Below, one piece after another: positions 1-64,000 of a stretch of 64,000 nt of DNA. The DNA comes from a phage, in the sequence record NC_101842.1; one strand, written 5' to 3'. The translations under genes and the position numbers were made by a program. Within the stretch, counting starts at the first letter, position 1. The number at the start of each line of letters is the position of its first letter. Below the pieces are notes generated by a model that saw nothing but the letters and a program-made list of their open reading frames with translations, had not been told where the DNA came from and ran no database searches.

Positions 1-2
1 TG

Positions 3-500
3 CACGATTTTGACAGCGGTATTATTTCTGACGCTATGGCCCGTGTTCTTCTACAAGGTGCTATTGGTCACACTGCAGCGGTAGAGATCTGGACTTACCA
101 CACCAAGAAACGTAATTTACCGGAAATCGGTCGGATTATGGCAGGTGGCTGCAAAGAATACGTAGGTCCTAAGCAGCCAGACATTTTGTGGATTCTTGGA
201 TCTGAAGGTTGTATCGCTATTCGCAATATGATGGAAAATGCAAGTATCTCAGACGAAGATCTTGTCAGCTGCGTGGCAAACTTCCTCGATTTCCTTTGGG
301 AAAACTTCAAGGACGAGAACCGAGATTTTGTATTCTCAGTCTTTATGGCGATGATGAAACCTAATGCCTTAGGAAATGCCTTGCTTATCGGTAAAGGGCG
401 TGACAAGATTGTTGCTCAGCTGATCAAAGCATACCCAAACCTGATGAAGATTGTAAAAGAGTTTGGTGAAGAGTTTAGCGCCATTTTGGCTAAAGCTTAA
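3..500 (+). CDS. hypothetical protein, 5'-partial (continues upstream of window)
   Basis: Frame is open from the window edge to the stop at 498-500; no RBS before the first ATG at 36. Confidence 0.4.
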   Translation, partial: HDFDSGIISDAMARVLLQGAIGHTAAVEIWTYHTKKRNLPEIGRIMAGGCKEYVGPKQPDILWILGSEGCIAIRNMMENASISDEDLVSCVANFLDFLWENFKDENRDFVFSVFMAMMKPNALGNALLIGKGRDKIVAQLIKAYPNLMKIVKEFGEEFSAILAKA

Positions 501-510
501 GGGGGGTTGT

Positions 511-891
511 ATGGCTAAAGTAGGTAAGCGGGGAAACTACCTGGTGGTATTGACCGAGGAGCCGGAGAAGGAGTATGAATGCAGCTCCACTTGCGTGATC
601 GATATCCGAGAAAAAGATGTAGATGAAGTCTGGTTTAAAATATTGGACGCTTGCGATAGCAGTGATTATTTCTTCATTTATGTCAACGATAAGGCTGGAT
701 TCTTCCATGACGACGGAGAGTTGCCGTATGAAATCTATGAACTTGTAGAGGCTTGCCATCGTGGAGATGCAGAGTTGTTTGGCCTACGGCTGAAAAGCGG
801 TAAATTCTTCTATCAAGATGAGTGCATGAATCTTCATAACTTTGTAGAGGGAACTTGCAACGATGGAGAGATTTTGGCACACTACGATTAA
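511..891 (+). CDS. hypothetical protein
   Basis: ATG at 511 preceded by GGGGGG RBS; followed by terminator hairpin; track ORF 463-891 trimmed to this start. Confidence 0.6.
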   Translation: MAKVGKRGNYLVVLTEEPEKEYECSSTCVIDIREKDVDEVWFKILDACDSSDYFFIYVNDKAGFFHDDGELPYEIYELVEACHRGDAELFGLRLKSGKFFYQDECMNLHNFVEGTCNDGEILAHYD

Positions 892-899
892 TTTCTAAG

Positions 900-930
900 A
901 CCTCCCCCGCTTCGGCGGGGATTTTCTATT
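900..930 (+). terminator. rho-independent terminator
   Basis: GC stem CCCCGC-TTCG-GCGGGG followed by ATTTTCTATTT. Confidence 0.6.
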
Positions 931-940
931 TGGAGTCATT

Positions 941-1441
941 GTGAAAATTAAGATCTTTGCTATTATTTTGAGCGCACTTTTATCGCTGCCTGTTGTTGCA
1001 GCACCAAAACAAAAAGTATATCATACTTGCAAGCCATCAGATACTAAGGAAAACATTCTGGCATGCAATATCTACAGGGAAGCTAGAGGAGATGGCACGA
1101 TGGGTATGCTGGCATCTGGGTTTGCCACACTAAACAGGAAATCCCACCCTAAATACCCAGACACTATAAGAAAGATTGTCTACCAACCTAACCAGTTTTC
1201 GTGGACAAACCACGGCAAAACTTTTAAGGTGACAGAAAAAGATTCATGGGATCACGCTAAAAGTCTTGCAAAGATGCTTCTAAAGGTCTATAATAACAAC
1301 CATGTTGCATACATGGCTATGGACATAACAGGTGGAGCAACACACTACCATACAACCAAAGTACGACCGAAATGGGCAAAAAAGATGCAGAGGACAGCTC
1401 AATTCGGGAGCCATATCTACTACAAGGAGCGCAATAAATGA
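941..1441 (+). CDS. secreted cell-wall hydrolase, SleB/CwlJ-like
   Basis: GTG start after GGAG; N-terminal signal peptide (MKIKIFAIILSALLSLPVVAA); motifs NIYREARGDG, ATLNR, VYQPNQFSW typical of the SleB/CwlJ hydrolase family. Confidence 0.65.
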   Translation: MKIKIFAIILSALLSLPVVAAPKQKVYHTCKPSDTKENILACNIYREARGDGTMGMLASGFATLNRKSHPKYPDTIRKIVYQPNQFSWTNHGKTFKVTEKDSWDHAKSLAKMLLKVYNNNHVAYMAMDITGGATHYHTTKVRPKWAKKMQRTAQFGSHIYYKERNK

Positions 1442-3420
1442 TTGTAAACAGTAATGAAACTAAAGCAGTGCTGACCGGAAATATGGAGGTCACCAGGGGC
1501 TCAATTTCTCTGAACAAAGAGACTTTTGGGCTAATCATTAAAGGGATTTACGAAGATAAGGTGCTGGCAAGCTGCCGTGAACCAATCTTCAATGCTGTGG
1601 ACTCCCATGTTGAGTCTGGACGGGGTGATGTACCGATCATCATTCACTCTCCTACAGACCTTGAACCATACTTCTTTGTGCAGGACGTTGGATTGGGCAT
1701 GTCAGAAGAGATGGTCCGCAACACTTTCATGAACCTCGGGGAGTCAACCAAGCGCAACAGCAACGCTCTGGTAGGTAATAAAGGTGTTGGTTCAAAGGCT
1801 CCGTTCAGCATGGTGGACACTTTCGATGTTATCAGTGTGCACAATGGTGTTGAAAGCACATATCTATTGTTCTTGGATCAGGGTATCCCAAACGTTACCA
1901 AGATCCGTGAGCGGAAGACTGAAGAGCACAACGGGGTAAAAGTTCAGTTCCATGTTAAGAAAGAGCATGTCCTGAAATATCGCACTGCTATTGCATCGTG
2001 CTTACGCTATGCGAAGTTTCCGTTCATCGTCACCGATCCTATGACCAGTAAGATGTTAGAAGGTGACAAGGTTGAGGCACAGTATCATTACGAGAAGGAT
2101 GGCTGGAAAATGACCATCCTGAAAGGTTATACCAGTTCTGATGAGAGCCGTGTTGTGATGGGTCACCAACCTTACCGCTCCAAGTTCCTGGAGACATTGA
2201 CCGATTACCCTGCAATCTGCGTGGAAATTCCTATTGGGGATTGCAATATTAACCCTGGGCGTGAATGGACCATAGAGGGCCATGACGACGGTGGATTCCA
2301 GGATCGCCTGGAGGCCTTTGTCAAAGAAGGTATACGTCTTCGCGGGGCAGAAGTTATTGCAGAACTGGAGACGGCAAAAACCTCCGCAGAAGCACGGGAA
2401 ATGATGAAGAATAGTGGAGTGTTCGGACACATCTTCGGCAAAAACTTTATGTGGAACCGTTGGGAAGAAACAGGGCTTGGCGACTTAGGCGATTGTGAAA
2501 TTTTCGCTGGCGGCTTAAATAAAGGCCGCATAGGCTATGCTCGTTACGGAAAGTCGGAGTTCTTACGAGGTGTATACCTTGTATTTAACGACGGAGATGG
2601 TAAATATAACCGAAATAAGTGTAACTACTTAAGCGAAATCACCGGACGCAACGTTTTCTATTGCCGGAACACGGATCTGGTGAAAGAGTTTAAAGAGGCG
2701 GCACACCATCCGTTCTTTGCAGATACTGTCAAATTGTTATCAGAGCTCCCTCGCCGACCTGCGAAGAAAGGTGAAACAAAAACTCATTACGAGCCAGGTT
2801 ATTGGGTTAAAAAGCTTGAGAAGGATGGTTACTTCCGTCGTGAACGTATTACTAAGGCAGAGTTCAAGAAGATTAAGCACTGCATTCCTTATGAGGGTGA
2901 TATCCAACGTGGAAGTTGTTGGCTGGGACAGCTGAGTAACATCTACCAGCAAAATTATGACCGTGTGCGTGCTGCACTCCAGATTCCTGAAGGTGAAGAT
3001 CTGTACTTGGTATCAGAATCTCGTCTGCTTTGGACTGATCCTGATTGCCAGTATGTTACAGAGAAGAATGTGGAACATCTGTTGAAAGAGGATGCTTGGA
3101 AATTCTTACTGACTCGCGCAGCAAATGAAACTTCATATGACAGCTTGTATAGACAATTAGGGAAAATTATCCCCATGCAGGATTTTGGAAATTATCGGCC
3201 ACATTTCCACAAGTGGGAAGGTAACACCGCGTGGAAGCACAGTGAGCTAAATCATCGTGCCAAAATCTTAATCGCCAACCGGGTTAAGTGCGGGAAGGCC
3301 TATATTGCAAGATTGGAAAAGAAATATCCACTTTTGAAGCATGTGGGCTTGAAATATTGGGACACCCCTGCTATGATTGAATACCGTGAGCTGATCGATA
3401 CAAAGAATAACATCAAATAA
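1438..3420 (+). CDS. rIIA: rIIA-like protein with GHKL-type ATPase domain
   Basis: Bergerat-fold motifs: N-box EPIFNAVDSH, G1 QDVGLGMS, G2 GNKGVGSKAPF; these match my recollection of T4 rIIA; AAGGAG RBS; ATGA overlap with upstream gene. Confidence 0.7.
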   Translation: MIVNSNETKAVLTGNMEVTRGSISLNKETFGLIIKGIYEDKVLASCREPIFNAVDSHVESGRGDVPIIIHSPTDLEPYFFVQDVGLGMSEEMVRNTFMNLGESTKRNSNALVGNKGVGSKAPFSMVDTFDVISVHNGVESTYLLFLDQGIPNVTKIRERKTEEHNGVKVQFHVKKEHVLKYRTAIASCLRYAKFPFIVTDPMTSKMLEGDKVEAQYHYEKDGWKMTILKGYTSSDESRVVMGHQPYRSKFLETLTDYPAICVEIPIGDCNINPGREWTIEGHDDGGFQDRLEAFVKEGIRLRGAEVIAELETAKTSAEAREMMKNSGVFGHIFGKNFMWNRWEETGLGDLGDCEIFAGGLNKGRIGYARYGKSEFLRGVYLVFNDGDGKYNRNKCNYLSEITGRNVFYCRNTDLVKEFKEAAHHPFFADTVKLLSELPRRPAKKGETKTHYEPGYWVKKLEKDGYFRRERITKAEFKKIKHCIPYEGDIQRGSCWLGQLSNIYQQNYDRVRAALQIPEGEDLYLVSESRLLWTDPDCQYVTEKNVEHLLKEDAWKFLLTRAANETSYDSLYRQLGKIIPMQDFGNYRPHFHKWEGNTAWKHSELNHRAKILIANRVKCGKAYIARLEKKYPLLKHVGLKYWDTPAMIEYRELIDTKNNIK

Positions 3421-3430
3421 GGAGACCAAG

Positions 3431-4636
3431 ATGATTTTCATCTACGAACATTTCAAAACCCGTAAAGAAGCACGAGACCGCCGTGCAGAACTTGAGAAGA
3501 AGGGTTTCACATGTGCCATTGAGAAAGGCGACACAACCTGGACACTGGCAGTTGGTGCCCCAGAGTTGTTCGATCCTGACCGTGACAGCGTCTGCTACAC
3601 CCGTGAGGATTTTGAAACCCGCGAAGAGGCCCGTTTATTTCGATACGGTCTGGAAGATAACGGTAAGTACGCTATGATCTTAGATTTAGGCGAAGGTTCC
3701 GTTAAACGTTGGGGCGTGGTATACCCACTGTGTGTTGTTCACGGTGTGGGGTTCACTGGGGTGGCAATCAAGTCAGAAGAACCTTTAGTAGAAGTCAAAG
3801 ATCCGGTGCTGGAGGTGGTGAGCAGTGTGTCTCAGCAACAGACTCGAAACATCGAGCCTTTGGTAGTTATTTGTGGGGAACTCCTCCAGATCACCTGCAA
3901 CGAAGGCATTTTTGAAATTCGCCGCAGCGAAAGTGAGGAAGTTTACCAGAAAGTCTTCGACCATATCTCTGTTCAGGAATATGACGAGGCAATTGGTGAA
4001 ATCCTTGTCTGGTTGGAACGCAAGAATGAGTTCACTACACTTGCAGACAACCTGATTATGAAAGATGGTAAGCTCTATTACTACGGTGTAGAGATGCAAT
4101 CTACCATTGCAAAGAAAATTGAGGAAGATTATATAGATGGAACACTGGACGACCGATATGTTAAATTCCTTGTCCGTCTGCTACGCAACCCGTCTGCAAA
4201 ATCTGTGAACATGCTCTACGATTTCATGCAGGCTAATGACATCCAGGTTGCAGAAGATGGTCGAATCATTTGCTATAAGGGGGTTCAGTTTAACGGAAGC
4301 AAGTGGGTGGATTGGCACAGCGGTAAAGTTCCACAATACCAGGGTGCTTTTGTATCCATGCCTCGTAACTTTGTAGAAGATGATCCGGAAGCTGCGTGTT
4401 CTTATGGCCTGCACTGCGCCAGCAAAGAGTATGCAGCGGGCTATGGCACCGTAATGATGGTTATGGTTGACCCTGCGGATGTGGTTAGTGTGCCATACCA
4501 ACACAACAGTGCTAAGTGCCGTGCATGCCGCTACGAAATCGTAGCAGCACCGGAATCACGCAAAGATGGCGATCCGATTGAATACGTGGTTGACCGTGAT
4601 GGTAACACTATCGACATTCTTTACGAGGAGGCGTAA
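3431..4636 (+). CDS. rIIB: rIIB-like protein (putative)
   Basis: Immediately downstream of the rIIA-like gene; C-terminal blocks (DFMQANDIQVAEDG, SMPRNFVEDDPEAACSYGLHCASKEY, VDPADVVSVP) resemble rIIB as I recall it; AAGGAG RBS. Confidence 0.5.
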   Translation: MIFIYEHFKTRKEARDRRAELEKKGFTCAIEKGDTTWTLAVGAPELFDPDRDSVCYTREDFETREEARLFRYGLEDNGKYAMILDLGEGSVKRWGVVYPLCVVHGVGFTGVAIKSEEPLVEVKDPVLEVVSSVSQQQTRNIEPLVVICGELLQITCNEGIFEIRRSESEEVYQKVFDHISVQEYDEAIGEILVWLERKNEFTTLADNLIMKDGKLYYYGVEMQSTIAKKIEEDYIDGTLDDRYVKFLVRLLRNPSAKSVNMLYDFMQANDIQVAEDGRIICYKGVQFNGSKWVDWHSGKVPQYQGAFVSMPRNFVEDDPEAACSYGLHCASKEYAAGYGTVMMVMVDPADVVSVPYQHNSAKCRACRYEIVAAPESRKDGDPIEYVVDRDGNTIDILYEEA

Positions 4637-6006
4637 TGGAAAAAGGGCAGTATGATGTAGGCACAGATGCTGCCCTCGTTGCAATCATGAGCGGTGAGAA
4701 TGTCTTCGTTTCAGGACCCGCAGGTTGTGGGAAGACGTACCTCATCAACATGATCCAGTCAATGTATGGAGACTCTTGCATAACGGTTGCCCCGACAGGG
4801 GTAGCCGCTTTAAACGTTAATGGAGCAACAGCACACCGAACCTTCGATCTTGCAGCAGGTGTGAGCATGGAGTCAGACTGGACCGCAATAAGGGCAAAAA
4901 CAGCAAAGCCTTTGAAGAGCAAGGCATTTACCATCCTAATTATCGATGAAATCTCTATGATCCGTGCTGATAAGTTTATAGAGATGGATAGGAAACTCCG
5001 CTTCCTTCGAAAAAATGACAAACCTTTCGGAGGCATACAGGTCATATTGTTTGGCGATTTTTACCAGGCACCTCCTGTTGTCTCTTCTATGGAGAAGGAA
5101 GCCTACTTCAACTTCTACCATACGGACTTGTGTTGCTATACCGAATCTTGGAAAGAGCTTGACCTCCACAACATAGCCCTAATAGATCAGTTCCGACAGG
5201 AGTCTATTCGATTTGCTACAATGCTCAACTGTGTTCGTGAGGGTCGTCGTATAAAAGAGGTTGTAGCAGAACTTAATGCTCGCTGTTACAAAGGAGGTGT
5301 ACCAACAGACGCTCTCACAATTTGCGCCACCAACAAACAAGCAGAGGAAGTGAACAGAAGGTTCTATGATGCCATCAACGCCCCAGAGAAGGTATACACT
5401 GGTGAAATGAAGGGTAAGTTTCCCTCCACCTTGCCAGTTGAGCAGGAGATGAAGTTGAAAATTGGCATGAAAGTTATGATAACCGCCAACGATGTTGACC
5501 CGACGCACAAAGTACCTTATTATGTTAACGGAACACGTGCCACAATTGTTAAATTTAAGAACAAGGCGGTGGTGGTGGAGCTTGAAGATGGAACACAGGT
5601 TGACATAGAACAAAGGTTGTGGGAGAATAACGAGTATAAGCCATCTCAAAGATACAACATTGCAGAAAGGAAGATGGAGAAGTTTATAGAGAGGGTAGTG
5701 ATTGGATCATACAAGCAACTCCCTCTGAAATCTGGGTACGCCGTAACATCTCATAAAAGTCAAGGACTTACGCTAGATTGTTACAACCTGGACCTTGGAA
5801 AGAACGGAGCTTTCTCTCCTGGGATGACGTATGTTGCTTTGAGTCGAGTTAAGACAATACAAGGAATAAACTTGTTGCGTCCACTAAGAGAAGTTGACAT
5901 TATTGTTGACCCGCGAGTAGTAGAGTTTTACAATACAACCTTTCCTGACTTAGACAAAATTGTCAGGAAAGATTTTGAAACCAGAGCAGAAGAGGGGGAC
6001 GTATGA
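4636..6006 (+). CDS. SF1B DNA helicase, Dda/RecD/Pif1-like
   Basis: Walker A GPAGCGKT; motifs IIDEISM, VTSHKSQGLT, TYVALSRV; start overlaps upstream stop (TAATG); GAGGAGG RBS. Confidence 0.85.
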   Translation: MEKGQYDVGTDAALVAIMSGENVFVSGPAGCGKTYLINMIQSMYGDSCITVAPTGVAALNVNGATAHRTFDLAAGVSMESDWTAIRAKTAKPLKSKAFTILIIDEISMIRADKFIEMDRKLRFLRKNDKPFGGIQVILFGDFYQAPPVVSSMEKEAYFNFYHTDLCCYTESWKELDLHNIALIDQFRQESIRFATMLNCVREGRRIKEVVAELNARCYKGGVPTDALTICATNKQAEEVNRRFYDAINAPEKVYTGEMKGKFPSTLPVEQEMKLKIGMKVMITANDVDPTHKVPYYVNGTRATIVKFKNKAVVVELEDGTQVDIEQRLWENNEYKPSQRYNIAERKMEKFIERVVIGSYKQLPLKSGYAVTSHKSQGLTLDCYNLDLGKNGAFSPGMTYVALSRVKTIQGINLLRPLREVDIIVDPRVVEFYNTTFPDLDKIVRKDFETRAEEGDV

Positions 6007-6344
6007 GTTTGTGGAGAAATATAGTTAACTACGTGTGTGGCAATCCAACTCCTGAAGAGAAGGATGTTGTGATTCACGATTTTACTAAAAGATCTCGTGA
6101 AAAAGATCTACTGCTGACAAAGGTGACTGATAAAGATCCTGCAGTAGGGGACTGGGCAGGTTTTGCGTTTACATCGGACAAATACACCTTTAACAAAGGT
6201 GACTATCTTGTTGTGGATTTTAACGAAGACATCGAGGGTGCTGAACCTTACTATCAGACCCTTATTGTTGCAGGGTGTGTCGATCTCTCTGCAGGCATGC
6301 ACAGTTTGATTCTTTTTGAGCTTGACTGTGAAGACCTTCAGTAG
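6003..6344 (+). CDS. hypothetical protein
   Basis: ATGA overlap with helicase stop; GGGGGA RBS; no recognisable domain. Confidence 0.6.
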   Translation: MSLWRNIVNYVCGNPTPEEKDVVIHDFTKRSREKDLLLTKVTDKDPAVGDWAGFAFTSDKYTFNKGDYLVVDFNEDIEGAEPYYQTLIVAGCVDLSAGMHSLILFELDCEDLQ

Positions 6345-6405
6345 TAAGATGTGAGTCTAAAGGGGAGGCACTCCTCCCCACAAAAACTAAGGAGAGCACC
6401 AAACT

Positions 6406-7731
6406 ATGAGCAAAACCAAATTAGAACTCACCTGGATAGGTAAAAACGAGCGCAAAAAGCTAGAGCCGCACACTTTGTTAGAAGATTCGAGCAAGTCTTA
6501 CCACAGCCAGAAAGTGACCGAAAACGATATTTTTGATAATAAGCTGATTTTTGGAGATAACTTATTAGCATTGAAGGCGCTAGAGCAAGAGTATGCAGGC
6601 AAAGTGAAGTGTGTTTACATAGACCCACCATTCAATACCGGAAGGGCTTTTGAGCACTACGATGATAGTCTGGAGCATTCCATTTGGCTGGGCTTAATGA
6701 GGGATAGGTTAGAAATAATTCGTAATCTTCTGAGTGATGATGGGGTAATATTCGTTCACTTAGATGGTTGCGAAATGGCGTATTTAAAAGTTTTGATGGA
6801 CGAGATTTTTGGTCGTGCAAATCAGTTAAATACCATATCGATGACCACAAATTCCCCTTCGGGATTTAAGGCAACAGGAGCCACAGTTTTCTCCACAGCA
6901 AACTTTTTGCTTGTATATGCAAAAGATCGCAACCAGAAACCGCTTAACAAAATCTATATAACTAAAGGGTATGATACAGGATATAACAAATACCTATTAA
7001 ACCCGGATGACCATTATAAAAATTGGACGTGGTGCGGTATTGCCGATGCGTTTGCAAAGGCCAATGGCTATAAAGATGCAAAAGAAGCTAAGAAAAAACT
7101 GCCTGACACATTCGATGATGAATTAGCACAATTCGCAATTGATAATGCAGAACGTGTATTTCAATCTGTTGCAATTGGTGGTGGCGCTAAAATAAAGAGA
7201 AAAGAAACTATCGAGAAGTCAAAGAAAGATAGGGATAAGGTTTATGTACATCCGAATGAGGATGTTGAAGGATTTTATATCGCAAATGGTAGGCAAATGG
7301 TCTTTTACTCCAACAGGCTTTTGGAAATTGACGGTGAGATGCAACCTGCGGAACTAATAACTGATGTTTGGACAGACATTAGTTGGAATGGAATAGCAAA
7401 TGAAGGCGGCGTTAGTTTCAAAAATGGAAAAAAACCAGAAGCGCTTTTGAAGCGGATTCTCGAAATGTGTACGCGAGAAGGTGATTTGGTATTGGATTCA
7501 TTCGGCGGTTCGGGAACTACTGCTGCTGTAGCCCACAAGATGAAAAGACGTTGGATCTTGATCGAACTGGGTGATCATTGTCATACCCATATTATCCCTC
7601 GCTTGCAAAAAGTGATTGATGGTGAAGATCAAGGTGGTATTTCTAAGTCTGCAAGCTGGCAAGGTGGCGGTGGCTTCCGCTATTACAAACTTACCCAGAC
7701 CTTAATTACGAAAGATAATTCTGATCAATAA
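6406..7731 (+). CDS. DNA methyltransferase, N6-adenine/N4-cytosine family (DPPF motif), orphan
   Basis: Catalytic motif IV VYIDPPFNTG and AdoMet motif DSFGGSGTT; AAGGAG RBS; no restriction endonuclease partner seen. Confidence 0.8.
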   Translation: MSKTKLELTWIGKNERKKLEPHTLLEDSSKSYHSQKVTENDIFDNKLIFGDNLLALKALEQEYAGKVKCVYIDPPFNTGRAFEHYDDSLEHSIWLGLMRDRLEIIRNLLSDDGVIFVHLDGCEMAYLKVLMDEIFGRANQLNTISMTTNSPSGFKATGATVFSTANFLLVYAKDRNQKPLNKIYITKGYDTGYNKYLLNPDDHYKNWTWCGIADAFAKANGYKDAKEAKKKLPDTFDDELAQFAIDNAERVFQSVAIGGGAKIKRKETIEKSKKDRDKVYVHPNEDVEGFYIANGRQMVFYSNRLLEIDGEMQPAELITDVWTDISWNGIANEGGVSFKNGKKPEALLKRILEMCTREGDLVLDSFGGSGTTAAVAHKMKRRWILIELGDHCHTHIIPRLQKVIDGEDQGGISKSASWQGGGGFRYYKLTQTLITKDNSDQ

Positions 7732-7744
7732 AGAGTACAATCAA

Positions 7745-8050
7745 ATGATGAAACGTTATAAACCATACACTTTTGAAATCGATTTCGAACTTGACGATAT
7801 GTTTACTGTGGAAGCTCAGGCAGTTGTTCAGTTGCCAGATCCGGAGTGCCGGGATTCTGATGTTGACTGTTACGGATTTAGACAAATCACCGATGTGCAT
7901 GTTTACCACAACGGTGAAGAGGTGGACTTCCACCAACTGCCAAACGATATGCGCCACTCAATTTACAAACGTGCAGCCCGTGAACTAGAGTCCTATCTGG
8001 ATGCAGCGACGACAGCAGCTGCATTTGCTGAAGAAGTGGGAGGTTTCTGA
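7745..8050 (+). CDS. hypothetical protein
   Basis: ORF in compact same-strand array; weak RBS. Confidence 0.5.
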   Translation: MMKRYKPYTFEIDFELDDMFTVEAQAVVQLPDPECRDSDVDCYGFRQITDVHVYHNGEEVDFHQLPNDMRHSIYKRAARELESYLDAATTAAAFAEEVGGF

Positions 8051-8445
8051 TGATTACAGGTGTGAAGATTATCCAATACCACTTAACCAAATTGGAAGAT
8101 GCTGAAAAAGAGCTTGCAGAAGTTCTGAATAGTGGATATACTTTGCTATCATGCGCCTGCTCAGACACATACGCTGTGTGGACACTTATCCGGAAGGAAG
8201 AGCCTGCGGGGATCTTGGTGCCAAACCCTAAGATCATTAGTGAGATGGATGACTACGCTCAGGACGGCCTGCCAGAAGGCTGGGAAGTATGGGAAGGTGG
8301 TGAAAACCCTGCACCAGGTAAGTGGGTAAAATACAAACTGCGTAGTGGCGCACAGTACGCTGACTATTCTGATGACCTGGACTGGAGTCATTCTTCACCA
8401 GAATCATCTGCAAGTTCCTATGATATCATAGCTTTTAAGGAATAA
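8050..8445 (+). CDS. hypothetical protein
   Basis: GGAGG RBS; start overlaps upstream stop. Confidence 0.6.
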   Translation: MITGVKIIQYHLTKLEDAEKELAEVLNSGYTLLSCACSDTYAVWTLIRKEEPAGILVPNPKIISEMDDYAQDGLPEGWEVWEGGENPAPGKWVKYKLRSGAQYADYSDDLDWSHSSPESSASSYDIIAFKE

Positions 8446-8457
8446 GGAGAAGGTGGT

Positions 8458-8940
8458 ATGTCAGATTTTATGTGGAAAGTTGGTTATTCCTCTCCTGAAA
8501 TGTGTAAGGCCTGTTTTGTGAAAATAGGTCGCGAGGATATCGACAAAGTGATTCTTAAGTTTCGTGATGTGGCTGTAATCGGCAACCGAGTGCTTAAGCA
8601 CTTAAAGAATCTGAAGCTCACCAAAAAGAAGTTCTTTGGACTTTTCGAAGAGAAGGTTGATGCTTGGACCCATTGCATTCAGGAAGCTAAATCTCACTAC
8701 AGTGCTATCATTACCCCAGAACGGGTAGCCAAGATGGAAGGATTCATCAACAGCACAGAGTTTGAGTGCCTGAAAGCTGCACTTGATAGTTATCCGAAAT
8801 GCCTCAAGCACTTGGACAAGTATGTAGAAAAGGATGGGGAAATGTATCTAACCCTGGACGCATATTATGAGATGCAAGAAATTTTAAATTTAGATTTGAC
8901 ATTGGTATCCACCGAGTATACAATAGGTATCCGGGTTTAA
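8458..8940 (+). CDS. hypothetical protein
   Basis: AAGGAGAAGG RBS; followed by terminator. Confidence 0.6.
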   Translation: MSDFMWKVGYSSPEMCKACFVKIGREDIDKVILKFRDVAVIGNRVLKHLKNLKLTKKKFFGLFEEKVDAWTHCIQEAKSHYSAIITPERVAKMEGFINSTEFECLKAALDSYPKCLKHLDKYVEKDGEMYLTLDAYYEMQEILNLDLTLVSTEYTIGIRV

Positions 8941-8945
8941 CACTA

Positions 8946-8974
8946 GGCCCTGCCCGAAAGGGTGGGGCTTTTTG
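8946..8974 (+). terminator. rho-independent terminator (repeated element, copy 1)
   Basis: Stem CCCTGCCC-GAAA-GGGTGGGG (with G-U pairs) then CTTTTTG; same 20-nt hairpin recurs at ~19083. Confidence 0.6.
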
Positions 8975-8991
8975 CATTAGGAGACAGCAAA

Positions 8992-9756
8992 TTGAAATTC
9001 ATCTACAAAGAACACTACCACAAAGGTGTTGTGTGGAGTCTATTTGACGGGTCTGGTGGTGCAGTTATTGACTGGGCAAAAGCTGGGTACCTGTGCCTGT
9101 GCTTTAATGCAGAAGGTGCTGACCACGGCAGTTATGCAGAGGTGATAACCGATCATCCTAACATTCACTATGTGGATTATTGGATTGACCCATGGTTCCC
9201 TCAGGAAACTTTTTGCATGTATCCAGCTCCAGACTTTATTCTTGCATTTCCTCCGTGCACGCATTTAGCGGTATCAGGTGCTGCACATTTTAAGAAAAAG
9301 CTGGCTAAGGATCCTTTGATCCAAATTAATGCTGTAAAGGATGCTCGGGTTGCGGAAGAGCTGGGAGAGATTTACGATTGCCCGTGGCATGTAGAGAATC
9401 CTGTTGGTGTTATGTCCACACTGTGGCGCAAACCTGATTACCGTTTTCATCCTTCTGACTATGGCGGGTATTTACCGGAGGATGATGTAAACCCCTGGTT
9501 TCCTGAATTTATAGCTCCACGTGATGCCTATCCAAAAATAACTTGCGGCTGGATAGGTAATGGATTTATAATCCCGGCCACAAAACCTGTCCCGCAAATA
9601 GTTGACGCGGTTAGCGGGTATTCCATGCAACACGCCAAGCTGGGTGGGAAGAGTGCAAGAACGAAGATGATCCGAAGCCTCACACCACGTGGCTGGGCAA
9701 AAGCTGTATTCTTAGCAAACGAGCCTGTAGTAAGGAGCAGAATTAATGGGAAGTAA
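8992..9756 (+). CDS. putative DNA (cytosine-5) methyltransferase-like protein
   Basis: C5-MTase-like motifs: I SLFDGSGG, IV FPPCTHLAVSG (Pro-Cys), VI HVENPVG; probable TTG start at ~8992 after AGGAGA; assignment tentative. Confidence 0.5.
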   Translation: MKFIYKEHYHKGVVWSLFDGSGGAVIDWAKAGYLCLCFNAEGADHGSYAEVITDHPNIHYVDYWIDPWFPQETFCMYPAPDFILAFPPCTHLAVSGAAHFKKKLAKDPLIQINAVKDARVAEELGEIYDCPWHVENPVGVMSTLWRKPDYRFHPSDYGGYLPEDDVNPWFPEFIAPRDAYPKITCGWIGNGFIIPATKPVPQIVDAVSGYSMQHAKLGGKSARTKMIRSLTPRGWAKAVFLANEPVVRSRINGK

Positions 9757-11824
9757 ATTTATGGCATCTGCATACAACCGTTTCGGTGAGCCAAACCCGA
9801 AAGCAACTAAGTATAAAAGTGGGGGAAGTGTGAAACGAGACTATCGTGATGAAAAAGAAGTTGAAACTGTAGAGACTGTTTTAGAAAATACTAAAATTGT
9901 CCCTGTCCCACAACAAAATATCGGTCTGATGGCTGCACAATATTTTGGTGTGCGATCAGCATTGTCCCAAGAAGACGGTGTGACAGTCACTGCAACATAT
10001 TTCCCATATTACGACCGCTACGGAAATCTGTCCGGTTTCAAAAAGCGCGACTGGACGATTCCTAAAGAGCAAAGGGGCCATTTCTCCGTTGTTGGCATCG
10101 TAAAGGCTAACTCCCAGATGTTTGGTCAAAAGCTGTGTGCATCTTCCAACAACCGTAAGCAGATTAACGTTTGCGAGGGAGAAGGTGATGTTATTGCAGC
10201 ATGGCAGGCTGCATATCAGATACAAGTAAAAGGGATTCTCACCAACGCTAAAGCCCCGGCAAAGGTGAAGCAGTGGGCTAAAGAGGTACAGGACGGGATC
10301 GATGCAGTTATCAACGGTGGTGATCTGGCAGGAAAACCCTGCCTACCTTTTGTTGGAATTAACTGCGGATGTGCAAACGCAGTAGATACTTTTGCAAACA
10401 ATGAGAAGTTTATCCGTAGCTATGGAACAGTTGTGCTGGCAATGGATAACGATGCAGCTAACGAGGTAGAGAAGCAAAAACACGTCATTAAAGGTGTTGA
10501 GGCTACGCACAATATCGCAGCATTTTTGATGGCTGATAACGTTTACCACGTAGAGTACCCTGGTGAAGTAAACGATCCTGACGGTGTAAAAGATATCCGT
10601 GACATGCTGAAGGCTAAAAAGCTGGAAGATATTGTAAACATGTTCCGGCATCCTGTTAAGTATGTACCGGATGCTGTATCGGATTTAGAAGACTTCTCTA
10701 TCGAATCTTTGCGGAAAAAGACTTCCAACGGGGTAGATATCAGCGCAGAGTTCCCAAAACTGCAAAAAATGCTAAAAGGCTTGCACAAAGGGACACTCGT
10801 AATGCTTACAGGTCCATCAGGAGGCGGTAAAACAACTGTAGCTAAAAAACTGGAACACTGTATTGCAAGATACCTAATGGACCCGACATGTCCAAAGGCT
10901 GATGATTACGAAGAGGATGATCGTCTATGCATGATTCATCTTGAGGAGGACCCAGAGGAAGCAATTAACTCCTTGTATGCAAACCAGTTAGGGTTTGATG
11001 TTAAAGAGTTTGTTGAAGATCCTAGCCAGTTTTTAACTGATCAAGAACACGCAGAGATTCACCAATCATGGGCAAAAGCTGGAAAAATCAAAGTGTTCAA
11101 ACATTTCGGGTCTATTCCAGTGGACGAGTTGATTACCAAGCTTAAGCAAATGGTTTGCCTGTACCATTGTCGTTATATTGTGCTGGATCACCTGTCCATG
11201 GTAATTTCAGGGCTTAATGTTAAGGATGAGCGAAAAGAACTGGACATGGCTATGACCCAACTGGCTGCGTTTTGTAAGCAGTTTAACGTGTTTATCTTGG
11301 TGATCGCTCACCTCAAACGTACAGAGATTGTGCCCCCTAAGGACAAGGATGGTAACCCATTACCTTTCTGGTATCCTGTGCGAAAAGAGAATTTGCGAGG
11401 ATCGGCTGGGCTTGAACAGTTGAGTTGGGTAGTCATAGGTGTCGAGGCCGAAGAAATGGTGGATCGTTCTCGTGGACGTGTCCGTCTGGTAGGTCTTAAA
11501 AACCGTCCAGCAAAAACTTTAGGTATTGCTGACACTTTAGTTATGGATCCGCATACAGGTAAGTTCCATGATGCCAGTAATTGGTACTGGGACAAAGAAA
11601 TGCAGATGTTTACAGACGGAGAAGGTGGGGAGGTTGTTTGGAGACCTCAGGCTATGTTTGAGGATCAGGAGCATGCAGTTGTAGAAACACCTATGGGCAA
11701 GGTTGTGGCTGATAAGGTTGTAACACCCACTGTCAAGCCTATTGACACGCAGGAAGACCTCCAATACGATGATCCATCCTCTGATCCGGTCCCTGGTTTT
11801 GAGGATGATGAAACACCTTTTTAA
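9746..11824 (+). CDS. bifunctional DNA primase-helicase
   Basis: TOPRIM-like VCEGEGDVIAAW and MDNDAANE; Walker A GPSGGGKTT, Walker B IVLDHL; acidic C-terminal tail ...FEDDETPF; AAGGAG RBS. Confidence 0.8.
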   Translation: MGSKFMASAYNRFGEPNPKATKYKSGGSVKRDYRDEKEVETVETVLENTKIVPVPQQNIGLMAAQYFGVRSALSQEDGVTVTATYFPYYDRYGNLSGFKKRDWTIPKEQRGHFSVVGIVKANSQMFGQKLCASSNNRKQINVCEGEGDVIAAWQAAYQIQVKGILTNAKAPAKVKQWAKEVQDGIDAVINGGDLAGKPCLPFVGINCGCANAVDTFANNEKFIRSYGTVVLAMDNDAANEVEKQKHVIKGVEATHNIAAFLMADNVYHVEYPGEVNDPDGVKDIRDMLKAKKLEDIVNMFRHPVKYVPDAVSDLEDFSIESLRKKTSNGVDISAEFPKLQKMLKGLHKGTLVMLTGPSGGGKTTVAKKLEHCIARYLMDPTCPKADDYEEDDRLCMIHLEEDPEEAINSLYANQLGFDVKEFVEDPSQFLTDQEHAEIHQSWAKAGKIKVFKHFGSIPVDELITKLKQMVCLYHCRYIVLDHLSMVISGLNVKDERKELDMAMTQLAAFCKQFNVFILVIAHLKRTEIVPPKDKDGNPLPFWYPVRKENLRGSAGLEQLSWVVIGVEAEEMVDRSRGRVRLVGLKNRPAKTLGIADTLVMDPHTGKFHDASNWYWDKEMQMFTDGEGGEVVWRPQAMFEDQEHAVVETPMGKVVADKVVTPTVKPIDTQEDLQYDDPSSDPVPGFEDDETPF

Positions 11825-11882
11825 TGTTTAACAAAGAGTGGGAGGGGTAGTACAACCGCCTCCCCTTTAAGGAGAACTGTAT

Positions 11883-14660
11883 ATGAGCATGTGGTCGTTC
11901 GACTTTGAGTCATCCGGTTTGCTGGAAGATCCAGATCTTTATTATCACTGCGGCCTGTTTAAAGAGCTGAATAAGAACCGTTTTATGCTGTTCCTTCCTC
12001 TAAATGACCGCACACACTACTCCGAAGAGGATATAGAGAAGGCTAAGAACTTTATTCTGGCAAAGAAAACTCTTCATAAAGATTTTGAAGTTCGCATAGC
12101 AGATTTTTCGGAGTTGGAAGGTTGGCTTACAGGCAATTCCGACTGGTCACCAACAGCTTTGAACTGCCATAACTGCTACAGTTATGACTTTATGCTGATA
12201 GAAAGATTATCCGGTATTCATTTTGATATGTTCCGTGATCCTAAATGCATGGGGACTATCAACGACCACCAGGTTAACCTGTTTGATACGTTGGCGATGA
12301 GCAGAATCTTGTGGCCTGATCGCCCTTTACCAAAAGGTTGTCCGGACTCTGTATTCAACCCGGTTACTAAGAAAATGCAGCCTGTTGGTCCTCACGGCCT
12401 TATGGCATGGGGCTACGCCCTTGGTAACCAGAAAGTTCAAATTGATGACTGGCGCGATCTTCCGTTGTGGAAGTATGTGGATCGTGTATTCGAGGACGTT
12501 ATCATCCAGGAGCTGCTCTGGAAAGAGCTGGTAGCGGAATCAAAAGGTGTATTCTACGGCAAATCTGACATGCAGAACTTTATGTACGATCCAGCCAAAG
12601 AGAAGCCGAAAGGGTTCAAGAAAATCACCTGGAAGAACGCATTACGCCGAGGCATGCTGCAGCACTTCCTGATGGAGCTGCAGGCCCGTCAGGGTGTGTA
12701 TTTCGACATAGATGGGGCTATTGCTTTACGTGACCGTTGCGATGCGTGGATGAAAGAGATCGCTGATCGTGTTGAACCTCAACTTCCTTTAAAAGAGTTG
12801 TCAATGTCTCAGCGGCCCAAGTTCCCTGAAAAGCCGTTTAACCAAGATGGGACAATCTCCAATAATGGTTGGAAATGGTTAAAAGATAAGCTTGGCTATC
12901 CTGTAGACATGAGCGCTTTAGAATTCAAAGCCCCGCCTAAGCGAGCATTTACCTCCACAGGAGATGTCAGCAAGATGGGGATAAAATGGTGCGAAGAGAT
13001 GGGCTGCAAAGACCCCGACAAGATGGCTGATTTCTTGAGAGGTTATATTAAGGGCACCTCCACACCACAACCTTTACCTAAAGAGCTGATGGATCAGGCA
13101 ATAAGTGATCTGCAGCAGAAGCGAATGCCTGACTGCAAGATACCTATGAAAATCAGCAATCAGGACGACATTAAGCGATACCTGATCAGTGCTGGTTGGC
13201 TTCCGACAATGTGGAGAACTAAGGATGTAACTAAGGACAGCAAGAAGAAAGCTCTACCTGATGCAGATGTTGATGCACGAGTATATGCATACATGGACGA
13301 GCTTTTAGAGTCAGAGTATTGTGACCTAATTATCAACTTCTGGAACAAAACTGATGCTAAGTTTCAGACAACAGTGCACAAGTTCCGAAGCTTTCCTAAC
13401 TCCGAAAGGATTAAAAAGGAAGTGTTCGGGAAAATACGCAGAAAAGCCAGGGCACTTATTACTTCTCCGCAACTGAAAGATACGTTTGGACACCTATGTC
13501 CGAATCTTGAAAAATTGAACGGAGAGATGGCTAAAGATATCGTCTTGTGGTTATCATTGCGAAACCGCAGATCGGTCCTTGATCCAATCAAGGAGGATAA
13601 GGTTGATACTGGTCTTCTTAATCACCCACGTTTGAAGATTGACCATAAGCTTCCTGCTAAAAGCTCTGGATTAACAAACACTTCCCGACAGAAACACAGT
13701 ATTTGTGCAAACATGCCTAAACCATCTCCTAAAGTGGTTATGGGTAAAGAGATGCGTAGCTTGTGGGGTGTTCCTCCTGGATACTTTGAGATCGGTATTG
13801 ACGGGTCCAACTTAGAGCAGCTTATCGGGGCTTGGGGTGCCTTTGAGTTCGACAACGGCTTGTACTATGATGTTGTAAGTAACGGGGACGCACACCAAAA
13901 CAATGCTGAGGCATATACAAAAGTAGCAGGCAGAGAGGTGTCTCGTAACGACGGTAAACCTATCACGTATGGGGTTATGTACGGGGCACAAAAAGATAAA
14001 GTTGCAGATATGCTGGATATCTCCCCAGAGTTGGGGCAAAGGGTGATCGATGCACTTTGGGATGCCAACCCCGGTCTTAAGGGGCGCAAAGAGGATCTGG
14101 AGAAATTCTGGGAAGCAACAGGTAAGAAGTTTATCTACTCTTTTGATGGTCATGCTATCTGGACCCGATCTAAACACTCTTTACTTAATGCATACCAACA
14201 AAATGGTGGTGCATCGCTGTGTGACTTAGTTGGGATACTCATGCACCACCAAATGGTGAAGCGTGGGTGGTACGATGAAGGTGTCCGTCGTATTATCTAT
14301 TACCATGACGAATATCAGCTTCAAGTGCCTGACACACCGAAGTATAAGACTGTGTACACCTTCGACACAATTGAAGAACTGGAAGCATTTAAGGCAGAGC
14401 AGGAAGCCAAACTTCATGTGTTCGACGGTCATAAGTACAAAAAGGCACGCAAGGATGAGGACGGAAACGAAGTGGTTGACAGAGACGGAAACACGGTGTA
14501 CGATCCTATCCTGAACGATGACGGAAAGCTTGAACTTATCTGGAGCCCTGTGGGTGAAATGGTGGTGCATTGCTTCTGGCAAGCTTCTAAAATGATGGGA
14601 GTCCCGTTCCAGATCACAGGTGAATACTTGTGTGGTCGTAACTGGGGTGATTGTCACTAA
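11883..14660 (+). CDS. DNA polymerase, family A, with N-terminal 3'-5' exonuclease motifs
   Basis: Exo I FDFESSG; pol motif A-like EIGIDGSNLEQL; motif B R...K...YGVMYG; motif C YYHDEY. Confidence 0.85.
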   Translation: MSMWSFDFESSGLLEDPDLYYHCGLFKELNKNRFMLFLPLNDRTHYSEEDIEKAKNFILAKKTLHKDFEVRIADFSELEGWLTGNSDWSPTALNCHNCYSYDFMLIERLSGIHFDMFRDPKCMGTINDHQVNLFDTLAMSRILWPDRPLPKGCPDSVFNPVTKKMQPVGPHGLMAWGYALGNQKVQIDDWRDLPLWKYVDRVFEDVIIQELLWKELVAESKGVFYGKSDMQNFMYDPAKEKPKGFKKITWKNALRRGMLQHFLMELQARQGVYFDIDGAIALRDRCDAWMKEIADRVEPQLPLKELSMSQRPKFPEKPFNQDGTISNNGWKWLKDKLGYPVDMSALEFKAPPKRAFTSTGDVSKMGIKWCEEMGCKDPDKMADFLRGYIKGTSTPQPLPKELMDQAISDLQQKRMPDCKIPMKISNQDDIKRYLISAGWLPTMWRTKDVTKDSKKKALPDADVDARVYAYMDELLESEYCDLIINFWNKTDAKFQTTVHKFRSFPNSERIKKEVFGKIRRKARALITSPQLKDTFGHLCPNLEKLNGEMAKDIVLWLSLRNRRSVLDPIKEDKVDTGLLNHPRLKIDHKLPAKSSGLTNTSRQKHSICANMPKPSPKVVMGKEMRSLWGVPPGYFEIGIDGSNLEQLIGAWGAFEFDNGLYYDVVSNGDAHQNNAEAYTKVAGREVSRNDGKPITYGVMYGAQKDKVADMLDISPELGQRVIDALWDANPGLKGRKEDLEKFWEATGKKFIYSFDGHAIWTRSKHSLLNAYQQNGGASLCDLVGILMHHQMVKRGWYDEGVRRIIYYHDEYQLQVPDTPKYKTVYTFDTIEELEAFKAEQEAKLHVFDGHKYKKARKDEDGNEVVDRDGNTVYDPILNDDGKLELIWSPVGEMVVHCFWQASKMMGVPFQITGEYLCGRNWGDCH

Positions 14661-14709
14661 TGTAAACTATCAGCACAGGGAGGTGCTGTTGAGCAAAGAG
14701 GAGACTTTT

Positions 14710-14994
14710 ATGGTAGTAGAGCCAACAAAAACATTTACATCCATGACCATTCCTGTTATTATGCAGGTGGAGTGTGTTCAGGTATCTCAAGTGTGGCCTG
14801 GCACCAAAATCCCAACAGGGCCTGATTTCTTTCAGGTTGGGAAAGTGTACAATGTCTGGAAGGCACCAGATTGTTACCCTTTCATTAAAGATGACCGTGG
14901 GATGCTGTGGTATCTTGGAAATGACTTGACACTGCACCTTGGGAATGCTATTATTGCAGTATTCAGACTTAACAAGAAGGAGACCGATCAATGA
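14710..14994 (+). CDS. hypothetical protein (tandem paralog family A, member 1)
   Basis: Internal ATG with AGAGGAG RBS; shares KDDRGMLWYLGND-type block with the next two ORFs. Confidence 0.55.
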   Translation: MVVEPTKTFTSMTIPVIMQVECVQVSQVWPGTKIPTGPDFFQVGKVYNVWKAPDCYPFIKDDRGMLWYLGNDLTLHLGNAIIAVFRLNKKETDQ

Positions 14995-15218
14995 CGACTT
15001 TGGTTAAAGCTACCTTTGTAGAAGAAAAGATGACAGACCTGTCATTCTTTAAAGAAGGAAAGACCTACGAGGTTTATTACGATAAAGCTCGTGCAAACAA
15101 AATGATTAAAGACGAGGAAGGGGTTGCCTGGTATATCTCTCACCTGGCAAACGGTGAGTATCATATCTACGGAACCACTTTGCTTGCCAAGTTTGTAGTT
15201 GTTGAAGAGGACCTATGA
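14991..15218 (+). CDS. hypothetical protein (paralog family A, member 2)
   Basis: ATGA overlap; block KDEEGVAWYISHLANG. Confidence 0.6.
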   Translation: MTTLVKATFVEEKMTDLSFFKEGKTYEVYYDKARANKMIKDEEGVAWYISHLANGEYHIYGTTLLAKFVVVEEDL

Positions 15219-15409
15219 AAGTAAAGTATCTTGCTGAAGGTATGAATAGGTATTTTACCCTTGGGGAAGAATATTGGCCCTTTACAAACAACGGTGATGT
15301 CTACGTGAAAGATAATTTCGGCACGCCGTGGTTTCTGCACTCTAATGGGCTGGGATACTCCATTTACTGCGGTGCAGTGAACAACACAACTCTTGCAGAG
15401 TTCGTTTAG
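15215..15409 (+). CDS. hypothetical protein (paralog family A, member 3)
   Basis: ATGA overlap; block KDNFGTPWFLHSNGLG. Confidence 0.6.
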   Translation: MKVKYLAEGMNRYFTLGEEYWPFTNNGDVYVKDNFGTPWFLHSNGLGYSIYCGAVNNTTLAEFV

Positions 15410-15419
15410 AGGAGGTAGG

Positions 15420-15791
15420 ATGTTAGTAAAAGGTACCCACACAGTCAAACAACGTATTGAAGTTGAGATTGATGATTGTGAGCTGAAGCATATTTTACGG
15501 TCATGCTCCAACGTTTTGCTCCTTAGTATTCTTCAGGAGCGAGCGGAGAACGAGTTCTTAAATGCATTGGCAGGCCGTCCCGGTGACTTCTGTGTGCGTA
15601 AGCGTGGTGACAACAAGTCATGGTTGTGGGAAATCGATGCCGACTGGGATTACCACAAAAATGAAGGTATAGATGAGCCTATTCGTGAACTGACTGACAA
15701 AGAGATTCAGATGTACAATGAAGTTTGTCATTGGGCAACACGCCAACAAATTTACCTAGACCCTGTGTGGCTGATTGAAAATAGCCATTGA
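15420..15791 (+). CDS. hypothetical protein
   Basis: ATG at 15420 after GAGGAGG RBS; track ORF 15393-15791 trimmed. Confidence 0.55.
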   Translation: MLVKGTHTVKQRIEVEIDDCELKHILRSCSNVLLLSILQERAENEFLNALAGRPGDFCVRKRGDNKSWLWEIDADWDYHKNEGIDEPIRELTDKEIQMYNEVCHWATRQQIYLDPVWLIENSH

Positions 15792-15816
15792 CAAGAAGTA
15801 AGATTAGATATAAGAT
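15788..15816 (+). promoter_or_regulatory. sigma70-like promoter
   Basis: TTGACA, 17-nt spacer, TAAGAT, upstream of the ORF at 15868. Confidence 0.45.
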
Positions 15817-15867
15817 GCTTCGCACAAACAGAGTGTTGATTTTTAAATAACTAAGGAGACTGCTAAG

Positions 15868-16122
15868 ATGAAAATTACTTTGAAGTCAGAATGCGTTGCA
15901 AATGACCGAGCTTTTAAAGATTGCACAGTCGGTGCAATTTATGAAGCAGAGTTTTGTGAGAACCCTCTGGTAAAAGCCCTCCTGGAAGAAGGGGCCCCTT
16001 TATCACAAGAAGAGATCGATGAGCTGGAAAACTCAGCACAGTGCCTTACCTTTAAAGATGATGAAGGAGACTCTGTATGGTGCACTGTTAATGAAGTAGT
16101 TTTTGTAAAACCTGAACATTAA
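15868..16122 (+). CDS. hypothetical protein (paralog family B, member 1)
   Basis: AAGGAG RBS; blocks DRAFKDCTVGAIYEAE and KDDEGDSVWCTV shared with the next ORF. Confidence 0.65.
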   Translation: MKITLKSECVANDRAFKDCTVGAIYEAEFCENPLVKALLEEGAPLSQEEIDELENSAQCLTFKDDEGDSVWCTVNEVVFVKPEH

Positions 16123-16125
16123 TAC

Positions 16126-16154
16126 TTGACAACAGTGATGGGGCCTAATATAAT
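16126..16154 (+). promoter_or_regulatory. sigma70 consensus promoter
   Basis: TTGACA, 17-nt spacer, TATAAT; lies inside the 5' extension of track ORF 16126-16446. Confidence 0.55.
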
Positions 16155-16185
16155 GGCCCTATCAAAACGAAAGGGGACCACAGCA

Positions 16186-16446
16186 ATGACCAAACAATAC
16201 CAACGAATTAAAGCCAAGGTTAAGCCAGACTATCTGGAGAAAGACTCTGCTTTTCGGGACTGCACAGCCGACAAAGTTTACACAGGGGCTGTCCTGTTGA
16301 ACGATAAACTTGAAGTAGATGTGCTGGGTAAAGAGGCCGTTATCGAGGATGACAACGGTGACTGTGTTTTCTGCACCACACGGGAGCTAGAAGTCTTAGA
16401 ATACTTCGGTGAAATCTTCAACTCTTTAGACGACGAGGAAGCGTGA
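16186..16446 (+). CDS. hypothetical protein (paralog family B, member 2)
   Basis: ATG downstream of the promoter; blocks DSAFRDCTADKVYTGA and EDDNGDCVFCTT. Confidence 0.6.
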   Translation: MTKQYQRIKAKVKPDYLEKDSAFRDCTADKVYTGAVLLNDKLEVDVLGKEAVIEDDNGDCVFCTTRELEVLEYFGEIFNSLDDEEA

Positions 16447-16835
16447 TGAAAAATATTTGGGATATTGATATCTTTGAAGCCTCTAAGCTTGACGGTGCTG
16501 ATGGAGTTATTATGGTGTCTGATGGCAAGGCAACACTAACTTCCGGAGATATCATCTATGCCTTGGACGAGCTGGCGCTTCTGAAATCTACCGGTAACAC
16601 TTTAGAGGAGCGTCTTCAAGGCTTCGCCTTCAAAGAAGGTACAAATACCGCCATGATGTGCACCACACGGACAGTTCAGGTTGGTAACGGTGTCTATATG
16701 ATCATTGCGGTGTGTCATAAATTCAGCAACGTCAATAAAGATGATGCTGACGCTGTCAACGATGTGGTTGTTCTCTTCGTAGGTGACGCTATGGCAGACC
16801 TGATGAATGCAGGAGAAGCGGCAAATGAAGACTGA
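16443..16835 (+). CDS. hypothetical protein
   Basis: ATGA overlap with upstream stop. Confidence 0.6.
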   Translation: MMKNIWDIDIFEASKLDGADGVIMVSDGKATLTSGDIIYALDELALLKSTGNTLEERLQGFAFKEGTNTAMMCTTRTVQVGNGVYMIIAVCHKFSNVNKDDADAVNDVVVLFVGDAMADLMNAGEAANED

Positions 16836-17127
16836 AAACATTACCCCAGCAGGGTTCTTAAAAGTATACCGTGAACTGCTATATACTACAGAGGACAGTG
16901 TTCTAGAGTATCCAGAATATCTTTTGCTGTATAAGTATCTGCAGGAGGCTGGTGAAAATCTGCCAGTTAGTGCAGAAGGTGGTCCGAACTGGATATACAG
17001 CGCATGGAGAAAGGTTGACATTCTCCCAGATCCAGGTAAAGATATGGTAGTTTGGCAGCTTATCAACAACATTGGGATTCCAATCTTTGATGAAGCTGTT
17101 AAAATCTATTTTGAACTTGACGATTAA
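16825..17127 (+). CDS. hypothetical protein
   Basis: ATG at 16825 after AGGAG; track ORF 16807-17127 trimmed. Confidence 0.5.
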   Translation: MKTENITPAGFLKVYRELLYTTEDSVLEYPEYLLLYKYLQEAGENLPVSAEGGPNWIYSAWRKVDILPDPGKDMVVWQLINNIGIPIFDEAVKIYFELDD

Positions 17128-17144
17128 TATCAGGAGACCTTAAG

Positions 17145-17390
17145 ATGACTGAAGTAGTTGCTCGCGCAGGACAGAAAGTACGTTGTGTTGAAGTAGGTTT
17201 TGGTGGCAAAGGGTGTCAAAACTTGACTCAAGGTAAGGAATACGCTGTTATTTCTGGTGGTGGCGACGAAAGTATTGTGTTCGAGGGCCACATCCTGGAT
17301 GCTGAAAACTTTGAAATCTTTGACGACGATGGGGATCCGATCACCTGCCTGCTGGACGGGAATTGGGGAACTTTCGAAGTGATTGGCTAA
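17145..17390 (+). CDS. hypothetical protein (DDDGD motif, related to paralog families A/B)
   Basis: CAGGAGA RBS; block FDDDGDPITCLLDGNWG. Confidence 0.6.
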   Translation: MTEVVARAGQKVRCVEVGFGGKGCQNLTQGKEYAVISGGGDESIVFEGHILDAENFEIFDDDGDPITCLLDGNWGTFEVIG

Positions 17391-17473
17391 CAAATACCTA
17401 TTGTAATTTGCAGAAGGGGATGCTAAAATAGTGTCTCCTTCTATGTTGTTCAAATAAAATCGGAGATTCCATA

Positions 17474-17839
17474 ATGGAACAAATGAACGATCAAGCGTCG
17501 GTTGCGATGAACGAGCAAGAACAACCTCAAGAATTTTTCTTAGGGTTAAGTAAAGATCAAGTGTCTCTTCTGCTAGTGCTTTCTTCTTTCATGGGAAGAC
17601 TTCAGGAGCTCACACAACAACCAGAGGCTGAACAATTATTTCAAGCTCTGCGTGAAGAAGAAAAATATCGTCGTTTGGACTATGCCTTAGGTTGGGTAGC
17701 TCAACAACGAGATATGCTGATGGCCCTCTCTGGGACCACAAGTTTTGCAATGGGGCTGTTGGCTCAAGTTCAGGACAAATTAATTCAAGCAGGGTTTGCA
17801 CACACGGCAAACACTAACGAAGAACAAGGAGACAAATAA
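17474..17839 (+). CDS. hypothetical protein
   Basis: GGAGA RBS; Q/E-rich. Confidence 0.6.
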   Translation: MEQMNDQASVAMNEQEQPQEFFLGLSKDQVSLLLVLSSFMGRLQELTQQPEAEQLFQALREEEKYRRLDYALGWVAQQRDMLMALSGTTSFAMGLLAQVQDKLIQAGFAHTANTNEEQGDK

Positions 17840-19065
17840 TGAGCGTTATTCAACAATTCGCTAACCCGATGAATCCGCGTGAAACTGTTTTACTGGCTCA
17901 CGGCATGATTAAACGTGTCAGCATCAAGCCTATCAAAGGTGCTGATCCTACAACAGGTATTAAAACCACTGTGTGGCAAGGTAAGAAAATTGAATCCAGC
18001 CACACCATCTCTTTACTGATTTCTGAACTGGATTCCTCTGATAACCTGCTTCAAAGTGGTGAAGAAGTTTGGATCAGCATGGGTGATAAGCTGCTTAAAC
18101 CTGGTCATCAAGACTCTGTCTCTGTTAAAATTGATGACAAGTGGGAAACCGTAACGCCGGGATGGATCGTAAATATCCCTTTGAAGGCAAACGAGCATAA
18201 CGGTAAGACCTATTACAAAGGCTCACTGGCTAAGATGGTCAAGCTGGGTGCAGGAGAGGCTCCAGCAGCGACTCAGCAGCAAAAACAGCAACAAGGTGCA
18301 CAATCACAAGGCCAGAAGCAGAAACCTCAGCAGAATGCCAATCAGGACGTTTTACGCATCTATGGCGATGTGACTCAGATTGTTGGCAACGTGGTTACTG
18401 TTAATGACCACAAGATTGGCGAAGGTGCTATGGTTGTAACTGATGAGCAGCTTAAAGACCTGGTGGTAGGTGGTCGTGTTGCAGCCATTGTTGACAAAGA
18501 CACCGGAAACATTATCAGTGGTTTCAAAGCCTATCCCCCTAAGGCAGAGAACGGCACTCAAGGCTCCGGTGGCAAGCGTAAATCCTCTTACGACCCTATC
18601 GGTGTGGAAACGGGGCATAGCATCAATGCGTTGCAGATCATCCTGGATCGCGGGTTTAAGGTAGACGACCCACTGGGCGTGGCTAAAACACTGCACGTAG
18701 TCACCATTGAGCTTAAGAAAGAGTATGCTCAAGCCACCAACCGAACTGAAGATGAAGTAGGTGCCAGTGTCGGTAATGCGGTGTTGAACGCTTGTCGCCG
18801 TATTGACAAGAAAACGAAAGTTGATGATTTTGCAGCGGCAATTACTGCAGAAGCAAAAGATGTCTTGACTAATCTGGCTGAACCGTTGTACGATTGGATC
18901 AAGAACGGTGCTGGGTCAACTGACTATCAAGAACCCCAGGCTGCCAAACAGGAAGCAGCTCCACAGCAAAACACTGTAGACGCTCCTCCTGTAAATGATG
19001 AGGAAGATGACCCAATGGATCAGAATCCAGCACAGTATACCTTTGATGATGACATCCCTTTTTAA
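17839..19065 (+). CDS. putative ssDNA-binding protein with SSB-like acidic C-terminal tip
   Basis: Ends ...FDDDIPF, identical in the last residues to E. coli SSB; Q-rich low-complexity linker; sits in the replication module; AAGGAGA RBS. Confidence 0.55.
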   Translation: MSVIQQFANPMNPRETVLLAHGMIKRVSIKPIKGADPTTGIKTTVWQGKKIESSHTISLLISELDSSDNLLQSGEEVWISMGDKLLKPGHQDSVSVKIDDKWETVTPGWIVNIPLKANEHNGKTYYKGSLAKMVKLGAGEAPAATQQQKQQQGAQSQGQKQKPQQNANQDVLRIYGDVTQIVGNVVTVNDHKIGEGAMVVTDEQLKDLVVGGRVAAIVDKDTGNIISGFKAYPPKAENGTQGSGGKRKSSYDPIGVETGHSINALQIILDRGFKVDDPLGVAKTLHVVTIELKKEYAQATNRTEDEVGASVGNAVLNACRRIDKKTKVDDFAAAITAEAKDVLTNLAEPLYDWIKNGAGSTDYQEPQAAKQEAAPQQNTVDAPPVNDEEDDPMDQNPAQYTFDDDIPF

Positions 19066-19080
19066 CATCTAGTTAACATA

Positions 19081-19110
19081 GCCCTGCCCGAAAGGGTGGG
19101 GCATTTTTGT
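19081..19110 (+). terminator. rho-independent terminator (repeated element, copy 2)
   Basis: Same CCCTGCCC-GAAA-GGGTGGGG hairpin followed by CATTTTTG. Confidence 0.6.
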
Positions 19111-19127
19111 ATAAGGAGATCTGAAAA

Positions 19128-19544
19128 ATGACATTAGAAGATATCATTGTTAAGCCTGAGAACTATGACCAATACAACCTGTCAACTCAATCTGTAGACC
19201 TTGGATGCGCCACGGTCAGTGCGTGGCTGGTTAACGGAAAAGAGCTGGATAAATGCTTAGAAGCTCACATGTCTATTAACAAGTTTCTGGATGAAAATAC
19301 TCACTGGCTTGAGGGTGCAGGCGTATATGCTTCATGGTTGGATAGTATGGGATTCGACTACCAATCTGAAGAGGGGTGGTGGAGCTATTTAGCTATCTGT
19401 CCAGAGACGCTACAATGCTTCATGAAATATTCTGAAGATTTGGAGTACCGGGCGGTGGTTGATAGTGCTATTGCCCGTTATAGCCGTAAACCTTTTTCCC
19501 ACGACATTAAAACTGTGGAAGAATTTGTTGAAGTTTTCTGTTGA
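19128..19544 (+). CDS. hypothetical protein
   Basis: AAGGAGA RBS. Confidence 0.6.
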   Translation: MTLEDIIVKPENYDQYNLSTQSVDLGCATVSAWLVNGKELDKCLEAHMSINKFLDENTHWLEGAGVYASWLDSMGFDYQSEEGWWSYLAICPETLQCFMKYSEDLEYRAVVDSAIARYSRKPFSHDIKTVEEFVEVFC

Positions 19545-19640
19545 CACAGATTGAAAGGTGTGCAATTATAACTTCATAGAACGGGAGGACGTGATGAACG
19601 AAGAAAACTGGGATGTATAACTAACAGGAGGCCACTGCCC

Positions 19641-19838
19641 ATGATTTATCGAATCCGTGTAAGAGAAGATGCACCAGGCTGTTACTTTGACTGGCGTGGG
19701 TGGTGGTTTATCCACCCAATGGATGGACTCACAGATAGAATGCTGGATGCTGCCCTTTACACAGATACCGACATAGAATATAATCTCTATCTGAAGGACG
19801 GTATAGATAACGGCCTGTTTGAAGCAATTCCTGTGTAA
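19641..19838 (+). CDS. hypothetical protein
   Basis: CAGGAGG RBS. Confidence 0.55.
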   Translation: MIYRIRVREDAPGCYFDWRGWWFIHPMDGLTDRMLDAALYTDTDIEYNLYLKDGIDNGLFEAIPV

Positions 19839-19906
19839 GAGACTGTGATAGCTATGTTTTATGATCTTCCTGTAGCGCCACCACCTGTTGAACCAGGAGA
19901 ACTAAG

Positions 19907-20332
19907 ATGATCTATGAAATGCCAAAACTGATTCGTGACGATGCCCAAAACGCTCACACCATTATTATGGGCAAACGCATGGATATTATTTGTCATAAAG
20001 ATTTCTGGGAAGGAAGTTACTTCACAGAGTATTTTGGTAAACTGGACAATGGTCTGCTGATCCAGTTCTACACCGATGCGGAAAACAACATTCCCTGGGA
20101 GTTCGAAACTGAAGATGTCTATAAACTTTTCACCTTCCTCGGTATTAAGGTTAAGGCCAAGTTTGAAGAAGGTGAGTGCGACGATTGTGGATTTTATGAG
20201 GTAACAGATTTCTACCTTCCTAGCGGTAAGAACCTTTACTATGAAAGCCACTTCGGTAACTCCAATATGCCACAGTGCTGGACTGAGTTTTTTGAAATTG
20301 CGGAAGAGGAGCTGGCTTACCGTGATTATTGA
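19907..20332 (+). CDS. hypothetical protein
   Basis: CAGGAGA RBS; directly upstream of, and overlapping, the macro-domain gene. Confidence 0.6.
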   Translation: MIYEMPKLIRDDAQNAHTIIMGKRMDIICHKDFWEGSYFTEYFGKLDNGLLIQFYTDAENNIPWEFETEDVYKLFTFLGIKVKAKFEEGECDDCGFYEVTDFYLPSGKNLYYESHFGNSNMPQCWTEFFEIAEEELAYRDY

Positions 20333-20780
20333 TACTGTAGAGGGAGATTTAATCTCCCTTTTTAAGAGCGGTGCTGGTCACCTGATCCACGGTTGTAACT
20401 GCTTCCACACAATGGGCAAGGGTATAGCAAAACAGATTGCCCGTGAGTTTCCTCAAGCACTGTCAGCCGACAAAGAGACTAGATACGGTTGCCTAAGTAA
20501 ACTGGGTGCGTTCTCCCGATGGGAGCACTTATCTCCGATAGGTATTGTCTACGGAATCAATCTATATACCCAGTTCTACCCAGGACCTAATGCTGAGTAT
20601 TTCTCAATCCTGAAAGGCTTTGAGCTAGTCAATGAAGTATTCAGCGGATCGACTTTACCATTCTACATCCCTAAGATCGGGTGCGGCATAGGCGGTTTGA
20701 AGTGGGAACACGTAGAGGACGTTATTAACCTTGCCACTTTCGACATAGATATTGTCGTGGTGGAGTACAAAAAGTGTTGA
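20322..20780 (+). CDS. macro-domain protein, TARG1/OARD1-like (putative ADP-ribose hydrolase)
   Basis: Motif HLIHGCNCFHTMGKGIAKQIAREF resembles the macro-domain fingerprint of the TARG1/DarG-type branch; probable GTG start at ~20322 overlapping upstream stop. Confidence 0.7.
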   Translation: MIIDTVEGDLISLFKSGAGHLIHGCNCFHTMGKGIAKQIAREFPQALSADKETRYGCLSKLGAFSRWEHLSPIGIVYGINLYTQFYPGPNAEYFSILKGFELVNEVFSGSTLPFYIPKIGCGIGGLKWEHVEDVINLATFDIDIVVVEYKKC

Positions 20781-21031
20781 CGACCATCTTCTGAGGTGAT
20801 ATAGTTTCCACGACAACTAAGAGAGGAGAGCACTGTGGAGACTAAAATCTTAATTCTTGCTGTGGTAGATACAACCGAAGGAGCTATATTCGAATCTGCA
20901 GGAGGGTATTTCTACCTACCATACGGAAAAAGAACTTCCGAGCCAAGTAAAGATTCAATCCTCAAAGTGTTCCCGTGTGCTTTCTGGCTGGAGATTTTGG
21001 TATAAGATTGCAGAGGATTTGGGAGAGAATT

Positions 21032-21226
21032 ATGAGAAACAAGAAAGAACTTTACTCCGGTGAGTGGATCAACGATCAACAGGTGGGAGAGGTAACCTGC
21101 TTCCGATGTTTTACCAGGTACAATCTTAAAACTGCACCAAAAAGTGTTCCAAAGACTGACGGTTACTACATAAAAGAACCTCATTGCCCAAAATGTAAAT
21201 GCCGATTGTACTGGAGCAATCTGTAA
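21032..21226 (+). CDS. small zinc-ribbon protein
   Basis: CxxC...CxxC (CFRC...CPKC); GGGAGAGAA RBS; track ORF 20975-21226 trimmed. Confidence 0.5.
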   Translation: MRNKKELYSGEWINDQQVGEVTCFRCFTRYNLKTAPKSVPKTDGYYIKEPHCPKCKCRLYWSNL

Positions 21227-21230
21227 GAGG

Positions 21231-21258
21231 TTGACATCTGAAAACTGCAGTGTATAAT
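21231..21258 (+). promoter_or_regulatory. sigma70 consensus promoter
   Basis: TTGACA, 16-nt spacer, TATAAT, upstream of the ORF at 21290. Confidence 0.55.
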
Positions 21259-21289
21259 ATACGCATAAACTAACAGAGGGTGATGTATT

Positions 21290-21481
21290 ATGGTAATTTT
21301 TAACCGGGATGGTATCATAGTTAGACAGCACCCGTTCCTTGAATACTATCAAATTGAGCAATGGTGCTACGGGGATTGCAGTCACTCCTATGGGCAAAGT
21401 TGGGGATATCGTACAGTTTTTGAATCCACAGACCTTGACAAAGTAAAACAGAAAGTTTTAGAACTTCTTAACAACAAGTGA
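21290..21481 (+). CDS. hypothetical protein
   Basis: AGAGGG RBS downstream of consensus promoter. Confidence 0.55.
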   Translation: MVIFNRDGIIVRQHPFLEYYQIEQWCYGDCSHSYGQSWGYRTVFESTDLDKVKQKVLELLNNK

Positions 21482-21491
21482 GTATCGTGCC

Positions 21492-21824
21492 ATGGTAACA
21501 TTGGAAAGACGTAAAGCTATTGCCGCCACACTGGCAGACATCTTTTGGGATTGTAATTTAAAATCTACCCGAAATTGTGGTGCATCTGTAGATGTATTAT
21601 TCCCACGGCCTACTATTGTTGCAATGGGCAACCTGCTCGATGTGGTATATGGAGCATGGGACAAGGAAGGTGGATTCTATATCTGGCAACCTGACTACGG
21701 GACTTGGAAAGAGGTTAGTGGTTCTTCGGACTTCACTCCTGCAGTGGCTAAAATGGATGGCTGGAAAATCTATGTCGGTAACGACATGGAACTGAAAGGC
21801 GAAATTGTTTACTGGTTACCTTAA
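21492..21824 (+). CDS. hypothetical protein
   Basis: ORF in same-strand array; weak RBS. Confidence 0.5.
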   Translation: MVTLERRKAIAATLADIFWDCNLKSTRNCGASVDVLFPRPTIVAMGNLLDVVYGAWDKEGGFYIWQPDYGTWKEVSGSSDFTPAVAKMDGWKIYVGNDMELKGEIVYWLP

Positions 21825-21845
21825 GAAAGTCCAGGAGATAAAGTT

Positions 21846-22091
21846 ATGAACAAAGGGTGGACATTTGTAGACGGCGTTAAAAACATGCCTCTAGGAAAGT
21901 ATATTGTAGCCATGGCAGATGAGAATGGCAAGGTTGATTTCGGAGTTTGCGAGGTTGTTCTTGCAGGATCTGGTGACTATGCTCACAAAACTGGGATAAT
22001 TAACGGTCATTTCTACTTTGATTACAACCCTGTTGTGGCGTATATGGCTATGCCAGAGTTCGAGCTCCCAAAGGAAGGTGCAGATGTTTAA
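21846..22091 (+). CDS. hypothetical protein
   Basis: CAGGAGA RBS. Confidence 0.6.
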   Translation: MNKGWTFVDGVKNMPLGKYIVAMADENGKVDFGVCEVVLAGSGDYAHKTGIINGHFYFDYNPVVAYMAMPEFELPKEGADV

Positions 22092-22156
22092 GCTTAAATC
22101 TGCATGGAACATCGCTGTGGGGGGACGAGATCCGTATCCCAGGTGGAAAGACCATT

Positions 22157-22282
22157 ATGAAAATATCTCGTATCGAGTACGAAGGTGATCGTGTATTTCA
22201 TATCTTTGCAGAAGATGGTCGAGAAATTTATATACAGGCAGGCTCTCACATCTATATTCGTAAGAAAGGGGAGGACAAATGA
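22157..22282 (+). CDS. small hypothetical protein (41 aa)
   Basis: Not in ORF track (<60 aa); GGTGGAAAG RBS; stop overlaps next start (ATGA). Confidence 0.4.
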   Translation: MKISRIEYEGDRVFHIFAEDGREIYIQAGSHIYIRKKGEDK

Positions 22283-22608
22283 CAGAGATCATCATTTCAA
22301 CTGCAGGGTATGTATTCCTGACAATCATTGCGCTGGCTATTCTGGTGGCGGTGTATGGATTTGTTATCCTTCCTATCCTTGAGACATTTAGTTTGTGTCG
22401 GTGTTGGAGAAAAGCTTACGGTCCACAACCATGGAAGGACTGGCCCCACCTGGTGCGCTTAGCGTTCTCTTATGCTTACGATCACTCCAGTAGTGCATGC
22501 ATAACCGGATACCACGCCCACAACTGGAGCTGGGAAGGGTTGAGGAAATGGAATGTTACAAAGACCATACCTCTGCGCATGTACAAACCTAAAAACAAAG
22601 ACAACTGA
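22279..22608 (+). CDS. membrane protein (hypothetical)
   Basis: N-terminal hydrophobic helix YVFLTIIALAILVAVYGFVILPIL; GGGGAGG RBS. Confidence 0.6.
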   Translation: MTEIIISTAGYVFLTIIALAILVAVYGFVILPILETFSLCRCWRKAYGPQPWKDWPHLVRLAFSYAYDHSSSACITGYHAHNWSWEGLRKWNVTKTIPLRMYKPKNKDN

Positions 22609-23220
22609 TACTTGAAAATTCCTGGCATATCAAGTATAAGGGGGATTTCTAAAATGGATTTCCTCCTTTTGATATTTCACCGGGCTGGATATTTTAAAAT
22701 TCTTAGAAAATCAGAAAATGGATCGAAAACTAAAATGGATTTTTCAGAGTAGGCGCGACAAGCTGAATAACTCATCCTATCGTTTGCACCATATTCCAGG
22801 CCACCATTATAGATTTCCCACACATGCTAACCTCCCTCTACTAGAACTTCCTCCACTTACCCTTGACCTTCTATGGTAACAATCTAACCGCTATCTTGAA
22901 GTTGCGGTGCAGCTTTCCAGGTACTCGATCTACTTTTCATTTCAGGGCTTGGATTTTCTGAAAATTTTTCTCGATAAATTTCTCAGTACTCGATCTGTTT
23001 TTCGTTTTCTGAATCGGATTTTCTGGAAATCGTTCCGGCTCTCAACCTGAAATTTTTGGGGACGAAATCGATTTTTCGTTTTCAGAAATGGATTTTTAAA
23101 ATTTCTATATGGGAATATTTTAGTGGATACTATTTTATAGTAAATTGTTACGGAGGGTAATTAGCGTGCTAATTAAATTTATTAAATGCGAGGAGTTCTC
23201 ATTTAGAATCTTGAATGATA
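22609..23220. repeat. non-coding repeat region: ~66-bp imperfect tandem duplication plus AAATGGAT motifs
   Basis: GTACTCGATCT at ~22921 and ~22987; GGATTTTCTGAAAAT / GGATTTTCTGGAAAT; AAATGGAT at ~22651, 22715, 22732, 23086; no ORFs. Confidence 0.6.
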
Positions 23221-23425
23221 ATCATTCTCGTTTGCAGAATAACGGGCAGGCCCGGTGATTGTCTCCCGGCCCCTGTTGCCCCGGCTTGTTATTATAGTAT
23301 CACACAGGACAAAGAAAGCAAGGATTTTTTTTGCATAAATTTTTAAATGATAATGATAACCGTTCTCATTTTATGCAGCGCTCATCCCTGGTGGTTGTCT
23401 CCCCCGTCACCGGTGCCTGCCGTCC
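23215..23425. repeat. two direct copies of a GC-rich element with GTCTCCC core
   Basis: GGCAGGCCCGGTGATTGTCTCCCGGCCCC (~23245) and GGTGGTTGTCTCCCCCGTCACCGGTGCCTGCCGT (~23390), each preceded by GATAATNATT...CTC. Confidence 0.5.
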
Positions 23426-23623
23426 TTTCGATAGGTATATTGTGCCACCTGTCGGGGCCGCTGTCAACACTTTTCAAAAAATTTTTCTAACCTGATGCGC
23501 TAACCGCTGCAACCTGGCAGGGCCAGCCTGGCAGGACCTAACTGACCAGGTGGGAGAGGGTGAAATCTTGCAAACCTGGTAGGCCCATGCTGTAGGGTAA
23601 ACAATTGAAGAGGAGGTACAAAA

Positions 23624-23656
23624 ATGAAAGGTAATGCTACTCACCTGGAAATGTAG
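23624..23656 (+). other. 10-codon mini-ORF with strong SD (possible leader peptide)
   Basis: GAAGAGGAGG, 7 nt, then ATG AAA GGT AAT GCT ACT CAC CTG GAA ATG TAG. Confidence 0.25.
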
Positions 23657-23756
23657 TGATTAATGATACAGAAGCGCGGGAACATAAAGAAGAGTACGAA
23701 AAAATGGTGGTTAACCTGGCGGGGGGCTCTATCATAAAAATAATTTAAAATAATCG

Positions 23757-23785
23757 TTGACAACAAGGTTAATCATGGTATTATT
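23757..23785 (+). promoter_or_regulatory. sigma70-like promoter
   Basis: TTGACA then TATTAT-like -10 with 16-17-nt spacing. Confidence 0.5.
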
Positions 23786-23834
23786 ACCCTACAAGGTGAA
23801 CAACACCGCACTAACCAGTAAAGAGGATAAATTT

Positions 23835-24032
23835 ATGAACGCATACGGGATCAAAGTACGTCGCAACACTCGCCAGGTGGTCACCGATCAAATGGTTTGC
23901 CAGGTGGACGTAACCATCAACAACGGGCAAGGCCTTTATAAATTCCGTCGCGGTCATAGCTATACCCTGCAACAGCTTAACCGTTGCGCCCTGACAAAAG
24001 GTCAGATCAACCACTGGTTTAATAAAAAATAA
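23835..24032 (+). CDS. small basic hypothetical protein
   Basis: ATG after AAGAGGATAAA RBS; track ORF 23757-24032 trimmed. Confidence 0.55.
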   Translation: MNAYGIKVRRNTRQVVTDQMVCQVDVTINNGQGLYKFRRGHSYTLQQLNRCALTKGQINHWFNKK

Positions 24033-24034
24033 TG

Positions 24035-24063
24035 TTGACATATGGTCTGACACAAAATACACT
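24035..24063 (+). promoter_or_regulatory. sigma70-like promoter
   Basis: TTGACA, 17-nt spacer, TACACT. Confidence 0.55.
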
Positions 24064-24095
24064 GAAATCGCAAAAGACACTAAGAGGATAAAATC

Positions 24096-24494
24096 ATGAA
24101 AACCACTACCTTTAATTTTGATAATGCGGACTTTTCTTTTTCTGATGTCAAGAACTGCCGCCGTGATCGTGGATTTTACAAGGCTTATAATCTGGTGGGC
24201 CTGGACGATGACAATAATTTGCACGAAGTAGCTGAGATCCGGTATTATGCCGCCGCCAGCGGGAACACTCACTACTGCGTGTTTTGGATTCACGACAACA
24301 AGAACAATAAGTACGGTTATACTGGCGGCAAGGCGAGCGGTCACGGTTACGATAAAGCTAACGCAGCACTTGAGAGCGCATTAAATGCTATGGGGATCAC
24401 TGCCGACGGCTGGATCTACGAAGAAGAGTTTTTGTCGGCACTTGCTGACCACCTGGGCTATAAAAAACACATTGTAACATGCGCCCACGAATAA
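24096..24494 (+). CDS. hypothetical protein
   Basis: AAGAGGATAAAATC RBS downstream of promoter. Confidence 0.65.
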   Translation: MKTTTFNFDNADFSFSDVKNCRRDRGFYKAYNLVGLDDDNNLHEVAEIRYYAAASGNTHYCVFWIHDNKNNKYGYTGGKASGHGYDKANAALESALNAMGITADGWIYEEEFLSALADHLGYKKHIVTCAHE

Positions 24495-24499
24495 AAATC

Positions 24500-24556
24500 A
24501 TTGACACGCTGCAAAATTTAAGTAAACTAGACACAAAAGGCGGGAATGTTTCCCGC
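24500..24556 (+). promoter_or_regulatory. sigma70-like promoter plus 5'-UTR GC hairpin
   Basis: TTGACA, 16 nt, TAAACT; then hairpin GGCGGGAATGTTTCCCGCC before the RBS. Confidence 0.5.
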
Positions 24557-24576
24557 CAGCACAAAGGAAAAAGATC

Positions 24577-24972
24577 ATGAATAAGAACGTACGCCGCATC
24601 ATGAACGAACTGGCAAACGATGAAAAAATTATTGATATGCATTTGGTCAACATTTGCCGCCGTTGTGTAACATATAACAACCGCGCCGCAAAAGCGCGTG
24701 AGATGAACGCAAAAGGCACCTTAAAGCCCTTTCAGGTGGTTGTAAAATCTATAACTAGCGCAGCAGGCCAGGCGCAGGACCACAACAACGAGAGCGCTAA
24801 TATTGATCCGTCTTACGTAATGAAACGGATCCGGACTTGCAAGAATAAAGAGCAGGTATATAACGTCATAGATTGGCTGGACTCCCTGGGCGATGTGGTT
24901 TACAATAGGTTTTCTGCAGCTATCGAGATCCAGCTTGACAGATTGGACGGGAAAGTGCTAAAAACTTATTGA
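24577..24972 (+). CDS. hypothetical protein
   Basis: AAAGGAAAAAG RBS. Confidence 0.65.
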   Translation: MNKNVRRIMNELANDEKIIDMHLVNICRRCVTYNNRAAKAREMNAKGTLKPFQVVVKSITSAAGQAQDHNNESANIDPSYVMKRIRTCKNKEQVYNVIDWLDSLGDVVYNRFSAAIEIQLDRLDGKVLKTY

Positions 24973-24973
24973 G

Positions 24974-25019
24974 TTTATTTTTAGATGGCCTTGACACCAG
25001 GGCCATCAATAAAGTAAAC
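24974..25019 (+). promoter_or_regulatory. repeated palindromic promoter element, copy 1
   Basis: TTTATTTTTAGATGGCC-TTGACACCAG-GGCCATCAATAAAGTAAAC; TTGACA sits in the loop of the GATGGCC/GGCCATC inverted repeat. Confidence 0.5.
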
Positions 25020-25052
25020 TAACCACAGTTGAGCGGAAAAGGAGGCTTAAAG

Positions 25053-25172
25053 ATGAGCACTACACGCCAGCACACAAAGGTAACCATCATCGTTTGCATC
25101 ATTGGGTACATCCTGGCGCAAATGTTGATGGGTAGCGCCAACGGTGTCGCAAAATTTTTCTTAAACTTTTAA
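25053..25172 (+). CDS. small hydrophobic peptide (39 aa)
   Basis: Not in ORF track; AAGGAGG RBS; MSTTRQHTKVTIIVCIIGYILAQMLMGSANGVAKFFLNF. Confidence 0.45.
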   Translation: MSTTRQHTKVTIIVCIIGYILAQMLMGSANGVAKFFLNF

Positions 25173-25225
25173 TTGACAAGCTAACTTAAATCGATATAAT
25201 AAGCACATAAACGGGAAAACTTCCC
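25173..25225 (+). promoter_or_regulatory. sigma70 consensus promoter plus 5'-UTR hairpin
   Basis: TTGACA, 16 nt, TATAAT; hairpin GGGAAAACTTCCC. Confidence 0.6.
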
Positions 25226-25251
25226 AGAACACACAAAAGGAGAAAAACACC

Positions 25252-25593
25252 ATGACTACTATGACCGCCTCAGAAAAAGCTATGCAGATCGCTGAACTGA
25301 AAAAACAGATCGCAGACCTTGAGAATAAGATCGATAACTTTGAAATCGACGAGGACAAGTACGACGAAAACTATGATGAATGGTTAGACGAGATCTACGG
25401 CGAAATTATGATCGGAAACATTTCTTTTCTTCCGTCGCGTATCCTCAAGGAGCTAGATCCTATCGCTTACCGCTGCGGATTTAGCGACTACATCGACAGC
25501 CTGGATATTGAGGACGATGAAGAATACCAGGAATTACAGACAGAGTTAGAAGAAGCAAAAGAAGAGCTTGCGGAGCTGGAAGAAAACGAGTAA
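25252..25593 (+). CDS. acidic coiled-coil hypothetical protein
   Basis: AAAAGGAGAAAA RBS; D/E-rich. Confidence 0.65.
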   Translation: MTTMTASEKAMQIAELKKQIADLENKIDNFEIDEDKYDENYDEWLDEIYGEIMIGNISFLPSRILKELDPIAYRCGFSDYIDSLDIEDDEEYQELQTELEEAKEELAELEENE

Positions 25594-25595
25594 GC

Positions 25596-25640
25596 TTATT
25601 TTTAGATGGCCTTGACACCAGGGCCATCAATAAAGTAAAC
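25596..25640 (+). promoter_or_regulatory. repeated palindromic promoter element, copy 2
   Basis: Near-identical to copy 1. Confidence 0.5.
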
Positions 25641-25682
25641 TTTATACTGTTAACACTGAACTAATGCATAGGAGTTAAAACC

Positions 25683-25928
25683 ATGGCAGCACTAATCACC
25701 AAATATTATGCCCCTACCAACACCAAAAGCGCCCGTATCATGGTAAAAGGCTTCGGACGTAAAAAGGTGTACACCTGGGATTATGCCTTAGACACGGAAG
25801 ACAACTACACCAACGCAATGACCGATTTTATTAATGAACTAAATAAGCAGATCTTGACAAGTTATAAAGTGACCGATATTGCTTATATAGGTGAAGGCGG
25901 GATCTGTTTTGTAGGCATTGTGAAATAG
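25683..25928 (+). CDS. hypothetical protein
   Basis: TAGGAGTTAAAACC RBS. Confidence 0.6.
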   Translation: MAALITKYYAPTNTKSARIMVKGFGRKKVYTWDYALDTEDNYTNAMTDFINELNKQILTSYKVTDIAYIGEGGICFVGIVK

Positions 25929-25976
25929 TTATTTTTTCGGTGGTCCTGGCTGCAGGGCCATCTATAAAGATAATTT
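25929..25976 (+). promoter_or_regulatory. degenerate fourth copy of the palindromic element
   Basis: TTATTTTTTCGGTGGTCC-TGGCTGCA-GGGCCATCTATAAAGATAATTTA. Confidence 0.35.
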
Positions 25977-26002
25977 ATCAACACCATGAAAGGAGAAAGT
26001 AC

Positions 26003-26356
26003 ATGATCAGCGGGGCTAGTTTTATTATTGGCGCTATTGCTACGGCTTTAATTGTAAACAAGATCCAATCTAAAAACGAAAAAGATAGCAACGCGCTCAC
26101 AGAATACCCATTTTGGGTATTCAACGACAACGAAGACTACATAATCAAGTACAAAGATGAGAGAGGCGACCAGGTAACACCGCGACCGATCCCAGCTTAC
26201 AAGATGCAGGAAACACTATACCGCCTAAAGGCCGGAGGCGCAAAGATCGTAGACTTTTGGGGATATGATTGCAAGGATCAGGAGGTCATAAAACGTCGTA
26301 TCCGGGCGATTCAGGCAAATATTGAAATTAGTAAAGGGGAAATTTATGAAAATTAA
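26003..26356 (+). CDS. membrane-anchored hypothetical protein
   Basis: AAAGGAGAAAG RBS; N-terminal helix MISGASFIIGAIATALIV; track ORF trimmed. Confidence 0.55.
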   Translation: MISGASFIIGAIATALIVNKIQSKNEKDSNALTEYPFWVFNDNEDYIIKYKDERGDQVTPRPIPAYKMQETLYRLKAGGAKIVDFWGYDCKDQEVIKRRIRAIQANIEISKGEIYEN

Positions 26357-26543
26357 TTTCGAAAAAATTGTAAAGCGCCCCCACGATTCCGAAGAGCTGC
26401 CGGAACGCCGCCAGCGTAACAATAAACTGAATAAACCGAAAAGGTTCGGGAAGATCTGGAGGAATCACTATGATCGCAAATTACCGGGCCTGCTTTTGGA
26501 ACGTGAACGACAGGCGGAACGATACCGCCACAAAGGCAAATAA
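26346..26543 (+). CDS. small Arg/Lys-rich basic protein
   Basis: ATG after AAAGGGGAAA; overlaps upstream stop. Confidence 0.5.
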   Translation: MKINFEKIVKRPHDSEELPERRQRNNKLNKPKRFGKIWRNHYDRKLPGLLLERERQAERYRHKGK

Positions 26544-26550
26544 CAACCAA

Positions 26551-26580
26551 CGCCCCGCCATTGTGCGGGGCTTTTTATTT
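26551..26580 (+). terminator. rho-independent terminator
   Basis: CCCCGC-CATTGT-GCGGGG then CTTTTTATTT. Confidence 0.65.
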
Positions 26581-26713
26581 CTATCCTACGAATAGCGCCC
26601 CTGGTTGGCCCCACAAACGCCACAAAAGCCCCTACCTATGCAATCCCCTTTCTTAGCCTGAAAACATCACCCAGGACCGTTTTATGGTGTTAAAAATATC
26701 TTTTATTTAAAGC

Positions 26714-26742
26714 TTGACACCTTGGAATCGCCTGGATATACT
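26714..26742 (+). promoter_or_regulatory. sigma70-like promoter
   Basis: TTGACA, 17 nt, TATACT. Confidence 0.5.
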
Positions 26743-26777
26743 AACCACATCAAAGCAAGAAGAAAGGAGTAAACGCC

Positions 26778-27038
26778 ATGCGTAAATTAAAAAATTTTGA
26801 TAAAGTCGATGTTGTCCTGAATAATTTTTACTACTGCAATAATAAGGCCGTTTGGTGGCGTGATAGTTCCACCGATAAAGTTAAAGCGCGCTTTCTCCAG
26901 GGGCACTGGCAAGGCCGCCCAGTGATTAAGATCCGGGGGCAATTGGTAGCGTTTAAAAATTGCCGCCGTGTTGATGACGTTGAAGAGATTCTAAACATTT
27001 TACGCCACAATAATTTAAAAAATAGTGTTGACAAGTAA
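26778..27038 (+). CDS. hypothetical protein
   Basis: AAAGGAG RBS. Confidence 0.6.
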   Translation: MRKLKNFDKVDVVLNNFYYCNNKAVWWRDSSTDKVKARFLQGHWQGRPVIKIRGQLVAFKNCRRVDDVEEILNILRHNNLKNSVDK

Positions 27039-27055
27039 GCCTCAATAAGTATACT
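27028..27055 (+). promoter_or_regulatory. sigma70-like promoter
   Basis: TTGACA, 16 nt, TATACT; followed by 5' hairpin GGCTGGAAAACTTCCCGCC. Confidence 0.5.
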
Positions 27056-27112
27056 TAAACACACAGGCTGGAAAACTTCCCGCCACTAACAAAGAAAATA
27101 GGAGAAAATATC

Positions 27113-27736
27113 ATGACCACCGTTAACATTACCGCAGGTTACAATTTATCTTTCGACGTGCTGACCGACGAACAAAAAGAAAAAGCCGTTGAAATGGTCC
27201 GCGAAAGAGAAGAACACAGCGGGGATAACTTTTTTGCAGAAAGTGTAATTGAATACTATAAAGAATATGTTTTTCCAGAGTATGGCCTTGAAGATACCGA
27301 AGTACATTGGTCAGGCTTTTGGTGCCAGGGTGACGGCGCGTCAATCAGTGCTGAAAACGTGGATTTAGAAAAATTTTTGCGTAAAGTAAAGGCCCTGACC
27401 AAGTTCCGATCAATTCGTCACTTGTTCGGCACAATGCACGATGGCGAGTTATCAGCCAGTGTTGAGCGTGATCCATATAGCCGCTATAGTCACGAAAACA
27501 CTGTAAGCGGATACATTGATACCACCTGGCTAGATCTGACCGCCAAACAAGAAAACAAAGTGGAAGACCTGGAAGAGCTGATCACCGAGACGGTACGGGA
27601 GCTATCCCGCAAGGTTTACGTAGACCTGGAGGAGGCCTATCTTGAACAGTTTACTACCGAAAACCTGATCGGCCTTATTGAGGCCAATGATTGGCGGTTT
27701 GATGTGGATGAATATGGCGAGATGACTTTTTCATAA
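27113..27736 (+). CDS. acidic hypothetical protein
   Basis: TAGGAGAAAA RBS; 207 aa; no confident family. Confidence 0.65.
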   Translation: MTTVNITAGYNLSFDVLTDEQKEKAVEMVREREEHSGDNFFAESVIEYYKEYVFPEYGLEDTEVHWSGFWCQGDGASISAENVDLEKFLRKVKALTKFRSIRHLFGTMHDGELSASVERDPYSRYSHENTVSGYIDTTWLDLTAKQENKVEDLEELITETVRELSRKVYVDLEEAYLEQFTTENLIGLIEANDWRFDVDEYGEMTFS

Positions 27737-27744
27737 ATAAAGTG

Positions 27745-27801
27745 TTGCAATAACCTAAAAACCTGCTATATTAAAACTCAAGGGGGCAAGACGTTTGCCC
27801 C
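27745..27801 (+). promoter_or_regulatory. sigma70-like promoter plus 5'-UTR hairpin
   Basis: TTGCAA, 16 nt, TATATT; hairpin GGGGGCAAGACGTTTGCCCC. Confidence 0.45.
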
Positions 27802-27825
27802 ACACAAAACAAAGAGGAAAACATT

Positions 27826-28206
27826 ATGAAAAACACTACCAAGGCTATTGACACCGTTATGTTTAACCTGGTTACATTCCGTGAAGATATGAAAGATCTT
27901 CCACGTGAAACAGTGTGCGATCACATTGAAAACTATCGCAAACTAATCAAAGAGTTGCCCCTAAAACGTGACCAGTATGCGGCTAACGCTATGCTCAACG
28001 CCATGATCAAAAAGATGATCCAGTGTGATTTAACCCTGGCCTATGACTATGCGGGTGGTCGTTTTGCAGTATACAATCAGCCCGTGCCCGGTATGGGCAC
28101 CACCGAAGAATTGCACGCGCTCAATCTAAAACAAGACGTATGGGATAACATGCCCCGCGTGGTGGTGTGGGCAGAAAGCGGAAAGATTTACGGCGATAAT
28201 TTTTAA
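27826..28206 (+). CDS. hypothetical protein
   Basis: AAAGAGGAAAA RBS. Confidence 0.65.
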   Translation: MKNTTKAIDTVMFNLVTFREDMKDLPRETVCDHIENYRKLIKELPLKRDQYAANAMLNAMIKKMIQCDLTLAYDYAGGRFAVYNQPVPGMGTTEELHALNLKQDVWDNMPRVVVWAESGKIYGDNF

Positions 28207-28270
28207 TCAGGTAACAGGCGGCATATTTGCCGCCTTATTATTAAACAGAACTGCAAAAGAGGTACATAGA

Positions 28271-28642
28271 ATGGAATTTATTATTTTGGCTGTAGTAGTT
28301 GCCTTGTTCAACGCCTGGATCGCTGGCAAGATGGGTAGATCCTCCTTTTTATGGTTTATTATATCTATTTTCCTGGGGGTGGTTGCAACTATTGTACTTG
28401 TTATCCTTGCAATTGTTGACAAGGGGAATAATAGAAAGGGTAAAGTATTTTCAGACCTGTACGACGCTCAAACGTTTGTCAACGCCTATTATAGTGATCT
28501 TCCAGTCTCCCTACGCTGCAGCCTGGCACAACAAGTTTTCGATGAGGCTAAAACCAGAGATCAAGCCCATGAGATATGTTTAACTGAGGCGGATCGCCTA
28601 TTTGAGAGGAATAGAAAATATGTGGGCCAACCGTTTAAATAA
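28271..28642 (+). CDS. membrane protein (two predicted TM helices)
   Basis: AAGAGG RBS; hydrophobic stretches IILAVVVALFNAWIAG and FLWFIISIFLGVVATIVLVILAIV. Confidence 0.6.
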   Translation: MEFIILAVVVALFNAWIAGKMGRSSFLWFIISIFLGVVATIVLVILAIVDKGNNRKGKVFSDLYDAQTFVNAYYSDLPVSLRCSLAQQVFDEAKTRDQAHEICLTEADRLFERNRKYVGQPFK

Positions 28643-28841
28643 TGCCACGTTAATTAATCCCTTTAGTGAAGATTTGAAGCCAGCCGCCTGGCGTGATGGA
28701 TTCAATAACGAACGCTTTATTTTCAAGCCTGATCTTGAGGAATTTTATAACAATGGATCGAACAACGACAGAGATAATTTTTCTTGTGGTGTGCGTAGTG
28801 ATGGTACTCCTGGTGGCCATTGTAAACCACGTCACTACTAA
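28620..28841 (+). CDS. hypothetical protein
   Basis: ATG after GAGAGGA; overlaps upstream gene by ~23 nt in another frame. Confidence 0.4.
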   Translation: MWANRLNNATLINPFSEDLKPAAWRDGFNNERFIFKPDLEEFYNNGSNNDRDNFSCGVRSDGTPGGHCKPRHY

Positions 28842-28862
28842 CAGGGGGGAAAGGGGGAGACG

Positions 28863-28982
28863 ATGACACCCAAGGATAAGCCCCGCACCGATAAGGCGCG
28901 CCGTGTTATGGTATGGCTTGAGATCATCGCCCTTGAAATATTGTTAGGGGTAGGGATGTACTTTATCGCTGTAAGTAACTAA
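28863..28982 (+). CDS. small membrane peptide (39 aa)
   Basis: Not in ORF track; GGGGGAG RBS; MTPKDKPRTDKARRVMVWLEIIALEILLGVGMYFIAVSN. Confidence 0.45.
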   Translation: MTPKDKPRTDKARRVMVWLEIIALEILLGVGMYFIAVSN

Positions 28983-28986
28983 GAAC

Positions 28987-29015
28987 GGCCCCCCGATCAT
29001 GGGGGCCTATCTTTT
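28987..29015 (+). terminator. rho-independent terminator
   Basis: GGCCCCCC-GATCAT-GGGGGCC then TATCTTTT. Confidence 0.6.
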
Positions 29016-29030
29016 AAAAAAAAAAAAAAA
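29016..29030. repeat. A15 homopolymer
   Basis: 15 consecutive A directly after the terminator. Confidence 0.9.
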
Positions 29031-29043
29031 TTCTTCCGGGGTG

Positions 29044-29096
29044 TTGCAATCCGGTCCGGAATGTGGATAATAACAATCAACGGGGAGCTAATCCCC
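29044..29096 (+). promoter_or_regulatory. sigma70-like promoter plus 5'-UTR hairpin
   Basis: TTGCAA, 17 nt, ATAATA; hairpin GGGGAGCTAATCCCC. Confidence 0.45.
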
Positions 29097-29127
29097 ACCA
29101 CCACAAAAACCAGAAAGGAGAAACAAA

Positions 29128-29328
29128 ATGAGCAACAATATCCGCGTTATTAACTTCAAAAAAGAAGAAAAAATTGCCGTGCTGATTGACGGTCAAGAAA
29201 TCTTCAAGGGCGACTATGAAGATCATCAAACGGCGATTAGTATCACTCGCGTGATTGGTTACCATAATTTTTACCCCCAAGGCGCTGAGGCAGCGGTTAA
29301 ACGAATCAAAGAGATTGTAGGCCTGTAA
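29128..29328 (+). CDS. hypothetical protein
   Basis: AAAGGAGAAA RBS. Confidence 0.6.
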   Translation: MSNNIRVINFKKEEKIAVLIDGQEIFKGDYEDHQTAISITRVIGYHNFYPQGAEAAVKRIKEIVGL

Positions 29329-29330
29329 AA

Positions 29331-29376
29331 TTTATTTTTAGATGGCCTTGACTCCAGGGCCATCAATAAAGTAAAT
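29331..29376 (+). promoter_or_regulatory. repeated palindromic promoter element, copy 3
   Basis: TTTATTTTTAGATGGCC-TTGACTCCAG-GGCCATCAATAAAGTAAAT. Confidence 0.5.
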
Positions 29377-29422
29377 TTAAACCCTGTTAAATATACCACG
29401 CAGTTAACAAGGAGTGATAGAC

Positions 29423-29722
29423 ATGTTTATCCAGGCTAATAATCTTTATTTCTTTGATGGTCAGATCGTAGACGGTGTGGAAGTGGAGATCACCGGGTGC
29501 CCTGGCGGTCAGGCTATGACTTTTCGGAATAATGCCTTTGATGATTCTCATATCGTTATGAGAATGGAAGTTACGAAGCTGGACGACAAGAAAACACTTA
29601 TTGACTATTCTGTGAAAGATCATCCAGACTACCGCATGATCCATGGCGATTTGTGCATTGTTGACCGTGACAAGGTGGGCGGCATTGTGATCGCTATTGT
29701 GAACGATGTTTTCTCAAACTAA
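29423..29722 (+). CDS. hypothetical protein
   Basis: AAGGAGTGATAGAC RBS; track ORF trimmed. Confidence 0.6.
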   Translation: MFIQANNLYFFDGQIVDGVEVEITGCPGGQAMTFRNNAFDDSHIVMRMEVTKLDDKKTLIDYSVKDHPDYRMIHGDLCIVDRDKVGGIVIAIVNDVFSN

Positions 29723-29739
29723 TTTCAGCAGGTGATTTT

Positions 29740-30090
29740 ATGAAAGTCAAACTATATTACCTTAATGAGCTTAACCCCCTTGCCCAGGTCCGCGCCCTAG
29801 CTAATACCTTGATTTGTGAGAAATCTGCATATTGTGTTGAGCTTAACGCCATGCGTGAACGTCTCAAAGGGGGTTACTTTGACATCCATGCTGCAATCAA
29901 CGGCCTGAATATGGAATTTATACGCTTACGTAACAGCCGCCGGAATCTGGCAAGAATGGAACAAGATCCGGCCCACCTTCGTAAGCTGGTTATTGAAAAT
30001 CATCTGATGTTTAATGCCGAGGGTGATTATTACCATTTTCACCGCAAACGCTGGTACCGTGGCGGCAATACAGGCAAGAATGCAAAATAA
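29740..30090 (+). CDS. hypothetical protein
   Basis: ORF in array; basic C-terminus. Confidence 0.55.
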   Translation: MKVKLYYLNELNPLAQVRALANTLICEKSAYCVELNAMRERLKGGYFDIHAAINGLNMEFIRLRNSRRNLARMEQDPAHLRKLVIENHLMFNAEGDYYHFHRKRWYRGGNTGKNAK

Positions 30091-30128
30091 GGCCCCAGGC
30101 AGGGCCTGCAGCGATATAATCACATAAA

Positions 30129-30160
30129 GGCTATGCGGTTGCATGGCCTTTATTATTTTA
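30129..30160 (+). terminator. rho-independent terminator
   Basis: GGCTATGC-GGTT-GCATGGCC then TTTATTATTTTA. Confidence 0.55.
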
Positions 30161-30291
30161 GCGTTACAGCGGCCCCAAGGCGCTTAAAAAATTTTTAAAG
30201 AAGTACTTGCATCAAGTCCTACAATATGGATAATAGGACGTGTCAGGGGGGCGGCCCCCAATCATTAACCGGATAGATAGGAGTTAAAATC

Positions 30292-30576
30292 ATGGCTATT
30301 GTCACCGTTGGCGATGTAGTGGAAATGGAAGCAAAATACTTAAAAGCGGGTATGCATATCCTACGGAATGATCAAGAATTGTTATTAACGATGGTAGACT
30401 ATAATCCCGGCCAGGATTATCCAAGCATCGACTACTTTTTTGAGTATGTTGATGAAGAATTGAAAGAGGATGAGGCTTATCAGGGTGAATTCTGCAATTT
30501 CTTTTGCCCTGATGAGGTTGTAAAAGTTATCTATCAACCTGGAGTACCTTTCCCGCTGCACGCTATCAATAAATAA
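30292..30576 (+). CDS. hypothetical protein
   Basis: TAGGAGTTAAAATC RBS; upstream hairpin GGGGGCGGCCCCC. Confidence 0.6.
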   Translation: MAIVTVGDVVEMEAKYLKAGMHILRNDQELLLTMVDYNPGQDYPSIDYFFEYVDEELKEDEAYQGEFCNFFCPDEVVKVIYQPGVPFPLHAINK

Positions 30577-30630
30577 ACCTGGCGGGGCCGAAAAGGCCCC
30601 AATTATGAAAATAAAGAGAGGTAAATCATC

Positions 30631-30864
30631 ATGATGGAACAAATTAAACGCGCTGAGGCTATTAATGGCAATGTGATCTATTTTGTCAGCAAAAACGAAA
30701 AAGGCGTACCATATGCGGCGGTAATAGTACAACCTGACGGCGATTATTGGTTTACTGTATACGGATCTTATTCTTTCGGGCGTCCGGTTCATGATAGAAT
30801 TTTGAAAGTAGCAAATCCGACCGGGAAAAATATCACAGCAGAAAAATTTTTTGAAAATAGTTGA
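30631..30864 (+). CDS. hypothetical protein
   Basis: AGAGAGG RBS. Confidence 0.55.
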   Translation: MMEQIKRAEAINGNVIYFVSKNEKGVPYAAVIVQPDGDYWFTVYGSYSFGRPVHDRILKVANPTGKNITAEKFFENS

Positions 30865-30916
30865 CATGACCATATAAGACTGTAATATATAAATCAAAAG
30901 GGGGGCAACAAGCCCC
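30861..30916 (+). promoter_or_regulatory. sigma70-like promoter plus 5'-UTR hairpin
   Basis: TTGACA, 16 nt, TAATAT; hairpin GGGGGGCAACAAGCCCC. Confidence 0.55.
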
Positions 30917-30941
30917 ACCAACCACAAAGAGGATAAAAATC

Positions 30942-31121
30942 ATGGCTATTATTGCAAAGACTGAGATCGTAGGCTTAGATTCTATTCTCCTCGCATATGA
31001 GGAAGCTATAGAAATGTATGTGGTTTCCTATGGTGAATATATCCGTGAATATAAATCTATTGATCTAGCTTTTGAATGTTATATTCGCCAGGTCAATAAA
31101 GCATATGATGATTATCGTTAA
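30942..31121 (+). CDS. small hypothetical protein (59 aa)
   Basis: Not in ORF track; AAAGAGGATAAAAATC RBS behind promoter and hairpin. Confidence 0.5.
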   Translation: MAIIAKTEIVGLDSILLAYEEAIEMYVVSYGEYIREYKSIDLAFECYIRQVNKAYDDYR

Positions 31122-31203
31122 AATAGTTTGACAATAGTCAACAATCTGGTAAAGTGTACTACATAGCGCGGGAATACTTCCCGCCATTAATGAGGGTAAT
31201 TTA

Positions 31204-31341
31204 ATGAAAACTTTCAACGCAACAGCCTCGACAATTGGTTATATTATTACAGTACAAGCCGTGGATCTGGTAGCAGCAGCAAACAAGATTAAAAAGATGA
31301 TTCCGCCAGGTAGTGAATTTTCCGTTTGGGAAGTAAAATAA
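31204..31341 (+). CDS. small hypothetical protein (45 aa)
   Basis: Not in ORF track; promoter-hairpin-RBS cassette nearly duplicated at the next gene. Confidence 0.45.
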   Translation: MKTFNATASTIGYIITVQAVDLVAAANKIKKMIPPGSEFSVWEVK

Positions 31342-31424
31342 ATCTTGACAATAGTTTATTACTTGATAGGCTGTATTTCGTAGGGCGGGGCAATAAGGCA
31401 ACGCCCATTAATGAGGGTAGAATC

Positions 31425-31529
31425 ATGTTAGAGAAAATTTTCACGGTTGTAGTAGTTGGCCTGGCATTATCGGTTGGAGTGGTTGCAACTATGGCTAACA
31501 TGATCCTATCTTCCCACGGTATCGGTTAA
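31425..31529 (+). CDS. small hydrophobic peptide (34 aa)
   Basis: MLEKIFTVVVVGLALSVGVVATMANMILSSHGIG behind a duplicated cassette (TTGACAATAGT...hairpin...AATGAGGGTA). Confidence 0.45.
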   Translation: MLEKIFTVVVVGLALSVGVVATMANMILSSHGIG

Positions 31530-31530
31530 G

Positions 31531-31755
31531 GTGAATCAAATGATCACGAATAAGACAGGTAAAACAGAATTTTTACGCGGCTTGCAAATAGGTAAGCCTG
31601 AGATCTGGCATTGCACTAAAACACCACGTGACGAAATGAAAGACTTCACCGCCACGCTGCAACGGGTAAAGATATCCATCGCGCAGAAAAAGGCCTTGAT
31701 AGTGGTGGAAGGTGAGATCCCTCAAACCGTTGTTATAGTTGAGCGTACAGCATAG
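31531..31755 (+). CDS. hypothetical protein
   Basis: GTG start directly after upstream stop. Confidence 0.5.
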   Translation: MNQMITNKTGKTEFLRGLQIGKPEIWHCTKTPRDEMKDFTATLQRVKISIAQKKALIVVEGEIPQTVVIVERTA

Positions 31756-31846
31756 TTTAATTTATAGCGATACCTGAAAATTAACCAATAAATCATAAAC
31801 AGGCGGTTACCGCCGCCTTAAACGTAGCAGAAAGAGGATAGACACA

Positions 31847-32131
31847 ATGAAAAAGATGATCGCAGTAGTTGCCCTGGTTGTTGGACTTAATGCGCCTGTA
31901 ATGGCTAAAGAGCTGGCAAAAGAGGTTGATCTAACGGATATCCATGCCGTCAATCAAATCGGGGTTACTTATCGCTTATGCCTTGCCGCTAAAACTTTTA
32001 ATGACGGTACAACAGAGTACTACGGATTCGAGGGTATCCGGTGCGGTGAGCTTGCTCGCGACCTTAAGGAAGATCCAGACCTGGAGGATCTACCCATAAC
32101 CGTGAACGGTAAAGCTTACGTTAACCGTTAA
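31847..32131 (+). CDS. secreted/periplasmic small protein
   Basis: AAAGAGGATAGAC RBS; signal peptide MKKMIAVVALVVGLNAPVMA. Confidence 0.65.
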   Translation: MKKMIAVVALVVGLNAPVMAKELAKEVDLTDIHAVNQIGVTYRLCLAAKTFNDGTTEYYGFEGIRCGELARDLKEDPDLEDLPITVNGKAYVNR

Positions 32132-32133
32132 CC

Positions 32134-32268
32134 GTGAAAAAGATAATCATTACCTTGGGGATTGTGGCGGGATCGCTGGCGCTCTTTCCCCTTATGGTTA
32201 GATATGTGCTGATCAGTATTGTCCTGGTGGTCAGTGATCTACTAGAAACGGTTGGCACCTTGTTTTAA
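32134..32268 (+). CDS. possible small membrane peptide (44 aa, GTG start)
   Basis: Hydrophobic ORF; no clear RBS. Confidence 0.3.
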   Translation: MKKIIITLGIVAGSLALFPLMVRYVLISIVLVVSDLLETVGTLF

Positions 32269-32280
32269 AGAGCGATAAAA

Positions 32281-32472
32281 ATGAATGTTGAACAAGTTAG
32301 AAAGGTATTGGCGGTACTGCGTTATCATAATCATAGAAAGGTCATAGACGATCCTGATTATGTTGATTCAAGTCTGGAAGAGGATACACTACAAGCCATA
32401 AGTAACATGCAAGAATTGCTAAAGCGCATGACAGAGAAAAACCGACCGGACTACATAGGCGAAAAAATATAA
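32281..32472 (+). CDS. hypothetical protein
   Basis: ORF followed by terminator. Confidence 0.55.
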   Translation: MNVEQVRKVLAVLRYHNHRKVIDDPDYVDSSLEEDTLQAISNMQELLKRMTEKNRPDYIGEKI

Positions 32473-32487
32473 TCCTTATTAACTAGA

Positions 32488-32518
32488 AAACAGGGCTTGC
32501 AATGGTCCTGTTTTTTGT
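32488..32518 (+). terminator. rho-independent terminator
   Basis: AAACAGG-loop-CCTGTTT then TTTTGTTA. Confidence 0.5.
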
Positions 32519-32530
32519 TATACTTATTAC

Positions 32531-32578
32531 ACGGCAGGCACCTGGCGACGGGGGGAGACAATCACCGGGCCTGCCTGT
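32531..32578. repeat. inverted copy of the GC-rich GTCTCCC element seen at 23.2-23.4 kb
   Basis: GGGAGACAATCACCGGGCCTGCC is the reverse complement of GGCAGGCCCGGTGATTGTCTCCC at ~23245; the left half matches the second 23.4-kb copy. Confidence 0.6.
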
Positions 32579-32601
32579 CATATAAGAACTATAAAAACCG
32601 T

Positions 32602-32660
32602 TGACATCTGCCAGGTGGTGGGGTAACATTTATCTTGAAGGGGCAAAAGTGCCCACACAA
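32602..32660 (+). promoter_or_regulatory. sigma70-like promoter plus 5'-UTR hairpin
   Basis: TTGACA ... TAACAT; hairpin GGGCAAAAGTGCCC. Confidence 0.45.
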
Positions 32661-32683
32661 CAACCAGAAGAGAGGAAAACATT

Positions 32684-32956
32684 ATGTCAAGCTGGATTAA
32701 TCAAGAAGTCGAATCACGTTTTAATGCTATTTGGGATCTCATCGAAAAAGAGGACGGAACATCAAGCCCTTATCTCAATAATCTTGAATTCCATTTCGTG
32801 GAAGCGATGAACGCAGAACATGATCACGAAGGTGGTGCGGATGAGTTCGCTAAATGGTATGGCTTCAACAATGCCAACGAAATGATCGAGGCGGTTGTAC
32901 TCCAGGCTGAGGAAGATTATCAATTAAAAACGCTTGAATTCTGCCGCCGTAAGTAA
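32684..32956 (+). CDS. acidic hypothetical protein
   Basis: AGAGAGGAAAAC RBS. Confidence 0.6.
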   Translation: MSSWINQEVESRFNAIWDLIEKEDGTSSPYLNNLEFHFVEAMNAEHDHEGGADEFAKWYGFNNANEMIEAVVLQAEEDYQLKTLEFCRRK

Positions 32957-33018
32957 TAAGATAATGACACGGGCCAAAAGGCCCACTAAACAAAAACCAC
33001 ATAAAGAGGAAAAACATC

Positions 33019-33282
33019 ATGAAACGTCTTGACCAGCTCAAACTAGTTCAATATATGGCTTATCGTGTTCTGGAAGTCCAGAAAGGTAGCAAAAAAGAGG
33101 TTTGCGAGAAAGCTTATAAGATCTTTACCCGCAAAAAAGATGACTGGATGCTACGCCAGACCAAAAAGGCTGACATCTTGGGGTACCTGGAAGAAGAGAT
33201 CCGACTTGAAGAACAAGAAGAGATCCGCCGTAGTGAGGCAGATTATCAGGCAGCTTGGGAAAACTGGATGAGCAACAAATAA
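33019..33282 (+). CDS. hypothetical protein
   Basis: AAAGAGGAAAAAC RBS after hairpin GGGCCAAAAGGCCC. Confidence 0.6.
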   Translation: MKRLDQLKLVQYMAYRVLEVQKGSKKEVCEKAYKIFTRKKDDWMLRQTKKADILGYLEEEIRLEEQEEIRRSEADYQAAWENWMSNK

Positions 33283-33301
33283 TACAACAAGATGAACGGT
33301 C

Positions 33302-33327
33302 AGGGGCTTAAAGCCCCTTTCTTTTTG
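33302..33327 (+). terminator. rho-independent terminator (end of + strand island)
   Basis: AGGGGC-TTAAA-GCCCCT then TTCTTTTTG. Confidence 0.7.
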
Positions 33328-33929
33328 TCTTCTCTTTTCCTACCATAAACGGCCCTACCTGGCAAGTGGAATAATTGACGAGCCATCAATCCCACACACT
33401 GTACAAATATACATGGAAAATAACTATTGCATAATTTTTCATTGTGTGGTAGCAAGGCCATTTTTACCCGTTTTACCTTCCAAAATTGCACGTAATGCCG
33501 CTATTGCACAAATTTTAACCTGATGCACATCTCCAATATCTTGTCAACAACTAAAAATCTTTATAAGTCATGCACTTACATAACCACAAAAGCGTGTTCT
33601 ACGTGAAAAATCGAGTATAACTATAGCCGCCAGATCTCAGAATTTACGTACGCTCACCAGTCTATAGCCTGCTAAGTATTTATTCCAACCATAGAATAAC
33701 GGAATAGTCAATACCTGCATAAAATAATTATTCGTGTAAACTGCATAACATAAATCGGCTAGGATGTCAACATTTTTCGTAAACAGCTCGAAATTATAAC
33801 GGTGAGTTATAATAAACAGAGAAATCTTTAGTCGTCTAATGTTTACTGTACATTACTATACTGACTGGAATCATTAGATGACTAAGAGAAAGATAAGAAA
33901 TCATTAACAATGCAATTGTTTTATTCGTA

Positions 33930-34115
33930 ACAATAAGGCAACTATGCAAACGAATGGCATGGCGCGACGGAGTCGCGACATAATATAAAAGCAGTAACCA
34001 TCACCCCCGTGATAGTTTGTCTGCAAACTATTAATCAGATCATAGTTGCCTTGTATTTAGTTAATCATGACATAACAAGCAAGGCAACTATAGATCTGCT
34101 AATAGTTGCCCTGCT
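33930..34115. repeat. iteron cluster: AAGGCAACTAT motif x4 (two direct, two inverted)
   Basis: Sites at ~33935 (+), 34042 (-), 34081 (+), 34102 (-); the last two form a 9-bp-arm palindrome around AGATCT. Confidence 0.6.
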
Positions 34116-34194
34116 TTTATATTATGTCATGCTAATTATAATCAGTGCGATTATTGTCATGTATAATTATTGTCATGCAAACGAATGGCATGGC
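33944..34194. repeat. 20-nt exact direct repeat ATGCAAACGAATGGCATGGC
   Basis: Copies at ~33944-33963 and ~34175-34194. Confidence 0.65.
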
Positions 34195-34199
34195 TGATT

Positions 34200-34295
34200 A
34201 TCGGTGTGTAAACAGTCAATCATGTAAATGGTTAGCATGTGAACAATCAGGAATGTAAACAATCCAGTGTGTAAACTAATAGGTGTGTAAAAGTG
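34200..34295. repeat. array of GTGTAAAC-like motifs
   Basis: Six copies (GTGTGTAAACAG, CATGTAAATGG, CATGTGAACAA, GAATGTAAACAA, GTGTGTAAACTA, GTGTGTAAAAG) at 11-22-bp spacing; more copies at ~33731, 34546, 35195, 35270. Confidence 0.6.
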
Positions 34296-34849
34296 TCATG
34301 TTGTGTCAGTTAGGTCACATTATGTCAGACAAGTTTTTCCCCTCTTTGTCAAGTGCTGCATGAAAAATTTACAAGCTTGTATGGTAGCATTTTTGCGGCC
34401 CTGTTTACATTCAGGAGTGTATGTATAATCCTTGGTGTGTGGGCGTTTAGACGTCTAGACGGTTGGAAGTATGCAGGTCAATATCTAATCTATTGGCTGC
34501 TAACTATATCCCACACAAATGATAAGAAATATAATTGTTATATGCGTAAACTGTAACTCATGTTATCAATCCCTGTATGTATCGCCAGTGGTGCGCATAA
34601 TGGGTATTATGTTAAATTGCCCGTAATGATAACTATTCTCACAATGATAGGTATTCTCATTCACCCCCACAAGATAGGTTGCAAATGTTGTGCCACTGTG
34701 TGAACGGCCTAGCCTATTAATTTGCCTCACTGCCTTGATATTTGAGAATTGTTATAAGAATGAGAAGTATTCCCATTTCGTCCGCCTGGCAGCACTCCTG
34801 TAGGTCAGGTCAAAATCGTGGTAGAATTGGGCCTGTTCAGATATTTCTG

Positions 34850-35065
34850 GCTGACTCTTCAGGTCTGTGTGGGAAAAGCCAACCTCTCCGGCGGGGCATG
34901 GGGTCATGACGGGAAAATTGCAGGTCAATTAAAAAATTTACGTGGTGTATGAAGCGCTCTTCAGGTAAGGCATGTATTATGGGATGAAACCCTCTTCAGG
35001 CAATGATATTTGTGGGTGTGATATTTGCTGGAAAGCCAGATATGACGGGACTCCCGGCGGGGCAG
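34850..35065. repeat. degenerate ~140-bp tandem repeat with CTCTTCAGG and CCGGCGGGGCA motifs
   Basis: CTCTTCAGG at ~34855, 34957, 34992 (also 35406, 36056); CCGGCGGGGCA(T/G)GGG at ~34888 and ~35055; GCAGGTCAAT at ~34473 and ~34920. Confidence 0.5.
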
Positions 35066-35766
35066 GGGTAGTACAGACAGGGAAAATATGGAGGATGTGG
35101 TTGGGTAAATTGATCAGGCAGGTAGAGTATGGAATATGTTACAGGTATGTTAAATAGGGAGGCTGAATATCTGTAGGATTTGTGTGTAAAATCAAAGACT
35201 TAAGTGGTGTTGTGGTATTTTCTATAAATAATTCAAGTTTAATAGGTAATATTTGTCTCTATTCGCTTTGTGTGGTAAACAGATTCAGATGAGATTGGTT
35301 TACAAGTGTATACATAATATACAAATTAAAGATACAAGAAACCCCCCTCCCCCTTCGGCTACCATTCACCTTTTCCTCTGACTGGTACTTAAACACTTAT
35401 TCAGACTCTTCAGGTTATCACCCATATATCATATGGCAGTGACTGGTGTCCTCCGGCCCCTCTTTCGTCACCCGTCCGCTTCGCCATGCTAATGCCATAG
35501 CCAATGGTTCGGTTGTTCACCCTGCTCACTCAGGTGTATCTCCATACCCCTTCAAACCGAAGAGAACAGAAAACCCGAATTACTCGGTAAAAGAAAAGAG
35601 AAGAACTTAATTTTATCAGGATAGGCAAGAATGTCAAGGCATGACTGCTCACTAAACAAGCAAACAGTCATGTGTGGGAGGTAAGTGATTGTGGTGGTGG
35701 GAAATTTAGTTGAAAGATGTGCTACAGGTGCGCTTCCAGCACTTTAGCAGGGCAGCTAATTGTGTG

Positions 35767-35982
35767 TCAGTCCAGCGGTTCATCCTCTACTTCACTGAAA
35801 TCAATGTTCATGGTCTCTTCCCAACCATCGATCTCAGCACAAGAGTGGAGTTCTTTAGGACTTACTCCCAAAGCATCAGCAACAGAGTCCATATTTAACA
35901 CCTCTGGCAGGTATGATTCATCGAATTCAAGGTAAATCAGGCCACGAGTGTTGTCAGCTCCACCAAATATTTCTATCTTCAT
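35767..35982 (-). CDS. acidic hypothetical protein
   Basis: First gene (lowest coordinate) of the - strand array. Confidence 0.55.
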   Translation of the reverse strand: MKIEIFGGADNTRGLIYLEFDESYLPEVLNMDSVADALGVSPKELHSCAEIDGWEETMNIDFSEVEDEPLD

Positions 35983-36103
35983 GAAATCTCCTCTGGAAAT
36001 GAGAGTGTGAACAGGGTTTTATACGTTCCGATGCACAGGAATTATGCACGTTTGCCTCTTCAGGTCATGCTTTAGCATGAGGAACCTGTGTGGGCTCGGT
36101 GCT

Positions 36104-36316
36104 TCATAGTCTACCACCCCTGAACTCTTCGTGCTCAGGCATAATAGAGAACCAGATATCTACGATGTCCTCCCACGTCAGGTCATCAGCCTCAGGATCT
36201 GTCTGGGACGAAGATGAAGAGTCCTCAGAATATAAGTTTTCCTCTTTAACTGGCTCATCCAAGGGACATATGGTCACTCCTTCGGATGTCTCTTCAGATA
36301 CATGTGTGTTGATCAT
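36104..36316 (-). CDS. acidic hypothetical protein
   Basis: ORF in - strand array. Confidence 0.55.
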   Translation of the reverse strand: MINTHVSEETSEGVTICPLDEPVKEENLYSEDSSSSSQTDPEADDLTWEDIVDIWFSIMPEHEEFRGGRL

Positions 36317-36414
36317 GTTCCACCCGTGAGTATTCCGGCAACAGCCGCTATGGAAGTAATGATCATCAGGATCACCACTAAAACTTCAGACAATGTTCTC
36401 ATTGTGTATTCCAT
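36313..36414 (-). CDS. small hydrophobic peptide (33 aa)
   Basis: Not in ORF track; MEYTMRTLSEVLVVILMIITSIAAVAGILTGGT; stop overlaps downstream start (ATGA). Confidence 0.4.
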   Translation of the reverse strand: MEYTMRTLSEVLVVILMIITSIAAVAGILTGGT

Positions 36415-36619
36415 ATTCTCCAAACTGTGTGGATACTATCACGGTAGCGGTAATGTGTCAACAGAAACGCCGCGAGGGTTTGGTTAAAATCCGAGCGTAT
36501 GGTGATTTGGGTCAAAACGGACGTGCGTTCTCGCTACGCTCGAAAGAGAGATTTGTTTGTAGGAAGCTCTTAAACGCTCTGTAATGAGATTATCTGTCCA
36601 AGGTATGCAATCGTGCACC

Positions 36620-36650
36620 AGATAAAGAAAAGGACGCCACAGAGCGTCCT
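36620..36650 (-). terminator. rho-independent terminator on - strand
   Basis: GGACGC-loop-GCGTCC followed on the - strand by TTTTCTTTATC. Confidence 0.55.
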
Positions 36651-36674
36651 AGGTGTCTTAAATTTGATATTTTG

Positions 36675-36986
36675 CTATACCCATGAGGGCTTATCAAGGT
36701 TGGAGTAGCTGAAAGGTGTCAAAAGGTGACTGTCAAAATCTCTCAAACTATCTAAATCTTTTTCCTCGTCCTGACACCATCTGTGCCTACATTTATTGTT
36801 GTAGTGCATAGAATGCATAGCGTTCTGCAATTTAACAGGCACAAGTGATTCAGGAGTAGATAGTATTGTTGGGTATGCCAGAACCACCTCAAACAGTGGA
36901 AACACATCGAAACTAAAGTCTACCTCTGCAGAGGTTGATGGCATGTAAGAGTATTTAGCCGCCTTTGTAGACATAATCCACCTCAC
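36675..36986 (-). CDS. hypothetical protein
   Basis: ORF in - strand array. Confidence 0.55.
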   Translation of the reverse strand: MRWIMSTKAAKYSYMPSTSAEVDFSFDVFPLFEVVLAYPTILSTPESLVPVKLQNAMHSMHYNNKCRHRWCQDEEKDLDSLRDFDSHLLTPFSYSNLDKPSWV

Positions 36987-37309
36987 ACAGGTTTGATAAT
37001 ACCTTTACCGAATAACTCTTCGTATCTAATCTTATCCGGATCCCACTCCTGGATAATTTCGAAGACAATATCCAACCCTGGGATAATCACTTCTCCAGTG
37101 TCGAGCTTAGCAAGAACAAAACCGGAAGGTTGAATGGTTTCCCAGTTGCGCCGATTGGAATAGAAGACCTCGAAAATATCGCCGACCTTTATCTGTTGAT
37201 CAAGATGTTCAAGATTCTCTTTCATATAGACGCAGCGGATTTTTCGTGCAGGCCATAGACCACCTGCATCACGTTCATTTAGCTCTTTTACAGTAATCGG
37301 TATACCCAT
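36983..37309 (-). CDS. hypothetical protein
   Basis: ATGA overlap with neighbour. Confidence 0.6.
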   Translation of the reverse strand: MGIPITVKELNERDAGGLWPARKIRCVYMKENLEHLDQQIKVGDIFEVFYSNRRNWETIQPSGFVLAKLDTGEVIIPGLDIVFEIIQEWDPDKIRYEELFGKGIIKPV

Positions 37310-37365
37310 CTCAAATCTCCTTCATAGATAGTAAAAAGAGGGGCCCAAGCCCCCCCTCTTTGTCA

Positions 37366-37671
37366 TTATTCTACAGAGCGTTTGAACAGAATGTCTGCCT
37401 CAGACATGTGCTCAACCTCTTCTTCGATTTTAGCGCGACGTTTTTCAGCCTCATAGCGAATATCGAACTCGGTAGCCACCAGAGATTTGATGAATTTAGG
37501 AGAATACAGGTGATCCTGCTTCTCAACGAGAATGATATCCTTAATGGCATCTTTCAGATCTTTAATCTGAAGTTGGAGTTCTACCAGTTCTTCGATTGTT
37601 TTGCGAAGGCGATCACGCTCTGCAGTGTCAGAAGGAAGAGAGGTGAACAGTTCAACTTTAGATTTAGCCAT
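37366..37671 (-). CDS. coiled-coil hypothetical protein
   Basis: ORF in array; charged helical sequence. Confidence 0.6.
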   Translation of the reverse strand: MAKSKVELFTSLPSDTAERDRLRKTIEELVELQLQIKDLKDAIKDIILVEKQDHLYSPKFIKSLVATEFDIRYEAEKRRAKIEEEVEHMSEADILFKRSVE

Positions 37672-37699
37672 AGTAAGAGTCTCCTTATATTGTTTTAAA

Positions 37700-37951
37700 T
37701 TAACGTTCTACAAAAATACCGTTCAGTTCAATAACCAGGAATTTCTGGTCTTCACTATCGTCTCGTGCCAGCACCTCACAGACGTATCGGTCATCCCCAT
37801 CATCATCGCAGTCAAATACAAGACTGAGGACTTTATCATGGTAAACCTTCGCCACTACCGCCTCGTAAGTATTGCCGATTGTGAATCCAAGATAATCTCC
37901 GATGCATTTGACAACAACATGGTCTCCAGCATTTAAGTCAATCTTCGTCAT
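37700..37951 (-). CDS. hypothetical protein (DDDGDD motif)
   Basis: ATG (MTKIDLNAGDH) after AAGGAG; track ORF 37700-38017 trimmed. Confidence 0.55.
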   Translation of the reverse strand: MTKIDLNAGDHVVVKCIGDYLGFTIGNTYEAVVAKVYHDKVLSLVFDCDDDGDDRYVCEVLARDDSEDQKFLVIELNGIFVER

Positions 37952-38106
37952 TACTGCGCTCCTTGGGTAATAATACTGTATGTAAAACTTTAACCAGAGA
38001 TGTGAATAACGCCCCAAAACACACCGATAGCGCTAAAACAGACAAGGCCATCATTAAAGCTTCAGTAAAATCAGTCATTCCTCACCTCTTGTTAGTCACT
38101 ATACTA

Positions 38107-38370
38107 TCATTTATCCTTGTCGTCAAGAACTTTTTTAAATCTTTCAGGGATATCTCCCGTTCTTAGATAGTTCATGACCTCGCAAGGTTCCCACTTGAAT
38201 TTCTTACAGAGCAGGGCGGCTGAGATTGTTTCATTGCGAAAAGAAAGGATATTAATATCCCACTCTGAGAACCCCAACTTCCGAAGGGTAGCTACAGAAA
38301 TCCTCACCGCAACCCAGCAGCAAAAACATGCAACAAACGCCACTGCTACAACCCACATCAGGATGTTCAT
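38107..38370 (-). CDS. membrane-anchored hypothetical protein
   Basis: N-terminal helix MNILMWVVAVAFVACFCCWVAV. Confidence 0.55.
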   Translation of the reverse strand: MNILMWVVAVAFVACFCCWVAVRISVATLRKLGFSEWDINILSFRNETISAALLCKKFKWEPCEVMNYLRTGDIPERFKKVLDDKDK

Positions 38371-38459
38371 ATAAGCACCTTACTGAAATACAAGACACAG
38401 TGTTAAGGTTACTGACCAGCAAATAATTAGCAGGACCATTGCAACCTTGGCAAGATTTA

Positions 38460-38747
38460 TCATAGTGCCTCTAAGATTTCATATCCTTCAGGTCGAAATA
38501 CAAGCCACTCCGTGGCTCCGTTTGGTCGATACGCTTTATACAGAACAACCTGATCTCGGCACATGCACATGGCTACATAGTTTTCATCCACACCTGCAGC
38601 CTGCATTGCATCTTCTTCTCCGGCAACTGCTTTGCTTACAACTTCCTTGGTAGGCAGGTGTGCGATCAGCTCGTCACCATCATTAATTCCAAAATGACTG
38701 AGTTCTCCATTGGTATCTTTAATCTTAATCTTAACCAGATCTTTCAT
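38460..38747 (-). CDS. hypothetical protein
   Basis: ORF in array. Confidence 0.6.
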   Translation of the reverse strand: MKDLVKIKIKDTNGELSHFGINDGDELIAHLPTKEVVSKAVAGEEDAMQAAGVDENYVAMCMCRDQVVLYKAYRPNGATEWLVFRPEGYEILEAL

Positions 38748-39076
38748 TAGTCTTTCTCCAGGTTCAAAGGTCCTAAGATTTCATATGCCAGATTAGAAGT
38801 TACCAGAGGGTCTTCTGCATCTTTAGTATTGTACCACCCGTGAATAACCAGAGTCCCACTTTGTTTCATATCCAACTGGAACTGTTCTGCAGTTTCCTCA
38901 TCCAGCTCCAAGATTTCCATAAGGTATTTGATGTTAGGAAGGTATGCAGCTGTTACAGTTCCCTCCACCAAACCTTCGGGCCAACCTACATCCGGATGAC
39001 AAGTAGGAACCAGGTTGGTCAACTTAATGGTGTACGCTTTTTCTGCACGAGCCTTCAGTAACGGGTCAATCTTCAT
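38747..39076 (-). CDS. hypothetical protein
   Basis: Start/stop overlap with neighbours. Confidence 0.6.
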   Translation of the reverse strand: MKIDPLLKARAEKAYTIKLTNLVPTCHPDVGWPEGLVEGTVTAAYLPNIKYLMEILELDEETAEQFQLDMKQSGTLVIHGWYNTKDAEDPLVTSNLAYEILGPLNLEKD

Positions 39077-39426
39077 TATTCGTCCTCCTCTTCGGTGCCT
39101 GCTTCCAGTAATAAGTTAAGAATATCTTCTGCACAAGGCTCATAGAACTCTTGGCCTTCATTATCGATGATTTTGTAGTCATCTCCACGAATAATCAGGG
39201 GATCACTCTCAAAATTATCGAGACCTTTAACAACGACAACACGATCGATTGCCATCATTGTAAGAACTTTATCGACATCTTCCTCTGCTACACCATACTG
39301 CAGCAGAATGTCTTTGGTAGGAGGAACAGCATCCACCACAACGCCGTTACCAAAACCTTCTGGAAGTTTAGCTAAAATATCTTCCGGAACCACATTCACA
39401 TCAAAACCGGTAATTTCTACTTTCAT
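39076..39426 (-). CDS. acidic hypothetical protein
   Basis: ORF in array. Confidence 0.6.
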   Translation of the reverse strand: MKVEITGFDVNVVPEDILAKLPEGFGNGVVVDAVPPTKDILLQYGVAEEDVDKVLTMMAIDRVVVVKGLDNFESDPLIIRGDDYKIIDNEGQEFYEPCAEDILNLLLEAGTEEEDE

Positions 39427-39687
39427 TTACAGCACCTCTTCGTCAACTACTTCATAAAAATGGCCTGGGATTGCAATAGCGTTCTCACCTTCACCTACAA
39501 ACACAGTTCCGTCAAGAATCAACATCATAAGAATTTCTGTAATATCCTCTTCCGGAACGTTGCCAAAACCTTTAATCAGCTCGTAGGTTGGAATATTTAC
39601 CTCTAAGATGTCACCATCTTTAGAACGGAAATCAACACCGTCCTGAATCTCTGCCGTTTCAAGGTTTTTCAATTTAATCTTCATCAA
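39427..39687 (-). CDS. hypothetical protein (MKIK-type N-terminus)
   Basis: ORF in array. Confidence 0.6.
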   Translation of the reverse strand: MMKIKLKNLETAEIQDGVDFRSKDGDILEVNIPTYELIKGFGNVPEEDITEILMMLILDGTVFVGEGENAIAIPGHFYEVVDEEVL

Positions 39688-39763
39688 TCGGTCTCCTGTC
39701 TTGTTAAGATGAAGGTATTATTTCACACAGGGTTGGCGTTGTCAACACCTGTGTGCAAGAAAA

Positions 39764-40159
39764 TTACTGAAACAGTGCGGATAAATTACCTTCTGGTGGG
39801 AACTTATCTGCCAAAAACGGTGTTAGCACAGTAGCCTTCTGAAGATCTGGGGTCCACTCGTTGTTCAGAACATCCCAGTAGTACGCAATGTTGCTGTGTG
39901 GGTGCCGCATTACGAACTTTTTCCCTTCGTAGTCGTCTGAAACCTCTACAGAAGAAATAACAACAGAATCTTCAAGGGTTTCTTCATAGAAAGATCCCCC
40001 TTCAAATTTCCAACGAGATGCAAGAGCCCCTGCCTTGAACGCTGCAGATAACGGACTGTCGGCAAGAACATACATTTCTTGCACTCTGTCGCTGCGATCT
40101 TTGCTTCTTACGTTGTATACAGTATCTGAGCTATACTCAACACGGTATAGGCTTACCAT
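39764..40159 (-). CDS. hypothetical protein (paralog of 41966-42364)
   Basis: Shared block HPHSNIAYYWDVLNNEWTP vs HPDSRVKHYWNARTKTWTP. Confidence 0.6.
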   Translation of the reverse strand: MVSLYRVEYSSDTVYNVRSKDRSDRVQEMYVLADSPLSAAFKAGALASRWKFEGGSFYEETLEDSVVISSVEVSDDYEGKKFVMRHPHSNIAYYWDVLNNEWTPDLQKATVLTPFLADKFPPEGNLSALFQ

Positions 40160-40491
40160 TACCGCACCTCCTCAATAACTTCCACATCTGAACCTACCAC
40201 AAATGCAAAAGGACAGGTTTCATGAAAGACATCTGGATCGCCGCCAAGCTTGCTAACAATCTCTCCACCACTAATAAACACAAGCTCACCGATATTCATC
40301 AGATTGCTGAAATAGTACCCATAATGATTAAAGAATGCAGCAGGGTCAGGTAGACTGGTAGCCTCAAGCACTACATCGGTTGAGGTTACTTTCTTATCAT
40401 AACCTCTCGCCTTTTGAGATGCAAGATCTGCAGAATCCTCAGGAGACCGGAGATGCACAGGAATTGTTTCACCAATAAAGCGTACTTTCAT
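40159..40491 (-). CDS. hypothetical protein
   Basis: Start at internal ATG (MKVRFIGE); track ORF trimmed. Confidence 0.55.
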   Translation of the reverse strand: MKVRFIGETIPVHLRSPEDSADLASQKARGYDKKVTSTDVVLEATSLPDPAAFFNHYGYYFSNLMNIGELVFISGGEIVSKLGGDPDVFHETCPFAFVVGSDVEVIEEVR

Positions 40492-40495
40492 ATTA

Positions 40496-40759
40496 TCACC
40501 CAACAACCATAGCTTCAAAAGGAGTCATGAACGAATAAACGGCATCATCATCTGCTTCAGGGAATGCTCCCAAAGACTTCATATCTGAACCCTTGACAAA
40601 TACAAGGTTTTGATCAAAGGCTTCTTGGGGGTCAATCCGATACATATTTCGTAGAATATCGCTTACCTCCTCATCAAGAGGTGAGTATGCTGTGCACGTT
40701 TTTCCGATCAAGCTTTGAGAATCAGGGTATCCACCTGAAGTTTTAAAATAAACAATCAT
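40496..40759 (-). CDS. hypothetical protein
   Basis: ORF in array. Confidence 0.55.
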   Translation of the reverse strand: MIVYFKTSGGYPDSQSLIGKTCTAYSPLDEEVSDILRNMYRIDPQEAFDQNLVFVKGSDMKSLGAFPEADDDAVYSFMTPFEAMVVG

Positions 40760-40850
40760 ATAGTATCACCTCTGGTAAGAGATTGGGATTCCTTTCCCAC
40801 AAATAATTACAAATCTTCCTTATCGAGGAAGTATGCTAATCCAAGCAGGA

Positions 40851-41120
40851 TTATTCCTCTACAATCTCATACACATCAGGAGTTACAATCAATTCTTCTC
40901 CGTTACCCGGTGCAACAAACACCACCAAACCTTCAGGTGTGTGCTTTTTAGCCATCTCGATAACATCTTCTCGCAGAGCTGGCTCCATCAGATCAAAACC
41001 TTCACCCAGGGCATCACGAACCACCTTCATATAGTCCACTGGTTGTGCTTCAACAATCATGCCTTCAACCAGTCCACAGTTTTTGTCTGCCAGCTCAGTT
41101 TTGAATAATTTAATTTTCAT
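40851..41120 (-). CDS. hypothetical protein (MKIK-type N-terminus)
   Basis: ORF in array. Confidence 0.6.
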   Translation of the reverse strand: MKIKLFKTELADKNCGLVEGMIVEAQPVDYMKVVRDALGEGFDLMEPALREDVIEMAKKHTPEGLVVFVAPGNGEELIVTPDVYEIVEE

Positions 41121-41150
41121 TTAGAGGTCTCCTCAATTATTTGATATTAA

Positions 41151-41252
41151 TAGCCGTAACCTAACACATTAACTACAACTGCGATTGCAAACATAATTTC
41201 AAAGCATGCAATCTCTACATTTGGGACTAATTTCTTAATCACACCCATTGTA
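41151..41252 (-). CDS. small hydrophobic peptide (33 aa)
   Basis: Not in ORF track; MGVIKKLVPNVEIACFEIMFAIAVVVNVLGYGY; GAGG RBS. Confidence 0.4.
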
Positions 41253-41257
41253 GCACC

Positions 41258-41575
41258 TCATTCTCCAAAGTCAATCTTTACTTTGCCTTTCCCCTTACCT
41301 TTCTTTCCACCGCATTTAGCCAGCTGACGTGCTGCAACATCTACCATACGGTCAGTTGCCTCGTAAGCATCACTACCTTTAGCCTTGGCAATAACTTCTT
41401 TTCCAGAATTGTCAAAAATGAACGCCATAACTTCCTGGTGATCATTTTCAACTTTTACACTCACACGTGCATAGTTGGCAGAGGGGTGCAAACGCTCCAG
41501 TTTAGACATTTTGTTGGAAATGAAAGACACCATACCTTCAGTGATTTCTACGTTGCCAGTGATTTCAATTTGCAT
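41258..41575 (-). CDS. hpf: ribosome hibernation promoting factor / RaiA-family protein
   Basis: Aligns along its length to E. coli HPF as I recall it: MQIEITGNVEITEG...KLE...VKVE...AKAKGSDAYEATDRMVDVAARQLAK; own promoter and 5' hairpin. Confidence 0.8.
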   Translation of the reverse strand: MQIEITGNVEITEGMVSFISNKMSKLERLHPSANYARVSVKVENDHQEVMAFIFDNSGKEVIAKAKGSDAYEATDRMVDVAARQLAKCGGKKGKGKGKVKIDFGE

Positions 41576-41594
41576 AACGTGTTCCTTTTAAAGA

Positions 41595-41651
41595 AGAGGG
41601 AACCAAACCCTCTTTGAAAACAATGATACTAAATCTGAAGCGTTGTGTCAA
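41595..41651 (-). promoter_or_regulatory. sigma70-like promoter plus 5'-UTR hairpin for hpf
   Basis: On - strand: TTGACA (41651-41646), 17 nt, TATCAT (41628-41623); hairpin AGAGGG-loop-CCCTCT at ~41595-41613. Confidence 0.55.
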
Positions 41652-41657
41652 CAGTTT

Positions 41658-41948
41658 TTACAGATTGTTGTCGATAGTTTTTAAAATATCCACAGCAAGA
41701 TCTGCCATTTTTCGAACATACTCTGCAAACTCAACAGGATCCTTGATCAAAGAATTCACAGGGTCGTACCCTAGAGCGTTCAAAATGGCTGCAGCATCTA
41801 CAACCTTCTCATCATTTGCGAAGATCTCTCCATCAAACTTGTAGGTCCATTTTGAGTCAATCTTGGCAGGGAAGGATTGGTCAACGCTTGTTACACCATC
41901 CTTTTTAAACGCTCCGGTGTTATCAGTGTCCAGAACTAAATCCATCAT
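41658..41948 (-). CDS. hypothetical protein
   Basis: ORF in array. Confidence 0.6.
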   Translation of the reverse strand: MMDLVLDTDNTGAFKKDGVTSVDQSFPAKIDSKWTYKFDGEIFANDEKVVDAAAILNALGYDPVNSLIKDPVEFAEYVRKMADLAVDILKTIDNNL

Positions 41949-41965
41949 GTTAGTACCCCACTGTT

Positions 41966-42364
41966 TCAGTTTAGCTTTTCTTCAACAACCCCATAGCTCG
42001 GGACAGAGTCAAGAGCTTTCTGGTTTAAAAGTGGTGTAGCAGAATCTGCAAACGGTGTCCAAGTTTTTGTTCTGGCATTCCAGTAATGCTTCACTCTGGA
42101 ATCTGGATGCACTATAACAAAAACTTTTTCACTTGTCAACACATTAATTTCTTCTACACCCTTGCTGATAATTTCTCCGTCATAGCCCCCAGTCTGGTAT
42201 CCTTCGTACCAGGTTCTTGCATAGGCATAGCCAGCTTGCCAGCATGCAGCCTCCTCCGAGGTGGAGACTACGTAGAAGTCTTTCTCAAATTCTGGAATAC
42301 GCCCTTGCTTTATGCTCCAAGCTCCGCGAATTTTCATTGTAACTTTGAACAGTTTATTTTTCAC
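41966..42364 (-). CDS. hypothetical protein (paralog of 39764-40159)
   Basis: Shared blocks with 39764-40159. Confidence 0.6.
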   Translation of the reverse strand: MKNKLFKVTMKIRGAWSIKQGRIPEFEKDFYVVSTSEEAACWQAGYAYARTWYEGYQTGGYDGEIISKGVEEINVLTSEKVFVIVHPDSRVKHYWNARTKTWTPFADSATPLLNQKALDSVPSYGVVEEKLN

Positions 42365-42376
42365 AACGGTTACCCA

Positions 42377-42631
42377 TCACAGCTCTACAATATCTGCATC
42401 TGACCCTACCCCAAAGGCATAATAGGACTCTTCCCCGAAATAATATTCAGGTGCACCAGCGGTGATCAGGTCTGCTCCTAAGATAAACACTACGTTGTGG
42501 CCTACATAACTGTGATGTTGCCGAACAGGATCATCCCACGGCAACCCTTCAAAGTATACCGCAGGAACGACCTTTCCCTTCAGGAAGGATTGTCCCAAGT
42601 AGACGTTAGAATCAAGAATTTTAACCTTCAT
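42377..42631 (-). CDS. hypothetical protein (MKVK paralog family, member 1)
   Basis: MKVKILDS...GADLITAGA. Confidence 0.6.
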   Translation of the reverse strand: MKVKILDSNVYLGQSFLKGKVVPAVYFEGLPWDDPVRQHHSYVGHNVVFILGADLITAGAPEYYFGEESYYAFGVGSDADIVEL

Positions 42632-42848
42632 GATTGTCCTCCACTATCTCTACATCCTCACCTAGGGCAAAGTTGTAGGTCCACTGACTGTCAAAGCATT
42701 CCTGAGATGCACCAGCGGCAATAAGATCTGCCCCTTTTATTTTTAAAAGGTCGGGGTAATCTTCGTTAGGGACAGCAGTAAACACTTTCCCCACTAAGGG
42801 CTCCTGACCAATATAGAAGCTTGAATCTAAAACTTTAACTTTCATCAA
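42621..42848 (-). CDS. hypothetical protein (MKVK paralog family, member 2)
   Basis: MKVKVLDS...GADLIAAGA; tandem with member 1. Confidence 0.6.
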   Translation of the reverse strand: MMKVKVLDSSFYIGQEPLVGKVFTAVPNEDYPDLLKIKGADLIAAGASQECFDSQWTYNFALGEDVEIVEDNHEG

Positions 42849-43132
42849 CGGTCTCCATCAGGTGGTTGTGGGACGTAAACACTGTTACGAATATCGTCCG
42901 CAGTATAGTAATAAGTGTCTCCAACCCTATCTCTGGCTGCAATGTACTCTGCTATACCAATAAGTGCCATTGATTTGGTGGCGTATCTTCCCCACTCGTT
43001 AGCTCCCCAGTAGAATTTAGACCAGTAAGGAATAAGACCGAACAAATATACCTTTTGACGAACTTCCCAGTAAGTGCCTTTTCCGACAAGTTTAAACTCG
43101 ACTTCACTACTGTTAATCTTTTTCATTATCAA
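42845..43132 (-). CDS. hypothetical protein
   Basis: ATGA overlap. Confidence 0.6.
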   Translation of the reverse strand: MIMKKINSSEVEFKLVGKGTYWEVRQKVYLFGLIPYWSKFYWGANEWGRYATKSMALIGIAEYIAARDRVGDTYYYTADDIRNSVYVPQPPDGDR

Positions 43133-43425
43133 TCTCCCTCTACCGTGGTAGGATTGTCAGTAAGAAATTGAGCATTGGCTGGAGGCACGCCTGACATTTT
43201 CCACACAACCATAAGTTTGTAACCAGGCACTCTATTAAGTGCAGATCGAGTAGAGTTTGTGCACGTATACTTTCGCTTTCCAAACCCGTTCTCCATCATA
43301 ATCCAGTACCCAGTATCTTTGTCACCAGGTATCGGTAGACCACCTTCATCAACCCACTGAATGGACCACGGCACGATGGCTACAGCTTTATATTTAAACT
43401 TTTTAAACCACTCAAAAAGTTTCAT
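43129..43425 (-). CDS. hypothetical protein
   Basis: ORF in array. Confidence 0.6.
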   Translation of the reverse strand: MKLFEWFKKFKYKAVAIVPWSIQWVDEGGLPIPGDKDTGYWIMMENGFGKRKYTCTNSTRSALNRVPGYKLMVVWKMSGVPPANAQFLTDNPTTVEGD

Positions 43426-43432
43426 AATTCAG

Positions 43433-43522
43433 CCTCGCATAGACATAATCACTATAAACAGGCAAACAATGAATCCGAATGCCACGCCACCCATAAACGT
43501 TAATATTGATGCAATCATAGTC
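43433..43522 (-). CDS. possible small hydrophobic peptide (~29 aa)
   Basis: Not in ORF track; MIASILTFMGGVAFGFIVCLFIVIMSMRG; coordinates approximate. Confidence 0.3.
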
Positions 43523-43706
43523 AATCAGCCTCGCTTGGCAACTCTTCTACCTTAACATGCCGAAAAGTGTTACCGTAATGGTTGATCCATGACATCAGCT
43601 CGCTTTCTTGCTCTTCCTCTGGGATGAACTCTCGAATGCTGACAAGTTTTAAGAAAACCCAATCACAATCTGCACCCATTCTACCAGACAGGCAATAGTG
43701 CTTCAT
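43521..43706 (-). CDS. hypothetical protein
   Basis: ORF in array. Confidence 0.5.
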   Translation of the reverse strand: MKHYCLSGRMGADCDWVFLKLVSIREFIPEEEQESELMSWINHYGNTFRHVKVEELPSEAD

Positions 43707-43724
43707 AAAACCCTCCCGCCTGGT

Positions 43725-43919
43725 TTAGAATATTGCTTCTTCCATTGCGCCTGAGAGCAACAAAGAGGTGATCTGGCTAACATTCATCTCAGACTCTACT
43801 TCCTCCCCTTTGAAAGGTTCGCGGCAGAATAGGACTGTTTCAGGACTTTTACTTCGAACAATATAATACAAATCATTCAATGTGTTGTAGTAATAAGTGT
43901 TAAAACGTAAGTTTTTCAT
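43725..43919 (-). CDS. hypothetical protein
   Basis: ORF in array. Confidence 0.5.
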   Translation of the reverse strand: MKNLRFNTYYYNTLNDLYYIVRSKSPETVLFCREPFKGEEVESEMNVSQITSLLLSGAMEEAIF

Positions 43920-44203
43920 TTTCTAGTCCTCTTCTTAGATTTTTGGGGAGAAACGCTTTCTGCAATACGAGACAGACGTTCTTCTGAAGCCTTACCTACT
44001 CCAGGTTTTTTGAGTGGATTATCTTTATGACCACAATCCAACTGGATATTGGATACCTCTCCAACTTTGTAAGTCAATTCTAGCAAAAGGTTGTCGTCCT
44101 TGTCAAATGTTTTTACGATAAATTTTTTATCGTTCTCCTGAACTTCATATCTGGTACCTGCAGTATACAGCATGGTGCCATCAGCATAGGATATCCAAAT
44201 CAT
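43916..44203 (-). CDS. hypothetical protein
   Basis: ATGA overlap. Confidence 0.6.
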   Translation of the reverse strand: MIWISYADGTMLYTAGTRYEVQENDKKFIVKTFDKDDNLLLELTYKVGEVSNIQLDCGHKDNPLKKPGVGKASEERLSRIAESVSPQKSKKRTRK

Positions 44204-44547
44204 TGAGCCTCCTTTTGCTGCAACAGCATTAACTCTTTGTTAGAAATCTTTACTGCTGTTTTTATTGTTCCATCTTCACGAAACCACGACCAGAACTCTA
44301 CAGTGTCACCACTATCAAGTAAAGCATGCCCATGGTAAAAATCTTTGTCCTTAGACAGTTTCTCATCTATATCTGCATCAACACATTCGTGATCCATAGC
44401 ATTTTGCCTGAACGCATCGGTTATGCCAATGCACGCCTTGCTCTCAAGACTGGTATATCCGATATCTTTTAATTCAGTTTCCCAAGTCCAGTACCCTATA
44501 AAAGCTAAAACAGCTACCCACAGTAATAACGTTTTAATCTTTGGCAT
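44200..44547 (-). CDS. membrane-anchored or secreted hypothetical protein
   Basis: N-terminal hydrophobic segment LLLWVAVLAFIGYWTW. Confidence 0.6.
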   Translation of the reverse strand: MPKIKTLLLWVAVLAFIGYWTWETELKDIGYTSLESKACIGITDAFRQNAMDHECVDADIDEKLSKDKDFYHGHALLDSGDTVEFWSWFREDGTIKTAVKISNKELMLLQQKEAQ

Positions 44548-44609
44548 TCTCTCTACCTCTTTCTTAGTTTATTTCACTATGGCACATCCTTTGTGCCATA
44601 TCTCAACTA

Positions 44610-45080
44610 CTATTTAAATAGTAGTTCAAAATAGTGCAAAATTAACAGAAGTTGAACTACACCTAGTGCAACGGCGAGTATGTTAATCTTAGAATCGAAA
44701 AACTTCTTAACTTTTACTCTAAAAGGTTCCTTAATGTCCTTTACGATCCTATCTATAGATGACCTCATATCTCTGATTACCATCCTGAACATTAAAGACG
44801 GATGCTCCCCCATCTCTGTAACGGAATCGAAAACATACTCTCTTCGGTCATAAGGGCCGCCAGCTCTGCGTATTAACCTCTCCACAGAGACCTCGAACGT
44901 CACACCTGTAACGTAATCATCTATAACAAGTCGTGACGGGTCTTTACCTTTACTATCAAGAGGTATCAAAGTTATCTTTCCAGATTTTGTTAAAATTTCC
45001 CCTTTTTCAAGCAAGGTGTACCAATGCTCTCTGCCAAGACTGTTGAGGCACGTTTTTACATATTTAACAAACATCGTCAC
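44610..45080 (-). CDS. hypothetical protein with C-terminal TM helix
   Basis: C-terminal ILAVALGVVQLLLILHYF. Confidence 0.6.
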   Translation of the reverse strand: MTMFVKYVKTCLNSLGREHWYTLLEKGEILTKSGKITLIPLDSKGKDPSRLVIDDYVTGVTFEVSVERLIRRAGGPYDRREYVFDSVTEMGEHPSLMFRMVIRDMRSSIDRIVKDIKEPFRVKVKKFFDSKINILAVALGVVQLLLILHYFELLFK

Positions 45081-45262
45081 CCCTCATCGCACGTCTGATA
45101 TAACCACTCTATAAAATCTTGATACCATTCGCCCTCTGAGCGCTCCGTAGGCCAATAATCTTCACCCTCTCGTGCATTAAAATCTGAGTATTCAACTTTC
45201 CACTCCTTTACCAGCTCGTGGAGAAGGTTTTCAGCCTGCTCTAAAGATTTATTTTTTACCAT
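45077..45262 (-). CDS. hypothetical protein
   Basis: ATG (MVKNK) after AAGGAG; track ORF 45077-45280 trimmed. Confidence 0.5.
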   Translation of the reverse strand: MVKNKSLEQAENLLHELVKEWKVEYSDFNAREGEDYWPTERSEGEWYQDFIEWLYQTCDEG

Positions 45263-45354
45263 TGCTGTCTCCTTTTTCAAGATAGTTATACATCAGAACT
45301 GCACCACCTAAGATGGCTACCAGTAACAATACCCCAGATAGCATCTCAATAAAC
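45247..45354 (-). CDS. possible small hydrophobic peptide (~35 aa)
   Basis: Not in ORF track; MFIEMLSGVLLLVAILGGAVLMYNYLEK...; overlaps downstream start; coordinates approximate. Confidence 0.3.
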
Positions 45355-45481
45355 ATGGCTTGAAACACTGGAAGGCCTCCCTAAATTAACGCACCATTTT
45401 AAATACATGCTCTTTTCCCATAAAGGTGCCTGGCTAAGATCTGCGTAGAACGCAATCTCTTTAAGAACAGTATAAACAGTT

Positions 45482-45718
45482 TTAGGTGCGGTCTCCATCC
45501 CTACCCTCCTTTTTCTCCTTACGGATATTCTTGTAGTAATCAACCAGGCACATTATCACGATGAAGATAACAACAGGCCAAAAAGGTGCAGCAGTGATGA
45601 TGGTGATAAAATCATCAAACTTCACCCTTCGTCTGGACACGATGCATACACCTGTCAAGAATACCGCTGTTATAACGGACATTACCAGGTAACCTATTAG
45701 CACAACATTTATACTCAT
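45482..45718 (-). CDS. membrane protein (two TM helices)
   Basis: VVLIGYLVMSVITAVFLTGVCIV and FWPVVIFIVIMCLV. Confidence 0.55.
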   Translation of the reverse strand: MSINVVLIGYLVMSVITAVFLTGVCIVSRRRVKFDDFITIITAAPFWPVVIFIVIMCLVDYYKNIRKEKKEGRDGDRT

Positions 45719-45748
45719 TGGTCCTCCCTTTGTAGGTTAAATTGTATA

Positions 45749-46282
45749 CTACAAATGGCAACTGAGGGTGTCAAGAAAATTATCCCGTTCTTTCTCAGAG
45801 TTTTCATGGGTGTAGCTGAAAAACATATCGAGAATAACCTTATTGATATATTCCAGCTCCTCTGTGTTCAGATGCTTAGCAGGATCTACAATGACATCCC
45901 AAATATCATACAGACCACACTCATGATACCCATAACGCCACTCAATTGTCAAGCTGAGCGGCAAATCTTTACCGTCACAAACAACCTTCCATCTACATAT
46001 GTTGGTATCTGGTCGTATCTGTGCACGGTACACCTGTACAAAATCCAATTTGAATTTGAGGTACTCGTCATACAATTTAAGCACAAAGCTCTCGATTTGT
46101 GGAGACACTTTTGCAGCAAACTGTGCGTATTTGTACTTGCACTGGATGATCTTTCTGCGTTTTGCAGTTAAATTTTTTGCCGCCAGTTGTTCTTCAGTGT
46201 ATCTCCACCTACGATCAACAAACGCAACAGGGTCTTTGTCCCCATAGAGGTCTTCCCAGTTAATCAGAAGCATACCTGTCAC
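45749..46282 (-). CDS. hypothetical protein
   Basis: ORF in array. Confidence 0.6.
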   Translation of the reverse strand: MTGMLLINWEDLYGDKDPVAFVDRRWRYTEEQLAAKNLTAKRRKIIQCKYKYAQFAAKVSPQIESFVLKLYDEYLKFKLDFVQVYRAQIRPDTNICRWKVVCDGKDLPLSLTIEWRYGYHECGLYDIWDVIVDPAKHLNTEELEYINKVILDMFFSYTHENSEKERDNFLDTLSCHL

Positions 46283-46512
46283 TCCTCCACAACTTCAAGG
46301 CCTTTACCGCCTCGCTCTGGCAGATTACTTAAAGATAGGTAATACATATAATCAGGAGAGATCCTGCCAGACTCTGCACCTGCAGCTAGTAAATCCTTCC
46401 CTTTAACCAGGACAACATTCTCGTTTGCAGATAGCTGTTTTGCTTCCACAATTTTACCAACACAGTCAACCAAGGAAGGGTACCCTAAATCTGTAAGAAA
46501 TTTAACTTTCAT
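46279..46512 (-). CDS. hypothetical protein (MKVK paralog family, member 3)
   Basis: MKVKFLTD...GKDLLAAGA. Confidence 0.6.
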   Translation of the reverse strand: MKVKFLTDLGYPSLVDCVGKIVEAKQLSANENVVLVKGKDLLAAGAESGRISPDYMYYLSLSNLPERGGKGLEVVEE

Positions 46513-46551
46513 GCTACCTCCTGCTTCTACCGTCCCTGGTAAGATAAATTA

Positions 46552-46953
46552 TTACTGAACAGAGCGCGGGGCTAGGAAGGATAACTCTTCTAAAGAGAAG
46601 ATTTCATTTCCTACCACCCAAGTTGCTGGATCATCTGGGTCAACAGGCTGGATAATCATTACCTCATCCGCCTCGCACACACGTTTCCCACCTATAGTAG
46701 CGGAGTCAGCCACTAGCATACGAGGCTCTTCAGAAATGCACAGGTAACCTCCTCGGCCCACTGTTCCTTCCACAGGATCCTGCCCTTTGACCACAATGAA
46801 TACCTTCTCTCCTGTGGCGATATTACTTTGCACACTAACAGTTTGACCAACTTTAGATGTACCGATCTTGGTGGCTTCAAACATTAAATCCCGAATTACT
46901 GTTGCATAGTTGCCGGACACTTTCTTACCTTCTTTAGTAATCTCAATCTTCAT
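46552..46953 (-). CDS. hypothetical protein
   Basis: ORF in array. Confidence 0.6.
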   Translation of the reverse strand: MKIEITKEGKKVSGNYATVIRDLMFEATKIGTSKVGQTVSVQSNIATGEKVFIVVKGQDPVEGTVGRGGYLCISEEPRMLVADSATIGGKRVCEADEVMIIQPVDPDDPATWVVGNEIFSLEELSFLAPRSVQ

Positions 46954-47225
46954 AATCTAGGCTCCTTAAATGAATCTATGTAATCAATTAAATCCCAAGC
47001 ATCGCGATGGGCTGTCAGAGGGTATACTTCTCCGAGAGGGATCATAGCAATAAGTCTATCAAAAACCCAGTCTGGACGCAACATTTTATGGTGATATTCC
47101 CACTCACCTTCCACAGATTTTTTCTGAGTGATCAGGATCTCTGTGTAGTGTTTCGACTGTCTTGAGTAGATTGAAAATGACTTGTACATAAATGACCCCC
47201 TCTTGTTGAAAACAACAATACACAA
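46950..47225 (-). CDS. hypothetical protein
   Basis: ATGA overlap. Confidence 0.6.
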   Translation of the reverse strand: MCIVVFNKRGSFMYKSFSIYSRQSKHYTEILITQKKSVEGEWEYHHKMLRPDWVFDRLIAMIPLGEVYPLTAHRDAWDLIDYIDSFKEPRL

Positions 47226-47540
47226 CTACCAGGTTACTGTCAAGTAGGCAACCGTATTATTTTTCTCTGGGGAGATGCCAACAACATCTACCTGCAGACC
47301 TCCTGCCCTTAAATCTCCAACAATGTGCGGGAAGTAATCTGAGAGATGCGATGGTAGATTTATCGAAAATCCGCACCCCAGAAAGCCTGCTAACGCTTTA
47401 TTTTGTATCTCCCCTACAATCGCATCATAAATAGAGTTAAGCTCGTCAGGAAGCGTTACAGGACGTTTTAGCGCTAACTGGTGTAATTTGTCCTTAGCAC
47501 TCATTTTCATTTCAGGTCTACCTCTGGAGGTGCCAACCAC
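47226..47540 (-). CDS. hypothetical protein
   Basis: ORF in array. Confidence 0.55.
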   Translation of the reverse strand: MVGTSRGRPEMKMSAKDKLHQLALKRPVTLPDELNSIYDAIVGEIQNKALAGFLGCGFSINLPSHLSDYFPHIVGDLRAGGLQVDVVGISPEKNNTVAYLTVTW

Positions 47541-48040
47541 ATAAATGGCGGCAAGTCTAAACGGTTTTTCTTATCCCAGACAAAATATGCATATGCTTGC
47601 CCGTCAGTTCTGCCATTTGATTGAAAAGATGGACGCTTAGATATTGTGATCACAGTGGTAGGTGCATTATCAAGCCACCATTCAAATCTGGCTTTGCTTT
47701 CCAGAAAATTAAGACGCAAAAGCATAATAACTACGTCAGCATCTTTCAACGCCTTGTCTACAAACTCACGAGCCAAACTGTATGGTGGGTTGGTGATAAT
47801 ACAGTCAACATGGTTGTATTCTGTATTCAGATAGTCAACACCTTCTTGGATTTCTCCCCATGCAGATCCTAACGGCATACGTGAGTAGAACACACCTGAG
47901 GCACTATTCCTGCAAGGCTCTAAATAGGTCCAGTCTTCTGGGAACGTAATAAGGTCATACAGCCCTTCTGCACACCACTCCGGTGTCACATACTCATCGT
48001 AAGCGTTACGTTGTTCATCAGGTTTTCTAGCACAAGTCAT
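47507..48040 (-). CDS. phage-type DNA N6-adenine methyltransferase (Dam-like, NPPY motif)
   Basis: Catalytic motif DCIITNPPY; N-terminal YVTPEWCAEG typical of small phage Dam-family MTases. Confidence 0.75.
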   Translation of the reverse strand: MTCARKPDEQRNAYDEYVTPEWCAEGLYDLITFPEDWTYLEPCRNSASGVFYSRMPLGSAWGEIQEGVDYLNTEYNHVDCIITNPPYSLAREFVDKALKDADVVIMLLRLNFLESKARFEWWLDNAPTTVITISKRPSFQSNGRTDGQAYAYFVWDKKNRLDLPPFMWLAPPEVDLK

Positions 48041-48091
48041 GCAAATCTCCAGATCATAAAAGCCCTCCGAAGAGGGCTTTAGAATTAATGT

Positions 48092-49138
48092 TTAAGCTTC
48101 TTCGACAATTCCTGCACCCAGGATTTTTTCATTGAGCTCTTTTGCTGTTTTAATAATATTGTCCACCAGACGCTTGCGAGTCTTATCTTTTACCTTAACC
48201 TCTTCACCGCCGTTCAGGGTTGTCTTCAATTGGGACAGAATGTCTTGAAGTTCAACGACAGAGAATCGCTGCAGATCTTCTGAGGTAATCTCACCTAAGG
48301 CAATCTTAATGGTCTCACCACTTTCCATCTGCAGATTTAGGAACACAGTGTGAACATCACCTTTCGAACCAACCGCTTTCGCAGATTCAACAGCATGAAC
48401 TAGCTCATCTAAAGAGGTGCACTGGTGAATCTCAGGAAGACCTGCTTCACCTAACACGCCTTCATCACCTTTTGCCAGAAGCTTTTTAGGTTTTTGTCCG
48501 TTCTGGATGCGCTGTATGTTACCTTCATCCAGAATGATGGCTCCAGTTCGAGCTGCCAGCTCCTCTCCGTCCAACCACACTTCACCACCAGCTGTGATGG
48601 ATGCGATCTCATCTTCTGTCAGCACCCCACCGTAGTATTTTTCGATCAGGCGTTCAAAACGTTTTTTCCAGTAGCTGACCTGAGTATTCATGTTCACACC
48701 GTTACCATAAGTGCCACCTTGATAGTAGTGGAACATAAATTCTGTGTCCGGAGCCACAGTGCGTTCTTTACAACCCAGCCATAAGATTGTTCCCGCAGAG
48801 CAGCACATCCCTTCAGCATGTGCAACAACGCTTGCCTGAGACTCGCGGAATGCCTGTAGATAAGCCATTGCAATGTGCACGCAACCACCAGGGCTATTGA
48901 TGATCACCCGAATGCTTTCTTCCGGCTGAGCCATACGGATCGTCTGCAGACGAGACATATGATCCTGCAGGTCTTCCAAATCGTCGATATAAAGAACGTG
49001 GTCAACAACAGGTGTTGGGTAGCTGTATGTTTCCATGATACCGCCCGGCATACCAAACATTTTATTACTCATAGGTTCGAAACCGTTCTGTTTTTCTTTC
49101 ATGCCGTGTACCATGGTGCTGCGAGGTGTTAAATTCAT
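48092..49138 (-). CDS. ClpP-family serine peptidase with N- and C-terminal extensions
   Basis: INSPGG motif, Ser-containing GMCCSAGT, His in EFMFHYY, in ClpP-like order; 348 aa. Confidence 0.7.
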   Translation of the reverse strand: MNLTPRSTMVHGMKEKQNGFEPMSNKMFGMPGGIMETYSYPTPVVDHVLYIDDLEDLQDHMSRLQTIRMAQPEESIRVIINSPGGCVHIAMAYLQAFRESQASVVAHAEGMCCSAGTILWLGCKERTVAPDTEFMFHYYQGGTYGNGVNMNTQVSYWKKRFERLIEKYYGGVLTEDEIASITAGGEVWLDGEELAARTGAIILDEGNIQRIQNGQKPKKLLAKGDEGVLGEAGLPEIHQCTSLDELVHAVESAKAVGSKGDVHTVFLNLQMESGETIKIALGEITSEDLQRFSVVELQDILSQLKTTLNGGEEVKVKDKTRKRLVDNIIKTAKELNEKILGAGIVEEA

Positions 49139-49198
49139 GAGAAATCCTTAATATTGGAAGTTGAAAGCTATTTATTTAAACCTGATTCACATTTACCT

Positions 49199-49510
49199 TT
49201 ATTTAGCAATCACTATGGAATACTTACGATTGTCAGAAGCATCACAACTCAATGATTGCCAGTCTACCACATACCACGTATCATTGTCAACAATTACTTT
49301 ATCGCCTGTTCTGTAGCAGGTGCTGCTTTCAATAATTCGAGACTCGATAAAGAATCTGTGTCGGCGCTCACGTAGCAACGCTAAGTTGATTATATTACCA
49401 CCACTGTCCTTGATCCACACATTCTTGGATCCTTTATTTGCCAAAATTGTCTCACCGTTGTAGACGAACAGGCAGTATATTTTATTCAGTCTCTCTTGTA
49501 TTGTAGCCAT
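49199..49510 (-). CDS. hypothetical protein
   Basis: ATG (MATIQERL) after AAGGAGAAGGAG; track ORF 49199-49636 trimmed. Confidence 0.5.
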   Translation of the reverse strand: MATIQERLNKIYCLFVYNGETILANKGSKNVWIKDSGGNIINLALLRERRHRFFIESRIIESSTCYRTGDKVIVDNDTWYVVDWQSLSCDASDNRKYSIVIAK

Positions 49511-49614
49511 ACTATCTCCTTCTCCTTGTTTTGTCCGATGATAATATCTAAAGCTTACCTGTTTGTCAACAACTGTTTTAGATATTTTAAGGGTGGAATA
49601 ACCACCCTTCTGTA

Positions 49615-50403
49615 TTACTCGGAAACAGGGGTCCAAATATGATTTGCACGATCTTCAATAAGATTGAGTGCAATCTGACGACCCAACCCGGAACGAACGA
49701 CATCGTCTGGACTATCAAAGCTAATCATTCCAACCTCAGGATCTGGATGACGAGTAAAGAAATCCGTCACCCATGCGAGGCCAGATTTACCAGGGATGTC
49801 ACGTTGGCTATTATCACCCATAATTACAAGGGTGGCTTGATCAGAGATCCTTGTGATAATTGACAACATTTCTTCAGGGTTAGTTTGCTGTGCCTCGTCA
49901 ATCAGGACAAAGCATCGCTCATCGAAACTACGACCACGAATGCTTTCAACTTCACAAATCTCGATACGACTGTTCTGACCGTCTCCCAGCATTGCGGTAA
50001 AAGCACCTTTGCCAACACGACGACAAATCGTGTCCATCATGCTTCGAAGATAGGGCCACAGTTTCTGCATTGCATTTCCGGGTTTAAATCCTGAAGTCTT
50101 TCCTGTCTGGACGTAAGGACGTGCAACAATGATCTTATCAATCTCGTTCTTACGCAGAAGATCACCTGCATATGCAGATGCCATAAATGTCTTACCGGAT
50201 CCAAACACACCGTTTACAATAATAATCTTACGTGACCCTAGATAATCAAGATACTTTTGCTGCTTCTTATTCATTGGTCGGAGAGCTGGAGCGGTGTGCT
50301 CTCTTTCGTCAGCAAATTTCTCAGCAGCCTTACGCAGGCGATCAGATTTGCGAGCCTCTCTAGCTTCATCACGCATGCGTTTTGTTTCTTTAGCTCGACC
50401 CAT
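49615..50403 (-). CDS. phoH: PhoH-like ATPase
   Basis: Walker A GVFGSGKTF; blocks VARPYVQTGKTSGFKPG, IRGRSF, IDEAQQT, MGDNSQRD. Confidence 0.85.
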   Translation of the reverse strand: MGRAKETKRMRDEAREARKSDRLRKAAEKFADEREHTAPALRPMNKKQQKYLDYLGSRKIIIVNGVFGSGKTFMASAYAGDLLRKNEIDKIIVARPYVQTGKTSGFKPGNAMQKLWPYLRSMMDTICRRVGKGAFTAMLGDGQNSRIEICEVESIRGRSFDERCFVLIDEAQQTNPEEMLSIITRISDQATLVIMGDNSQRDIPGKSGLAWVTDFFTRHPDPEVGMISFDSPDDVVRSGLGRQIALNLIEDRANHIWTPVSE

Positions 50404-50441
50404 GTTGGGACTCCTTTCAGATTGAGATGTGCCAAGTACTT

Positions 50442-50792
50442 TTACTGCAACAGTTTTTCAATAGCCGCTTCCATGCTGCTTGCAACAGCCTGAACTCGGA
50501 TATTCATCTCTTCTTGGTGGATCAGCTCCTTAAGCTCTTTAATGGTAAATTCTTTAGAGAAACCTTCCACCATAATCTTGTGCAAGGCTTCTTGCGTGTC
50601 TACTTGCAAGAACTTTTCCAGTTTGTTGGCAGAGGCTTCTAAATCAGCCCGAATACGAGGGTCATCTGTGCGATTCAGCATTAGGCGTAAGCCATCAAGA
50701 TTAGTAGAAATAGCATCTGCATGTTGAGTAACTAACCGTGGCAAAATGAGATCTACAAACTTATTAGCCAAATCGATACGTTCTTGTGTCAC
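50442..50792 (-). CDS. hypothetical protein
   Basis: GTG start overlapping upstream stop. Confidence 0.55.
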   Translation of the reverse strand: MTQERIDLANKFVDLILPRLVTQHADAISTNLDGLRLMLNRTDDPRIRADLEASANKLEKFLQVDTQEALHKIMVEGFSKEFTIKELKELIHQEEMNIRVQAVASSMEAAIEKLLQ

Positions 50793-50902
50793 TGTTGCAC
50801 CCCCTCTTCATCTTCATGATGTTTATTTTCACGCTTGTGTTTTTTCTTAAGCTCAAGCGCAATCTCTTTCTTGTACGCCTTCTTCAAGGCTTTTTTAGCC
50901 AT
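50789..50902 (-). CDS. small Lys-rich basic protein (37 aa)
   Basis: Not in ORF track; GAGGAGG RBS; MAKKALKKAYKKEIALELKKKHKRENKHHEDEEGVQQ. Confidence 0.45.
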   Translation of the reverse strand: MAKKALKKAYKKEIALELKKKHKRENKHHEDEEGVQQ

Positions 50903-50964
50903 TTGGCACCTCCTCTGCTTTCATTACGACAATTATAACCGACTTAACAAAGCTTTGTCAACGA

Positions 50965-51438
50965 TTAGTCAACCTGAACCCAACCATCTGCTACCTTTTT
51001 AAACATTCTTTGGTTATCACTGCCTCTAAAGGGTTTTTTGGTGGGGTTATCTTTTTCGTACTTACCGTCCATAATGTAATCAACACTATCTTTAATGTAA
51101 TCGGGGACTTCTTCAAACAAATACCCTGTGTACACCCAGATAGTTTTTGTGTTGCCGAAGCGTTCACGGATAGCGCAAATGATTGAATACATACCATCAA
51201 TATTGTAAGGTGCTAAAGGCTCTCCACCGCATAATGTAACGCCGGTAATATGGTTTGGTTCTATAGAGCTAAGTATGCTCTCGATTGTGTCATTTGTTAA
51301 CGGTTCCCCTTTAGCGGGGGACCAAACACTTTTGTTTTGGCAACCGACGCAGTGATGTGGACAACCAGAACAGAACACCGTTGTCCTGATACCTGGGCCG
51401 TCAACCATGCTACACTCTATAATATTGACAACATTCAT
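50965..51438 (-). CDS. nrdG: anaerobic ribonucleotide reductase activating protein (radical SAM)
   Basis: Cys cluster CSGCPHHCVGC near N-terminus; adjacent to nrdD. Confidence 0.8.
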   Translation of the reverse strand: MNVVNIIECSMVDGPGIRTTVFCSGCPHHCVGCQNKSVWSPAKGEPLTNDTIESILSSIEPNHITGVTLCGGEPLAPYNIDGMYSIICAIRERFGNTKTIWVYTGYLFEEVPDYIKDSVDYIMDGKYEKDNPTKKPFRGSDNQRMFKKVADGWVQVD

Positions 51439-51671
51439 TCCTTACCCTCTTTGAGATAGGGATATTCAGGCCCACAATAAGCTCTATCTAAGAAAACAGC
51501 TTCTTCCCCTCTGGAATCAGTAGATCTATAATACCCATCACCCTGGTAACTAACGAACCAGTAGCACCCATCATTACTTTCTACTGTTGTGGCTCTGTCC
51601 GAATGAAAGATAATTTCGTAATCCTTACCGAATGTAAACCATCTGTTAGCTTTTACACAGACACCTATCAT
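51435..51671 (-). CDS. hypothetical protein
   Basis: ATGA overlap with nrdG. Confidence 0.55.
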   Translation of the reverse strand: MIGVCVKANRWFTFGKDYEIIFHSDRATTVESNDGCYWFVSYQGDGYYRSTDSRGEEAVFLDRAYCGPEYPYLKEGKE

Positions 51672-51822
51672 AAGGAACCTCTCTTCTGTGGTGTGCTTCT
51701 ATTCAAGATAAACTTATAAAAGTCCATTTGATGAAGCCGTATAACTTTTTATACTTACGCTTCAGTGCTAACAATTTTATCTTGATTTTCTTGATAGATT
51801 TCCGCATTTCGACCCCTTATGC

Positions 51823-51939
51823 TTATAAGTACTCCGCATCGCATTCAGGGCAATGCCAAATAAAATCGTCCAGTGCCTTGCACCAACGAAGATTGCAATG
51901 ACAGCCGCACTTGCAAATTTTATAAATACCTGTAGACAT
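51823..51939 (-). CDS. small Cys-rich zinc-finger-like peptide (38 aa)
   Basis: Not in ORF track; GGAGG RBS; MSTGIYKICKCGCHCNLRWCKALDDFIWHCPECDAEYL. Confidence 0.45.
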   Translation of the reverse strand: MSTGIYKICKCGCHCNLRWCKALDDFIWHCPECDAEYL

Positions 51940-52008
51940 ACTGCACCTCCTACTCCTAGCTCACTGTGTGTCAATAATATGCCACATCCTTGTGGCTTTT
52001 GTCAAGTA

Positions 52009-54132
52009 TCAGCAACCACAACTTCCGTAGTGCTTAACTCGCTCGATAACTTCCGCTTGCTTACCTTTATTGTAAGGACGAGAGTTAGGACTGGAAAGGT
52101 ATCCAGACACACGTCGAATTACGCTGATCGTTCCCTCTTCATGGTTTCCACACTCTGGGCATACAAAGCCTTTAGCTGTTGCACTGAACTCACCAGAGAA
52201 ACCACACTTGAGACATTTATCCACAGGCTGGTTGATACCAAAATACATAATGTGTTTATATCCGAAATCAACAAGAGCTTCCAAAGCATCTAAGTTGTTT
52301 TTCAGATTTGGTGTCTCTACGTATCCGATGTTGCCACCAGAGGAGATCATAGCAAAACCTTCCTCATACTCCCACTTATCAAAAGGAGAGCTATTGATCC
52401 ATACTGGCTGATGGAAACTGTTGGTGAGATATTCATGCTCGTGCTTCAACACTTCAGGATATTCACGATCCAGACAGGTTGCAGCTTTATAGCATAGACT
52501 CTCAGAAGGGGTGCCGTACAAGCTAAACGCTAGTCTACTTTCCTTCTTGTATCTCTCACAAGCATCTCTCATGTGCTGAAGTATTCCAAGAGCTAAAGCC
52601 TTGTCACCCTCCCTGCCCAAAATCTGACAGGTTTCATACACACCAATATACCCAATACTGATGGAAGCGTACCCGTCGTAGAAGAGTTTATCAATACTCT
52701 CTTCAGGGTCCAGGCGAGCAAGAGCGCCTTCACACCACATGATAGGGTTCTGCCCTGCCTTTGTCCCTTTTAGACGATTAACCCTTACAAGGTGAGCCTC
52801 GTATGCAAGATCCAGGTATTCGTCAAGAACTGCAAAGAAATCAACACCTTCCGTTTTAGCTTTTGCCGCAATCATTGGCAGATTAAGGCTAACAACGCCT
52901 AAGTTAAATCTGCCAAGGTATTTCTCCTCGCCTGTTTCCAAGTCATTGTATTTGCTAAGAAAACTCCGGCAACCCATGCTCGTTACTTTACCATCTGTCG
53001 AGCCTGTCACTTTACGATTTAGTGGAACAGAAACAAAGTCAGGATAAATCCGCTCTGCAGAGCATTCCAGAGCTAATCGTTTCAAATCATAGTTAGGATC
53101 TCCAGGGTTCATGTTGACACCCTCTTCTAGGAAGAACAACACTTTAGGGAACACAGGTGTGATACGTTCTTCACCAAGACCCATTTTGTGGACTTTCAAG
53201 TAGTTTTTGGTAATCATTCTACCAAAGACTGAGGTGTCCAGACCTAAACTTAATGTGATGAATGGGGTTTGCCCGTTGACAGAAGTTAACGTATTGATTT
53301 GATAGAGTAAAGTCTGCATGCTGTCAAATACGTCTTTATCTGTCATCTGCATTGCAACAGTCTCAGCATCTGGCAACCAATGTTCCTGGCAAAATTTAAG
53401 GTTCTTCTCATAAGTCGCCTCAGCATACTGTGCCAGATAATGATCAATATGGCTCATAGTCTGACCCCCATATTGAGCACTAGCTACCGCACTAGAGATT
53501 TGGCTAAGGATTGTTGTTGCAACCCCTATTGACTTCGGCTTACTGACATGGGCGTTACCAATGTTGAATCCGTTTTCCAACATATCTGGATAATTTACCA
53601 AACAACAGTTTGTTAACGGACTGATCAAGTAGTCAAGATCATGCACATGGATGAAGCCTTTATTGTGCTCTTCTGAGACACGGTCTGGCAGGATCTGTGT
53701 TGATGCAAGGTGTTTGCTAAGGATGCCTGCAAGCAGGTCACGATGAGTGTGTACATGATTGGTAGGCTTATTTGCGTTTTCTTTTGTAAATTCATCACAA
53801 GTTCGATCCAAGAAGCCACTAATATCTGCAAGCAGTTTTCCACCTGCCTCTCTGTTATTATCTCTTGTCTGTCTATACTGGATGTATTCTCTGGCTGCAC
53901 ATTTTAAACCCATATCCATAAGAGCATCTTCAACAAGGATATGGATATTTTTTACAGAGATCGTGCACTGGTCGGTTGGTAGATTGTTAGCAACAACTTC
54001 ATTAACCGCACAAGCGATCCGGTAAGCTTCTTCTTCAGTATGTCCAGACTCAAGTAAGGCGGACTCTGCCGCCTTGATCACCTTAATTCCGTTATAGAAC
54101 TCTTCTCTACCGTCCCGTTTTACAACTTTCAC
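52009..54132 (-). CDS. nrdD: anaerobic ribonucleoside-triphosphate reductase (class III)
   Basis: C-terminal glycyl-radical motif RRVSGYL; Zn ribbon CLKCG...CPECG; 707 aa. Confidence 0.9.
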   Translation of the reverse strand: MKVVKRDGREEFYNGIKVIKAAESALLESGHTEEEAYRIACAVNEVVANNLPTDQCTISVKNIHILVEDALMDMGLKCAAREYIQYRQTRDNNREAGGKLLADISGFLDRTCDEFTKENANKPTNHVHTHRDLLAGILSKHLASTQILPDRVSEEHNKGFIHVHDLDYLISPLTNCCLVNYPDMLENGFNIGNAHVSKPKSIGVATTILSQISSAVASAQYGGQTMSHIDHYLAQYAEATYEKNLKFCQEHWLPDAETVAMQMTDKDVFDSMQTLLYQINTLTSVNGQTPFITLSLGLDTSVFGRMITKNYLKVHKMGLGEERITPVFPKVLFFLEEGVNMNPGDPNYDLKRLALECSAERIYPDFVSVPLNRKVTGSTDGKVTSMGCRSFLSKYNDLETGEEKYLGRFNLGVVSLNLPMIAAKAKTEGVDFFAVLDEYLDLAYEAHLVRVNRLKGTKAGQNPIMWCEGALARLDPEESIDKLFYDGYASISIGYIGVYETCQILGREGDKALALGILQHMRDACERYKKESRLAFSLYGTPSESLCYKAATCLDREYPEVLKHEHEYLTNSFHQPVWINSSPFDKWEYEEGFAMISSGGNIGYVETPNLKNNLDALEALVDFGYKHIMYFGINQPVDKCLKCGFSGEFSATAKGFVCPECGNHEEGTISVIRRVSGYLSSPNSRPYNKGKQAEVIERVKHYGSCGC

Positions 54133-54407
54133 TTTTTCTCTCCAAAACCATTCTTAACAAAAGAGATGAAATCGTCGGCACCGCCTATATGGATACTGTC
54201 AAGATCGCTTTCTAAGAAGATCTGCGGCAACGTTCTGGGGACGATTGGACTACACTTCTCAATAAGCTCTTCTTTTGTGTATCCCTCGCCAAGTGTCTTA
54301 TATACAAAAGGCAGACCTTTGCTGATTGCAAATTCTTTTGCTCTGACACAATGTGGGCAGTTATCCTTACCGTAAATGATGATGAAAAAAGATTTTTCGC
54401 AGCTCAT
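54129..54407 (-). CDS. glutaredoxin-like protein
   Basis: CPHC active site in IIIYGKDNCPHCVRAKEF; sits between nrdD and nrdB. Confidence 0.8.
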   Translation of the reverse strand: MSCEKSFFIIIYGKDNCPHCVRAKEFAISKGLPFVYKTLGEGYTKEELIEKCSPIVPRTLPQIFLESDLDSIHIGGADDFISFVKNGFGEKK

Positions 54408-54410
54408 ATA

Positions 54411-55499
54411 TTAAAACTCCCAAATTTCTTCTTCAGCGTCGTTAACAGTTGTGTTGACGCGGTAGTCAGTGTTCGACATTTCTTGGTTCGCCGTCTGTTG
54501 CAATGAAGGTTTCATCCACACCTGCATAAACGGTAGCGGGTCCTTTGTTGGCGGCACAAAGTCTTTGTCGATGTCGTAGTAATCATAAATCGGTGAACAG
54601 TTATAGTCAACCCATTCTTTAAGCAACGGTGAGTTAAGACCTATAATCGCTCTTCCTTCGCTGAAAATATAGTCACTCCAACCGTACTCTTTGGTTCGTA
54701 CTTCATCAAGAATCTCTTTTAACTCCCCTTTTATCTCCAGGAAGCTTTTCTCCCATGCGGGATCGTTAAGCAAGATATCAATGATGGCAAAATCACCTTT
54801 CGAATGTAGCATTTCGTCAAGCATGATTTTTTGAACAAGCTGCGCCACCTGAACAAAAATACCCTGTTCAGCTACTGCGAAAGTGCATGCAAAACTTGCA
54901 ATAAACTCAATACTTTCCAGGGCTAAAAGTGCAAAAAGCGCTCTAAGAATGCATTTCCGCACAATATCTTCTTCAACACTAGAAGGATCCAGTCGGTATT
55001 TTGCACCAATAACCTCAAGCTCTTGCATGTATTTGACAATAACGCCAGATCTGCTCAGAACGTTTTGGTTTTCCTGAATCTCTTCTATAATCTCACGGGC
55101 ATTGGGGAGGCATTGTCTAACAATCTCTGAGTAAGTTAGTGCGTGAAGAACTTCAATCTCTGACTGTTTCATCAATAGAGTGAAAAGCTCACTATTAGTG
55201 ATGAATGGTGAAAAGAGGCAGATGATCGATCTTGCCGCAACGCTATCAGCCTCCCATTGCCACATCAAGGTCTGCACCATCACGTCATAAGTTGACTTTG
55301 AGCATGTTACAAAATCTGAAATAGATTGCGACAAATCCACTTCATCCTCTGCCCAATCTTGCTCTTTTTGTTTTTTGTATAGTTCAAACAGTTGTGGATA
55401 TTTTTTGTTGATAGAGTCGTACATACCCATTTGCTGTCCCAGAAACAGCGGATAGTCACCAGTTTTATGAGCGGTGTTCTCAGCATTAAATACAGCCAT
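54411..55499 (-). CDS. nrdB: ribonucleotide reductase class Ia beta subunit
   Basis: Probable start MAVFNAENT after AGAGG RBS (track ORF 54411-55559 trimmed); GC hairpin GGGGCTTCGGCCCC in the nrdA-nrdB spacer. Confidence 0.8.
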   Translation of the reverse strand: MAVFNAENTAHKTGDYPLFLGQQMGMYDSINKKYPQLFELYKKQKEQDWAEDEVDLSQSISDFVTCSKSTYDVMVQTLMWQWEADSVAARSIICLFSPFITNSELFTLLMKQSEIEVLHALTYSEIVRQCLPNAREIIEEIQENQNVLSRSGVIVKYMQELEVIGAKYRLDPSSVEEDIVRKCILRALFALLALESIEFIASFACTFAVAEQGIFVQVAQLVQKIMLDEMLHSKGDFAIIDILLNDPAWEKSFLEIKGELKEILDEVRTKEYGWSDYIFSEGRAIIGLNSPLLKEWVDYNCSPIYDYYDIDKDFVPPTKDPLPFMQVWMKPSLQQTANQEMSNTDYRVNTTVNDAEEEIWEF

Positions 55500-55537
55500 T
55501 ATTCTACCTCTAAAATGGGGCCGAAGCCCCTTTAAAA

Positions 55538-57853
55538 TTATAGTGCACAGCTTTCGCAATACGGATCTTCAACTGAACTATCTGCAATCAAAGGATAGTT
55601 CTTTCTGGTTTCATCTTCAGCCTGTTTCTTGGCATGAAGTTCCTCTGCCAAGGAGTCACCAGCACCAACCCTAGAGTTTAAATAATACCATGTCTTCATC
55701 CCGAATTTAGTGGCACGGATAAGGTACCCTAGCTGCTCCTTCATTGAAATTTTACCATCTTTCAACTTGGTGTAGTCTATGTATAAATCCGCGCTGATTG
55801 CCTGACCTGTGAATTTTTGAATCACAGCATACATATCGATCATGTCGTTAGTATCAACGTCCCAAGCCGAAGTGTAATACTCTTTCAACTCATCGTATTC
55901 AGGAACGATAAACAGCACCTGCCCTTGTGGCGACTTTTTAAAGATAATGTGCTCACGGACAGGATAAACCCCGTTAGTGGTGTTTGTTGCCAGCGAAGAG
56001 CTTTCATTAGGCATATATGCTTCAAGAACGCTATTACGTAGCCCACCATTTTCAATGATTTCTTTACGTAACCCTTCCCAATCCTGTTTAAGAGAAGGAT
56101 CTTTCACCACACTATCGACCTCTTTGTTATAAGTGTCGATTGGTAACCAACCTTCTGGATATTTTGTTTTATACATCCACTCGCAGACACCACGCTCTTT
56201 TGCCAACCGTAAACTTGCCTTATGCAAGCTGTAGCTGTGAAGTTCTGCAAGATCGTGAACAAGCTGTTTACTTTCAGGAGATCCGTAAGTAACCTTGTGG
56301 CTGGCAATAAAATGTGCAACATTGGTAAGGCCAACCCCGATGGATCTGCGTTTTTTAACAGTACTCTCCATGTTTTCATACGGATATGTCATGATTTCCA
56401 TAACATTGTCAATCATAAGCACCGTGTAGTATGCAACATCCTCATACTCCTCTGGGGTAACCCTTCCAGCTACAAGAGATGACAGGAAGCACAATGCAAC
56501 CTCACCATCATCAACATCGTACTTGAAGATATTACGCATATCTGAATAGCCTTTTGTCGGGAGGGCTATTTCTGCACACAGGTTGCTTGAATAGATCACA
56601 TCTTTAAAAGGTGTATGTCTATTCATCTCATCTGTCCAGTATACGTACAGCCTTCCCACCTCAGTACGCTGCGTGATCAGCTCAACAGCAAGATCTCTAG
56701 CCCGGATCCATGTCTTAGGAATACTGTCATCTTTAGCAATACGCTCAACCTCTGCATCGAACTCCTCCATAGACATGGTGAAGATACCCTCATGCAGTTG
56801 AGGAGCGTGCTTATAAGAAACAAGCATCCAATCTAAATTCTTAGCCACACGGTTGATAAACGACCTATTAATACCGATGGAGTAGTCCATGGTGTTGATT
56901 CTTTTTGAAGCAACAGTCATAGGGTTTCTCAAACGGATTAGCTCATCAATCTGCGGGTCCAGTGCAAGGAATGATACTGTTGCAGAACCGCCACGTGATT
57001 GTTGTCTGTTCTCCTTAACACCAGCATCAATACCTCGATAATATGGAATCTTACCCATGTGTTTAATAGTGTTACCGCGAACACCATCACCTGCAGATCT
57101 TGATGATAAATAGTAGCCGATACCTGCTTGGTTAACCGTCATTGTGTACGCAACTTCACGTGCCACACCAATAGATTTTGCTGTATCGTCAGCTTTTATT
57201 ACACAACAAGATGCATACCCTGTCTTACCTGTGCGCAGCCCGTTTAAGTACGGTGTCGGGGCATTGATCTTTAAGTCGGACAGATAAGTGTATAATTTTA
57301 CAACATCGTTGATACGACGTTCTTTCGGCATATTCTTCATGACAGCCATTGCTATCCCCATAAACATCATCTGGGGAGATTCAAACAAGGTGTCTTTAAG
57401 AGTATCCTTGATCCCGTATTTGTCGCGAAACTGTTTAAGGACTGCATAGCCATAACCGAGATCTTTACTGTGGTCAATAACAGCGTCTAAAGTGTTTAGC
57501 TCGGTAAAGCTATATCCCATATCCTCCCAATACCCTTTCTCAACCATGTCGTTGTAAAATGATGGTAAGGAAGGGATCTTTGTAAACCCTCCAAAAGCCT
57601 CTTTATAAATCTGACCAATAAGAACACGACCAGCCATACGGGAATGTGCTTCGTCTTTACGGCTAACACAGGAGTCTATGATAGCTTGGTTAACTTCTTT
57701 GGTTGTACATCCATCATACAGTCGTTTGTATGCATCCAGTGCAATATGTGACCAATTGCCGTTACCGTCGTCACCGAAAATAGCTGCCTTATTTAAACGT
57801 TCTGGATCGAATGCCACTTCACATCCGTTGCTTTTAATTACCTTGGTGATCAA
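55538..57853 (-). CDS. nrdA: ribonucleotide reductase class Ia alpha subunit
   Basis: Catalytic NLCAEI block; C-terminal CESC pair; 771 aa. Confidence 0.9.
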   Translation of the reverse strand: MITKVIKSNGCEVAFDPERLNKAAIFGDDGNGNWSHIALDAYKRLYDGCTTKEVNQAIIDSCVSRKDEAHSRMAGRVLIGQIYKEAFGGFTKIPSLPSFYNDMVEKGYWEDMGYSFTELNTLDAVIDHSKDLGYGYAVLKQFRDKYGIKDTLKDTLFESPQMMFMGIAMAVMKNMPKERRINDVVKLYTYLSDLKINAPTPYLNGLRTGKTGYASCCVIKADDTAKSIGVAREVAYTMTVNQAGIGYYLSSRSAGDGVRGNTIKHMGKIPYYRGIDAGVKENRQQSRGGSATVSFLALDPQIDELIRLRNPMTVASKRINTMDYSIGINRSFINRVAKNLDWMLVSYKHAPQLHEGIFTMSMEEFDAEVERIAKDDSIPKTWIRARDLAVELITQRTEVGRLYVYWTDEMNRHTPFKDVIYSSNLCAEIALPTKGYSDMRNIFKYDVDDGEVALCFLSSLVAGRVTPEEYEDVAYYTVLMIDNVMEIMTYPYENMESTVKKRRSIGVGLTNVAHFIASHKVTYGSPESKQLVHDLAELHSYSLHKASLRLAKERGVCEWMYKTKYPEGWLPIDTYNKEVDSVVKDPSLKQDWEGLRKEIIENGGLRNSVLEAYMPNESSSLATNTTNGVYPVREHIIFKKSPQGQVLFIVPEYDELKEYYTSAWDVDTNDMIDMYAVIQKFTGQAISADLYIDYTKLKDGKISMKEQLGYLIRATKFGMKTWYYLNSRVGAGDSLAEELHAKKQAEDETRKNYPLIADSSVEDPYCESCAL

Positions 57854-58080
57854 TTTGCTTCCTCCACTTCATCAACGTATTTATCAAGGCAGGTATCAGT
57901 ATCTTGCTGGATAAAGGTATCCTCTTCTACAGAGATATTTATAATTTTGCCTGTATACTCGTCATAATAAACATCATCATACATTTTAATATCGTTTGTC
58001 AGGCCGTTGAACCAAAGCCAACCAACATACTCTGACCGACTTGCAAAACCAAGATCCTTCCACTTGGAGTTATGACTCAT
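57850..58080 (-). CDS. hypothetical protein
   Basis: Internal ATG (MSHNSKWKDLGF); track ORF trimmed. Confidence 0.5.
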   Translation of the reverse strand: MSHNSKWKDLGFASRSEYVGWLWFNGLTNDIKMYDDVYYDEYTGKIINISVEEDTFIQQDTDTCLDKYVDEVEEAN

Positions 58081-58090
58081 CTTCACCACC

Positions 58091-58552
58091 TTAGCTTTCA
58101 ATACCGAATAATTTTTCCAGGCGATGCAGATCTTCAAAATTGAAAGGTTCATCAACAATATGAATATCTTCAGCCTTTTCAGATTGTTTTGTATACTTTC
58201 TTACATTAACACGATCCTCTACAGGAATATCATACGGAAGATCTTGAACAAGCATTGCCTCACCAGGTGCTTTATCCACATCTAAAATATCTACACCGTT
58301 ATACATTTGCGGGTATCTAAAGTCTGCACGCATGACACCAGCAAATACATCTGCCTTTCGATAATGTGTTGGCTTATTTTTGCATCGAACGTTTTTTCCA
58401 CGAAGAACATCAATACTTTTTAAATCAAACCCTACGGCAAAGAGTGCAGCTCGGAGACCGTTTCGTGTGCGAACGTTAAACCCGGGAACGGTAGATAGGA
58501 AATCCAAAGTAACTGAAATAAATGTCTTTTTAGGAATCATAACATTACTCAT
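58091..58552 (-). CDS. hypothetical protein
   Basis: Internal ATG (MSNVMIPKK) after GGAGA; between nrdA and ThyX-like gene. Confidence 0.5.
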   Translation of the reverse strand: MSNVMIPKKTFISVTLDFLSTVPGFNVRTRNGLRAALFAVGFDLKSIDVLRGKNVRCKNKPTHYRKADVFAGVMRADFRYPQMYNGVDILDVDKAPGEAMLVQDLPYDIPVEDRVNVRKYTKQSEKAEDIHIVDEPFNFEDLHRLEKLFGIES

Positions 58553-58650
58553 ATCTGTCTCCATTTCTGGCTCACCAACAAAGTGAGCCATTATTATAGA
58601 TTATCTAATACTATTAGTCAACACAAAAGTTACCTATCGCTGTGATAGGA

Positions 58651-59634
58651 TTAACCTTTCACGAAGTGGTTATTAAGCAGTTGTCTGTGCTGAACCCACC
58701 CACAAAAGTTGGCAGACCAGAATTTACCATCACGGTCTTGATGGGTTACACCTTCCTGCCAAGTACTGATGTCTTGTGTGATTTCACATGAAGACAGGTA
58801 GTAGTTTAAACGTTCCATTGCGTTATCGTGATCCATAGGTGTTGCCTGGTGCTCGTAAGGGCTTGCATGAATACGATCCCCACCAATCAATTTTTTAGCC
58901 ACACTGTCTGCCTTTTCAAACGTGCTGTCAATATTTCGATAAGATACTTGTGCACAGCAACTAGCACTGATAGACAGAGCTTCTTTAGTATCGAGAATGC
59001 AGAGCTTTCCTTCTGTGTCACGTACAGCGTAGTTAAACTCCCCGTCCAAATAAACGTGCTCTACATATGGAGTGTGCCATTGACCCGGTTTAAGGATTTC
59101 AGGAGTGCTATTCACAAGAGCCTCCCACATACAATTAGCTAACATCTGAATCGTAGGATCCGCATCGTGCCAGCAACGGAGGTGGAAAAAATTATTCCAC
59201 TCGGTGCTTGTTACAACTGTTTTCATGCGCTGAAAAGGCTCCACTAAGCGGTTACATACTTGCTTATGGTAACCAGCAAGGGCAAACTTCTCTGCATGCC
59301 AAGCGGCGTTTTTTGCAGCTTCTTTCCAAAACTCTTCCGGAGTTAGCTCCATATCAGTGTACTCTACACGGATCTTTTGATCGTGTTCCCCACCATCTTC
59401 CATTCCTCGCTTATTTACACCGAAGCGAACTGGCATTGCCGGATTCTCCACAATCTGTTGCAGCATCTTTCCGACAGGCACTGCACGGGAAGACATGGCG
59501 TTTCGGCTGAACACTCGGTGCGTCATAAGCTCTGAGTGAATAATTCGAGGATACTCTAGCTCAAAAGTGGTGATGCGCTTACCTTTCTCGGAAATGCTGT
59601 CAGCAATGATCTTTGCAGTGCACAGTTTTAGCAT
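58651..59634 (-). CDS. thyX: flavin-dependent thymidylate synthase (ThyX-like)
   Basis: ThyX-like signature HRVFSRNAMSSRA; nucleotide-metabolism context; longer than typical ThyX. Confidence 0.6.
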   Translation of the reverse strand: MLKLCTAKIIADSISEKGKRITTFELEYPRIIHSELMTHRVFSRNAMSSRAVPVGKMLQQIVENPAMPVRFGVNKRGMEDGGEHDQKIRVEYTDMELTPEEFWKEAAKNAAWHAEKFALAGYHKQVCNRLVEPFQRMKTVVTSTEWNNFFHLRCWHDADPTIQMLANCMWEALVNSTPEILKPGQWHTPYVEHVYLDGEFNYAVRDTEGKLCILDTKEALSISASCCAQVSYRNIDSTFEKADSVAKKLIGGDRIHASPYEHQATPMDHDNAMERLNYYLSSCEITQDISTWQEGVTHQDRDGKFWSANFCGWVQHRQLLNNHFVKG

Positions 59635-59834
59635 TATTTAGCTCTCCTTGTTTTAATTTTGGAAATTTCGTCTGGGTTTATGTTGGCCTTAAATGCAAGG
59701 TATCTGTTGAACATATCGGAGCACATGTCTTGGGTGATCCTGGAGGCATACACCAGCTTACCTCCCAGATCATACACCTCTAGCCAGTCACCGTATCTGA
59801 CTACAGGATCGCCACCTTTAGAACATCTGCCCAT
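59634..59834 (-). CDS. hypothetical protein
   Basis: Start/stop overlap. Confidence 0.55.
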   Translation of the reverse strand: MGRCSKGGDPVVRYGDWLEVYDLGGKLVYASRITQDMCSDMFNRYLAFKANINPDEISKIKTRRAK

Positions 59835-59835
59835 T

Positions 59836-60429
59836 TCAAATACCTTCTAAAAACTTTCCTATTTTATACCAGCTATTAGCGGTATAGTCAACACTGACCT
59901 TTAACTCCTCAAATTGCTCATAAGGCGTATCTTTTAGGATTTTAATAACTTCAGGGCGTGAAGCGAATTGGTTCAGGTATTCATGCCTGTCGTCAATTAT
60001 AACATCTACAGCCACATTTCCCTTGAAATGCGTGGCGTAGAAGCCGTGACCCTGGGTGTGATCGTCCAGATCCATAAAATCACTAGTCCAACGCTTTAAG
60101 AACCTTGATTTAGATGCAAGGTGACCTTTCTTGCATACCGAGATAAATGCAAGCTTGTGACCACGAGCCACCAAATCTTTCATAACCTCAATAGCCCCCT
60201 CTTCAGGCTTAAGAAAGTCGTAGAGGAACGGGTCACTCCAGAAATCAAAAGGCCCTATGATGTTTTCTTTGGGGCGATCAGGCCAATACTTTGACAGATC
60301 GTAATACATTAACCCATTAGAAGGTTTAGTGACTGTCTTACTGGCTGGACCATATAAACGCTCCAACCACTCCCACCATGCTGTTCCTGAATCTACCAGT
60401 GTCAAATCTACATCAATACCGATTAACAT
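59836..60429 (-). CDS. HAD-superfamily 5'(3')-deoxyribonucleotidase-like protein
   Basis: HAD motif I IGIDVDLTLVDS (DxDxT). Confidence 0.55.
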   Translation of the reverse strand: MLIGIDVDLTLVDSGTAWWEWLERLYGPASKTVTKPSNGLMYYDLSKYWPDRPKENIIGPFDFWSDPFLYDFLKPEEGAIEVMKDLVARGHKLAFISVCKKGHLASKSRFLKRWTSDFMDLDDHTQGHGFYATHFKGNVAVDVIIDDRHEYLNQFASRPEVIKILKDTPYEQFEELKVSVDYTANSWYKIGKFLEGI

Positions 60430-61040
60430 TCTTCTTGGGCCTCTTTAGCATCAATATACTTGCACACAATCTCCGATGCACATTCCCAAGGTGCACCTTC
60501 AGGGTTTACAACATCGAACTCAATTCCTTTTATTCCGTTCTTTTCCAGACTTAGATAGGTTCTGGAATCATTTCCCCAGTCATATCCGACACGGTGAATA
60601 CGGAACAACAACAGATCTCCACCTGTGCTGTACGCGTACTCGCTAAGGCATGCCAGCTCCTCTTTGAATCCACCATCGGAGTAAACAACAACCCCTTTAC
60701 CTTTAGGGAAATCTTTCTTCAAAGATGCGACTGCGGCTTTACCGAAAGCATCTTCACCAAAGATAGGTTTAATCAGATTTTCACTACAATGGATCATCCA
60801 TTCTCGCGGAGAAACATGCTTGCCGTCTATCATTAAGAAAGGGCAAGGCTCTTCTTTGTAGTGGCGGTCATAAAGTGCATTCCAGAGTTGAGGAGTTACA
60901 CCAGCTGCCTTAATTGCCACACTGAAGAGCATCTCCTTAACCTCACGGTGGTGTGAGTTAGGAATAGCTTCCAACAAGAGATCTGCAATGTGATCCTTAC
61001 CACTGCTGGGTGGGGCGTTAAGAACAATAATATCCATCAA
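60423..61040 (-). CDS. P-loop kinase, putative deoxynucleoside monophosphate kinase
   Basis: N-terminal P-loop LNAPPSSGKD resembling T4 gp1-type dNMP kinases. Confidence 0.5.
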   Translation of the reverse strand: MMDIIVLNAPPSSGKDHIADLLLEAIPNSHHREVKEMLFSVAIKAAGVTPQLWNALYDRHYKEEPCPFLMIDGKHVSPREWMIHCSENLIKPIFGEDAFGKAAVASLKKDFPKGKGVVVYSDGGFKEELACLSEYAYSTGGDLLLFRIHRVGYDWGNDSRTYLSLEKNGIKGIEFDVVNPEGAPWECASEIVCKYIDAKEAQEEC

Positions 61041-61240
61041 AAACCTCCGTGGTATTCTTCAACTGCATCAATAATACTTTTACACTTATCTACCAGCTCG
61101 TTAGCCACTACAGCATCGTCTTCCCAAACAGCTTCCTCGATCTGATCAAGCAATGATCGCATCTTACCCATCATTTCTGGGATAAAGTCTTCTGAAAAGC
61201 TGTCTGGAATTGTTAACTTTAGTGTCATTGCGTTCTCCAA
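61037..61240 (-). CDS. hypothetical protein
   Basis: ATGA overlap. Confidence 0.55.
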   Translation of the reverse strand: MENAMTLKLTIPDSFSEDFIPEMMGKMRSLLDQIEEAVWEDDAVVANELVDKCKSIIDAVEEYHGGF

Positions 61241-61255
61241 TCATACTATGCGTTA

Positions 61256-61714
61256 TTAGAAGTTTGTTTTTACACGTCCCTTTTCATCAACCTCGTTGTT
61301 GGCTAGAAGCGTTACAAAGTCTGTGAAACGGACATGAAGAACTCTTTTCTTATCAAGGTATCCTAAAGCCACCCCTGAGAAATTTAGCATCAAAGGGGCT
61401 AAAGAAGCTCTGGCACTGAAATGCTGTTGTTCTACCCTTCCAACACCCTTAGTGTAGGATGGGTTAAGATTGTAAGTTCTGAATCCCAGTTTTGTTGGAG
61501 CTTTAGAATTAAAAACAACTTTATAGCGTTTCTTACTCAACTTATGCTCCAGGATAAGCATTCCCTTATCACCCTTGATAAGTTGAAAATCTGTAAAGTG
61601 CTCTTTTAATACGAAAGGTAGTGCCAGTCCCATCGCCTGCCCCCTTTGTACCGCTGTCTCACCAAAAGCTTTTGCATCAGTAAGTTCTTTGGTCAAGTCT
61701 ATGCTTTTGATCAT
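61256..61714 (-). CDS. hypothetical protein
   Basis: ORF in array. Confidence 0.55.
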   Translation of the reverse strand: MIKSIDLTKELTDAKAFGETAVQRGQAMGLALPFVLKEHFTDFQLIKGDKGMLILEHKLSKKRYKVVFNSKAPTKLGFRTYNLNPSYTKGVGRVEQQHFSARASLAPLMLNFSGVALGYLDKKRVLHVRFTDFVTLLANNEVDEKGRVKTNF

Positions 61715-62525
61715 ACCTAGTCTCCAAAATGTATTGTAGTTCTTTCTTACCTATACTCTTCATTCCGGCAGTCTTACCTGCTTCTTCTTGAAAAGAAGAA
61801 TAGCATTCAGCAAACACTCTGTCAACACCGTCAACTAAAGATTTTATGAAATATGTTGATTCTTCAGATTTTGGGTCATCCTCCCCCAATACTTTTCCAG
61901 CATTATACCCAACACGTCTTACACAGAAGTCGTAGTCATCTGGAGTGCTAAAAGAAAATAACTTATTCTCCCCAATCTCTACAGGATCCCTGTTGCACGC
62001 CTTTTTCTCCCAAATTTGGAAAACACACGGCACGTCATAAGGTTTGCCATTAAGTAGAAACGAGTTCTTAGGGCACCTTTCACTGTAGACAAGGTGCATC
62101 GACATGTCCAGTTTGTTTGCAAAAAATATTTTTTCAAATGTCCGTGGCAAGATGAAGGCTATAGCCCCTCCAAGCTCTAGCAATGATGCACAATGGTTAA
62201 AGAATTTGCAAGCTAAAGATGAATTCTTGCCAAATGGTGGGTTACCTATGAAGACATCTGCCTTGGGATGCACCTCCAAGAAGTTTGCCTGAATGCACGG
62301 TGTTGGTCCTTCAAATTCAGGATCTGGTACTAGATCGTAAGACAGTATCTCTGAAAATAGTTTTGAAAAAGAACCCCTTCCAGCAGAAGGCTCAACGTAT
62401 GCACAATTTCCATACTTATCTTTTACTTTACCAACAAGATATTCTGCATACTCAGGGTTTGTGTAATATTTGTCGTTGGACTCTTTCTTGCTCAAAGTGC
62501 CTCCAAAAGGAAAAGGGAGGCGCAA
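61677..62525 (-). CDS. DNA N6-adenine methyltransferase (NPPF motif)
   Basis: Motif I EPSAGRGSF and motif IV FIGNPPFG; N-terminal KYYTNPEYAEYL. Confidence 0.75.
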   Translation of the reverse strand: MRLPFPFGGTLSKKESNDKYYTNPEYAEYLVGKVKDKYGNCAYVEPSAGRGSFSKLFSEILSYDLVPDPEFEGPTPCIQANFLEVHPKADVFIGNPPFGKNSSLACKFFNHCASLLELGGAIAFILPRTFEKIFFANKLDMSMHLVYSERCPKNSFLLNGKPYDVPCVFQIWEKKACNRDPVEIGENKLFSFSTPDDYDFCVRRVGYNAGKVLGEDDPKSEESTYFIKSLVDGVDRVFAECYSSFQEEAGKTAGMKSIGKKELQYILETRYDQKHRLDQRTY

Positions 62526-62541
62526 GCCTCCCTATACTTGA

Positions 62542-63531
62542 TTAGATTATCTGAATCAGGGTGTTTTTCATTTCTTCTCTGGTACGGATGTTGTTACGGT
62601 CACGAACAACAGATCCACAACCTTCGCAGCGATATGTTTTAAATGCACTCAGTTGAGTATACGCCAAAGCTTCTTCCTCGTGAAGGTGTTCTCCACCGCA
62701 GCGTGGGCAACGAACTTTTGGCTCCTCATCCTGGTAGTACAATGACATGTTGGGGTGCTGCTTAGCAAACGGGCGTGCCAGCAAATACAGGCCTTCCAGA
62801 GATAGGATATCACCAACATTGTACTCCCGCATCTGTTTAAACGCCTCAAGATCACCATGAACACACTTGATCCACATTTCAAATGTGTGGTCAATCAGTT
62901 TCTGTCGGGCAAGTTGGAAGTATTTGCATGCATACTCCAAAGTGTTTGCATTCAAACGGAATGCCTTCTTGATCATTTTAAGGGTGTCAACCTCTTTGTA
63001 TGGGCTTGTTGGAGGCAACCCGTGAAATGCAAATCGTTGGTTTGCCCACCCACAGTCAAAACCTGAATTGTGGGCTACTGCGACATCACATTTATCCAGA
63101 TAATACCACAAGTCCTGAATCAATTCGAGGTCATTGTGAATATCCTCATCCCACATTTTGTAATCGGGAAGAGCGCAGTCAACCACACTAGGACTGTCTA
63201 ACCACTTACCTGCGAAAGTTAGCATATAGGGCATAATTTCAATACCGCAGGTTTGAATGTTGGTCTTATAGTGCCCAAAGAACCAGCCGTTTGTTGGTGA
63301 TGTTTCTGTATCATACACCCAAACTTTAGCTCCTTTGTGTTCTTCAAGGAAGCGCTCCGTTGCTTCTCCTACAATCTCTGACATATTCTCTTGTGCACGT
63401 TTAAGCTGTAGTCGGATCCAACTCTCACGTGACTCACGGCCTAAAAATTCACGAGCAATTTGTCTATTAGTGTATCCCTGCTGCTTTAGTGTTAAAATTT
63501 GCTCAAGAGTTAACTTTGTCATCATCGTCAA
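62542..63531 (-). CDS. DEDDh 3'-5' exonuclease with N-terminal HTH and C-terminal zinc ribbon
   Basis: Exo I VWVYDTETSP, Exo II VAHNSGFDCGW, Exo III YNVGD; HTH-like LTLKQQGYTNRQIAREF; CPRCGG...CEGCG. Confidence 0.7.
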   Translation of the reverse strand: MTMMTKLTLEQILTLKQQGYTNRQIAREFLGRESRESWIRLQLKRAQENMSEIVGEATERFLEEHKGAKVWVYDTETSPTNGWFFGHYKTNIQTCGIEIMPYMLTFAGKWLDSPSVVDCALPDYKMWDEDIHNDLELIQDLWYYLDKCDVAVAHNSGFDCGWANQRFAFHGLPPTSPYKEVDTLKMIKKAFRLNANTLEYACKYFQLARQKLIDHTFEMWIKCVHGDLEAFKQMREYNVGDILSLEGLYLLARPFAKQHPNMSLYYQDEEPKVRCPRCGGEHLHEEEALAYTQLSAFKTYRCEGCGSVVRDRNNIRTREEMKNTLIQII

Positions 63532-63537
63532 AATTCC

Positions 63538-63759
63538 TTAGTAAAACTGAAGAATGTCTTTTAAAGCGAAGTCACGATATTCGCCCTTGTCTACATCAAA
63601 GGCATGCATCAACCACTGCTCTTCTTTATGATACTCTGTAGAGCCAAACCATAAATTAGGCTCAGTAACGCAGCGATCTGCAACAACACCTTTCCAGTTA
63701 CGGTATTTCATCCTGATCAGGACTGAGTCGCAAGGATTGAATACCTTTTTCATCCCCAT
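63538..63759 (-). CDS. hypothetical protein
   Basis: GGAGAG RBS before ATG. Confidence 0.5.
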   Translation of the reverse strand: MGMKKVFNPCDSVLIRMKYRNWKGVVADRCVTEPNLWFGSTEYHKEEQWLMHAFDVDKGEYRDFALKDILQFY

Positions 63760-63976
63760 AGAAATCTCTCTCCTCAGTTTTCTTTATAAACTCCTGCATG
63801 TAGGACTCAATAGCCTCATGCTTGGTGCACTCTGGATTAATGACAAGATTGAGATCTGATTCTGCTCGTGCAATAATCGTAGCTTTAGAGCATCTCCTCA
63901 AGAACTTTGTCATATCATCTCTGTAGTTTTTGTGGAGCGGGAAGTCGCTGTAGTCTTTCTCCAGATAGTCAGCCAT
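63698..63976 (-). CDS. hypothetical protein
   Basis: Probable ATG start MADYLEKDY (track start is a TTG); 3' end overlaps next gene. Confidence 0.4.
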   Translation of the reverse strand: MADYLEKDYSDFPLHKNYRDDMTKFLRRCSKATIIARAESDLNLVINPECTKHEAIESYMQEFIKKTEERDFYGDEKGIQSLRLSPDQDEIP

Positions 63977-64000
63977 CCGGCGCAACGCCTCTGATAAACT

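Follow-up and report, generated by a model that had tools for sequence, protein, structure and literature searches.

The window, the whole 64,000-nucleotide stretch of record NC_101842.1 that we analyzed, comes from a Vequintavirus and matches phage nomine at 99.6%. It contains an early-gene cluster of an rV5-like coliphage made up of small hypothetical genes, with many insertions and deletions between relatives, and all annotated genes of the region lie on the + strand. In the annotation of rV5, the corresponding cluster includes RB49-like ORFans. A repeat search of the cluster revealed a single 49-nt repeat family with four copies on the same strand (Table 1). The preliminary description had recognized this repeat at coordinates offset by 2-3 nt and had placed it between a stop codon and the next gene, an arrangement that the ORF coordinates confirm for all four copies. 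The start of each copy lies 0-3 nt past the stop codon that closes a + strand ORF, and 28-46 nt separate its end from the following ATG. The 24-nt core GATGGCCTTGACACCAGGGCCATC has three matches at one mismatch or fewer, compared to 0.00 expected from 100 shuffles, and the four copies reach 75.7-85.3 bits (E 1e-15 to 4e-18) under a covariance model. The preliminary description left room for further copies; a search of the full genome found none beyond these four, all within one 4.4-kb stretch.

Among 50,697 phage records, 120 carry the element, and every one of these is a Vequintavirus; none of 5,426 complete E. coli genomes has it. The covariance model has no match in T7, and a comparison of positions 20000-36000 with Rfam gave no match to the element at E<=1. 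All four copies are kept in more than 95% of the 120 genomes. The counts of structure and conservation given below refer to 38 distinct element sequences (27 of the copy-1/2/4 type, from 16 sources, and 11 of copy 3), drawn from genomes that are closely related (88-100% identity).

Table 1. Positions of the repeat copies and neighboring features in the window.
Feature	Position	Strand	Details
131-aa ORF, ending at copy 1	24577-24972	+	stop codon abuts base of copy-1 hairpin; promoter 24501-24528
Copy 1	24972-25020	+	reference for identity values
Copy 1 hairpin	lower stem 24972-24981/25011-25020; upper stem 24984-24993/24998-25007	+	loop ACAC
Copy 1 candidate promoter	-35 24991-24996; -10 25015-25020	+	TTGACA; TAAACT; 18-nt spacer
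Cassette between copies 1 and 2	25021-25592	+	39-aa ORF 25053-25172; 113-aa ORF 25252-25593
Next ATG after copy 1	25053	+	
Internal consensus promoter, copy 1-2 cassette	25173-25200	+	
ORF ending at copy 2	25252-25593	+	stop codon adjoins element
Copy 2	25593-25641	+	98% identical to copy 1
Copy 2 candidate promoter	-35 25612-25617; -10 25636-25641	+	TTGACA; TAAACT; 18-nt spacer
Cassette between copies 2 and 3	25642-25926	+	81-aa ORF 25683-25928
Next ATG after copy 2	25683	+	
ORF ending at copy 3	25683-25928	+	stop codon adjoins element
Copy 3	25927-25975	+	divergent, 73% identical to copy 1
Next ATG after copy 3	26003	+	
First canonical intrinsic terminator past copies 1-3	26552-26571	+	GCCCCGC...GCGGGGC then TTTTT
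ORF ending at copy 4	29128-29328	+	stop codon adjoins element
Copy 4	29329-29377	+	94% identical to copy 1
Copy 4 candidate promoter	-35 29348-29353; -10 29372-29377	+	TTGACT; TAAATT; 18-nt spacer
Next ATG after copy 4	29423	+	

Copies 1, 2 and 4 share the pattern TTGAC-N18/19-TAAAYT, match the sigma70 consensus at 10/12, 10/12 and 9/12 positions, respectively, and carry a T-rich UP-like tract, TTTATTTTTA, ahead of the promoter. Between the -10 and the start codon that follows lie 33-46 nt, a spacing usual for promoters. Across the 27 distinct copy-1/2/4 sequences, TTGAC is constant except for one TTGATA variant, unlike the sixth -35 base and loop positions 3 and 4, which vary. The -35 is missing from all 11 distinct copy-3 sequences, which have CTGGCT, CTGGTT, CTGGTA or CTGGTG instead, and the copy-3 -10 drifts (GATAAT, GATAGT, GACAGT, GATAAC). 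The repeat had been described as a promoter element; this holds for copies 1, 2 and 4, which are plausible and putatively active sigma70 promoters suitably placed for the following genes, but not for copy 3. Because sigma70-like boxes with a near-invariant TTGAC are found in copies 1, 2 and 4, the genes that follow them probably have one type of promoter in common. Neither the 18-nt spacer nor the TAAACT -10 is optimal, and other promoters of the cluster have spacers of 16-17 nt. We found no Vequintavirus transcript data in the literature searched.

On the + strand, the entire 49 nt folds into a 20-bp, two-part hairpin in which a 10-bp A/U-rich lower stem, a 2x3-nt internal loop and a 10-bp upper stem lead to a 4-nt loop. 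Copy 2 forms the same hairpin as copy 1, while copy 4 replaces the lower-stem pair G8-C56 with A-U. The internal loop is asymmetric in all copies (UA / AAU in copies 1, 2 and 4; UC / UAU in copy 3). RNA minimum free energies (MFEs) for the four copies are -21 to -25 kcal/mol, with z-scores of -4.9 to -7.1. Among the 38 distinct sequences, 98.7% of the 760 cells are paired, whereas sliding the 3' partners leaves 34-58% paired. Four pairs have changed on both sides (8/56 GC/AU/GU; 9/55 UA/CG; 11/53 UA/AU/GU/GC; 12/52 AU/UA), and 0/500 shuffles reached the observed covariation score. The independent compensatory events are few (about 5-6) and were counted in an essentially gap-free alignment fitted to the model. 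The tetraloop varies (ACAC, ACUC, ACGC, GCUG, GUAG, GUAA), and the 3' arm CAGGGCCATC and the lower-stem core are constant in 38/38 sequences.

This symmetry belongs to one strand. The non-Watson-Crick cells on the + strand comprise 75 G.U pairs and 9 mismatches, whereas the same cells read on the - strand give 6 G.U pairs and 78 mismatches. MFEs average -24.5 on the + strand and -14.9 on the - strand, and the + fold is the more stable in 38/38 sequences. Copy 3 itself folds at -22.7 kcal/mol on + and -8.1 on -. Its hairpin is upheld by G.U pairs and by compensatory swaps on both sides of the stem, which is fully paired in all 11 distinct sequences. Relative to copy 1, each of its eight substitutions at paired positions keeps the pairing, and five of the 11 unpaired positions have changed. 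Because copy 3 lacks the -35 in every phage yet retains the hairpin, the hairpin is selected independently of the promoter.

How would the hairpin reach RNA? The promoter ahead of the 131-aa ORF would drive that gene, so read-through transcripts would carry hairpin 1. A terminator scan found no terminator-like site on the + strand from 24501 to 26552, which places three hairpins within a single transcription unit spanning about 2 kb. Copy 3 sits inside the operon, between the 81-aa and 117-aa genes. Translation ending at the upstream stop codon would bring a ribosome that melts the lower stem, a point against the hairpin acting in the transcript.

A hairpin of this kind resembles the early RNase III signals of T7, which fold as a small family of hairpins between genes, with 9-10-bp upper stems that include G.U pairs. 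Their positions (R0.3, R0.5, R1, R1.1 and R1.3) were reportedly given by Dunn and Studier in 1983. Both systems place related intergenic hairpins next to promoters in an early operon transcribed by the host polymerase. Both also combine an upper stem of about 10 bp containing G.U pairs, a 4-5-nt loop, an internal loop and a lower stem over about two helical turns, and cleavage of a single strand would leave a protective 3' hairpin. Features tied to RNase III reactivity are about two helical turns of stacked helices and an internal loop (Pertzev & Nicholson 2006, PMC1540722). The element has 10 + 10 bp about its 2x3-nt internal loop, and this loop is of the asymmetric type that confines cleavage to one strand. 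A U.G then U-A step lies beside the loop-closing pair, as in R1.1; placement of the proximal and distal boxes depends on a known cleavage site. The element differs from the T7 sites in sharing no sequence homology with them, in enclosing a complete sigma70 promoter, which the T7 hairpins do not, and in being a predicted RNase III substrate. Processing by a nuclease that we infer to be of the RNase III type, or protection of the 3' end, is the most likely role for the hairpin.

Comparison of relatives points to a third property of the element. Because 49-61 bp recurs in direct orientation, homologous recombination could take place between the copies. In five relatives, precisely the stretch from one copy to another is gone, and each has one hybrid element left. 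Four of them, phages ECP26, ime and phiWec189 and contig L014 (IMG/VR), are without the copy 1-2 cassette; in ECP26 and L014, a single element aligns to copies 1 and 2, and the 621-bp unit is gone. In 241Ecol014PP, the copy 2-3 cassette is missing, and the hybrid joins the left part of copy 2 to the right part of copy 3 by a crossover within CAGGGCCATC.ATAAAG. The flank alleles of the deletion carriers differ. The divergence between ime and HdK5 starts at 25950, within copy 3, and the exchanged tract in ime has one boundary away from copy 4, at a different intergenic promoter (29064). In these relatives, gene cassettes have been lost through recombination between copies. With all four copies kept in over 95% of genomes, such events are rare and may be incidental; they could have been selected for or be a mere by-product of homology.

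The known elements most like this one are the promoter-early stem-loops (PeSLs) of the T4-like phages RB49/phi1, T4/PST and KVP40/nt-1 (Arbiol et al. 2010, PMC2839356; Comeau et al. 2014, PMC4122927), for which terminator activity and mini-circle formation have been demonstrated. Both are intergenic units that run from an upstream stop codon through an AT-rich tract and a promoter to a Shine-Dalgarno sequence and ATG, and all four copies lie between a stop codon and a Shine-Dalgarno sequence with its ATG. Both have sigma70-like -35 and -10 boxes with an AT-rich upstream region (copies 1, 2 and 4), and copy 3, without its -35, is comparable to "degraded" PeSLs. A stable stem-loop with G-T pairs overlaps the promoter boxes, here as 20 bp over both, and the published PeSL definition includes subclasses with the stem-loop over the -35 or -10 (PMC2839356). 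Both lie in a hyperplastic, ORFan-rich early region and flank insertions or deletions explained by recombination between copies. One difference, Vequintavirus here and T4-like myoviruses for PeSLs, is of taxonomic scope rather than mechanism; others are of detail. The copies here are near-identical over 49 nt, whereas PeSLs share a loose motif; a 20-bp two-part hairpin encloses the promoter, whereas PeSLs have a short G-run/C-run stem; the element has no U-tract; and one copy has dropped its promoter while compensatory evolution kept the hairpin. We give about an even chance to the reading that the element is PeSL-like and combines an early promoter, a hairpin acting in the transcript and a linker for recombination.

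A parallel also exists with bacterial REP/BIME-type palindromes, which are intercistronic and stabilize upstream mRNA; REPs are chromosomal, with hundreds of copies. Like them, the element is a repeated imperfect palindrome of roughly 35-50 nt between genes of one operon that could act both as an RNA 3' barrier and as a recombination substrate. It differs in being restricted to one phage genus and in carrying a promoter.

We also weighed other readings of the hairpin. That it terminates or attenuates transcription, limiting upstream read-through so that the cassettes are expressed mainly from their own promoters, is unlikely, even though PeSL stem-loops cut lacZ expression as strongly as rrnB T1 (PMC2839356), a stable hairpin directly follows the stop codon, the annotators of Murica marked the copy-3 and copy-4 equivalents "terminator," and a genuine terminator overlaps a promoter elsewhere in the window (32484-32524). 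In no copy does a U-tract follow the complete hairpin or its upper stem, the 8 nt past the stem are unconserved and hold 0-4 U, and the U-rich tract precedes the hairpin on its 5' side, with the 3' side A-rich. The A/U-rich stem base is poor for intrinsic termination, copy 3 stands mid-operon ahead of genes without their own promoter, and we infer that the PeSL lacZ assay cannot tell termination from RNA processing. The scan flagged 0/4 copies while detecting the canonical terminators nearby at 26552 and 30124. No copy has the GC-rich hairpin with an immediate U-tract that defines an intrinsic (Rho-independent) terminator. It is improbable that the RNA hairpin instead binds a phage RNA-binding protein, for instance a factor for translation or antitermination, rather than serving as a nuclease substrate. 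The constancy of CAGGGCCATC and the lower-stem core exceeds what structure alone needs, but this is weak evidence because the sampled genomes are so closely related; we identified no candidate protein, and a freely varying tetraloop is unusual for a specific protein-binding hairpin.

Readings at the level of DNA fare worse. The preliminary description had likened the inverted repeat to an operator for a dimeric regulator through which the genes may be co-regulated. Such a duplex-DNA operator would let a phage or host regulator act on the three or four promoters, and the 7-bp repeat GATGGCC/GGCCATC around TTGACA is indeed exact in copies 1, 2 and 4, although it is only part of the 20-bp hairpin. 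Conservation of the element also reaches far past the promoter hexamers, and regulators are encoded elsewhere in the phage genome. However, the conserved symmetry is strand-specific, as the G.U counts attest, and the paired region takes in both the UP-like tract and the -10, well past a 7-bp half-site. The dyad of copy 3 is broken (GGTGGTC/GGCCATC) in 11/11 variants, yet its fold is perfectly maintained in the absence of a promoter; copy 3 therefore argues against a symmetric DNA operator. The covarying bases indicate base pairing rather than a protein reading fixed half-sites, for which compensatory covariation in the lower stem would be unexpected. The half-site centers, 17 bp apart, would face different sides of the helix, and the genome holds just the four clustered copies. 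Protein might still bind copies 1, 2 and 4, although nothing found here calls for it, and the element appears not to be a repressor binding site, an operator being distinctly improbable. Very improbable, too, is a cruciform or single-strand hairpin in DNA that serves as a target for recombination, replication or a nuclease (e.g. Endo VII) with incidental promoter hexamers. Recombination junctions do fall inside the element, the + strand folds under DNA parameters as well (-12.3 kcal/mol, z -6.0), and the PeSL authors speculated on a protein targeting the stem-loop. A cruciform, however, requires both strands, and the copy-3 - strand reaches only -5.7 kcal/mol (z -1.75); plain homology of 49-61 bp suffices for crossovers, and other indels of the cluster end at ordinary promoters without such a hairpin. 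Finally, functionless remnants of duplicated intergenic DNA might also be few, clustered and alike in orientation, as the copies are, but this already disfavored idea is hardly credible given the preserved pairing in copy 3 and the retention of the four positions in over 95% of the 120 genomes.

Under the PeSL-like composite reading, the element would act differently in each form. As duplex DNA, copies 1, 2 and 4 would be early promoters for host sigma70, each driving the small gene that follows. In read-through RNA, all four copies would fold into the 20-bp hairpin starting at the upstream stop codon and have a post-transcriptional role as an RNase III-type processing site, a protective 3' hairpin or both. 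The polycistronic early RNA would thereby be split into units and the upstream message stabilized. The direct-orientation copies would offer homologous sites through which cassettes are deleted and possibly inserted or exchanged. Read in this way, the element would add a Vequintavirus example to the known PeSL-type linkers.

The element is a 49-nt intergenic repeat, and a repeat search of the window found a single family of it, with four + strand copies in one early-gene cluster. The preliminary description counted three near-identical copies and one degenerate one, a tally that the identities to copy 1 bear out. It also set each copy between a stop codon and the next gene; indeed, all four start 0-3 nt past the stop codon of a + strand ORF, and 28-46 nt separate their ends from the SD and ATG of the next ORF. 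A 24-nt core of the element matches the window three times at one mismatch or fewer, against 0.00 matches expected by chance.

Positions of the element copies, promoter-associated hairpins and cluster indels (window coordinates)
Feature	Position	Detail
Copy 1	24972-25020	reference
Copy 2	25593-25641	98% identity
Copy 3	25927-25975	73% identity
Copy 4	29329-29377	94% identity
GC-rich hairpin	24539-24557	short, after strong promoter
GC-rich hairpin	25212-25226	short, after strong promoter
GC-rich hairpin	27067-27085	short, after strong promoter
GC-rich hairpin	27783-27801	short, after strong promoter
GC-rich hairpin	30902-30916	short, after strong promoter
GC-rich hairpin	31168-31186	short, after strong promoter
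GC-rich hairpin	32641-32655	short, after strong promoter
YP-6 deletion	27023-27734	207-aa gene; each end lies just 5' of a promoter (27028 and 27745)
MiataMamis insertion	26700/26701	~560 extra bp
rV5 and HMD-6 deletion	~29715-30080
Contig L014 deletion	~29798-30094	116-aa gene

At 99.6% identity, the window matches Escherichia phage nomine, an rV5-like myovirus of the genus Vequintavirus. We built a covariance model of the element from the four window copies and ran it over the whole 138-kb nomine genome, the wider search that the preliminary description had proposed; it returned exactly four copies, all on the same strand and within 4.4 kb. The element is present in 120 of 50,697 phage records, every one of them Vequintavirus, and the DNA-level search reached no other genus. 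Host mimicry was rejected because none of 5,426 complete E. coli genomes contains a match. Pattern scanning of IMG/VR gave 18 loci, only three of which (on two contigs) are rV5-like; the remaining 15 yielded no covariance-model hits and were dismissed as chance matches. A fourth blastn hit in phita32 proved to be copy 3, detectable there by blastn, and not an extra copy. An Rfam scan of 20000-36000 at E≤1 placed no family at the element, its sequence appears in no paper of the searched literature, and neither the rV5 genome paper nor the rV5 GenBank record annotates it. The element has apparently gone undescribed in Vequintavirus so far. Separately, 17 GenBank records (MG0656xx) named 'Campylobacter phage', e.g. 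the one with locus L030, are 91-97% identical to rV5-like coliphages across the region, so their host label looks doubtful; the 'Campylobacter phage' C7 record is marked UNVERIFIED.

The 7-bp inverted repeat noted in the preliminary description is present, but it is merely part of a larger, two-part hairpin of 20 bp. In the + strand fold of each copy, a lower stem of 10 bp, rich in A/U, is joined by a 2x3-nt internal loop to an upper stem, also of 10 bp, that is capped by a tetraloop; folding energies are -21 to -25 kcal/mol and z-scores -4.9 to -7.1 for the four window copies. A wider alignment, fitted to the model though almost gap-free, takes 54 instances of the element, 38 of them distinct, from 16 sources. 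Standard pairs fill 98.7% of its pair cells, and shifting the 3' partners by 1-3 columns lowers the figure to 34-58%. In the lower stem, four pairs have changed on both sides (GC/AU/GU; UA/CG; UA/AU/GU/GC; AU/UA). The observed covariation score was reached by 0 of 500 shuffles, and the source genomes are closely related, with only ~5-6 independent compensatory events. The non-Watson-Crick cells comprise 75 G.U pairs and 9 mismatches when read on the + strand, as against 6 and 78 on the - strand, and the + strand fold is the more stable in 38/38 sequences (mean -24.5 versus -14.9 kcal/mol). All of the region's genes lie on the + strand, which makes the hairpin strand the sense strand for early transcription.

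Copies 1, 2 and 4 carry TTGACA/T, 18 nt and TAAACT/TAAATT, matching 10, 10 and 9 of 12 consensus positions, respectively, and TTTATTTTTA precedes the boxes in each. Among 27 distinct sequences of these copies, TTGAC is constant except for one TTGATA, while the sixth base may be A, T, G or C. This pattern fits a -35 constraint superposed on a stem constraint. A promoter, as first proposed for the repeat, is plausible for three of the four copies; copy 3 has no -35. All 11 distinct copy-3 variants have CTGGCT, CTGGTT, CTGGTA or CTGGTG at that position, and both the -10 position (GATAAT, GATAGT, GACAGT or GATAAC) and the loop vary. Pairing in the copy-3 stems is nevertheless complete in these variants, preserved by wobble changes (A>G, C>U, U>C) and by double-sided swaps. 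Selection thus keeps the hairpin where the promoter is absent, and copy 3 separates hairpin function from promoter function. The same observation argues against the proposal that the inverted repeat is an operator, for a dimeric regulator, serving the promoter, and this reading is not supported.

The cluster's ordinary early promoters are unlike the element, having 16-17-nt spacers followed by a short GC-rich 5'-UTR hairpin. In this second recurring layout, a strong sigma70 promoter (TTGACA, 16-17 nt, TAnAnT) is followed 8-12 nt past the -10 by a GC-rich hairpin such as GGCGGGAATGTTTCCCGCC or GCGGGAATACTTCCCGC, a CA-rich spacer and an SD. These hairpins are probably stabilising stem-loops at transcript 5' ends. 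At 32484-32524, a canonical intrinsic terminator, AAAACAGGGC...GGTCCTGTTTTTT, carries a -35-like TTGCAA in its loop, and an extended -10 (TGnTATACT) lies 16 nt downstream, giving an overlapping terminator and promoter of a sequence unrelated to the 49-nt element. Upstream of the copies, ~1 kb (22880-23750) contains no annotated CDS in nomine and corresponds to the 'non-coding' box of the rV5 paper. This stretch, in which a degenerate sequence of 47-57 nt occurs three times in direct orientation at a spacing of 65-74 nt (22911-23096), could be an origin or regulatory region.

What might the hairpin do in the transcript? In the Murica record, two of the four copies carry the label 'terminator', each at 45 bp. 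A canonical intrinsic terminator was rejected: the U-rich tract precedes the hairpin, and the 3' side is A-rich and unconserved. A terminator scan of the window flagged no element copy and called canonical terminators at 26552-26571 and 30124-30153. Because the + strand has no terminator between the promoter at 24501 and 26552, copies 1-3 fall inside one ~2-kb unit with internal promoters; within it, copy 3 is an intercistronic hairpin only. Elsewhere in the window, the terminator-like hairpin GCCCTGCCCGAAAGGGTGGGGC, with T-rich sequence after it, is present twice, ~10 kb apart (8947-8973 and 19081-19107; 96% identity). The searched literature holds no Vequintavirus transcriptome.

RNase III-type processing offers a different role for the hairpin. 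We took the early RNase III sites of T7 to lie at their presumed intergenic positions, as the T7 RefSeq carries no annotation of such sites. Folded in the same way, these assumed sites give hairpins that form a small family, with upper stems of 9-10 bp containing G.U pairs, and they adjoin promoters. Separately, a 65-aa ORF at 26346-26543 is annotated as similar to T7 gp1.1 in Murica and 241Ecol014PP; in T7, this early-region gene adjoins the RNase III site R1.1. Typical E. coli RNase III substrates are about two helical turns long, possibly of stacked helices; their internal loops confine cleavage to one strand, and the 3' hairpin left behind shields the RNA upstream of it (PMC1540722). The predicted fold of the element has exactly the shape of these substrates. 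By analogy, the likeness may indicate a mode of action, not membership of the same family, and we consider RNase III-type processing or 3' protection more likely than termination.

The copies also mark sites of gene loss. Phage ECP26 and the IMG/VR contig L014 each have one hybrid element, alignable to copy 1 as well as to copy 2, with copy 1's left flank and copy 2's right flank, and they lack the 621-bp unit between these copies; phages ime and phiWec189 have lost the same unit. Similarly, 241Ecol014PP lacks the 334-bp unit between copies 2 and 3, and its element begins as copy 2 and continues as copy 3, which places the crossover inside the shared CAGGGCCATC.ATAAAG. This hybrid (locus L026, 5701-5761) reads TTGACA, 17 nt, GATAAT, a better promoter spacing than that of either parent copy, and has two new lower-stem mismatches (pairs 11/53 and 12/52). 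The deletion carriers differ in flank alleles, ime being 100% identical to HdK5 upstream and ECP26 rV5-like there, which points to at least 2-3 independent events or to recombinational spread of the deletion. Phages ime and HdK5 are near-identical to 25949, diverge from 25950 (inside copy 3) and regain identity at 29064, another promoter-bearing intergenic region and not an element; in a systematic test for lineage switches at the elements, underpowered at only 12 genomes, this switch at 25950 was the sole support obtained, and it is anecdotal. Other cluster indels, such as that of YP-6, end at ordinary promoters, so recombination at intergenic regulatory sequences is general in the cluster. 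The 49-nt repeat is the longest homology stretch available there, and all four copies are kept in >95% of genomes. An apparent gene replacement downstream of copy 4 in HMD-6 resolved on alignment into a ~365-bp deletion, as in rV5, plus annotation differences.

This architecture recalls the promoter-early stem-loops (PeSLs) of T4-like phages, units with an upstream stop codon, AT-rich tract, sigma70-like promoter, SD and ATG (PMC2839356, PMC4122927). Their stem-loop, in which G-T pairs are possible, may overlap the -35 or the -10, or may lie between the two boxes, 5' of the -35 or 3' of the -10; PeSLs concentrate in hyperplastic ORFan regions, where recombination between them yields indels and mini-circles (PMC2839356, PMC4122927). 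The Vequintavirus element shares every PeSL feature that can be assessed bioinformatically, in a different phage group. Unlike PeSLs, its copies are near-identical over their full length, its 20-bp two-part hairpin encloses the entire promoter, it has no terminator tail, and one copy lacks a promoter yet conserves the structure. The rV5 annotation lists RB49-like ORFans in the same cluster. The 81-aa cassette ORF between copies 2 and 3 (25683-25928) has protein homologues at 35-46% identity in unrelated phages, namely ~60-kb coliphages (slur01, SeppeHuegi), Pseudomonas myoviruses and the early end of T7-like Klebsiella phages. Both observations are consistent with an exchange of cassettes among phages.

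The best explanation for the element is a PeSL-like composite in which an early promoter is combined with a sense-strand RNA hairpin, acting on read-through transcripts, and with a recombination linker. A fuller version, which we put forward tentatively and think rather unlikely to hold, is that the same 49 nt serve as a sigma70 promoter in DNA, an RNase III-type processing and stabilising hairpin in read-through RNA, and a portable linker between cassettes. At the DNA level, the T-rich, UP-like tract would form the lower-stem 5' arm, the -35 the apex and the -10 the lower-stem 3' arm; in read-through RNA, the 49 nt would fold into the processing hairpin. Each cassette would then be transcribed independently and also be severed from the one upstream of it, and early-gene cassettes could be swapped by way of the module.

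The element accounts for gene-content differences among closely related phage-therapy candidates, and its annotation, now missing or given as 'terminator', should be corrected. As its direct repeats delete the genes between them, it is also a 49-nt part to use or avoid in phage engineering. If true, the dual-function reading would make it a compact, testable case of one sequence constrained both as DNA (promoter) and as RNA (hairpin), and would carry the PeSL principle to phages outside the T4-like group, in a version whose mode of insulation is different and nuclease-based. Shuffling of early 'ORFan' cassettes at promoter/stem-loop linkers would then not be confined to T4-like phages, but would be a convergent or shared strategy in the rV5-like Vequintavirus, another large group of therapeutic coliphages.

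Follow-up and report, generated by a model that had tools for sequence, protein, structure and literature searches.

Small open reading frames in the accessory regions of a Vequintavirus genome probably encode proteins, mostly single-helix membrane peptides

Whether the many short open reading frames (ORFs) in the gaps between larger phage genes are genes at all is the question raised by positions 25053-51939 of the window analysed here, a 64,000-nt stretch of phage DNA (NC_101842.1). The window belongs to a Vequintavirus (rV5-like E. coli myovirus) and is 97-99.7% identical to deposited genomes. A sequence-only reading had proposed eleven ORFs as plausible small genes, mostly hydrophobic and with good translation signals. 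All eleven are present in the sequence and the observation is confirmed, with coordinates exact for eight and 2-4 nt off for those starting at 41147, 43429 and 45249. That reading gave no strands; some of the frames lie on the minus strand. Its interpretation is supported, and is borne out by the conservation, hydropathy and Shine-Dalgarno (SD) data. We estimate a probability of roughly 80% that the listed ORFs are genuine small protein-coding genes of the Vequintavirus accessory ("mainly small ORFs") regions, mostly for single-helix membrane peptides. Peptides of 27-46 residues that consist essentially of one transmembrane (TM) helix, flanked by short polar tails, are encoded by seven listed ORFs and by at least two others from this region. 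The other products are a 37-mer with basic and acidic ends, a 38-mer with seven Cys whose gene lies between nrdD and nrdG, a 34-mer with a charge of +12, and two soluble mini-proteins.

The main evidence comes from substitutions at 24 loci from relatives that are 88-100% identical. Pooled variable sites fall at codon positions 1, 2 and 3 in the proportion 43/19/115, and 116 changes are synonymous against 61 non-synonymous (p about 1e-35 vs 22% expected), whereas an out-of-frame reading of the same columns gives 58 and 293. Pooled dN/dS is 0.09-0.21 against each relative wherever divergence is appreciable. The candidate ORFs are intact in 94-100% of carrier genomes, while more than 40 control ORFs (antisense or mid-region gap) are broken in many relatives and have no synonymous excess. 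Since the excess in the candidates is frame-specific and is absent from the controls, it reflects more than chance, and the substitution pattern shows purifying selection on the predicted peptide sequences. Nine candidates are well supported one by one. Frame conservation in close relatives, on which the earlier interpretation hung, was found for ten of the eleven ORFs; the exception is 41147, which lacks a coding substitution signature. At larger distance, conservation at the protein level is seen in the alleles of 31425, the variants of 50789 and 51823, and a homologue of 31204.

These small genes are not a discovery, as close relatives already carry annotations for nearly all of them. Ten of the eleven are annotated in the BASEL phage Bas48 CarlMeissner (MZ501054), nine of them identical and 41147 differing by one residue. 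Ten also have a strong PHROG match; the matches to PHROG 16391, 13629, 14631, 34195, 15151, 15251, 7670, 20137 and 29854 are full-length (E 1e-19 to 1e-37), and all nine families are of "unknown function" except 20137. According to the rV5 paper (Kropinski et al. 2013, PMC3606486, Table S3), seven of the small peptides found here are membrane proteins with one TM domain (TMD), five of which are on the earlier list (ORF131, ORF145, ORF181, ORF193 and, as the other allele of 31425, ORF173); the table also includes ORF118 and ORF174. Orthologues in rV5 and Bas48 are 80-100% identical in amino acids, but 31204 is missing from both, and rV5 differs in leaving 43429 unannotated and in placing other-frame ORFs over 36313 (ORF162) and 51823 (ORF114). 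The substitution pattern gives no support to these two rV5 frames.

The plus-strand genes begin with a 39-aa single-pass membrane peptide (25053-25172; rV5 ORF193/gp188; PHROG 16391), preceded by a sigma-70-like promoter at 24991-25020 and followed by the perfect consensus promoter of the next gene at 25173-25200. It has an SD energy of -11.6 kcal/mol, is intact in 13/13 genomes with 15 synonymous and 10 non-synonymous changes (codon positions 1/2/3 = 9/1/15), and occurs at full length in 112 phage records. The ORF at 28863-28982 (rV5 ORF181/gp176; PHROG 13629) encodes a 39-aa peptide whose N-terminus is basic and whose TM helix is C-terminal, and is the last gene before a strong predicted terminator (28987-29007); it is intact in 13/13 genomes, with 10 synonymous and 6 non-synonymous changes, the latter all in the N-terminal tail. 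A 59-aa acidic soluble mini-protein (30942-31121; rV5 ORF174/gp169) follows a promoter-plus-hairpin cassette (30861-30941) and is intact in 11/11 genomes (14 synonymous, 4 non-synonymous; p = 4e-6).

Downstream, the content of the slot 31122-31530 varies among relatives. A 45-aa cassette gene (31204-31341, plus strand; PHROG 29854) with its own promoter, hairpin and SD (31128-31203) occurs in part of the Vequintavirus genomes, being present in C14 and absent from CarlMeissner, and its 54 phage records extend to Phapecoctavirus (for example ESCO13 and phAPEC8). It offers no variation to analyse, so its support is the spread between phage genera together with a 45-aa homologue (40% identity) in Seunavirus FENT2. 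The adjacent 34-aa single-pass membrane peptide (31425-31529, plus strand; PHROG 14631) again has its own promoter, hairpin and SD (31345-31424), shows 7 synonymous changes and 1 non-synonymous change, and is also present in ESCO13. Of its two alleles, the second being rV5 ORF173, the TM half is divergent and the C-terminus ATMANMILSSxGIG is kept. Some small genes are present or absent in the manner of cassettes, and a 589-bp segment is common to a phage of another subfamily, Phapecoctavirus ESCO13, at 88% identity, with its left breakpoint inside the hairpin.

On the minus strand, the single-pass membrane peptide at 36313-36414 (PHROG 34195) has 29 or 33 aa, the second ATG (36402) being the more likely start. 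It lies behind a promoter-like site (36461-36433) and is intact in 15/16 genomes, with 12 synonymous and 7 non-synonymous changes vs 3/16 and 5/15 out of frame; it is annotated in Bas48, and rV5 and FV3 have a different frame or a gap instead. A 29-aa single-pass membrane peptide (43429-43518, minus strand; previously placed at about 43433-43522) is carried on a 96-nt indel between copies of the 10-nt direct repeat GCGAGGCTGA, which provides the SD for this gene and the next. It shows 9 synonymous and 5 non-synonymous changes with codon position 2 unchanged (p = 0.002), is cleanly missing from six genomes, including the two most divergent, and is present in 90 phage records, unannotated in most among the matches listed; its PHROG match is weak and to an unrelated family. 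The peptide at 45249-45368 (minus strand; rV5 ORF131/gp126; PHROG 15251) is also single-pass, with 35 aa from the ATG at 45356 (45249-45356, previously about 45247-45354) or 39 aa from a GTG at 45368 that has the better SD. It overlaps both flanking genes and shows 21 synonymous and 6 non-synonymous changes (codon positions 2/4/21; p = 1e-8), and its frame is kept through a 3-nt insertion in the Aya genome. The Lys-rich 37-aa protein proposed at 50789-50902 is indeed Lys-rich (minus strand; rV5 ORF118/gp113; PHROG 7670), with a net charge of +5, its N-terminus being basic and its C-terminus acidic. Among the genes behind a perfect TTGACA-18-TATAAT promoter (50961-50932) it comes first; its stop codon and the start codon of the following gene overlap, and it is intact in 16/16 genomes (12 synonymous, 4 non-synonymous). 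A 41-aa homologue of similar composition, with an AY-KE-LE-K core, occupies the same position in the divergent contigs L018 and L019.

Further small ORFs are found beyond the earlier list. A 46-aa single-pass membrane peptide (37938-38078, minus strand; rV5 ORF156) is intact in 17/17 genomes, with 18 synonymous and 14 non-synonymous changes (p = 1.6e-4). A 44-aa one (32134-32268, plus strand; rV5 ORF170) has divergent alleles, being about 84% identical in nucleotides to the CarlMeissner allele over the alignable part with the hydrophobic core motif kept, and shows 10 synonymous and 13 non-synonymous changes in four sequences. A very basic 34-aa peptide with a net charge of +12 (51703-51807, minus strand; rV5 ORF115/gp110) is encoded in a segment inserted at 51435-51822, which separates the Cys-rich gene from nrdG; it occurs in four relatives examined and in L019 with very little variation (2 synonymous, 1 non-synonymous). 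Since many genomes lack 43429, 31204 and 51703, these genes are dispensable. A possible 27-aa hydrophobic ORF (38380-38463, minus strand), whose start overlaps the upstream stop as ATGA, is open in 21/21 genomes with 10 synonymous and 13 non-synonymous changes and a variability equal to that of its flanks, and no annotated record whose feature table was compared carries an annotation for it.

Translation signals agree with the claim of good ribosome-binding sites: all candidates scored have an ATG start and an SD pairing energy of -6 to -15.6 kcal/mol, and gap ORFs with an SD of -6 or lower and an ATG number 12 on the sense strand vs 2 antisense. Many small ORFs lie directly behind sigma-70-consensus promoter-like sites with a hairpin, and others are translationally coupled to their neighbours. 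The proposed stop/start coupling holds for 43429, 45249, 50789 and, in most relatives, 51823 with nrdG, but not for 25053, 30942, 31204 and 31425, each of which lies behind its own sigma-70-type promoter-like site. Promoters and TM helices are predictions from consensus or hydropathy scans. In the hydropathy scan, the seven peptides listed as hydrophobic proved to be so, each with one segment of 17-21 residues and a mean Kyte-Doolittle value of 2.3-2.95, and TMHMM/Phobius gave one TMD in rV5 ORF131, 145, 156, 170, 173, 181 and 193 (PMC3606486).

Pfam, NCBIfam and PADLOC returned no family match for any of these peptides, so that their function rests on analogy; the literature searched gave no expression, localisation or phenotype data for them. 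Early in infection, host RNA polymerase would transcribe the small genes; the hydrophobic peptides would enter the inner membrane of E. coli, where they might bind host envelope proteins for transport, division, DNA entry of competing phages or defence sensing. Such binding is proposed because bacterial and phage membrane proteins as small as these usually act in this way. By this analogy, we infer that the peptides may be early, membrane-targeted host modulators.

The Cys-rich 38-aa protein at 51823-51939 (minus strand; PHROG 20137) is located between nrdD and nrdG, with a promoter at 52005-51976 that carries a hairpin between -35 and -10. It is intact in 15/15 genomes, with 14 synonymous and 9 non-synonymous changes vs 6/17 and 4/19 out of frame. 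Of the zinc-finger-like character proposed for it, the seven Cys (CxCxCxC...C...CPxC) are invariant in 15 genomes, while the zinc-binding fold is putative, the AlphaFold2 model having a pLDDT of 52. In 11 genomes, the stop of this gene and the start of nrdG overlap in the sequence ATGA. Variants with different N-termini occur in contigs whose NrdG is 51% identical; the gene has its C-terminus frameshifted in phage Alma and is fused via a deletion in one metagenomic variant. The protein might be a metal-binding partner co-made with the NrdG activase. The label "ribonucleotide reductase" of PHROG 20137 probably derives from the neighbouring gene and not from a test.

Several other explanations were weighed. 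It is very improbable that the ORFs are chance frames in regulatory spacers, with a conservation that comes from kinship or from promoters, terminators and ribosome-binding sites. Short ORFs could persist by descent among relatives this similar, several adjoin promoters or terminators, 41147 has no synonymous excess, 38380 evolves at the rate of its flanks, and some small ORFs annotated in Bas48 (36019-36117, 36484-36618 and 32515-32604) look non-coding. However, the third-position and synonymous excess vanishes out of frame, size-matched control ORFs from this region are disrupted in relatives, length and motifs are kept in divergent alleles and homologues, and 45249 tolerates an in-frame 3-nt indel, so that the comparative data disfavour this explanation for ten of the eleven ORFs. 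For the eleventh, a 33-aa hydrophobic ORF (41147-41248, minus strand; previously 41151-41252; rV5 ORF145/gp140; PHROG 15151) starting 9 nt after the hibernation-factor gene, a different explanation is possible though rather doubtful: the region might be mainly a cis-acting RNA or DNA element (structured leader, internal promoter or antisense transcript), its frame being secondary or untranslated. Its 6 synonymous and 12 non-synonymous changes are not significant, and the synonymous sites are almost invariant, for which reason it is kept as a candidate gene. In the last 24 codons, 1/24 third positions is variable vs 97/240 (40%) in three neighbouring genes. No other stretch in a 1.1-kb alignment (21 genomes) varies as little as the 120 nt at 41111-41230, which overlap the ORF; a promoter-like site (TTGACT-16-TACAAT) overlaps the ATG, and the minimum free energy z-score is -2.3. 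A protein is nevertheless suggested by a length fixed at 33 codons in 22 genomes and five protein clusters, a start codon in 21/22, a strong SD (-9.2) and a clean TM segment; an Rfam search of the region gave no match, and the invariance of the region allows no covariation.

It is also improbable that some hydrophobic peptides are lysis-timing parts (holin, antiholin or spanin-like), for which 28863 and 45249 are the main candidates. The former ends an operon that opens with a "putative holin" (Bas48 annotation, 28271-28642). The latter lies two genes after the 78-aa, two-TMD protein gp129 that the rV5 paper proposes as holin, beside ORF130 and ORF131 (PMC3606486), with a Bas48 "putative glycosidase" immediately upstream of that 78-aa gene, and a single TM helix with charged tails fits holin regulators. 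All such neighbours, however, belong to PHROG families without assigned function, the gene for the recognised endolysin (rV5 gp89) lies at a great distance, the promoters of the peptides are sigma-70-type and not late-type, and the sequences have no lipobox or other spanin feature. For the Cys-rich 38-mer, we see an even chance that it is unconnected to ribonucleotide reduction, being either a small zinc-ribbon regulator in its own right or a gene that has hitch-hiked in a hot spot of mobile insertions. The nrdD-nrdG interval carries HNH or other endonuclease genes or a 34-aa plus 78-aa insertion in different genomes, plasticity at nrdD has been noted elsewhere (PMC2839356), NrdD itself has a complete Zn ribbon and glycyl-radical motif, and the Cys-rich gene has its own promoter-like site. 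It is absent at 76/80 other viral nrdG loci; the remaining four hold one homologue, two C-terminal NrdD ends only and one short unrelated ORF. Against this, the nrdD-nrdG position and the ATGA overlap are kept where NrdG is only about 50% identical, the position being retained in L018 and L029 (about 50%) and in L019 (85%).

For the reading of these ORFs as small, mostly membrane-spanning proteins, comparable systems are known. Small single-pass membrane proteins include AcrZ, MgrB, KdpF and CydX of E. coli and Ac of phage T4; those that have been studied act via binding larger membrane proteins, and were discovered by the same logic of ribosome-binding site plus conservation. The peptides of the window resemble them in size (about 30-50 aa) and in having one TM helix, but have no sequence relationship to them; T4 ac is mentioned in PMC13250531. 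Type I toxins (TisB, Hok, Ibs and Ldr) are likewise short hydrophobic peptides, and the present ones could depolarise membranes in the same way; they differ in having no family match and no sign of a paired antisense RNA, and in belonging to ordinary sense-strand operons with strong SD sites. The arrangement of the genes recalls the promoter-early stem-loop (PeSL) cassettes of T4-type hyperplastic regions (Arbiol et al. 2010, PMC2839356). The lineage here is Vequintavirinae, not T4-like, and the comparison covers predicted signals in about six cassettes, but these share the upstream stop, the sigma-70 consensus promoter, a GC-rich hairpin before, within or after it, the SD and the start of a small ORFan, as well as insertion, deletion and replacement between close relatives and the association with nrdD (PMC2839356).

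The eleven short ORFs that a sequence-only reading had proposed, named here by their start coordinates, are all present in the window. The coordinates hold exactly for the plus-strand ORFs (25053-25172, 28863-28982, 30942-31121, 31204-31341 and 31425-31529) and for 36313-36414, 50789-50902 and 51823-51939 on the minus strand, but three minus-strand ORFs had been placed with a shift: 41151-41252 lies at 41147-41248, ~43433-43522 at 43429-43518, and ~45247-45354 at 45249-45356 when read from ATG, or at 45249-45368 when read from a GTG that has GGGAGG at proper spacing. The translation signals are as good as had been described, with Shine-Dalgarno (SD) pairing energies of -6 to -15.6 kcal/mol and an ATG start available in all; among ORFs in the gaps between larger genes, 12 reach that SD/ATG standard on the sense strand vs two on the antisense strand. 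Conservation of the frames in close relatives, set beforehand as the test, was borne out as well, since each frame is uninterrupted in 94-100% of the genomes in which it occurs.

According to megablast, this region belongs to the genus Vequintavirus, the rV5-like myoviruses of E. coli, and more than 100 records share >90% identity with the window. Phage vB_Eco_Alma is identical to it at 97.3% over 25-45 kb and at 99.7% over 36-52.5 kb. About two dozen GenBank records of the series MG0656xx (including L004-L007 and L012-L015) are labelled as Campylobacter phages, bear the mark UNVERIFIED and lack annotation. They are ordinary Vequintavirus genomes that share >94% identity with the present E. 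coli phage, and their host label is doubtful.

For the comparison, 24 loci from about 19 relatives (88-100% nucleotide identity) were taken from GenBank and each candidate was aligned with its flanks; a search of IMG/VR with the hibernation-factor protein yielded only two loci. Pooled over the candidate frames, distinct substitutions at codon positions 1, 2 and 3 number 43, 19 and 115, and 116 are synonymous and 61 non-synonymous, vs about 22% synonymous expected (p about 1e-35). The same columns shifted by one or two bases give 58 synonymous and 293 non-synonymous changes, and the pooled dN/dS of the small ORFs (Nei-Gojobori) is 0.09-0.21 against each relative of appreciable divergence. More than 40 control ORFs of 25-59 codons, from the antisense strand or the ORF-free stretch, are interrupted in many relatives and lack a synonymous excess; the sole apparent exception, 35767-35892, belongs to a real 71-codon gene. 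Nine candidates singly keep their frame and exceed the controls in synonymous changes: 25053 (15 synonymous/10 non-synonymous), 28863 (10/6), 30942 (14/4), 31425 (7/1), 36313 (12/7), 45249 (21/6), 50789 (12/4), 51823 (14/9) and, significant after genomes were added, 43429 (9/5, none at codon position 2). The peptide sequences are under selection. Whether the hydrophobic ORFs are mere artefacts, read antisense to Lys-rich genes, was considered and ruled out, since the antisense frames are interrupted in relatives. Two ORFs, 31204 and the 34-residue basic 51703, show too little or no variation for the substitution test. A further unannotated hydrophobic ORF of 27 codons, MINLAKVAMVLLIICWSVTLTLCLVFQ, lies at 38380-38463 (minus strand), its ATG overlapping the upstream stop; it is open in 21 of 21 genomes, yet evolves as fast as its flanks.

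The exception among the candidates is 41147, which is invariably 33 codons long, is preceded by a good SD and encodes a clean hydrophobic core, and whose substitutions (six synonymous, 12 non-synonymous) give no sign of coding selection. In its last 24 codons, only one of 24 third positions varies vs 97 of 240 (40%) in three neighbouring genes. No part of a 1.1-kb alignment varies less than the 120 nt at window 41111-41230, which run from the final two-thirds of the ORF across the spacer into the beginning of the next gene and are nearly invariant in 21 genomes. Frozen third positions together with this least variable segment indicate that something constrains the nucleotides themselves, and 41111-41230 may contain a conserved cis element, with a peptide gene overlapping it. 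The ATG of 41147 is overlapped by a promoter-like site, TTGACT-16-TACAAT, the RNA fold is only mildly stable (z = -2.3), and the region has no Rfam match. The gene that follows 41147, at window 40851-41120 (minus strand), is annotated in several records as a second 'sigma 54 modulation factor'; its product falls in a PHROG family labelled as of unknown function.

Most of these genes have been annotated before. Phage CarlMeissner (Bas48) annotates 10 of the 11, nine of them identical and 41147 differing by one residue, and lacks 31204. Near-identical proteins are found at the same positions in the reference genomes, orthology having also been mapped onto the annotation of rV5 and FV3, and 10 of the 11 match their own PHROG family strongly, 43429 giving a weak match only. 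In the rV5 genome paper, ORF131, 145, 156, 170, 173, 181 and 193 are listed as 'membrane protein, 1 TMD', and ORF115, 118 and 174 also appear in the same table (Kropinski et al. 2013, PMC3606486, Table S3). The rV5 RefSeq record calls longer ORFs in other frames over two of the genes, ORF114 over 51823 (window 51777-51974, minus strand) and ORF162 over 36313 (window 36316-36420, minus strand); the substitution pattern favours the short frames, not ORF114 and ORF162. Among the matches listed, 43429 is unannotated in most records. Judging from the alignments, these three rV5/RefSeq calls (ORF114, ORF162 and 43429) are probably wrong or missing. Three hypothetical ORFs of Bas48, at 36019-36117 and 36484-36618 (minus strand) and at 32515-32604 (plus strand), are interrupted in many relatives without synonymous excess and are probably not genes. 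The small genes are already known from GenBank, PHROGs and the rV5 genome paper, and the finding is correct but ordinary; its value is one of curation, in the comparative support for the reality of the small genes and in the corrected or missing calls.

Hydrophobicity had been claimed for seven of the listed peptides, and each of these possesses one stretch of 17-21 residues with a mean Kyte-Doolittle value of 2.3-2.95, a single segment of sufficient length to cross a bilayer; the rV5 orthologues were assigned one TMD by TMHMM/Phobius (PMC3606486). Searches for type I toxins, holins and known families of small membrane proteins gave only sub-threshold matches in Pfam and none in NCBIfam or PADLOC, the PHROG families of the genes nearby offered no clue to function, and the literature searched yielded no expression data on Vequintavirus small proteins. 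According to a rough estimate, about one gene in five within these 27 kb encodes a peptide shorter than 60 aa, and about ten of these peptides are predicted to be membrane-targeted. The small genes would be transcribed early by the host polymerase, the hydrophobic peptides would insert into the inner membrane, and, as similarly sized peptides of bacteria and phages would suggest, they may act via proteins of the host envelope. They make up a defined and testable set for the early effects of a large virulent phage on the host envelope.

Plus-strand genes extend up to ~33.3 kb and minus-strand genes from ~64 kb down to ~35.8 kb, and the two blocks converge on a 2.4-kb stretch without ORFs. In no relative does this stretch, at window 33300-35750, hold a conserved reading frame, and its rV5 counterpart (104013-106618) was left unannotated. 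Window 33400-34300 is AT-rich (34-36% GC) and contains ATAGTTGCC repeats in pairs, and the motif CTCTTCAGG(T/C) occurs in about six copies within 34852-36186. The stretch could be an origin or regulatory region. Within it, about 250 nt at window 35410-35660 are unusually conserved, with about 10 variable sites among 16 genomes; they contain a strong promoter-like site on the minus strand, TTGACA-16-TAAAAT with TG, at 35637-35610, followed by a short hairpin and T-run at 35587-35575. This segment may be a small non-coding transcript. It has no Rfam match, and an Rfam scan of the whole window found nothing.

The Cys-rich 38-mer 51823 is always located between nrdD and nrdG, and all of its seven Cys residues are invariant in 15 genomes and five divergent variants. 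They form two invariant groups about 15-20 residues apart, the first knuckle being CxC or CxxC followed by CxC and the second CPxC; its two His residues vary and are therefore not ligands. In the divergent variants CxCxCxC becomes CxxCxCxC, and some carry an added Lys-rich N-terminal tail. No Pfam match was found, and the AlphaFold2 model (pLDDT 52, pTM 0.22) is too low to use for a candidate zinc-ribbon fold. A HMMER profile search of 1.84 billion representatives revealed no homologue beyond this phage group, returning its own clade and two spurious matches to repeat proteins.

The stop of 51823 and the start of nrdG overlap as ATGA in 11 of 15 close genomes and also in the divergent contigs L018 and L029; in the window, rV5, CarlMeissner and A135, 51823 and nrdG are kept apart by an insertion that carries 51703 and a gene of 78 residues. 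Linkage and co-translation of this kind would suit a hypothetical accessory subunit of the class III ribonucleotide reductase. Such a subunit would be present wherever the enzyme pair occurs, and of 80 other nrdG loci from diverse viruses, 76 lack a 51823-like gene: when the sequence immediately before nrdG was searched in these loci for a short Cys-rich ORF, it yielded one homologue, two C-terminal ends of NrdD and one unrelated short ORF. Because the position is fixed but the presence patchy, with no outside homologue and an unusable model, a connection with the reductase is suggested by linkage alone. That the peptide supplies NrdD in trans with a Zn site it lacks was ruled out, as NrdD carries its own Zn ribbon (CxxC...CxxC) and glycyl-radical motif (RVSGY). 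The nrdD-nrdG neighbourhood is also an insertion hot spot: A135 has a 310-residue gene between nrdD and the Cys-rich gene, and HNH endonuclease genes split nrdD in FV3 and the divergent contig L019.

Used as protein queries, with those below 40 aa padded by in-frame upstream residues or X, the short ORFs returned only close relatives. A second allele of 31425, MKQKLIDAVILVIALGIGLIATMANMILSSNGIG, differs in its membrane half and keeps the C-terminus. Contigs with NrdG identities of 51% and 85% encode a 41-residue counterpart of 50789, likewise placed ahead of the PhoH operon and with the AY-KE-LE-K core in common. Gene 31204 is absent from many Vequintavirus genomes, yet occurs in 54 records, including Phapecoctavirus (subfamily Stephanstirmvirinae) at 93-100% identity, and has a 45-residue homologue of 40% identity in Seunavirus FENT2; this homologue, rather than substitutions, supports 31204 as a probable gene. 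In FENT2, an Enterobacter phage, the homologue (501-638) lies on the strand opposite to all local PHANOTATE calls, which suggests a strand error in the annotation there.

Depending on the relative, the slot at 31122-31530 holds a gene of 45, 75 or 81 codons, or none, and the 221-nt difference from CarlMeissner is bounded by a repeated hairpin/SD segment. Phapecoctavirus ESCO13 (665-1250) and the window (31168-31753) have in common a 589-bp block of 88% identity, which spans 31204, 31425 and the next gene and has its left breakpoint inside the promoter-associated hairpin. Gene 43429 constitutes a 96-nt indel (window 43419-43528) flanked by a 10-nt direct repeat, GCGAGGCTGA, which supplies the SD of the peptide as well as that of the next gene. 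The indel gene is found in 90 phage records; six genomes, the two most divergent among them, lack it. Where it is missing, the upstream gene ends in ...SEAEL and overlaps the next start.

The successive genes 30942, 31204 and 31425 are each preceded by one and the same module, consisting of an AT-rich stop region, TTGACA-16-nt spacer-TAnnnT, a GC-rich hairpin, a GAGG-type SD and ATG. Cassettes with a sigma-70 consensus, stem-loop, SD and small-ORF start are located at 30861-30941, 31128-31203 and 31345-31424, as well as at 24991-25052, 50961-50903 and 52005-51940. Upstream of 25053, the hairpin covers the -35 box, and 50789 is preceded by a perfect TTGACA-18-TATAAT with a palindrome including the -35 box. 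This layout is the one published as promoter-early stem-loop (PeSL) cassettes for the hyperplastic regions of T4-type phages, in which small ORFans are shuffled by recombination between cassettes (Arbiol et al. 2010, PMC2839356). Three facts fit PeSL shuffling, namely the variable slot at 31122-31530, the 221-nt difference with its hairpin/SD boundaries, and the ESCO13 breakpoint within a hairpin. The cassettes of the window, as predicted from sequence, resemble PeSLs in combining promoter, hairpin, SD and small-ORF start, and resemble them also in marking the boundaries of insertion, deletion or replacement between relatives, as seen in the one slot examined closely, 31122-31530. Besides ribosome-binding sites and promoter-like modules, the region shows translational coupling as well as genes gained and lost in the manner of cassettes.

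The two most far-reaching readings hold that 51823 is an unrecognised reductase component and that cassettes of this type cross phage lineages; separate from these, a cis element would be located at 41111-41230. We consider them unlikely, with a probability of roughly 0.2. In the first reading, 51823 would be a metal-binding third component of the anaerobic ribonucleotide reductase of Vequintavirinae, stoichiometrically coupled to the NrdG activase. In the second, membrane-peptide genes would ride PeSL-like promoter/hairpin cassettes between unrelated lineages of E. coli myoviruses, Vequintavirus and Phapecoctavirus. If such transfer does take place, the PeSL-type mechanism would not be confined to T4-type phages.

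Follow-up and report, generated by a model that had tools for sequence, protein, structure and literature searches.

A gene-free stretch of an rV5-like Escherichia coli phage corresponds by homology to the place where the linear genome begins and ends

Introduction

Dunn and Studier reportedly described, in 1983, repeat arrays beside the terminal repeat of phage T7 and a leftward E. coli promoter, A0. At the concatemer junction of T7 and T3, phiOL and phiOR adjoin the repeat and a pause of RNA polymerase triggers gp18/gp19 maturation. Published work on T3 and T7 places recognition sequences near the termini and identifies RNA polymerase pausing at the concatemer junction as the event that starts maturation (PMC3276506). 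Among the Vequintavirinae, the Klebsiella phage KPP-1 (genus Mydovirus) has a direct terminal repeat (DTR) of 514 bp at 116,316-116,829, which was found using read coverage and PhageTerm (T7-type) and which lies in an ORF-poor convergent gap equivalent to the one described here. The "injection stop signal" region of phage T5 is also non-coding and rich in repeats and palindromes; it lies inside a 10-kb terminal repeat and includes DnaA boxes.

In Vequintavirus itself, terminal redundancies of 458 bp have been reported for EdH4 and HdK5 (Korf et al., PMC6563267), and the GenBank record of Gotham (MT682716) carries a repeat_region at 1-459 and 136567-137025. The rV5 paper drew the gap that we examine here as a "non-coding" box without ORFs and left it unexplained (PMC3606486). 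The same gap had been singled out from sequence in an earlier reading (the original prediction) as a repeat-dense replication origin, packaging site or regulatory hub, or else as a possible source of non-coding RNAs.

Results

The window (the whole 64-kb stretch of DNA that was analysed, to which all positions refer) is from the genome of a Vequintavirus, an rV5-like E. coli phage, and 121 phage records match the region at 33340-35760 with 90-98% identity. This region is an ORF-free gap between the homologues of rV5 ORF163 and ORF164. The original prediction bounded it by a terminator near 33302 and a first minus-strand gene at 35982, and both were found in those places. A Rho-independent terminator at 33302-33328 (plus strand; hairpin stem at 33302-33318, then a T-run) ends the plus-strand gene array and is also annotated as such in Alma and Murica, and the last gene of the minus-strand array (35982 to 35767, minus strand, 71 aa) bounds the other side and is intact in 13 of 13 relatives. 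Pfam searches returned no family for the product of this gene (35767-35982) or for the other flanking small proteins. An FtsK/KOPS connection, built on two records that label a neighbouring 87-aa gene "DNA translocase FtsK" and on G-runs that match GGGNAGGG, was rejected, with no FtsK domain detected by Pfam.

The expectation that the gap holds no credible ORF was borne out by a check of 12 ORFs across 13 genomes, none of which is conserved. Outside the invariant block described below, each of the ORFs of 37-67 aa is broken or frame-shifted in some of the 13 aligned relatives, and those in the left-end spacer (34851-35342) are likewise broken in relatives. The best preserved of them (34353-34556) is intact in only 9 of the 13, one at 33300-33491 in only 2, and one that is annotated in some GenBank records (34972-35157) in 1. 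Intact ORFs inside the invariant block are uninformative because the block is nearly invariant anyway; coding was rejected there, as none of these ORFs has a Shine-Dalgarno sequence, the promoter lies within one of them, and a start codon is lost in C7 and FFH2. ARAGORN found no tRNA, the whole 64 kb yielded no Rfam family at gathering score, and the top match of Rfam 15 to the region at E<=10 scored 20.5 bits against a cutoff of 35 bits. Roughly 60% of the region exceeds the neighbouring genes in conservation, and it includes two blocks that are nearly invariant.

Alignment with relatives showed that 34328-34786 matches the 459-bp DTR found at each terminus of the linear virion DNA in close relatives. 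All 459 of the 459 bp aligned; identity was 95.0-95.4% with EdH4 and Gotham and reached 99.8% with naswa, and the alignment ran end to end with the annotated Gotham repeat_region and with both EdH4 ends. At least nine database records start or stop exactly at the boundary positions (HdK5, YN3, Gotham, ECP2309, EdH4, Pr121LW, ECP2303, Aya and the bov phages have such ends), and eight records carry the segment twice, with one copy at each end. Together with the homology, these coincident ends, which come from several laboratories, indicate a short exact repeat with fixed, sequence-specific ends. In this phage the DTR, assigned by homology only, is present as a single collapsed copy with its ends at 34328 and 34786. 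If 34328-34786 is the DTR, the apparently convergent gap would be a concatemer junction. Convergent transcription, as originally proposed, thus applies to the circularised map only; in the linear virion molecule each array points outward to one end, and they seem convergent because the assembly collapsed the DTR to one copy. Of the options first offered, the packaging site is the one that is supported: close relatives have their physical genome ends at the two ends of the central terminal repeat. The I29 record was considered as a tandem DTR and rejected; its 560-bp duplication of 34570-35131 has an inverted 60-nt junction and is probably an assembly problem, and the record was left out as evidence.

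Inside the DTR is a core (GCGCATAATGGGTATTATGTTAAATTGCCCGTAAT, 34593-34627) that is conserved between genera, with ~27 of 33 positions matching the KPP-1 DTR in reverse complement. On the plus strand, near-palindromes with the operator-like form AATGA(T/G)A-N-TTCYCA(TT) occur three times, at 34625-34641, 34643-34659 and 34759-34775. The window contains four of these versus 0.57 expected, the fourth being at 23352 in another non-coding stretch. A AATGAGAA..TTCCCATT palindrome lies 11 bp inside the right boundary.

Two short arrays lead up to the left boundary on the plus strand. The first is a GTRAAY(AGT) iteron array at 34205-34292 with a period of 15-16 bp, made of five strict copies and a variant, GTGTAAAA; these are the six GTGTAAAC-like units of the original prediction. 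Relatives have 1-9 copies, and conservation of the first unit, GTGTAAACAGTCAA, extends to KPP-1, a Mydovirus phage. The second is a (T/G)GTCA array at 34294-34327 with a period of ~9-10 bp and 1-5 copies in relatives. Despite the differing copy numbers, its last unit abuts the DTR as TGTCA/GACAAG (the slash marks the boundary) in 13 of 13 aligned genomes and in Gotham and EdH4. The right boundary, CGTCCGCC/TGGCAG, is found in the window, in 12 of 12 aligned relatives and in Gotham and EdH4. It is flanked at 34787-34850 by conserved sequence (TGGCAGCACTCC), then by an indel hotspot (0, 32 or 50 bp) bracketed by GCAGCACTCC repeats, and then by AGGTCAGGTCA. Variation in copy number and indels is extreme at both DTR flanks, at 34129-34174 and at 34900-34949, and the cores of the array motifs (GTRAAY, TGTCA) persist despite this turnover. 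Most copies of the two motifs appear dispensable because unit numbers range over 1-9 and 1-5 in viable relatives, and slippage, rather than a role as signals, could account for the arrays.

Farther out are two spacers. The right-end spacer (33340-33927) is 88-98% conserved and contains two GTAAACWG sites (33736 and 33779) as well as a long hairpin that is itself conserved and has its arms at 33828-33841 and 33872-33885. Six of the 11 GTAAACWG sites in the window fall in the region, which is 3.8% of the sequence. The left-end spacer (34851-35342) contains CTCTTCAGG at 34855, 34957 and 34992, GCAGGTCAAT at 34920, a diverged duplicate of ~60 nt bearing CCGGCGGGGCA (34888 and 35054) and an AT-rich part at 35190-35340.

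Between the right-end spacer and the arrays is a nearly invariant palindrome cluster (33928-34128; pairwise identity 0.97-0.99) with four (A/G)GGCAACTAT arms. It contains two tandem hairpin/T-run units (34026-34059 and 34086-34119) and, on the minus strand, a hairpin that resembles a terminator (34017-33996), with a perfect inverted repeat of 18 nt (33977-33994 and 34111-34128) on the outside. The DTR is flanked by terminator-like hairpins on both strands. The cluster folds strongly as single-stranded DNA (z=-10.1) and as minus-strand RNA (z=-7.9); in five genomes, an A-to-T change disrupts a pair of hairpin 1. The predicted 20-nt exact direct repeat, ATGCAAACGAATGGCATGGC, was found at 33944-33963 and 34175-34194 on the plus strand. 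The first copy is conserved in the aligned genomes save for position 15, which is G or T, and the second is separated from the cluster by the indel hotspot at 34129-34174.

The density of repeats was predicted to exceed chance, and comparison with shuffled sequence confirmed this. Repeated canonical 9-mers cover 199 positions of 33340-35760 versus 78±16 (maximum 132) in 200 dinucleotide shuffles, and repeated 10-mers cover 100 versus 21±8. Segments of 2.4 kb elsewhere in the 64 kb have on average 91 and 29 such positions, respectively, and one stretch alone, at ~23-26 kb, is comparable. The fourfold AAGGCAACTAT motif was recovered as three exact copies (33935+, 34042-, 34081+) and one GGGCAACTAT (34102-), all inside the region versus 0.1-0.2 expected. 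The repeated blocks GCAGGTCAAT and CCGGCGGGGCA were each confirmed in two copies. Of the five CTCTTCAGG copies claimed, four are inside the region and the fifth is just outside, at 36056. The term "iteron families" is only partly apt: the repeats are present but several are other things, the AAGGCAACTAT copies being largely arms of the two tandem hairpin/T-run units, which other annotators call terminators. We also considered CTCTTCAGG with CCCACACA as a promoter class and rejected it, as the contexts were heterogeneous and gave no consistent promoter model; some copies are intragenic, and others make up the 3' half of hairpins that lie between genes, ahead of ribosome-binding sites. GATC is depleted in the region (4 versus 12.6 expected).

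The second nearly invariant block is next to the minus-strand gene array. A conserved hairpin (CATGACTG ... CAGTCATG; 35640-35672, minus strand) lies between the stop codon of the last gene and a near-consensus sigma-70 promoter (35610-35637, minus strand; TTGACA, 16-nt spacer, TGnTAAAAT) that matches consensus at 11 of 12 positions, has an extended -10 element (hexamer at 35610-35615) and points toward the DTR. The single change in this hairpin in the metagenomic relative L021 keeps a G-U pair on the minus strand only. In L021 the promoter hexamers are unchanged, as they are throughout, and the spacer differs in sequence and in length (from 16 to 18 nt). Downstream, 35343-35603 (minus strand) runs from the predicted start at ~35603 to a G5AG6 run at 35354-35343, after which comes a U-rich tract. 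It holds the fourth CTCTTCAGG (35406) and a start-proximal hairpin with a U-run (35587-35565). This block has 0-7 variable columns per 50 bp among 13 genomes and is 98-99.7% identical across the genus, and its conservation is bounded by the predicted start site and the G-run. The suggestion that the region may encode non-coding RNAs is thus probably true of one sub-block: judging from the promoter and the conservation boundaries, 35343-35603 is probably a new non-coding RNA (ncRNA) of ~260 nt. We found no compensatory pairs in it, and its predicted fold was no better than that of shuffled sequence (z=-1.2 for the minus strand, 0.0 for the plus strand); such structure tests are uninformative because the sequence barely varies. 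Homologues of the unit were detected neither in E. coli genomes nor outside Vequintavirus, and an IMG/VR pattern scan was empty. A metagenome scan returned four loci, one of them usefully divergent. Sigma-70 promoter-like matches as a class are not enriched in the region (13 versus 10.4±2.8).

Discussion

Taken by homology, the stretch is where the linear DNA of this rV5-like E. coli phage begins and ends. We consider it reasonably probable that the region as a whole is the genome-end or concatemer-junction region of Vequintavirus, controlling packaging of the T7 type. The kind of region is known, while its details are undescribed for this phage group. The DTR of EdH4, HdK5 and Gotham and the "non-coding" box of rV5 are the same sequence (95-99.8% identical) with the same boundaries and the same position between ORF163 and ORF164. 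Published Vequintavirus work gives the repeat length or an empty box, and the flanking arrays, invariant blocks, promoter unit and boundary hotspots are undescribed in searchable papers.

The locus resembles the T7/T3 junction in having a short exact DTR, a host-RNA polymerase promoter near the end that is directed toward the repeat, putative recognition sequences close to the termini, and arrays of short repeats beside the DTR, here TGTCA (~10 bp) and GTRAAY (~15 bp) on the left and duplicated GCAGCACTCC on the right. It differs in belonging to a myovirus of ~137 kb, in the length of the DTR (459 bp versus 160-230 bp in T7/T3) and in that both end-proximal arrays run outward, and we detected no sequence similarity between the region and the T7/T3 junction. 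We know of no phage RNA polymerase gene in the rV5-like group. The KPP-1 DTR is homologous in one orientation over the terminal ~26 nt and the 35-nt core, with GTCCGYC at the other end. In both phages the 14-mer GTGTAAACWGTCAA lies 109-182 bp outside the same DTR end. KPP-1 also has a palindrome cluster, bracketed by a perfect 21-nt inverted repeat, as well as AATGATAA half-sites (the same operator-like half-site) and CTTCAGGTCA motifs. By contrast, its sequence is mostly unrelated (nhmmer gave weak DTR matches only), it has 27-bp tandem repeats at the other boundary, and it has no detectable homologue of 35343-35637. The T5 region is similar in being a gene-free, kilobase-scale stretch near a genome end with dense direct and inverted repeats and palindromes; unlike T5, there is no DnaA-box cluster here and nothing that points to two-step injection.

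If this phage behaves as T7-type DTR phages do, replication and recombination would produce concatemers with one DTR between genome units, and the terminase would recognise sequences on both sides of it. To the left, the putative signals comprise the conserved GTGTAAACWGTCAA unit, the GTRAAY array and the TGTCA array, which is helically phased and stops exactly at the TGTCA/GACAAG cut; to the right, they comprise GTCCGCC/TGGCAGCACTCC together with the AATGAGAA..TTCCCATT palindrome. The terminase, whose genes are presumably outside the window judging from their position in the rV5 map, would cut at both DTR boundaries and strand-displacement synthesis would duplicate the repeat. The palindrome cluster, with two hairpin/T-run units on the plus strand and one on the minus strand, would insulate the junction from read-through transcription and may also provide a hairpin or protein-binding platform for end processing. 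From the strong host-RNA polymerase promoter unit (35637 to ~35343, minus strand), a non-coding RNA of ~260 nt would be made toward the repeat; it may be a regulatory RNA or act as a transcript directed at the junction. The two blocks with the highest conservation are 200 and 560 bp away from the cut sites and may have functions unrelated to packaging.

The strong promoter is conserved and points at the DTR, and a coupling of transcription to packaging is hypothetical. A more specific idea, which we regard as improbable, is that 35637-35343 (minus strand) is a cis-acting RNA element of the genome ends, either as a persistent R-loop that primes synthesis toward the DTR or as junction transcription that licenses terminase cutting. 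In its first form it would be an origin like that of ColE1 or mitochondrial CSB II in a virulent myovirus; in its second it would act as T7 RNA polymerase pausing does, but with the host polymerase. The unit is like ColE1 RNA II and the mitochondrial LSP-CSB II (G6AG8) in combining a strong promoter, a conserved non-coding transcript of a few hundred nucleotides, a G5AG6 run and a T- or AT-rich sequence. We treat this likeness to transcript-primed origins as a resemblance only, an R-loop or a DNA start being hypothetical here.

A rather unlikely alternative to a packaging region is that the locus is mainly regulatory, with structured RNAs (the cluster, the 33828-33885 hairpin and 35343-35603) as its products and the repeats serving as RNA motifs or operators. 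The promoter signature and sharp conservation boundaries of 35343-35603 fit this, as do the location of variable sites in predicted loops, the strong folding of the cluster and the operator-like palindromes that are common to another non-coding stretch. Yet the 2.4 kb hold one good promoter only and promoter-like matches are not enriched, no Rfam family reaches its cutoff even in a search at E<=10, there are no compensatory changes and a pair of cluster hairpin 1 is broken in five genomes. Moreover, a mainly regulatory locus would leave unexplained why genome ends map here.

We think it unlikely that replication starts here, whether at the palindrome cluster with its four GGCAACTAT sites or at the unit made of promoter, G5AG6 and AT-rich sequence. 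Such a start, through initiator binding to iterons or an R-loop primer, would be compatible with genome ends at the same place. Clustered inverted and direct repeats that are very highly conserved are suggestive of an origin, as is a strong promoter followed ~260 nt on by a G-run and then by a stretch that is 70% AT, and T7 has secondary origins at promoters beside its terminal repeat. However, no initiator gene was found in or beside the region. No DnaA box was found within one mismatch of the strict consensus; there were two relaxed matches that form no cluster, and one IHF consensus. AT content ranges over 48-70% and no unwinding element stands out, and the GTRAAY units, whose 15-16 bp spacing is not helically phased, number 1-9 among phages that are 90-98% identical. 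A second repeat-bearing non-coding stretch, closer to the replication genes, is an equally good candidate. The GC-skew switch that the original prediction proposed to look for is present as a maximum of the cumulative skew, but its sign, plus to minus, is that of a terminus or of coding-strand bias rather than of an origin, and it coincides with the change in gene orientation. The authors of the rV5 paper concluded that all skew switches track transcription (PMC3606486). With no initiator, no DnaA cluster and variable iterons, the origin reading has no specific support.

The region might also be largely neutral spacer, its arrays and indels being by-products of slippage and recombination at recombinogenic ends, with the DTR boundaries alone of importance. 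The extreme variation in copy number and indels exactly at both DTR flanks, at 34129-34174 and at 34900-34949, is what this predicts; we nonetheless doubt it strongly, given that motif cores survive turnover, that one unit is kept as a 14-mer in another genus and that so much of the region, including the two nearly invariant blocks, is more conserved than the adjacent genes. A headful pac site would fit the first description of rV5 as circularly permuted (PMC3606486) and a PhageTerm "headful" call that one Vequintavirus paper gives for BpE1AUH alongside a CheckV DTR. We regard it as very improbable, because independent records have identical end positions and begin and end with an exact copy of the repeat, two isolates are reported to have a 458-bp redundancy, and the rV5 statement was based on a low-coverage Sanger assembly and not on end mapping.

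Many of the 121 matching records were opened at arbitrary points or are described as circularly permuted. Taking 34328-34786 as the true ends, as the packaging reading does, would fix the genome map, the outward direction of the end-proximal early gene arrays and a start coordinate for annotation and taxonomy. The GTGTAAACWGTCAA, TGTCA and AATGAGAA sites are candidate terminase recognition sequences of the Vequintavirinae. The nearly invariant promoter-driven unit is a concrete and easily tested candidate for a phage ncRNA. Phages of the rV5 type are widely used in coliphage cocktails and are part of the BASEL collection, and Cas13a counter-selection reportedly works in one of them, EdH4; for such phages, the region would define cis elements to retain for packaging, and the indel hotspots are places where engineered cargo might be tolerated.

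A repeat-rich, ORF-free gap conserved in Vequintavirus

In a database search, 121 phage records matched the 2.5 kb around the region at 33340-35760 with 90-98% identity. Nearly all come from Escherichia phages belonging to Vequintavirus, a genus of rV5-like myoviruses with genomes of ~137 kb. The rV5 genome paper shows the same stretch, between ORF163 and ORF164, as a grey "non-coding" box that "contained no ORFs", so the existence of the gap is already published. Its authors expected bidirectional terminators between these two ORFs but found none, and reported that every GC-skew switch, including one at this gap, tracks a change in transcription direction. Our literature searches found no published account of the content and function of the gap. 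Nineteen records named 'UNVERIFIED Campylobacter phage' (GenBank MG0656xx, e.g. C7) are ordinary Vequintavirus genomes with 87-96% identity to this coliphage region; their host labels are probably wrong or derived from contamination.

All of the motifs listed in the original prediction were found at their predicted positions, and the region is richer in repeats than dinucleotide shuffles (199 versus 78±16 repeated-9-mer positions; 100 versus 21±8 for 10-mers). Repeat density is comparable in just one further part of the window, at ~23-26 kb, and 6 of the 11 window copies of GTAAACWG fall in the region. Alignment of 13 genomes over 33100-36000 supported the absence of a credible ORF: each of the 12 ORFs examined is disrupted in some of the genomes, apart from ORFs within an invariant block, where an intact frame is uninformative. 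One that some records annotate, at 34972-35157, is whole in only one of the 13 genomes. No tRNA genes or Rfam families were found.

The gap contains the genome ends of relatives

The start or stop points of several database records fall within the region, at only two positions. The annotation of phage Gotham has a repeat_region at 1-459 and 136567-137025, and the two ends of Gotham and of EdH4, when aligned to the window, placed this 459-bp direct terminal repeat (DTR) at 34328-34786. Terminal redundancies of 458 bp have been published for EdH4 and HdK5 (PMC6563267). A database search with the DTR found 127 places in 119 records, indicating that eight records hold it twice, and it lies exactly at the record ends of HdK5, YN3, Gotham, ECP2309, EdH4, Pr121LW, and ECP2303. 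The genome ends of these relatives map to the DTR. Klebsiella phage KPP-1, from another genus of the same subfamily, has a 514-bp DTR, determined by PhageTerm (T7-type) and from a doubling of coverage, that lies between convergent arrays of small genes in the corresponding ORF-poor gap. This evidence from the relatives and KPP-1 identifies the gap as a concatemer junction. Transcription is convergent in the window as originally described, but in linear virion DNA both small-gene arrays point outward to the ends. The record of phage I29 (ON286975.1, 103000-106600) has a 560-bp duplication of 34570-35131 that covers the right DTR boundary and is joined via an inverted 60-nt piece; the terminal repeat probably misled the assembly here.

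To the left of the DTR is a GTRAAY(AGT) array (period 15-16 bp) and, between this and the DTR, a TGTCA array (period ~10 bp). The final TGTCA unit adjoins the left boundary in every genome (TGTCA/GACAAG), and copy numbers range from 1 to 9 for GTRAAY(AGT) and 1 to 5 for TGTCA among phages otherwise 90-98% identical. The right boundary, CGTCCGCC/TGGCAGCACTCC, is also conserved and is followed by an indel of 0, 32, or 50 bp between GCAGCACTCC repeats. Inside the DTR are three near-palindromes, AATGA(T/G)A..TTCYCA(TT), of which the last is 11 bp away from the end. The whole window contains four matches to the pattern versus 0.57 expected; the fourth, at 23352, is in the other non-coding stretch. 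The KPP-1 and window DTRs can be aligned in reverse-complement orientation only (score 30.5 versus 17.3±4.3 for shuffles), with clear similarity in a 35-nt core and over the ~26 nt at the terminus, and the 14-mer GTGTAAACWGTCAA is present as a single copy in each phage sequence, 109-182 bp outside the same end of the DTR. The DTR boundaries and sites are conserved, and the comparison with KPP-1 shows that some of these elements represent conserved sites, not noise.

A nearly invariant palindrome cluster

The block at 33928-34128 is nearly invariant (pairwise identity 0.97-0.99). The four predicted AAGGCAACTAT copies are present, although mostly as arms of two tandem plus-strand hairpin and T-run units (34026-34059 and 34086-34119) that are labelled terminators in the Alma and Murica annotations. 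There is also a terminator-like hairpin on the minus strand (34017-33996). The hairpins lie inside a perfect 18-nt inverted repeat with flanking 20-nt direct repeats, and folding of the single strand is much stronger than in shuffled sequence (z=-10.1 as DNA, -7.9 as RNA). KPP-1 too has a palindrome cluster, built of AATGATAA half-sites inside a perfect 21-nt inverted repeat. In five genomes an A-to-T change breaks a pair in hairpin 1 and the GGCAACTAT arms are invariant, suggesting from sequence that these arms are no less likely to bind protein than to work as hairpins. GATC is depleted in 33340-35760 (4 sites versus 12.6 expected from window-wide density), and two of the four sites are in the loops of the GGCAACTAT hairpins.

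A probable non-coding RNA

The block at 35343-35637 is 98-99.7% identical across the genus, with 0-7 variable columns per 50 bp and three of six 50-bp windows fully invariant. It contains the sole strong predicted promoter of the region (TTGACA, 16-nt spacer, TGnTAAAAT; 11/12), on the minus strand and directed toward the DTR. In the most divergent relative found, a metagenomic contig, the two hexamers and the TG are retained, whereas the spacer is rewritten and 18 nt long and the discriminator is altered. Identity returns right at the predicted transcript start near 35603 and extends to a G5AG6 run (35354-35343), past which C7 has unrelated sequence. Judged by conservation, this pattern is the signature of a predicted working promoter and a constrained ~260-nt transcript, and the block is probably a new non-coding RNA. 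No conserved translatable ORF was found in it. Its few variable positions lie in predicted loops; there are no compensatory pairs, with hardly any variation to show them, and folding is unremarkable (z=-1.2). No homologues were found in E. coli, other phages, or Rfam. The proposal that the region is purely a hub of non-coding RNAs is weakened because there is a single promoter and promoters are not enriched in the region, leaving this one block as the probable case.

Other stretches of the window

A second ORF-poor stretch with repeats, at 22610-23750, has three units of 65-74 bp (22911-23096), GC-rich duplicates (GGTGRTTGTCTCCC) near 23254 and 23390, and two copies of the operator-like palindrome of the DTR (23212-23229, GAATGATAATCATTC, and 23352-23368). 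Strong promoter-like sites occur on the plus strand at 23757-23784 (11/12) and on the minus strand at 23467-23439 (10/12). This is possibly a regulatory or origin region. A 49-nt intergenic cassette present at 24972-25020, 25593-25641, and 25927-25975 (identity to the reference copy, 98% and 73%) has a hairpin, GATGGCC...GGCCATC, whose loop carries TTGACA, then AATAAAGTAAACT. It probably represents a promoter or terminator module that recurs between small genes. Intergenic GGGGCA(N4-7)TGCCCC hairpins at 27770-27830 and 32630-32690, followed by ACACA and a ribosome-binding site ~20 nt ahead of the next start codon, account for some CCCACACA copies outside the region. A fifth CTCTTCAGG copy (36041-36068) overlaps a minus-strand promoter-like site (ATGACC, 16-nt spacer, CATAAT) ~60 nt upstream of the 71-aa gene start at 35982.

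The last plus-strand gene (left flank, 33100-33299) has two unrelated alleles among relatives. The array ends with an 87-aa coiled-coil-like ORF (33019-33282) in the window, Alma, and WM, and with a 420-nt ORF164 homologue in rV5 and most other relatives; naswa has both. In naswa and WM the 87-aa protein is labelled 'DNA translocase FtsK', which has no support from Pfam.

A model for the junction

The region is a real and functional feature. Established for it are the position of the genome ends in relatives, the conservation of boundaries and sites, a promoter signature, and the absence of genes. T7 has repeat arrays next to its terminal repeat and, near the end, a host promoter, A0, that reads leftward. 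By analogy with T7-type DTR phages, concatemers would contain one DTR at each junction, where terminase would recognize sites in both flanks and just inside the repeat and cut at 34327/34328 and 34786/34787, with displacement synthesis duplicating the DTR. The terminator-like hairpins on both sides, at 33302 (plus), 34026-34119 (plus), 34017 (minus), and 35587 (minus), may shield the junction from read-through. T3 and T7 have recognition sequences near their termini, and polymerase paused at the junction recruits gp18/gp19 (PMC3276506).

Of the functions originally proposed, a packaging site is the one that the evidence favors, whereas nothing specific supports a replication origin. The best lead for an origin is the layout of promoter, G-run, and AT-rich sequence, but there is no initiator gene or DnaA-box cluster, the iterons are variable in number and unphased, and the GC-skew switch suggested as a mark has the wrong sign. 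A neutral spacer is contradicted by the conservation profile. Headful permutation, favored by rV5 as first described and by a single PhageTerm report, is contradicted by the coincidence of database record ends.

The main identity of the region, genome ends with a short DTR in the published non-coding box, is already known for Vequintavirus, and a DTR junction with flanking repeats is of the classical kind. What is new is the fine map of this junction, comprising the arrays adjoining the DTR boundary with their rapid copy-number turnover, the candidate recognition sites conserved between genera, and the invariant palindrome and terminator cluster together with a probable non-coding RNA.
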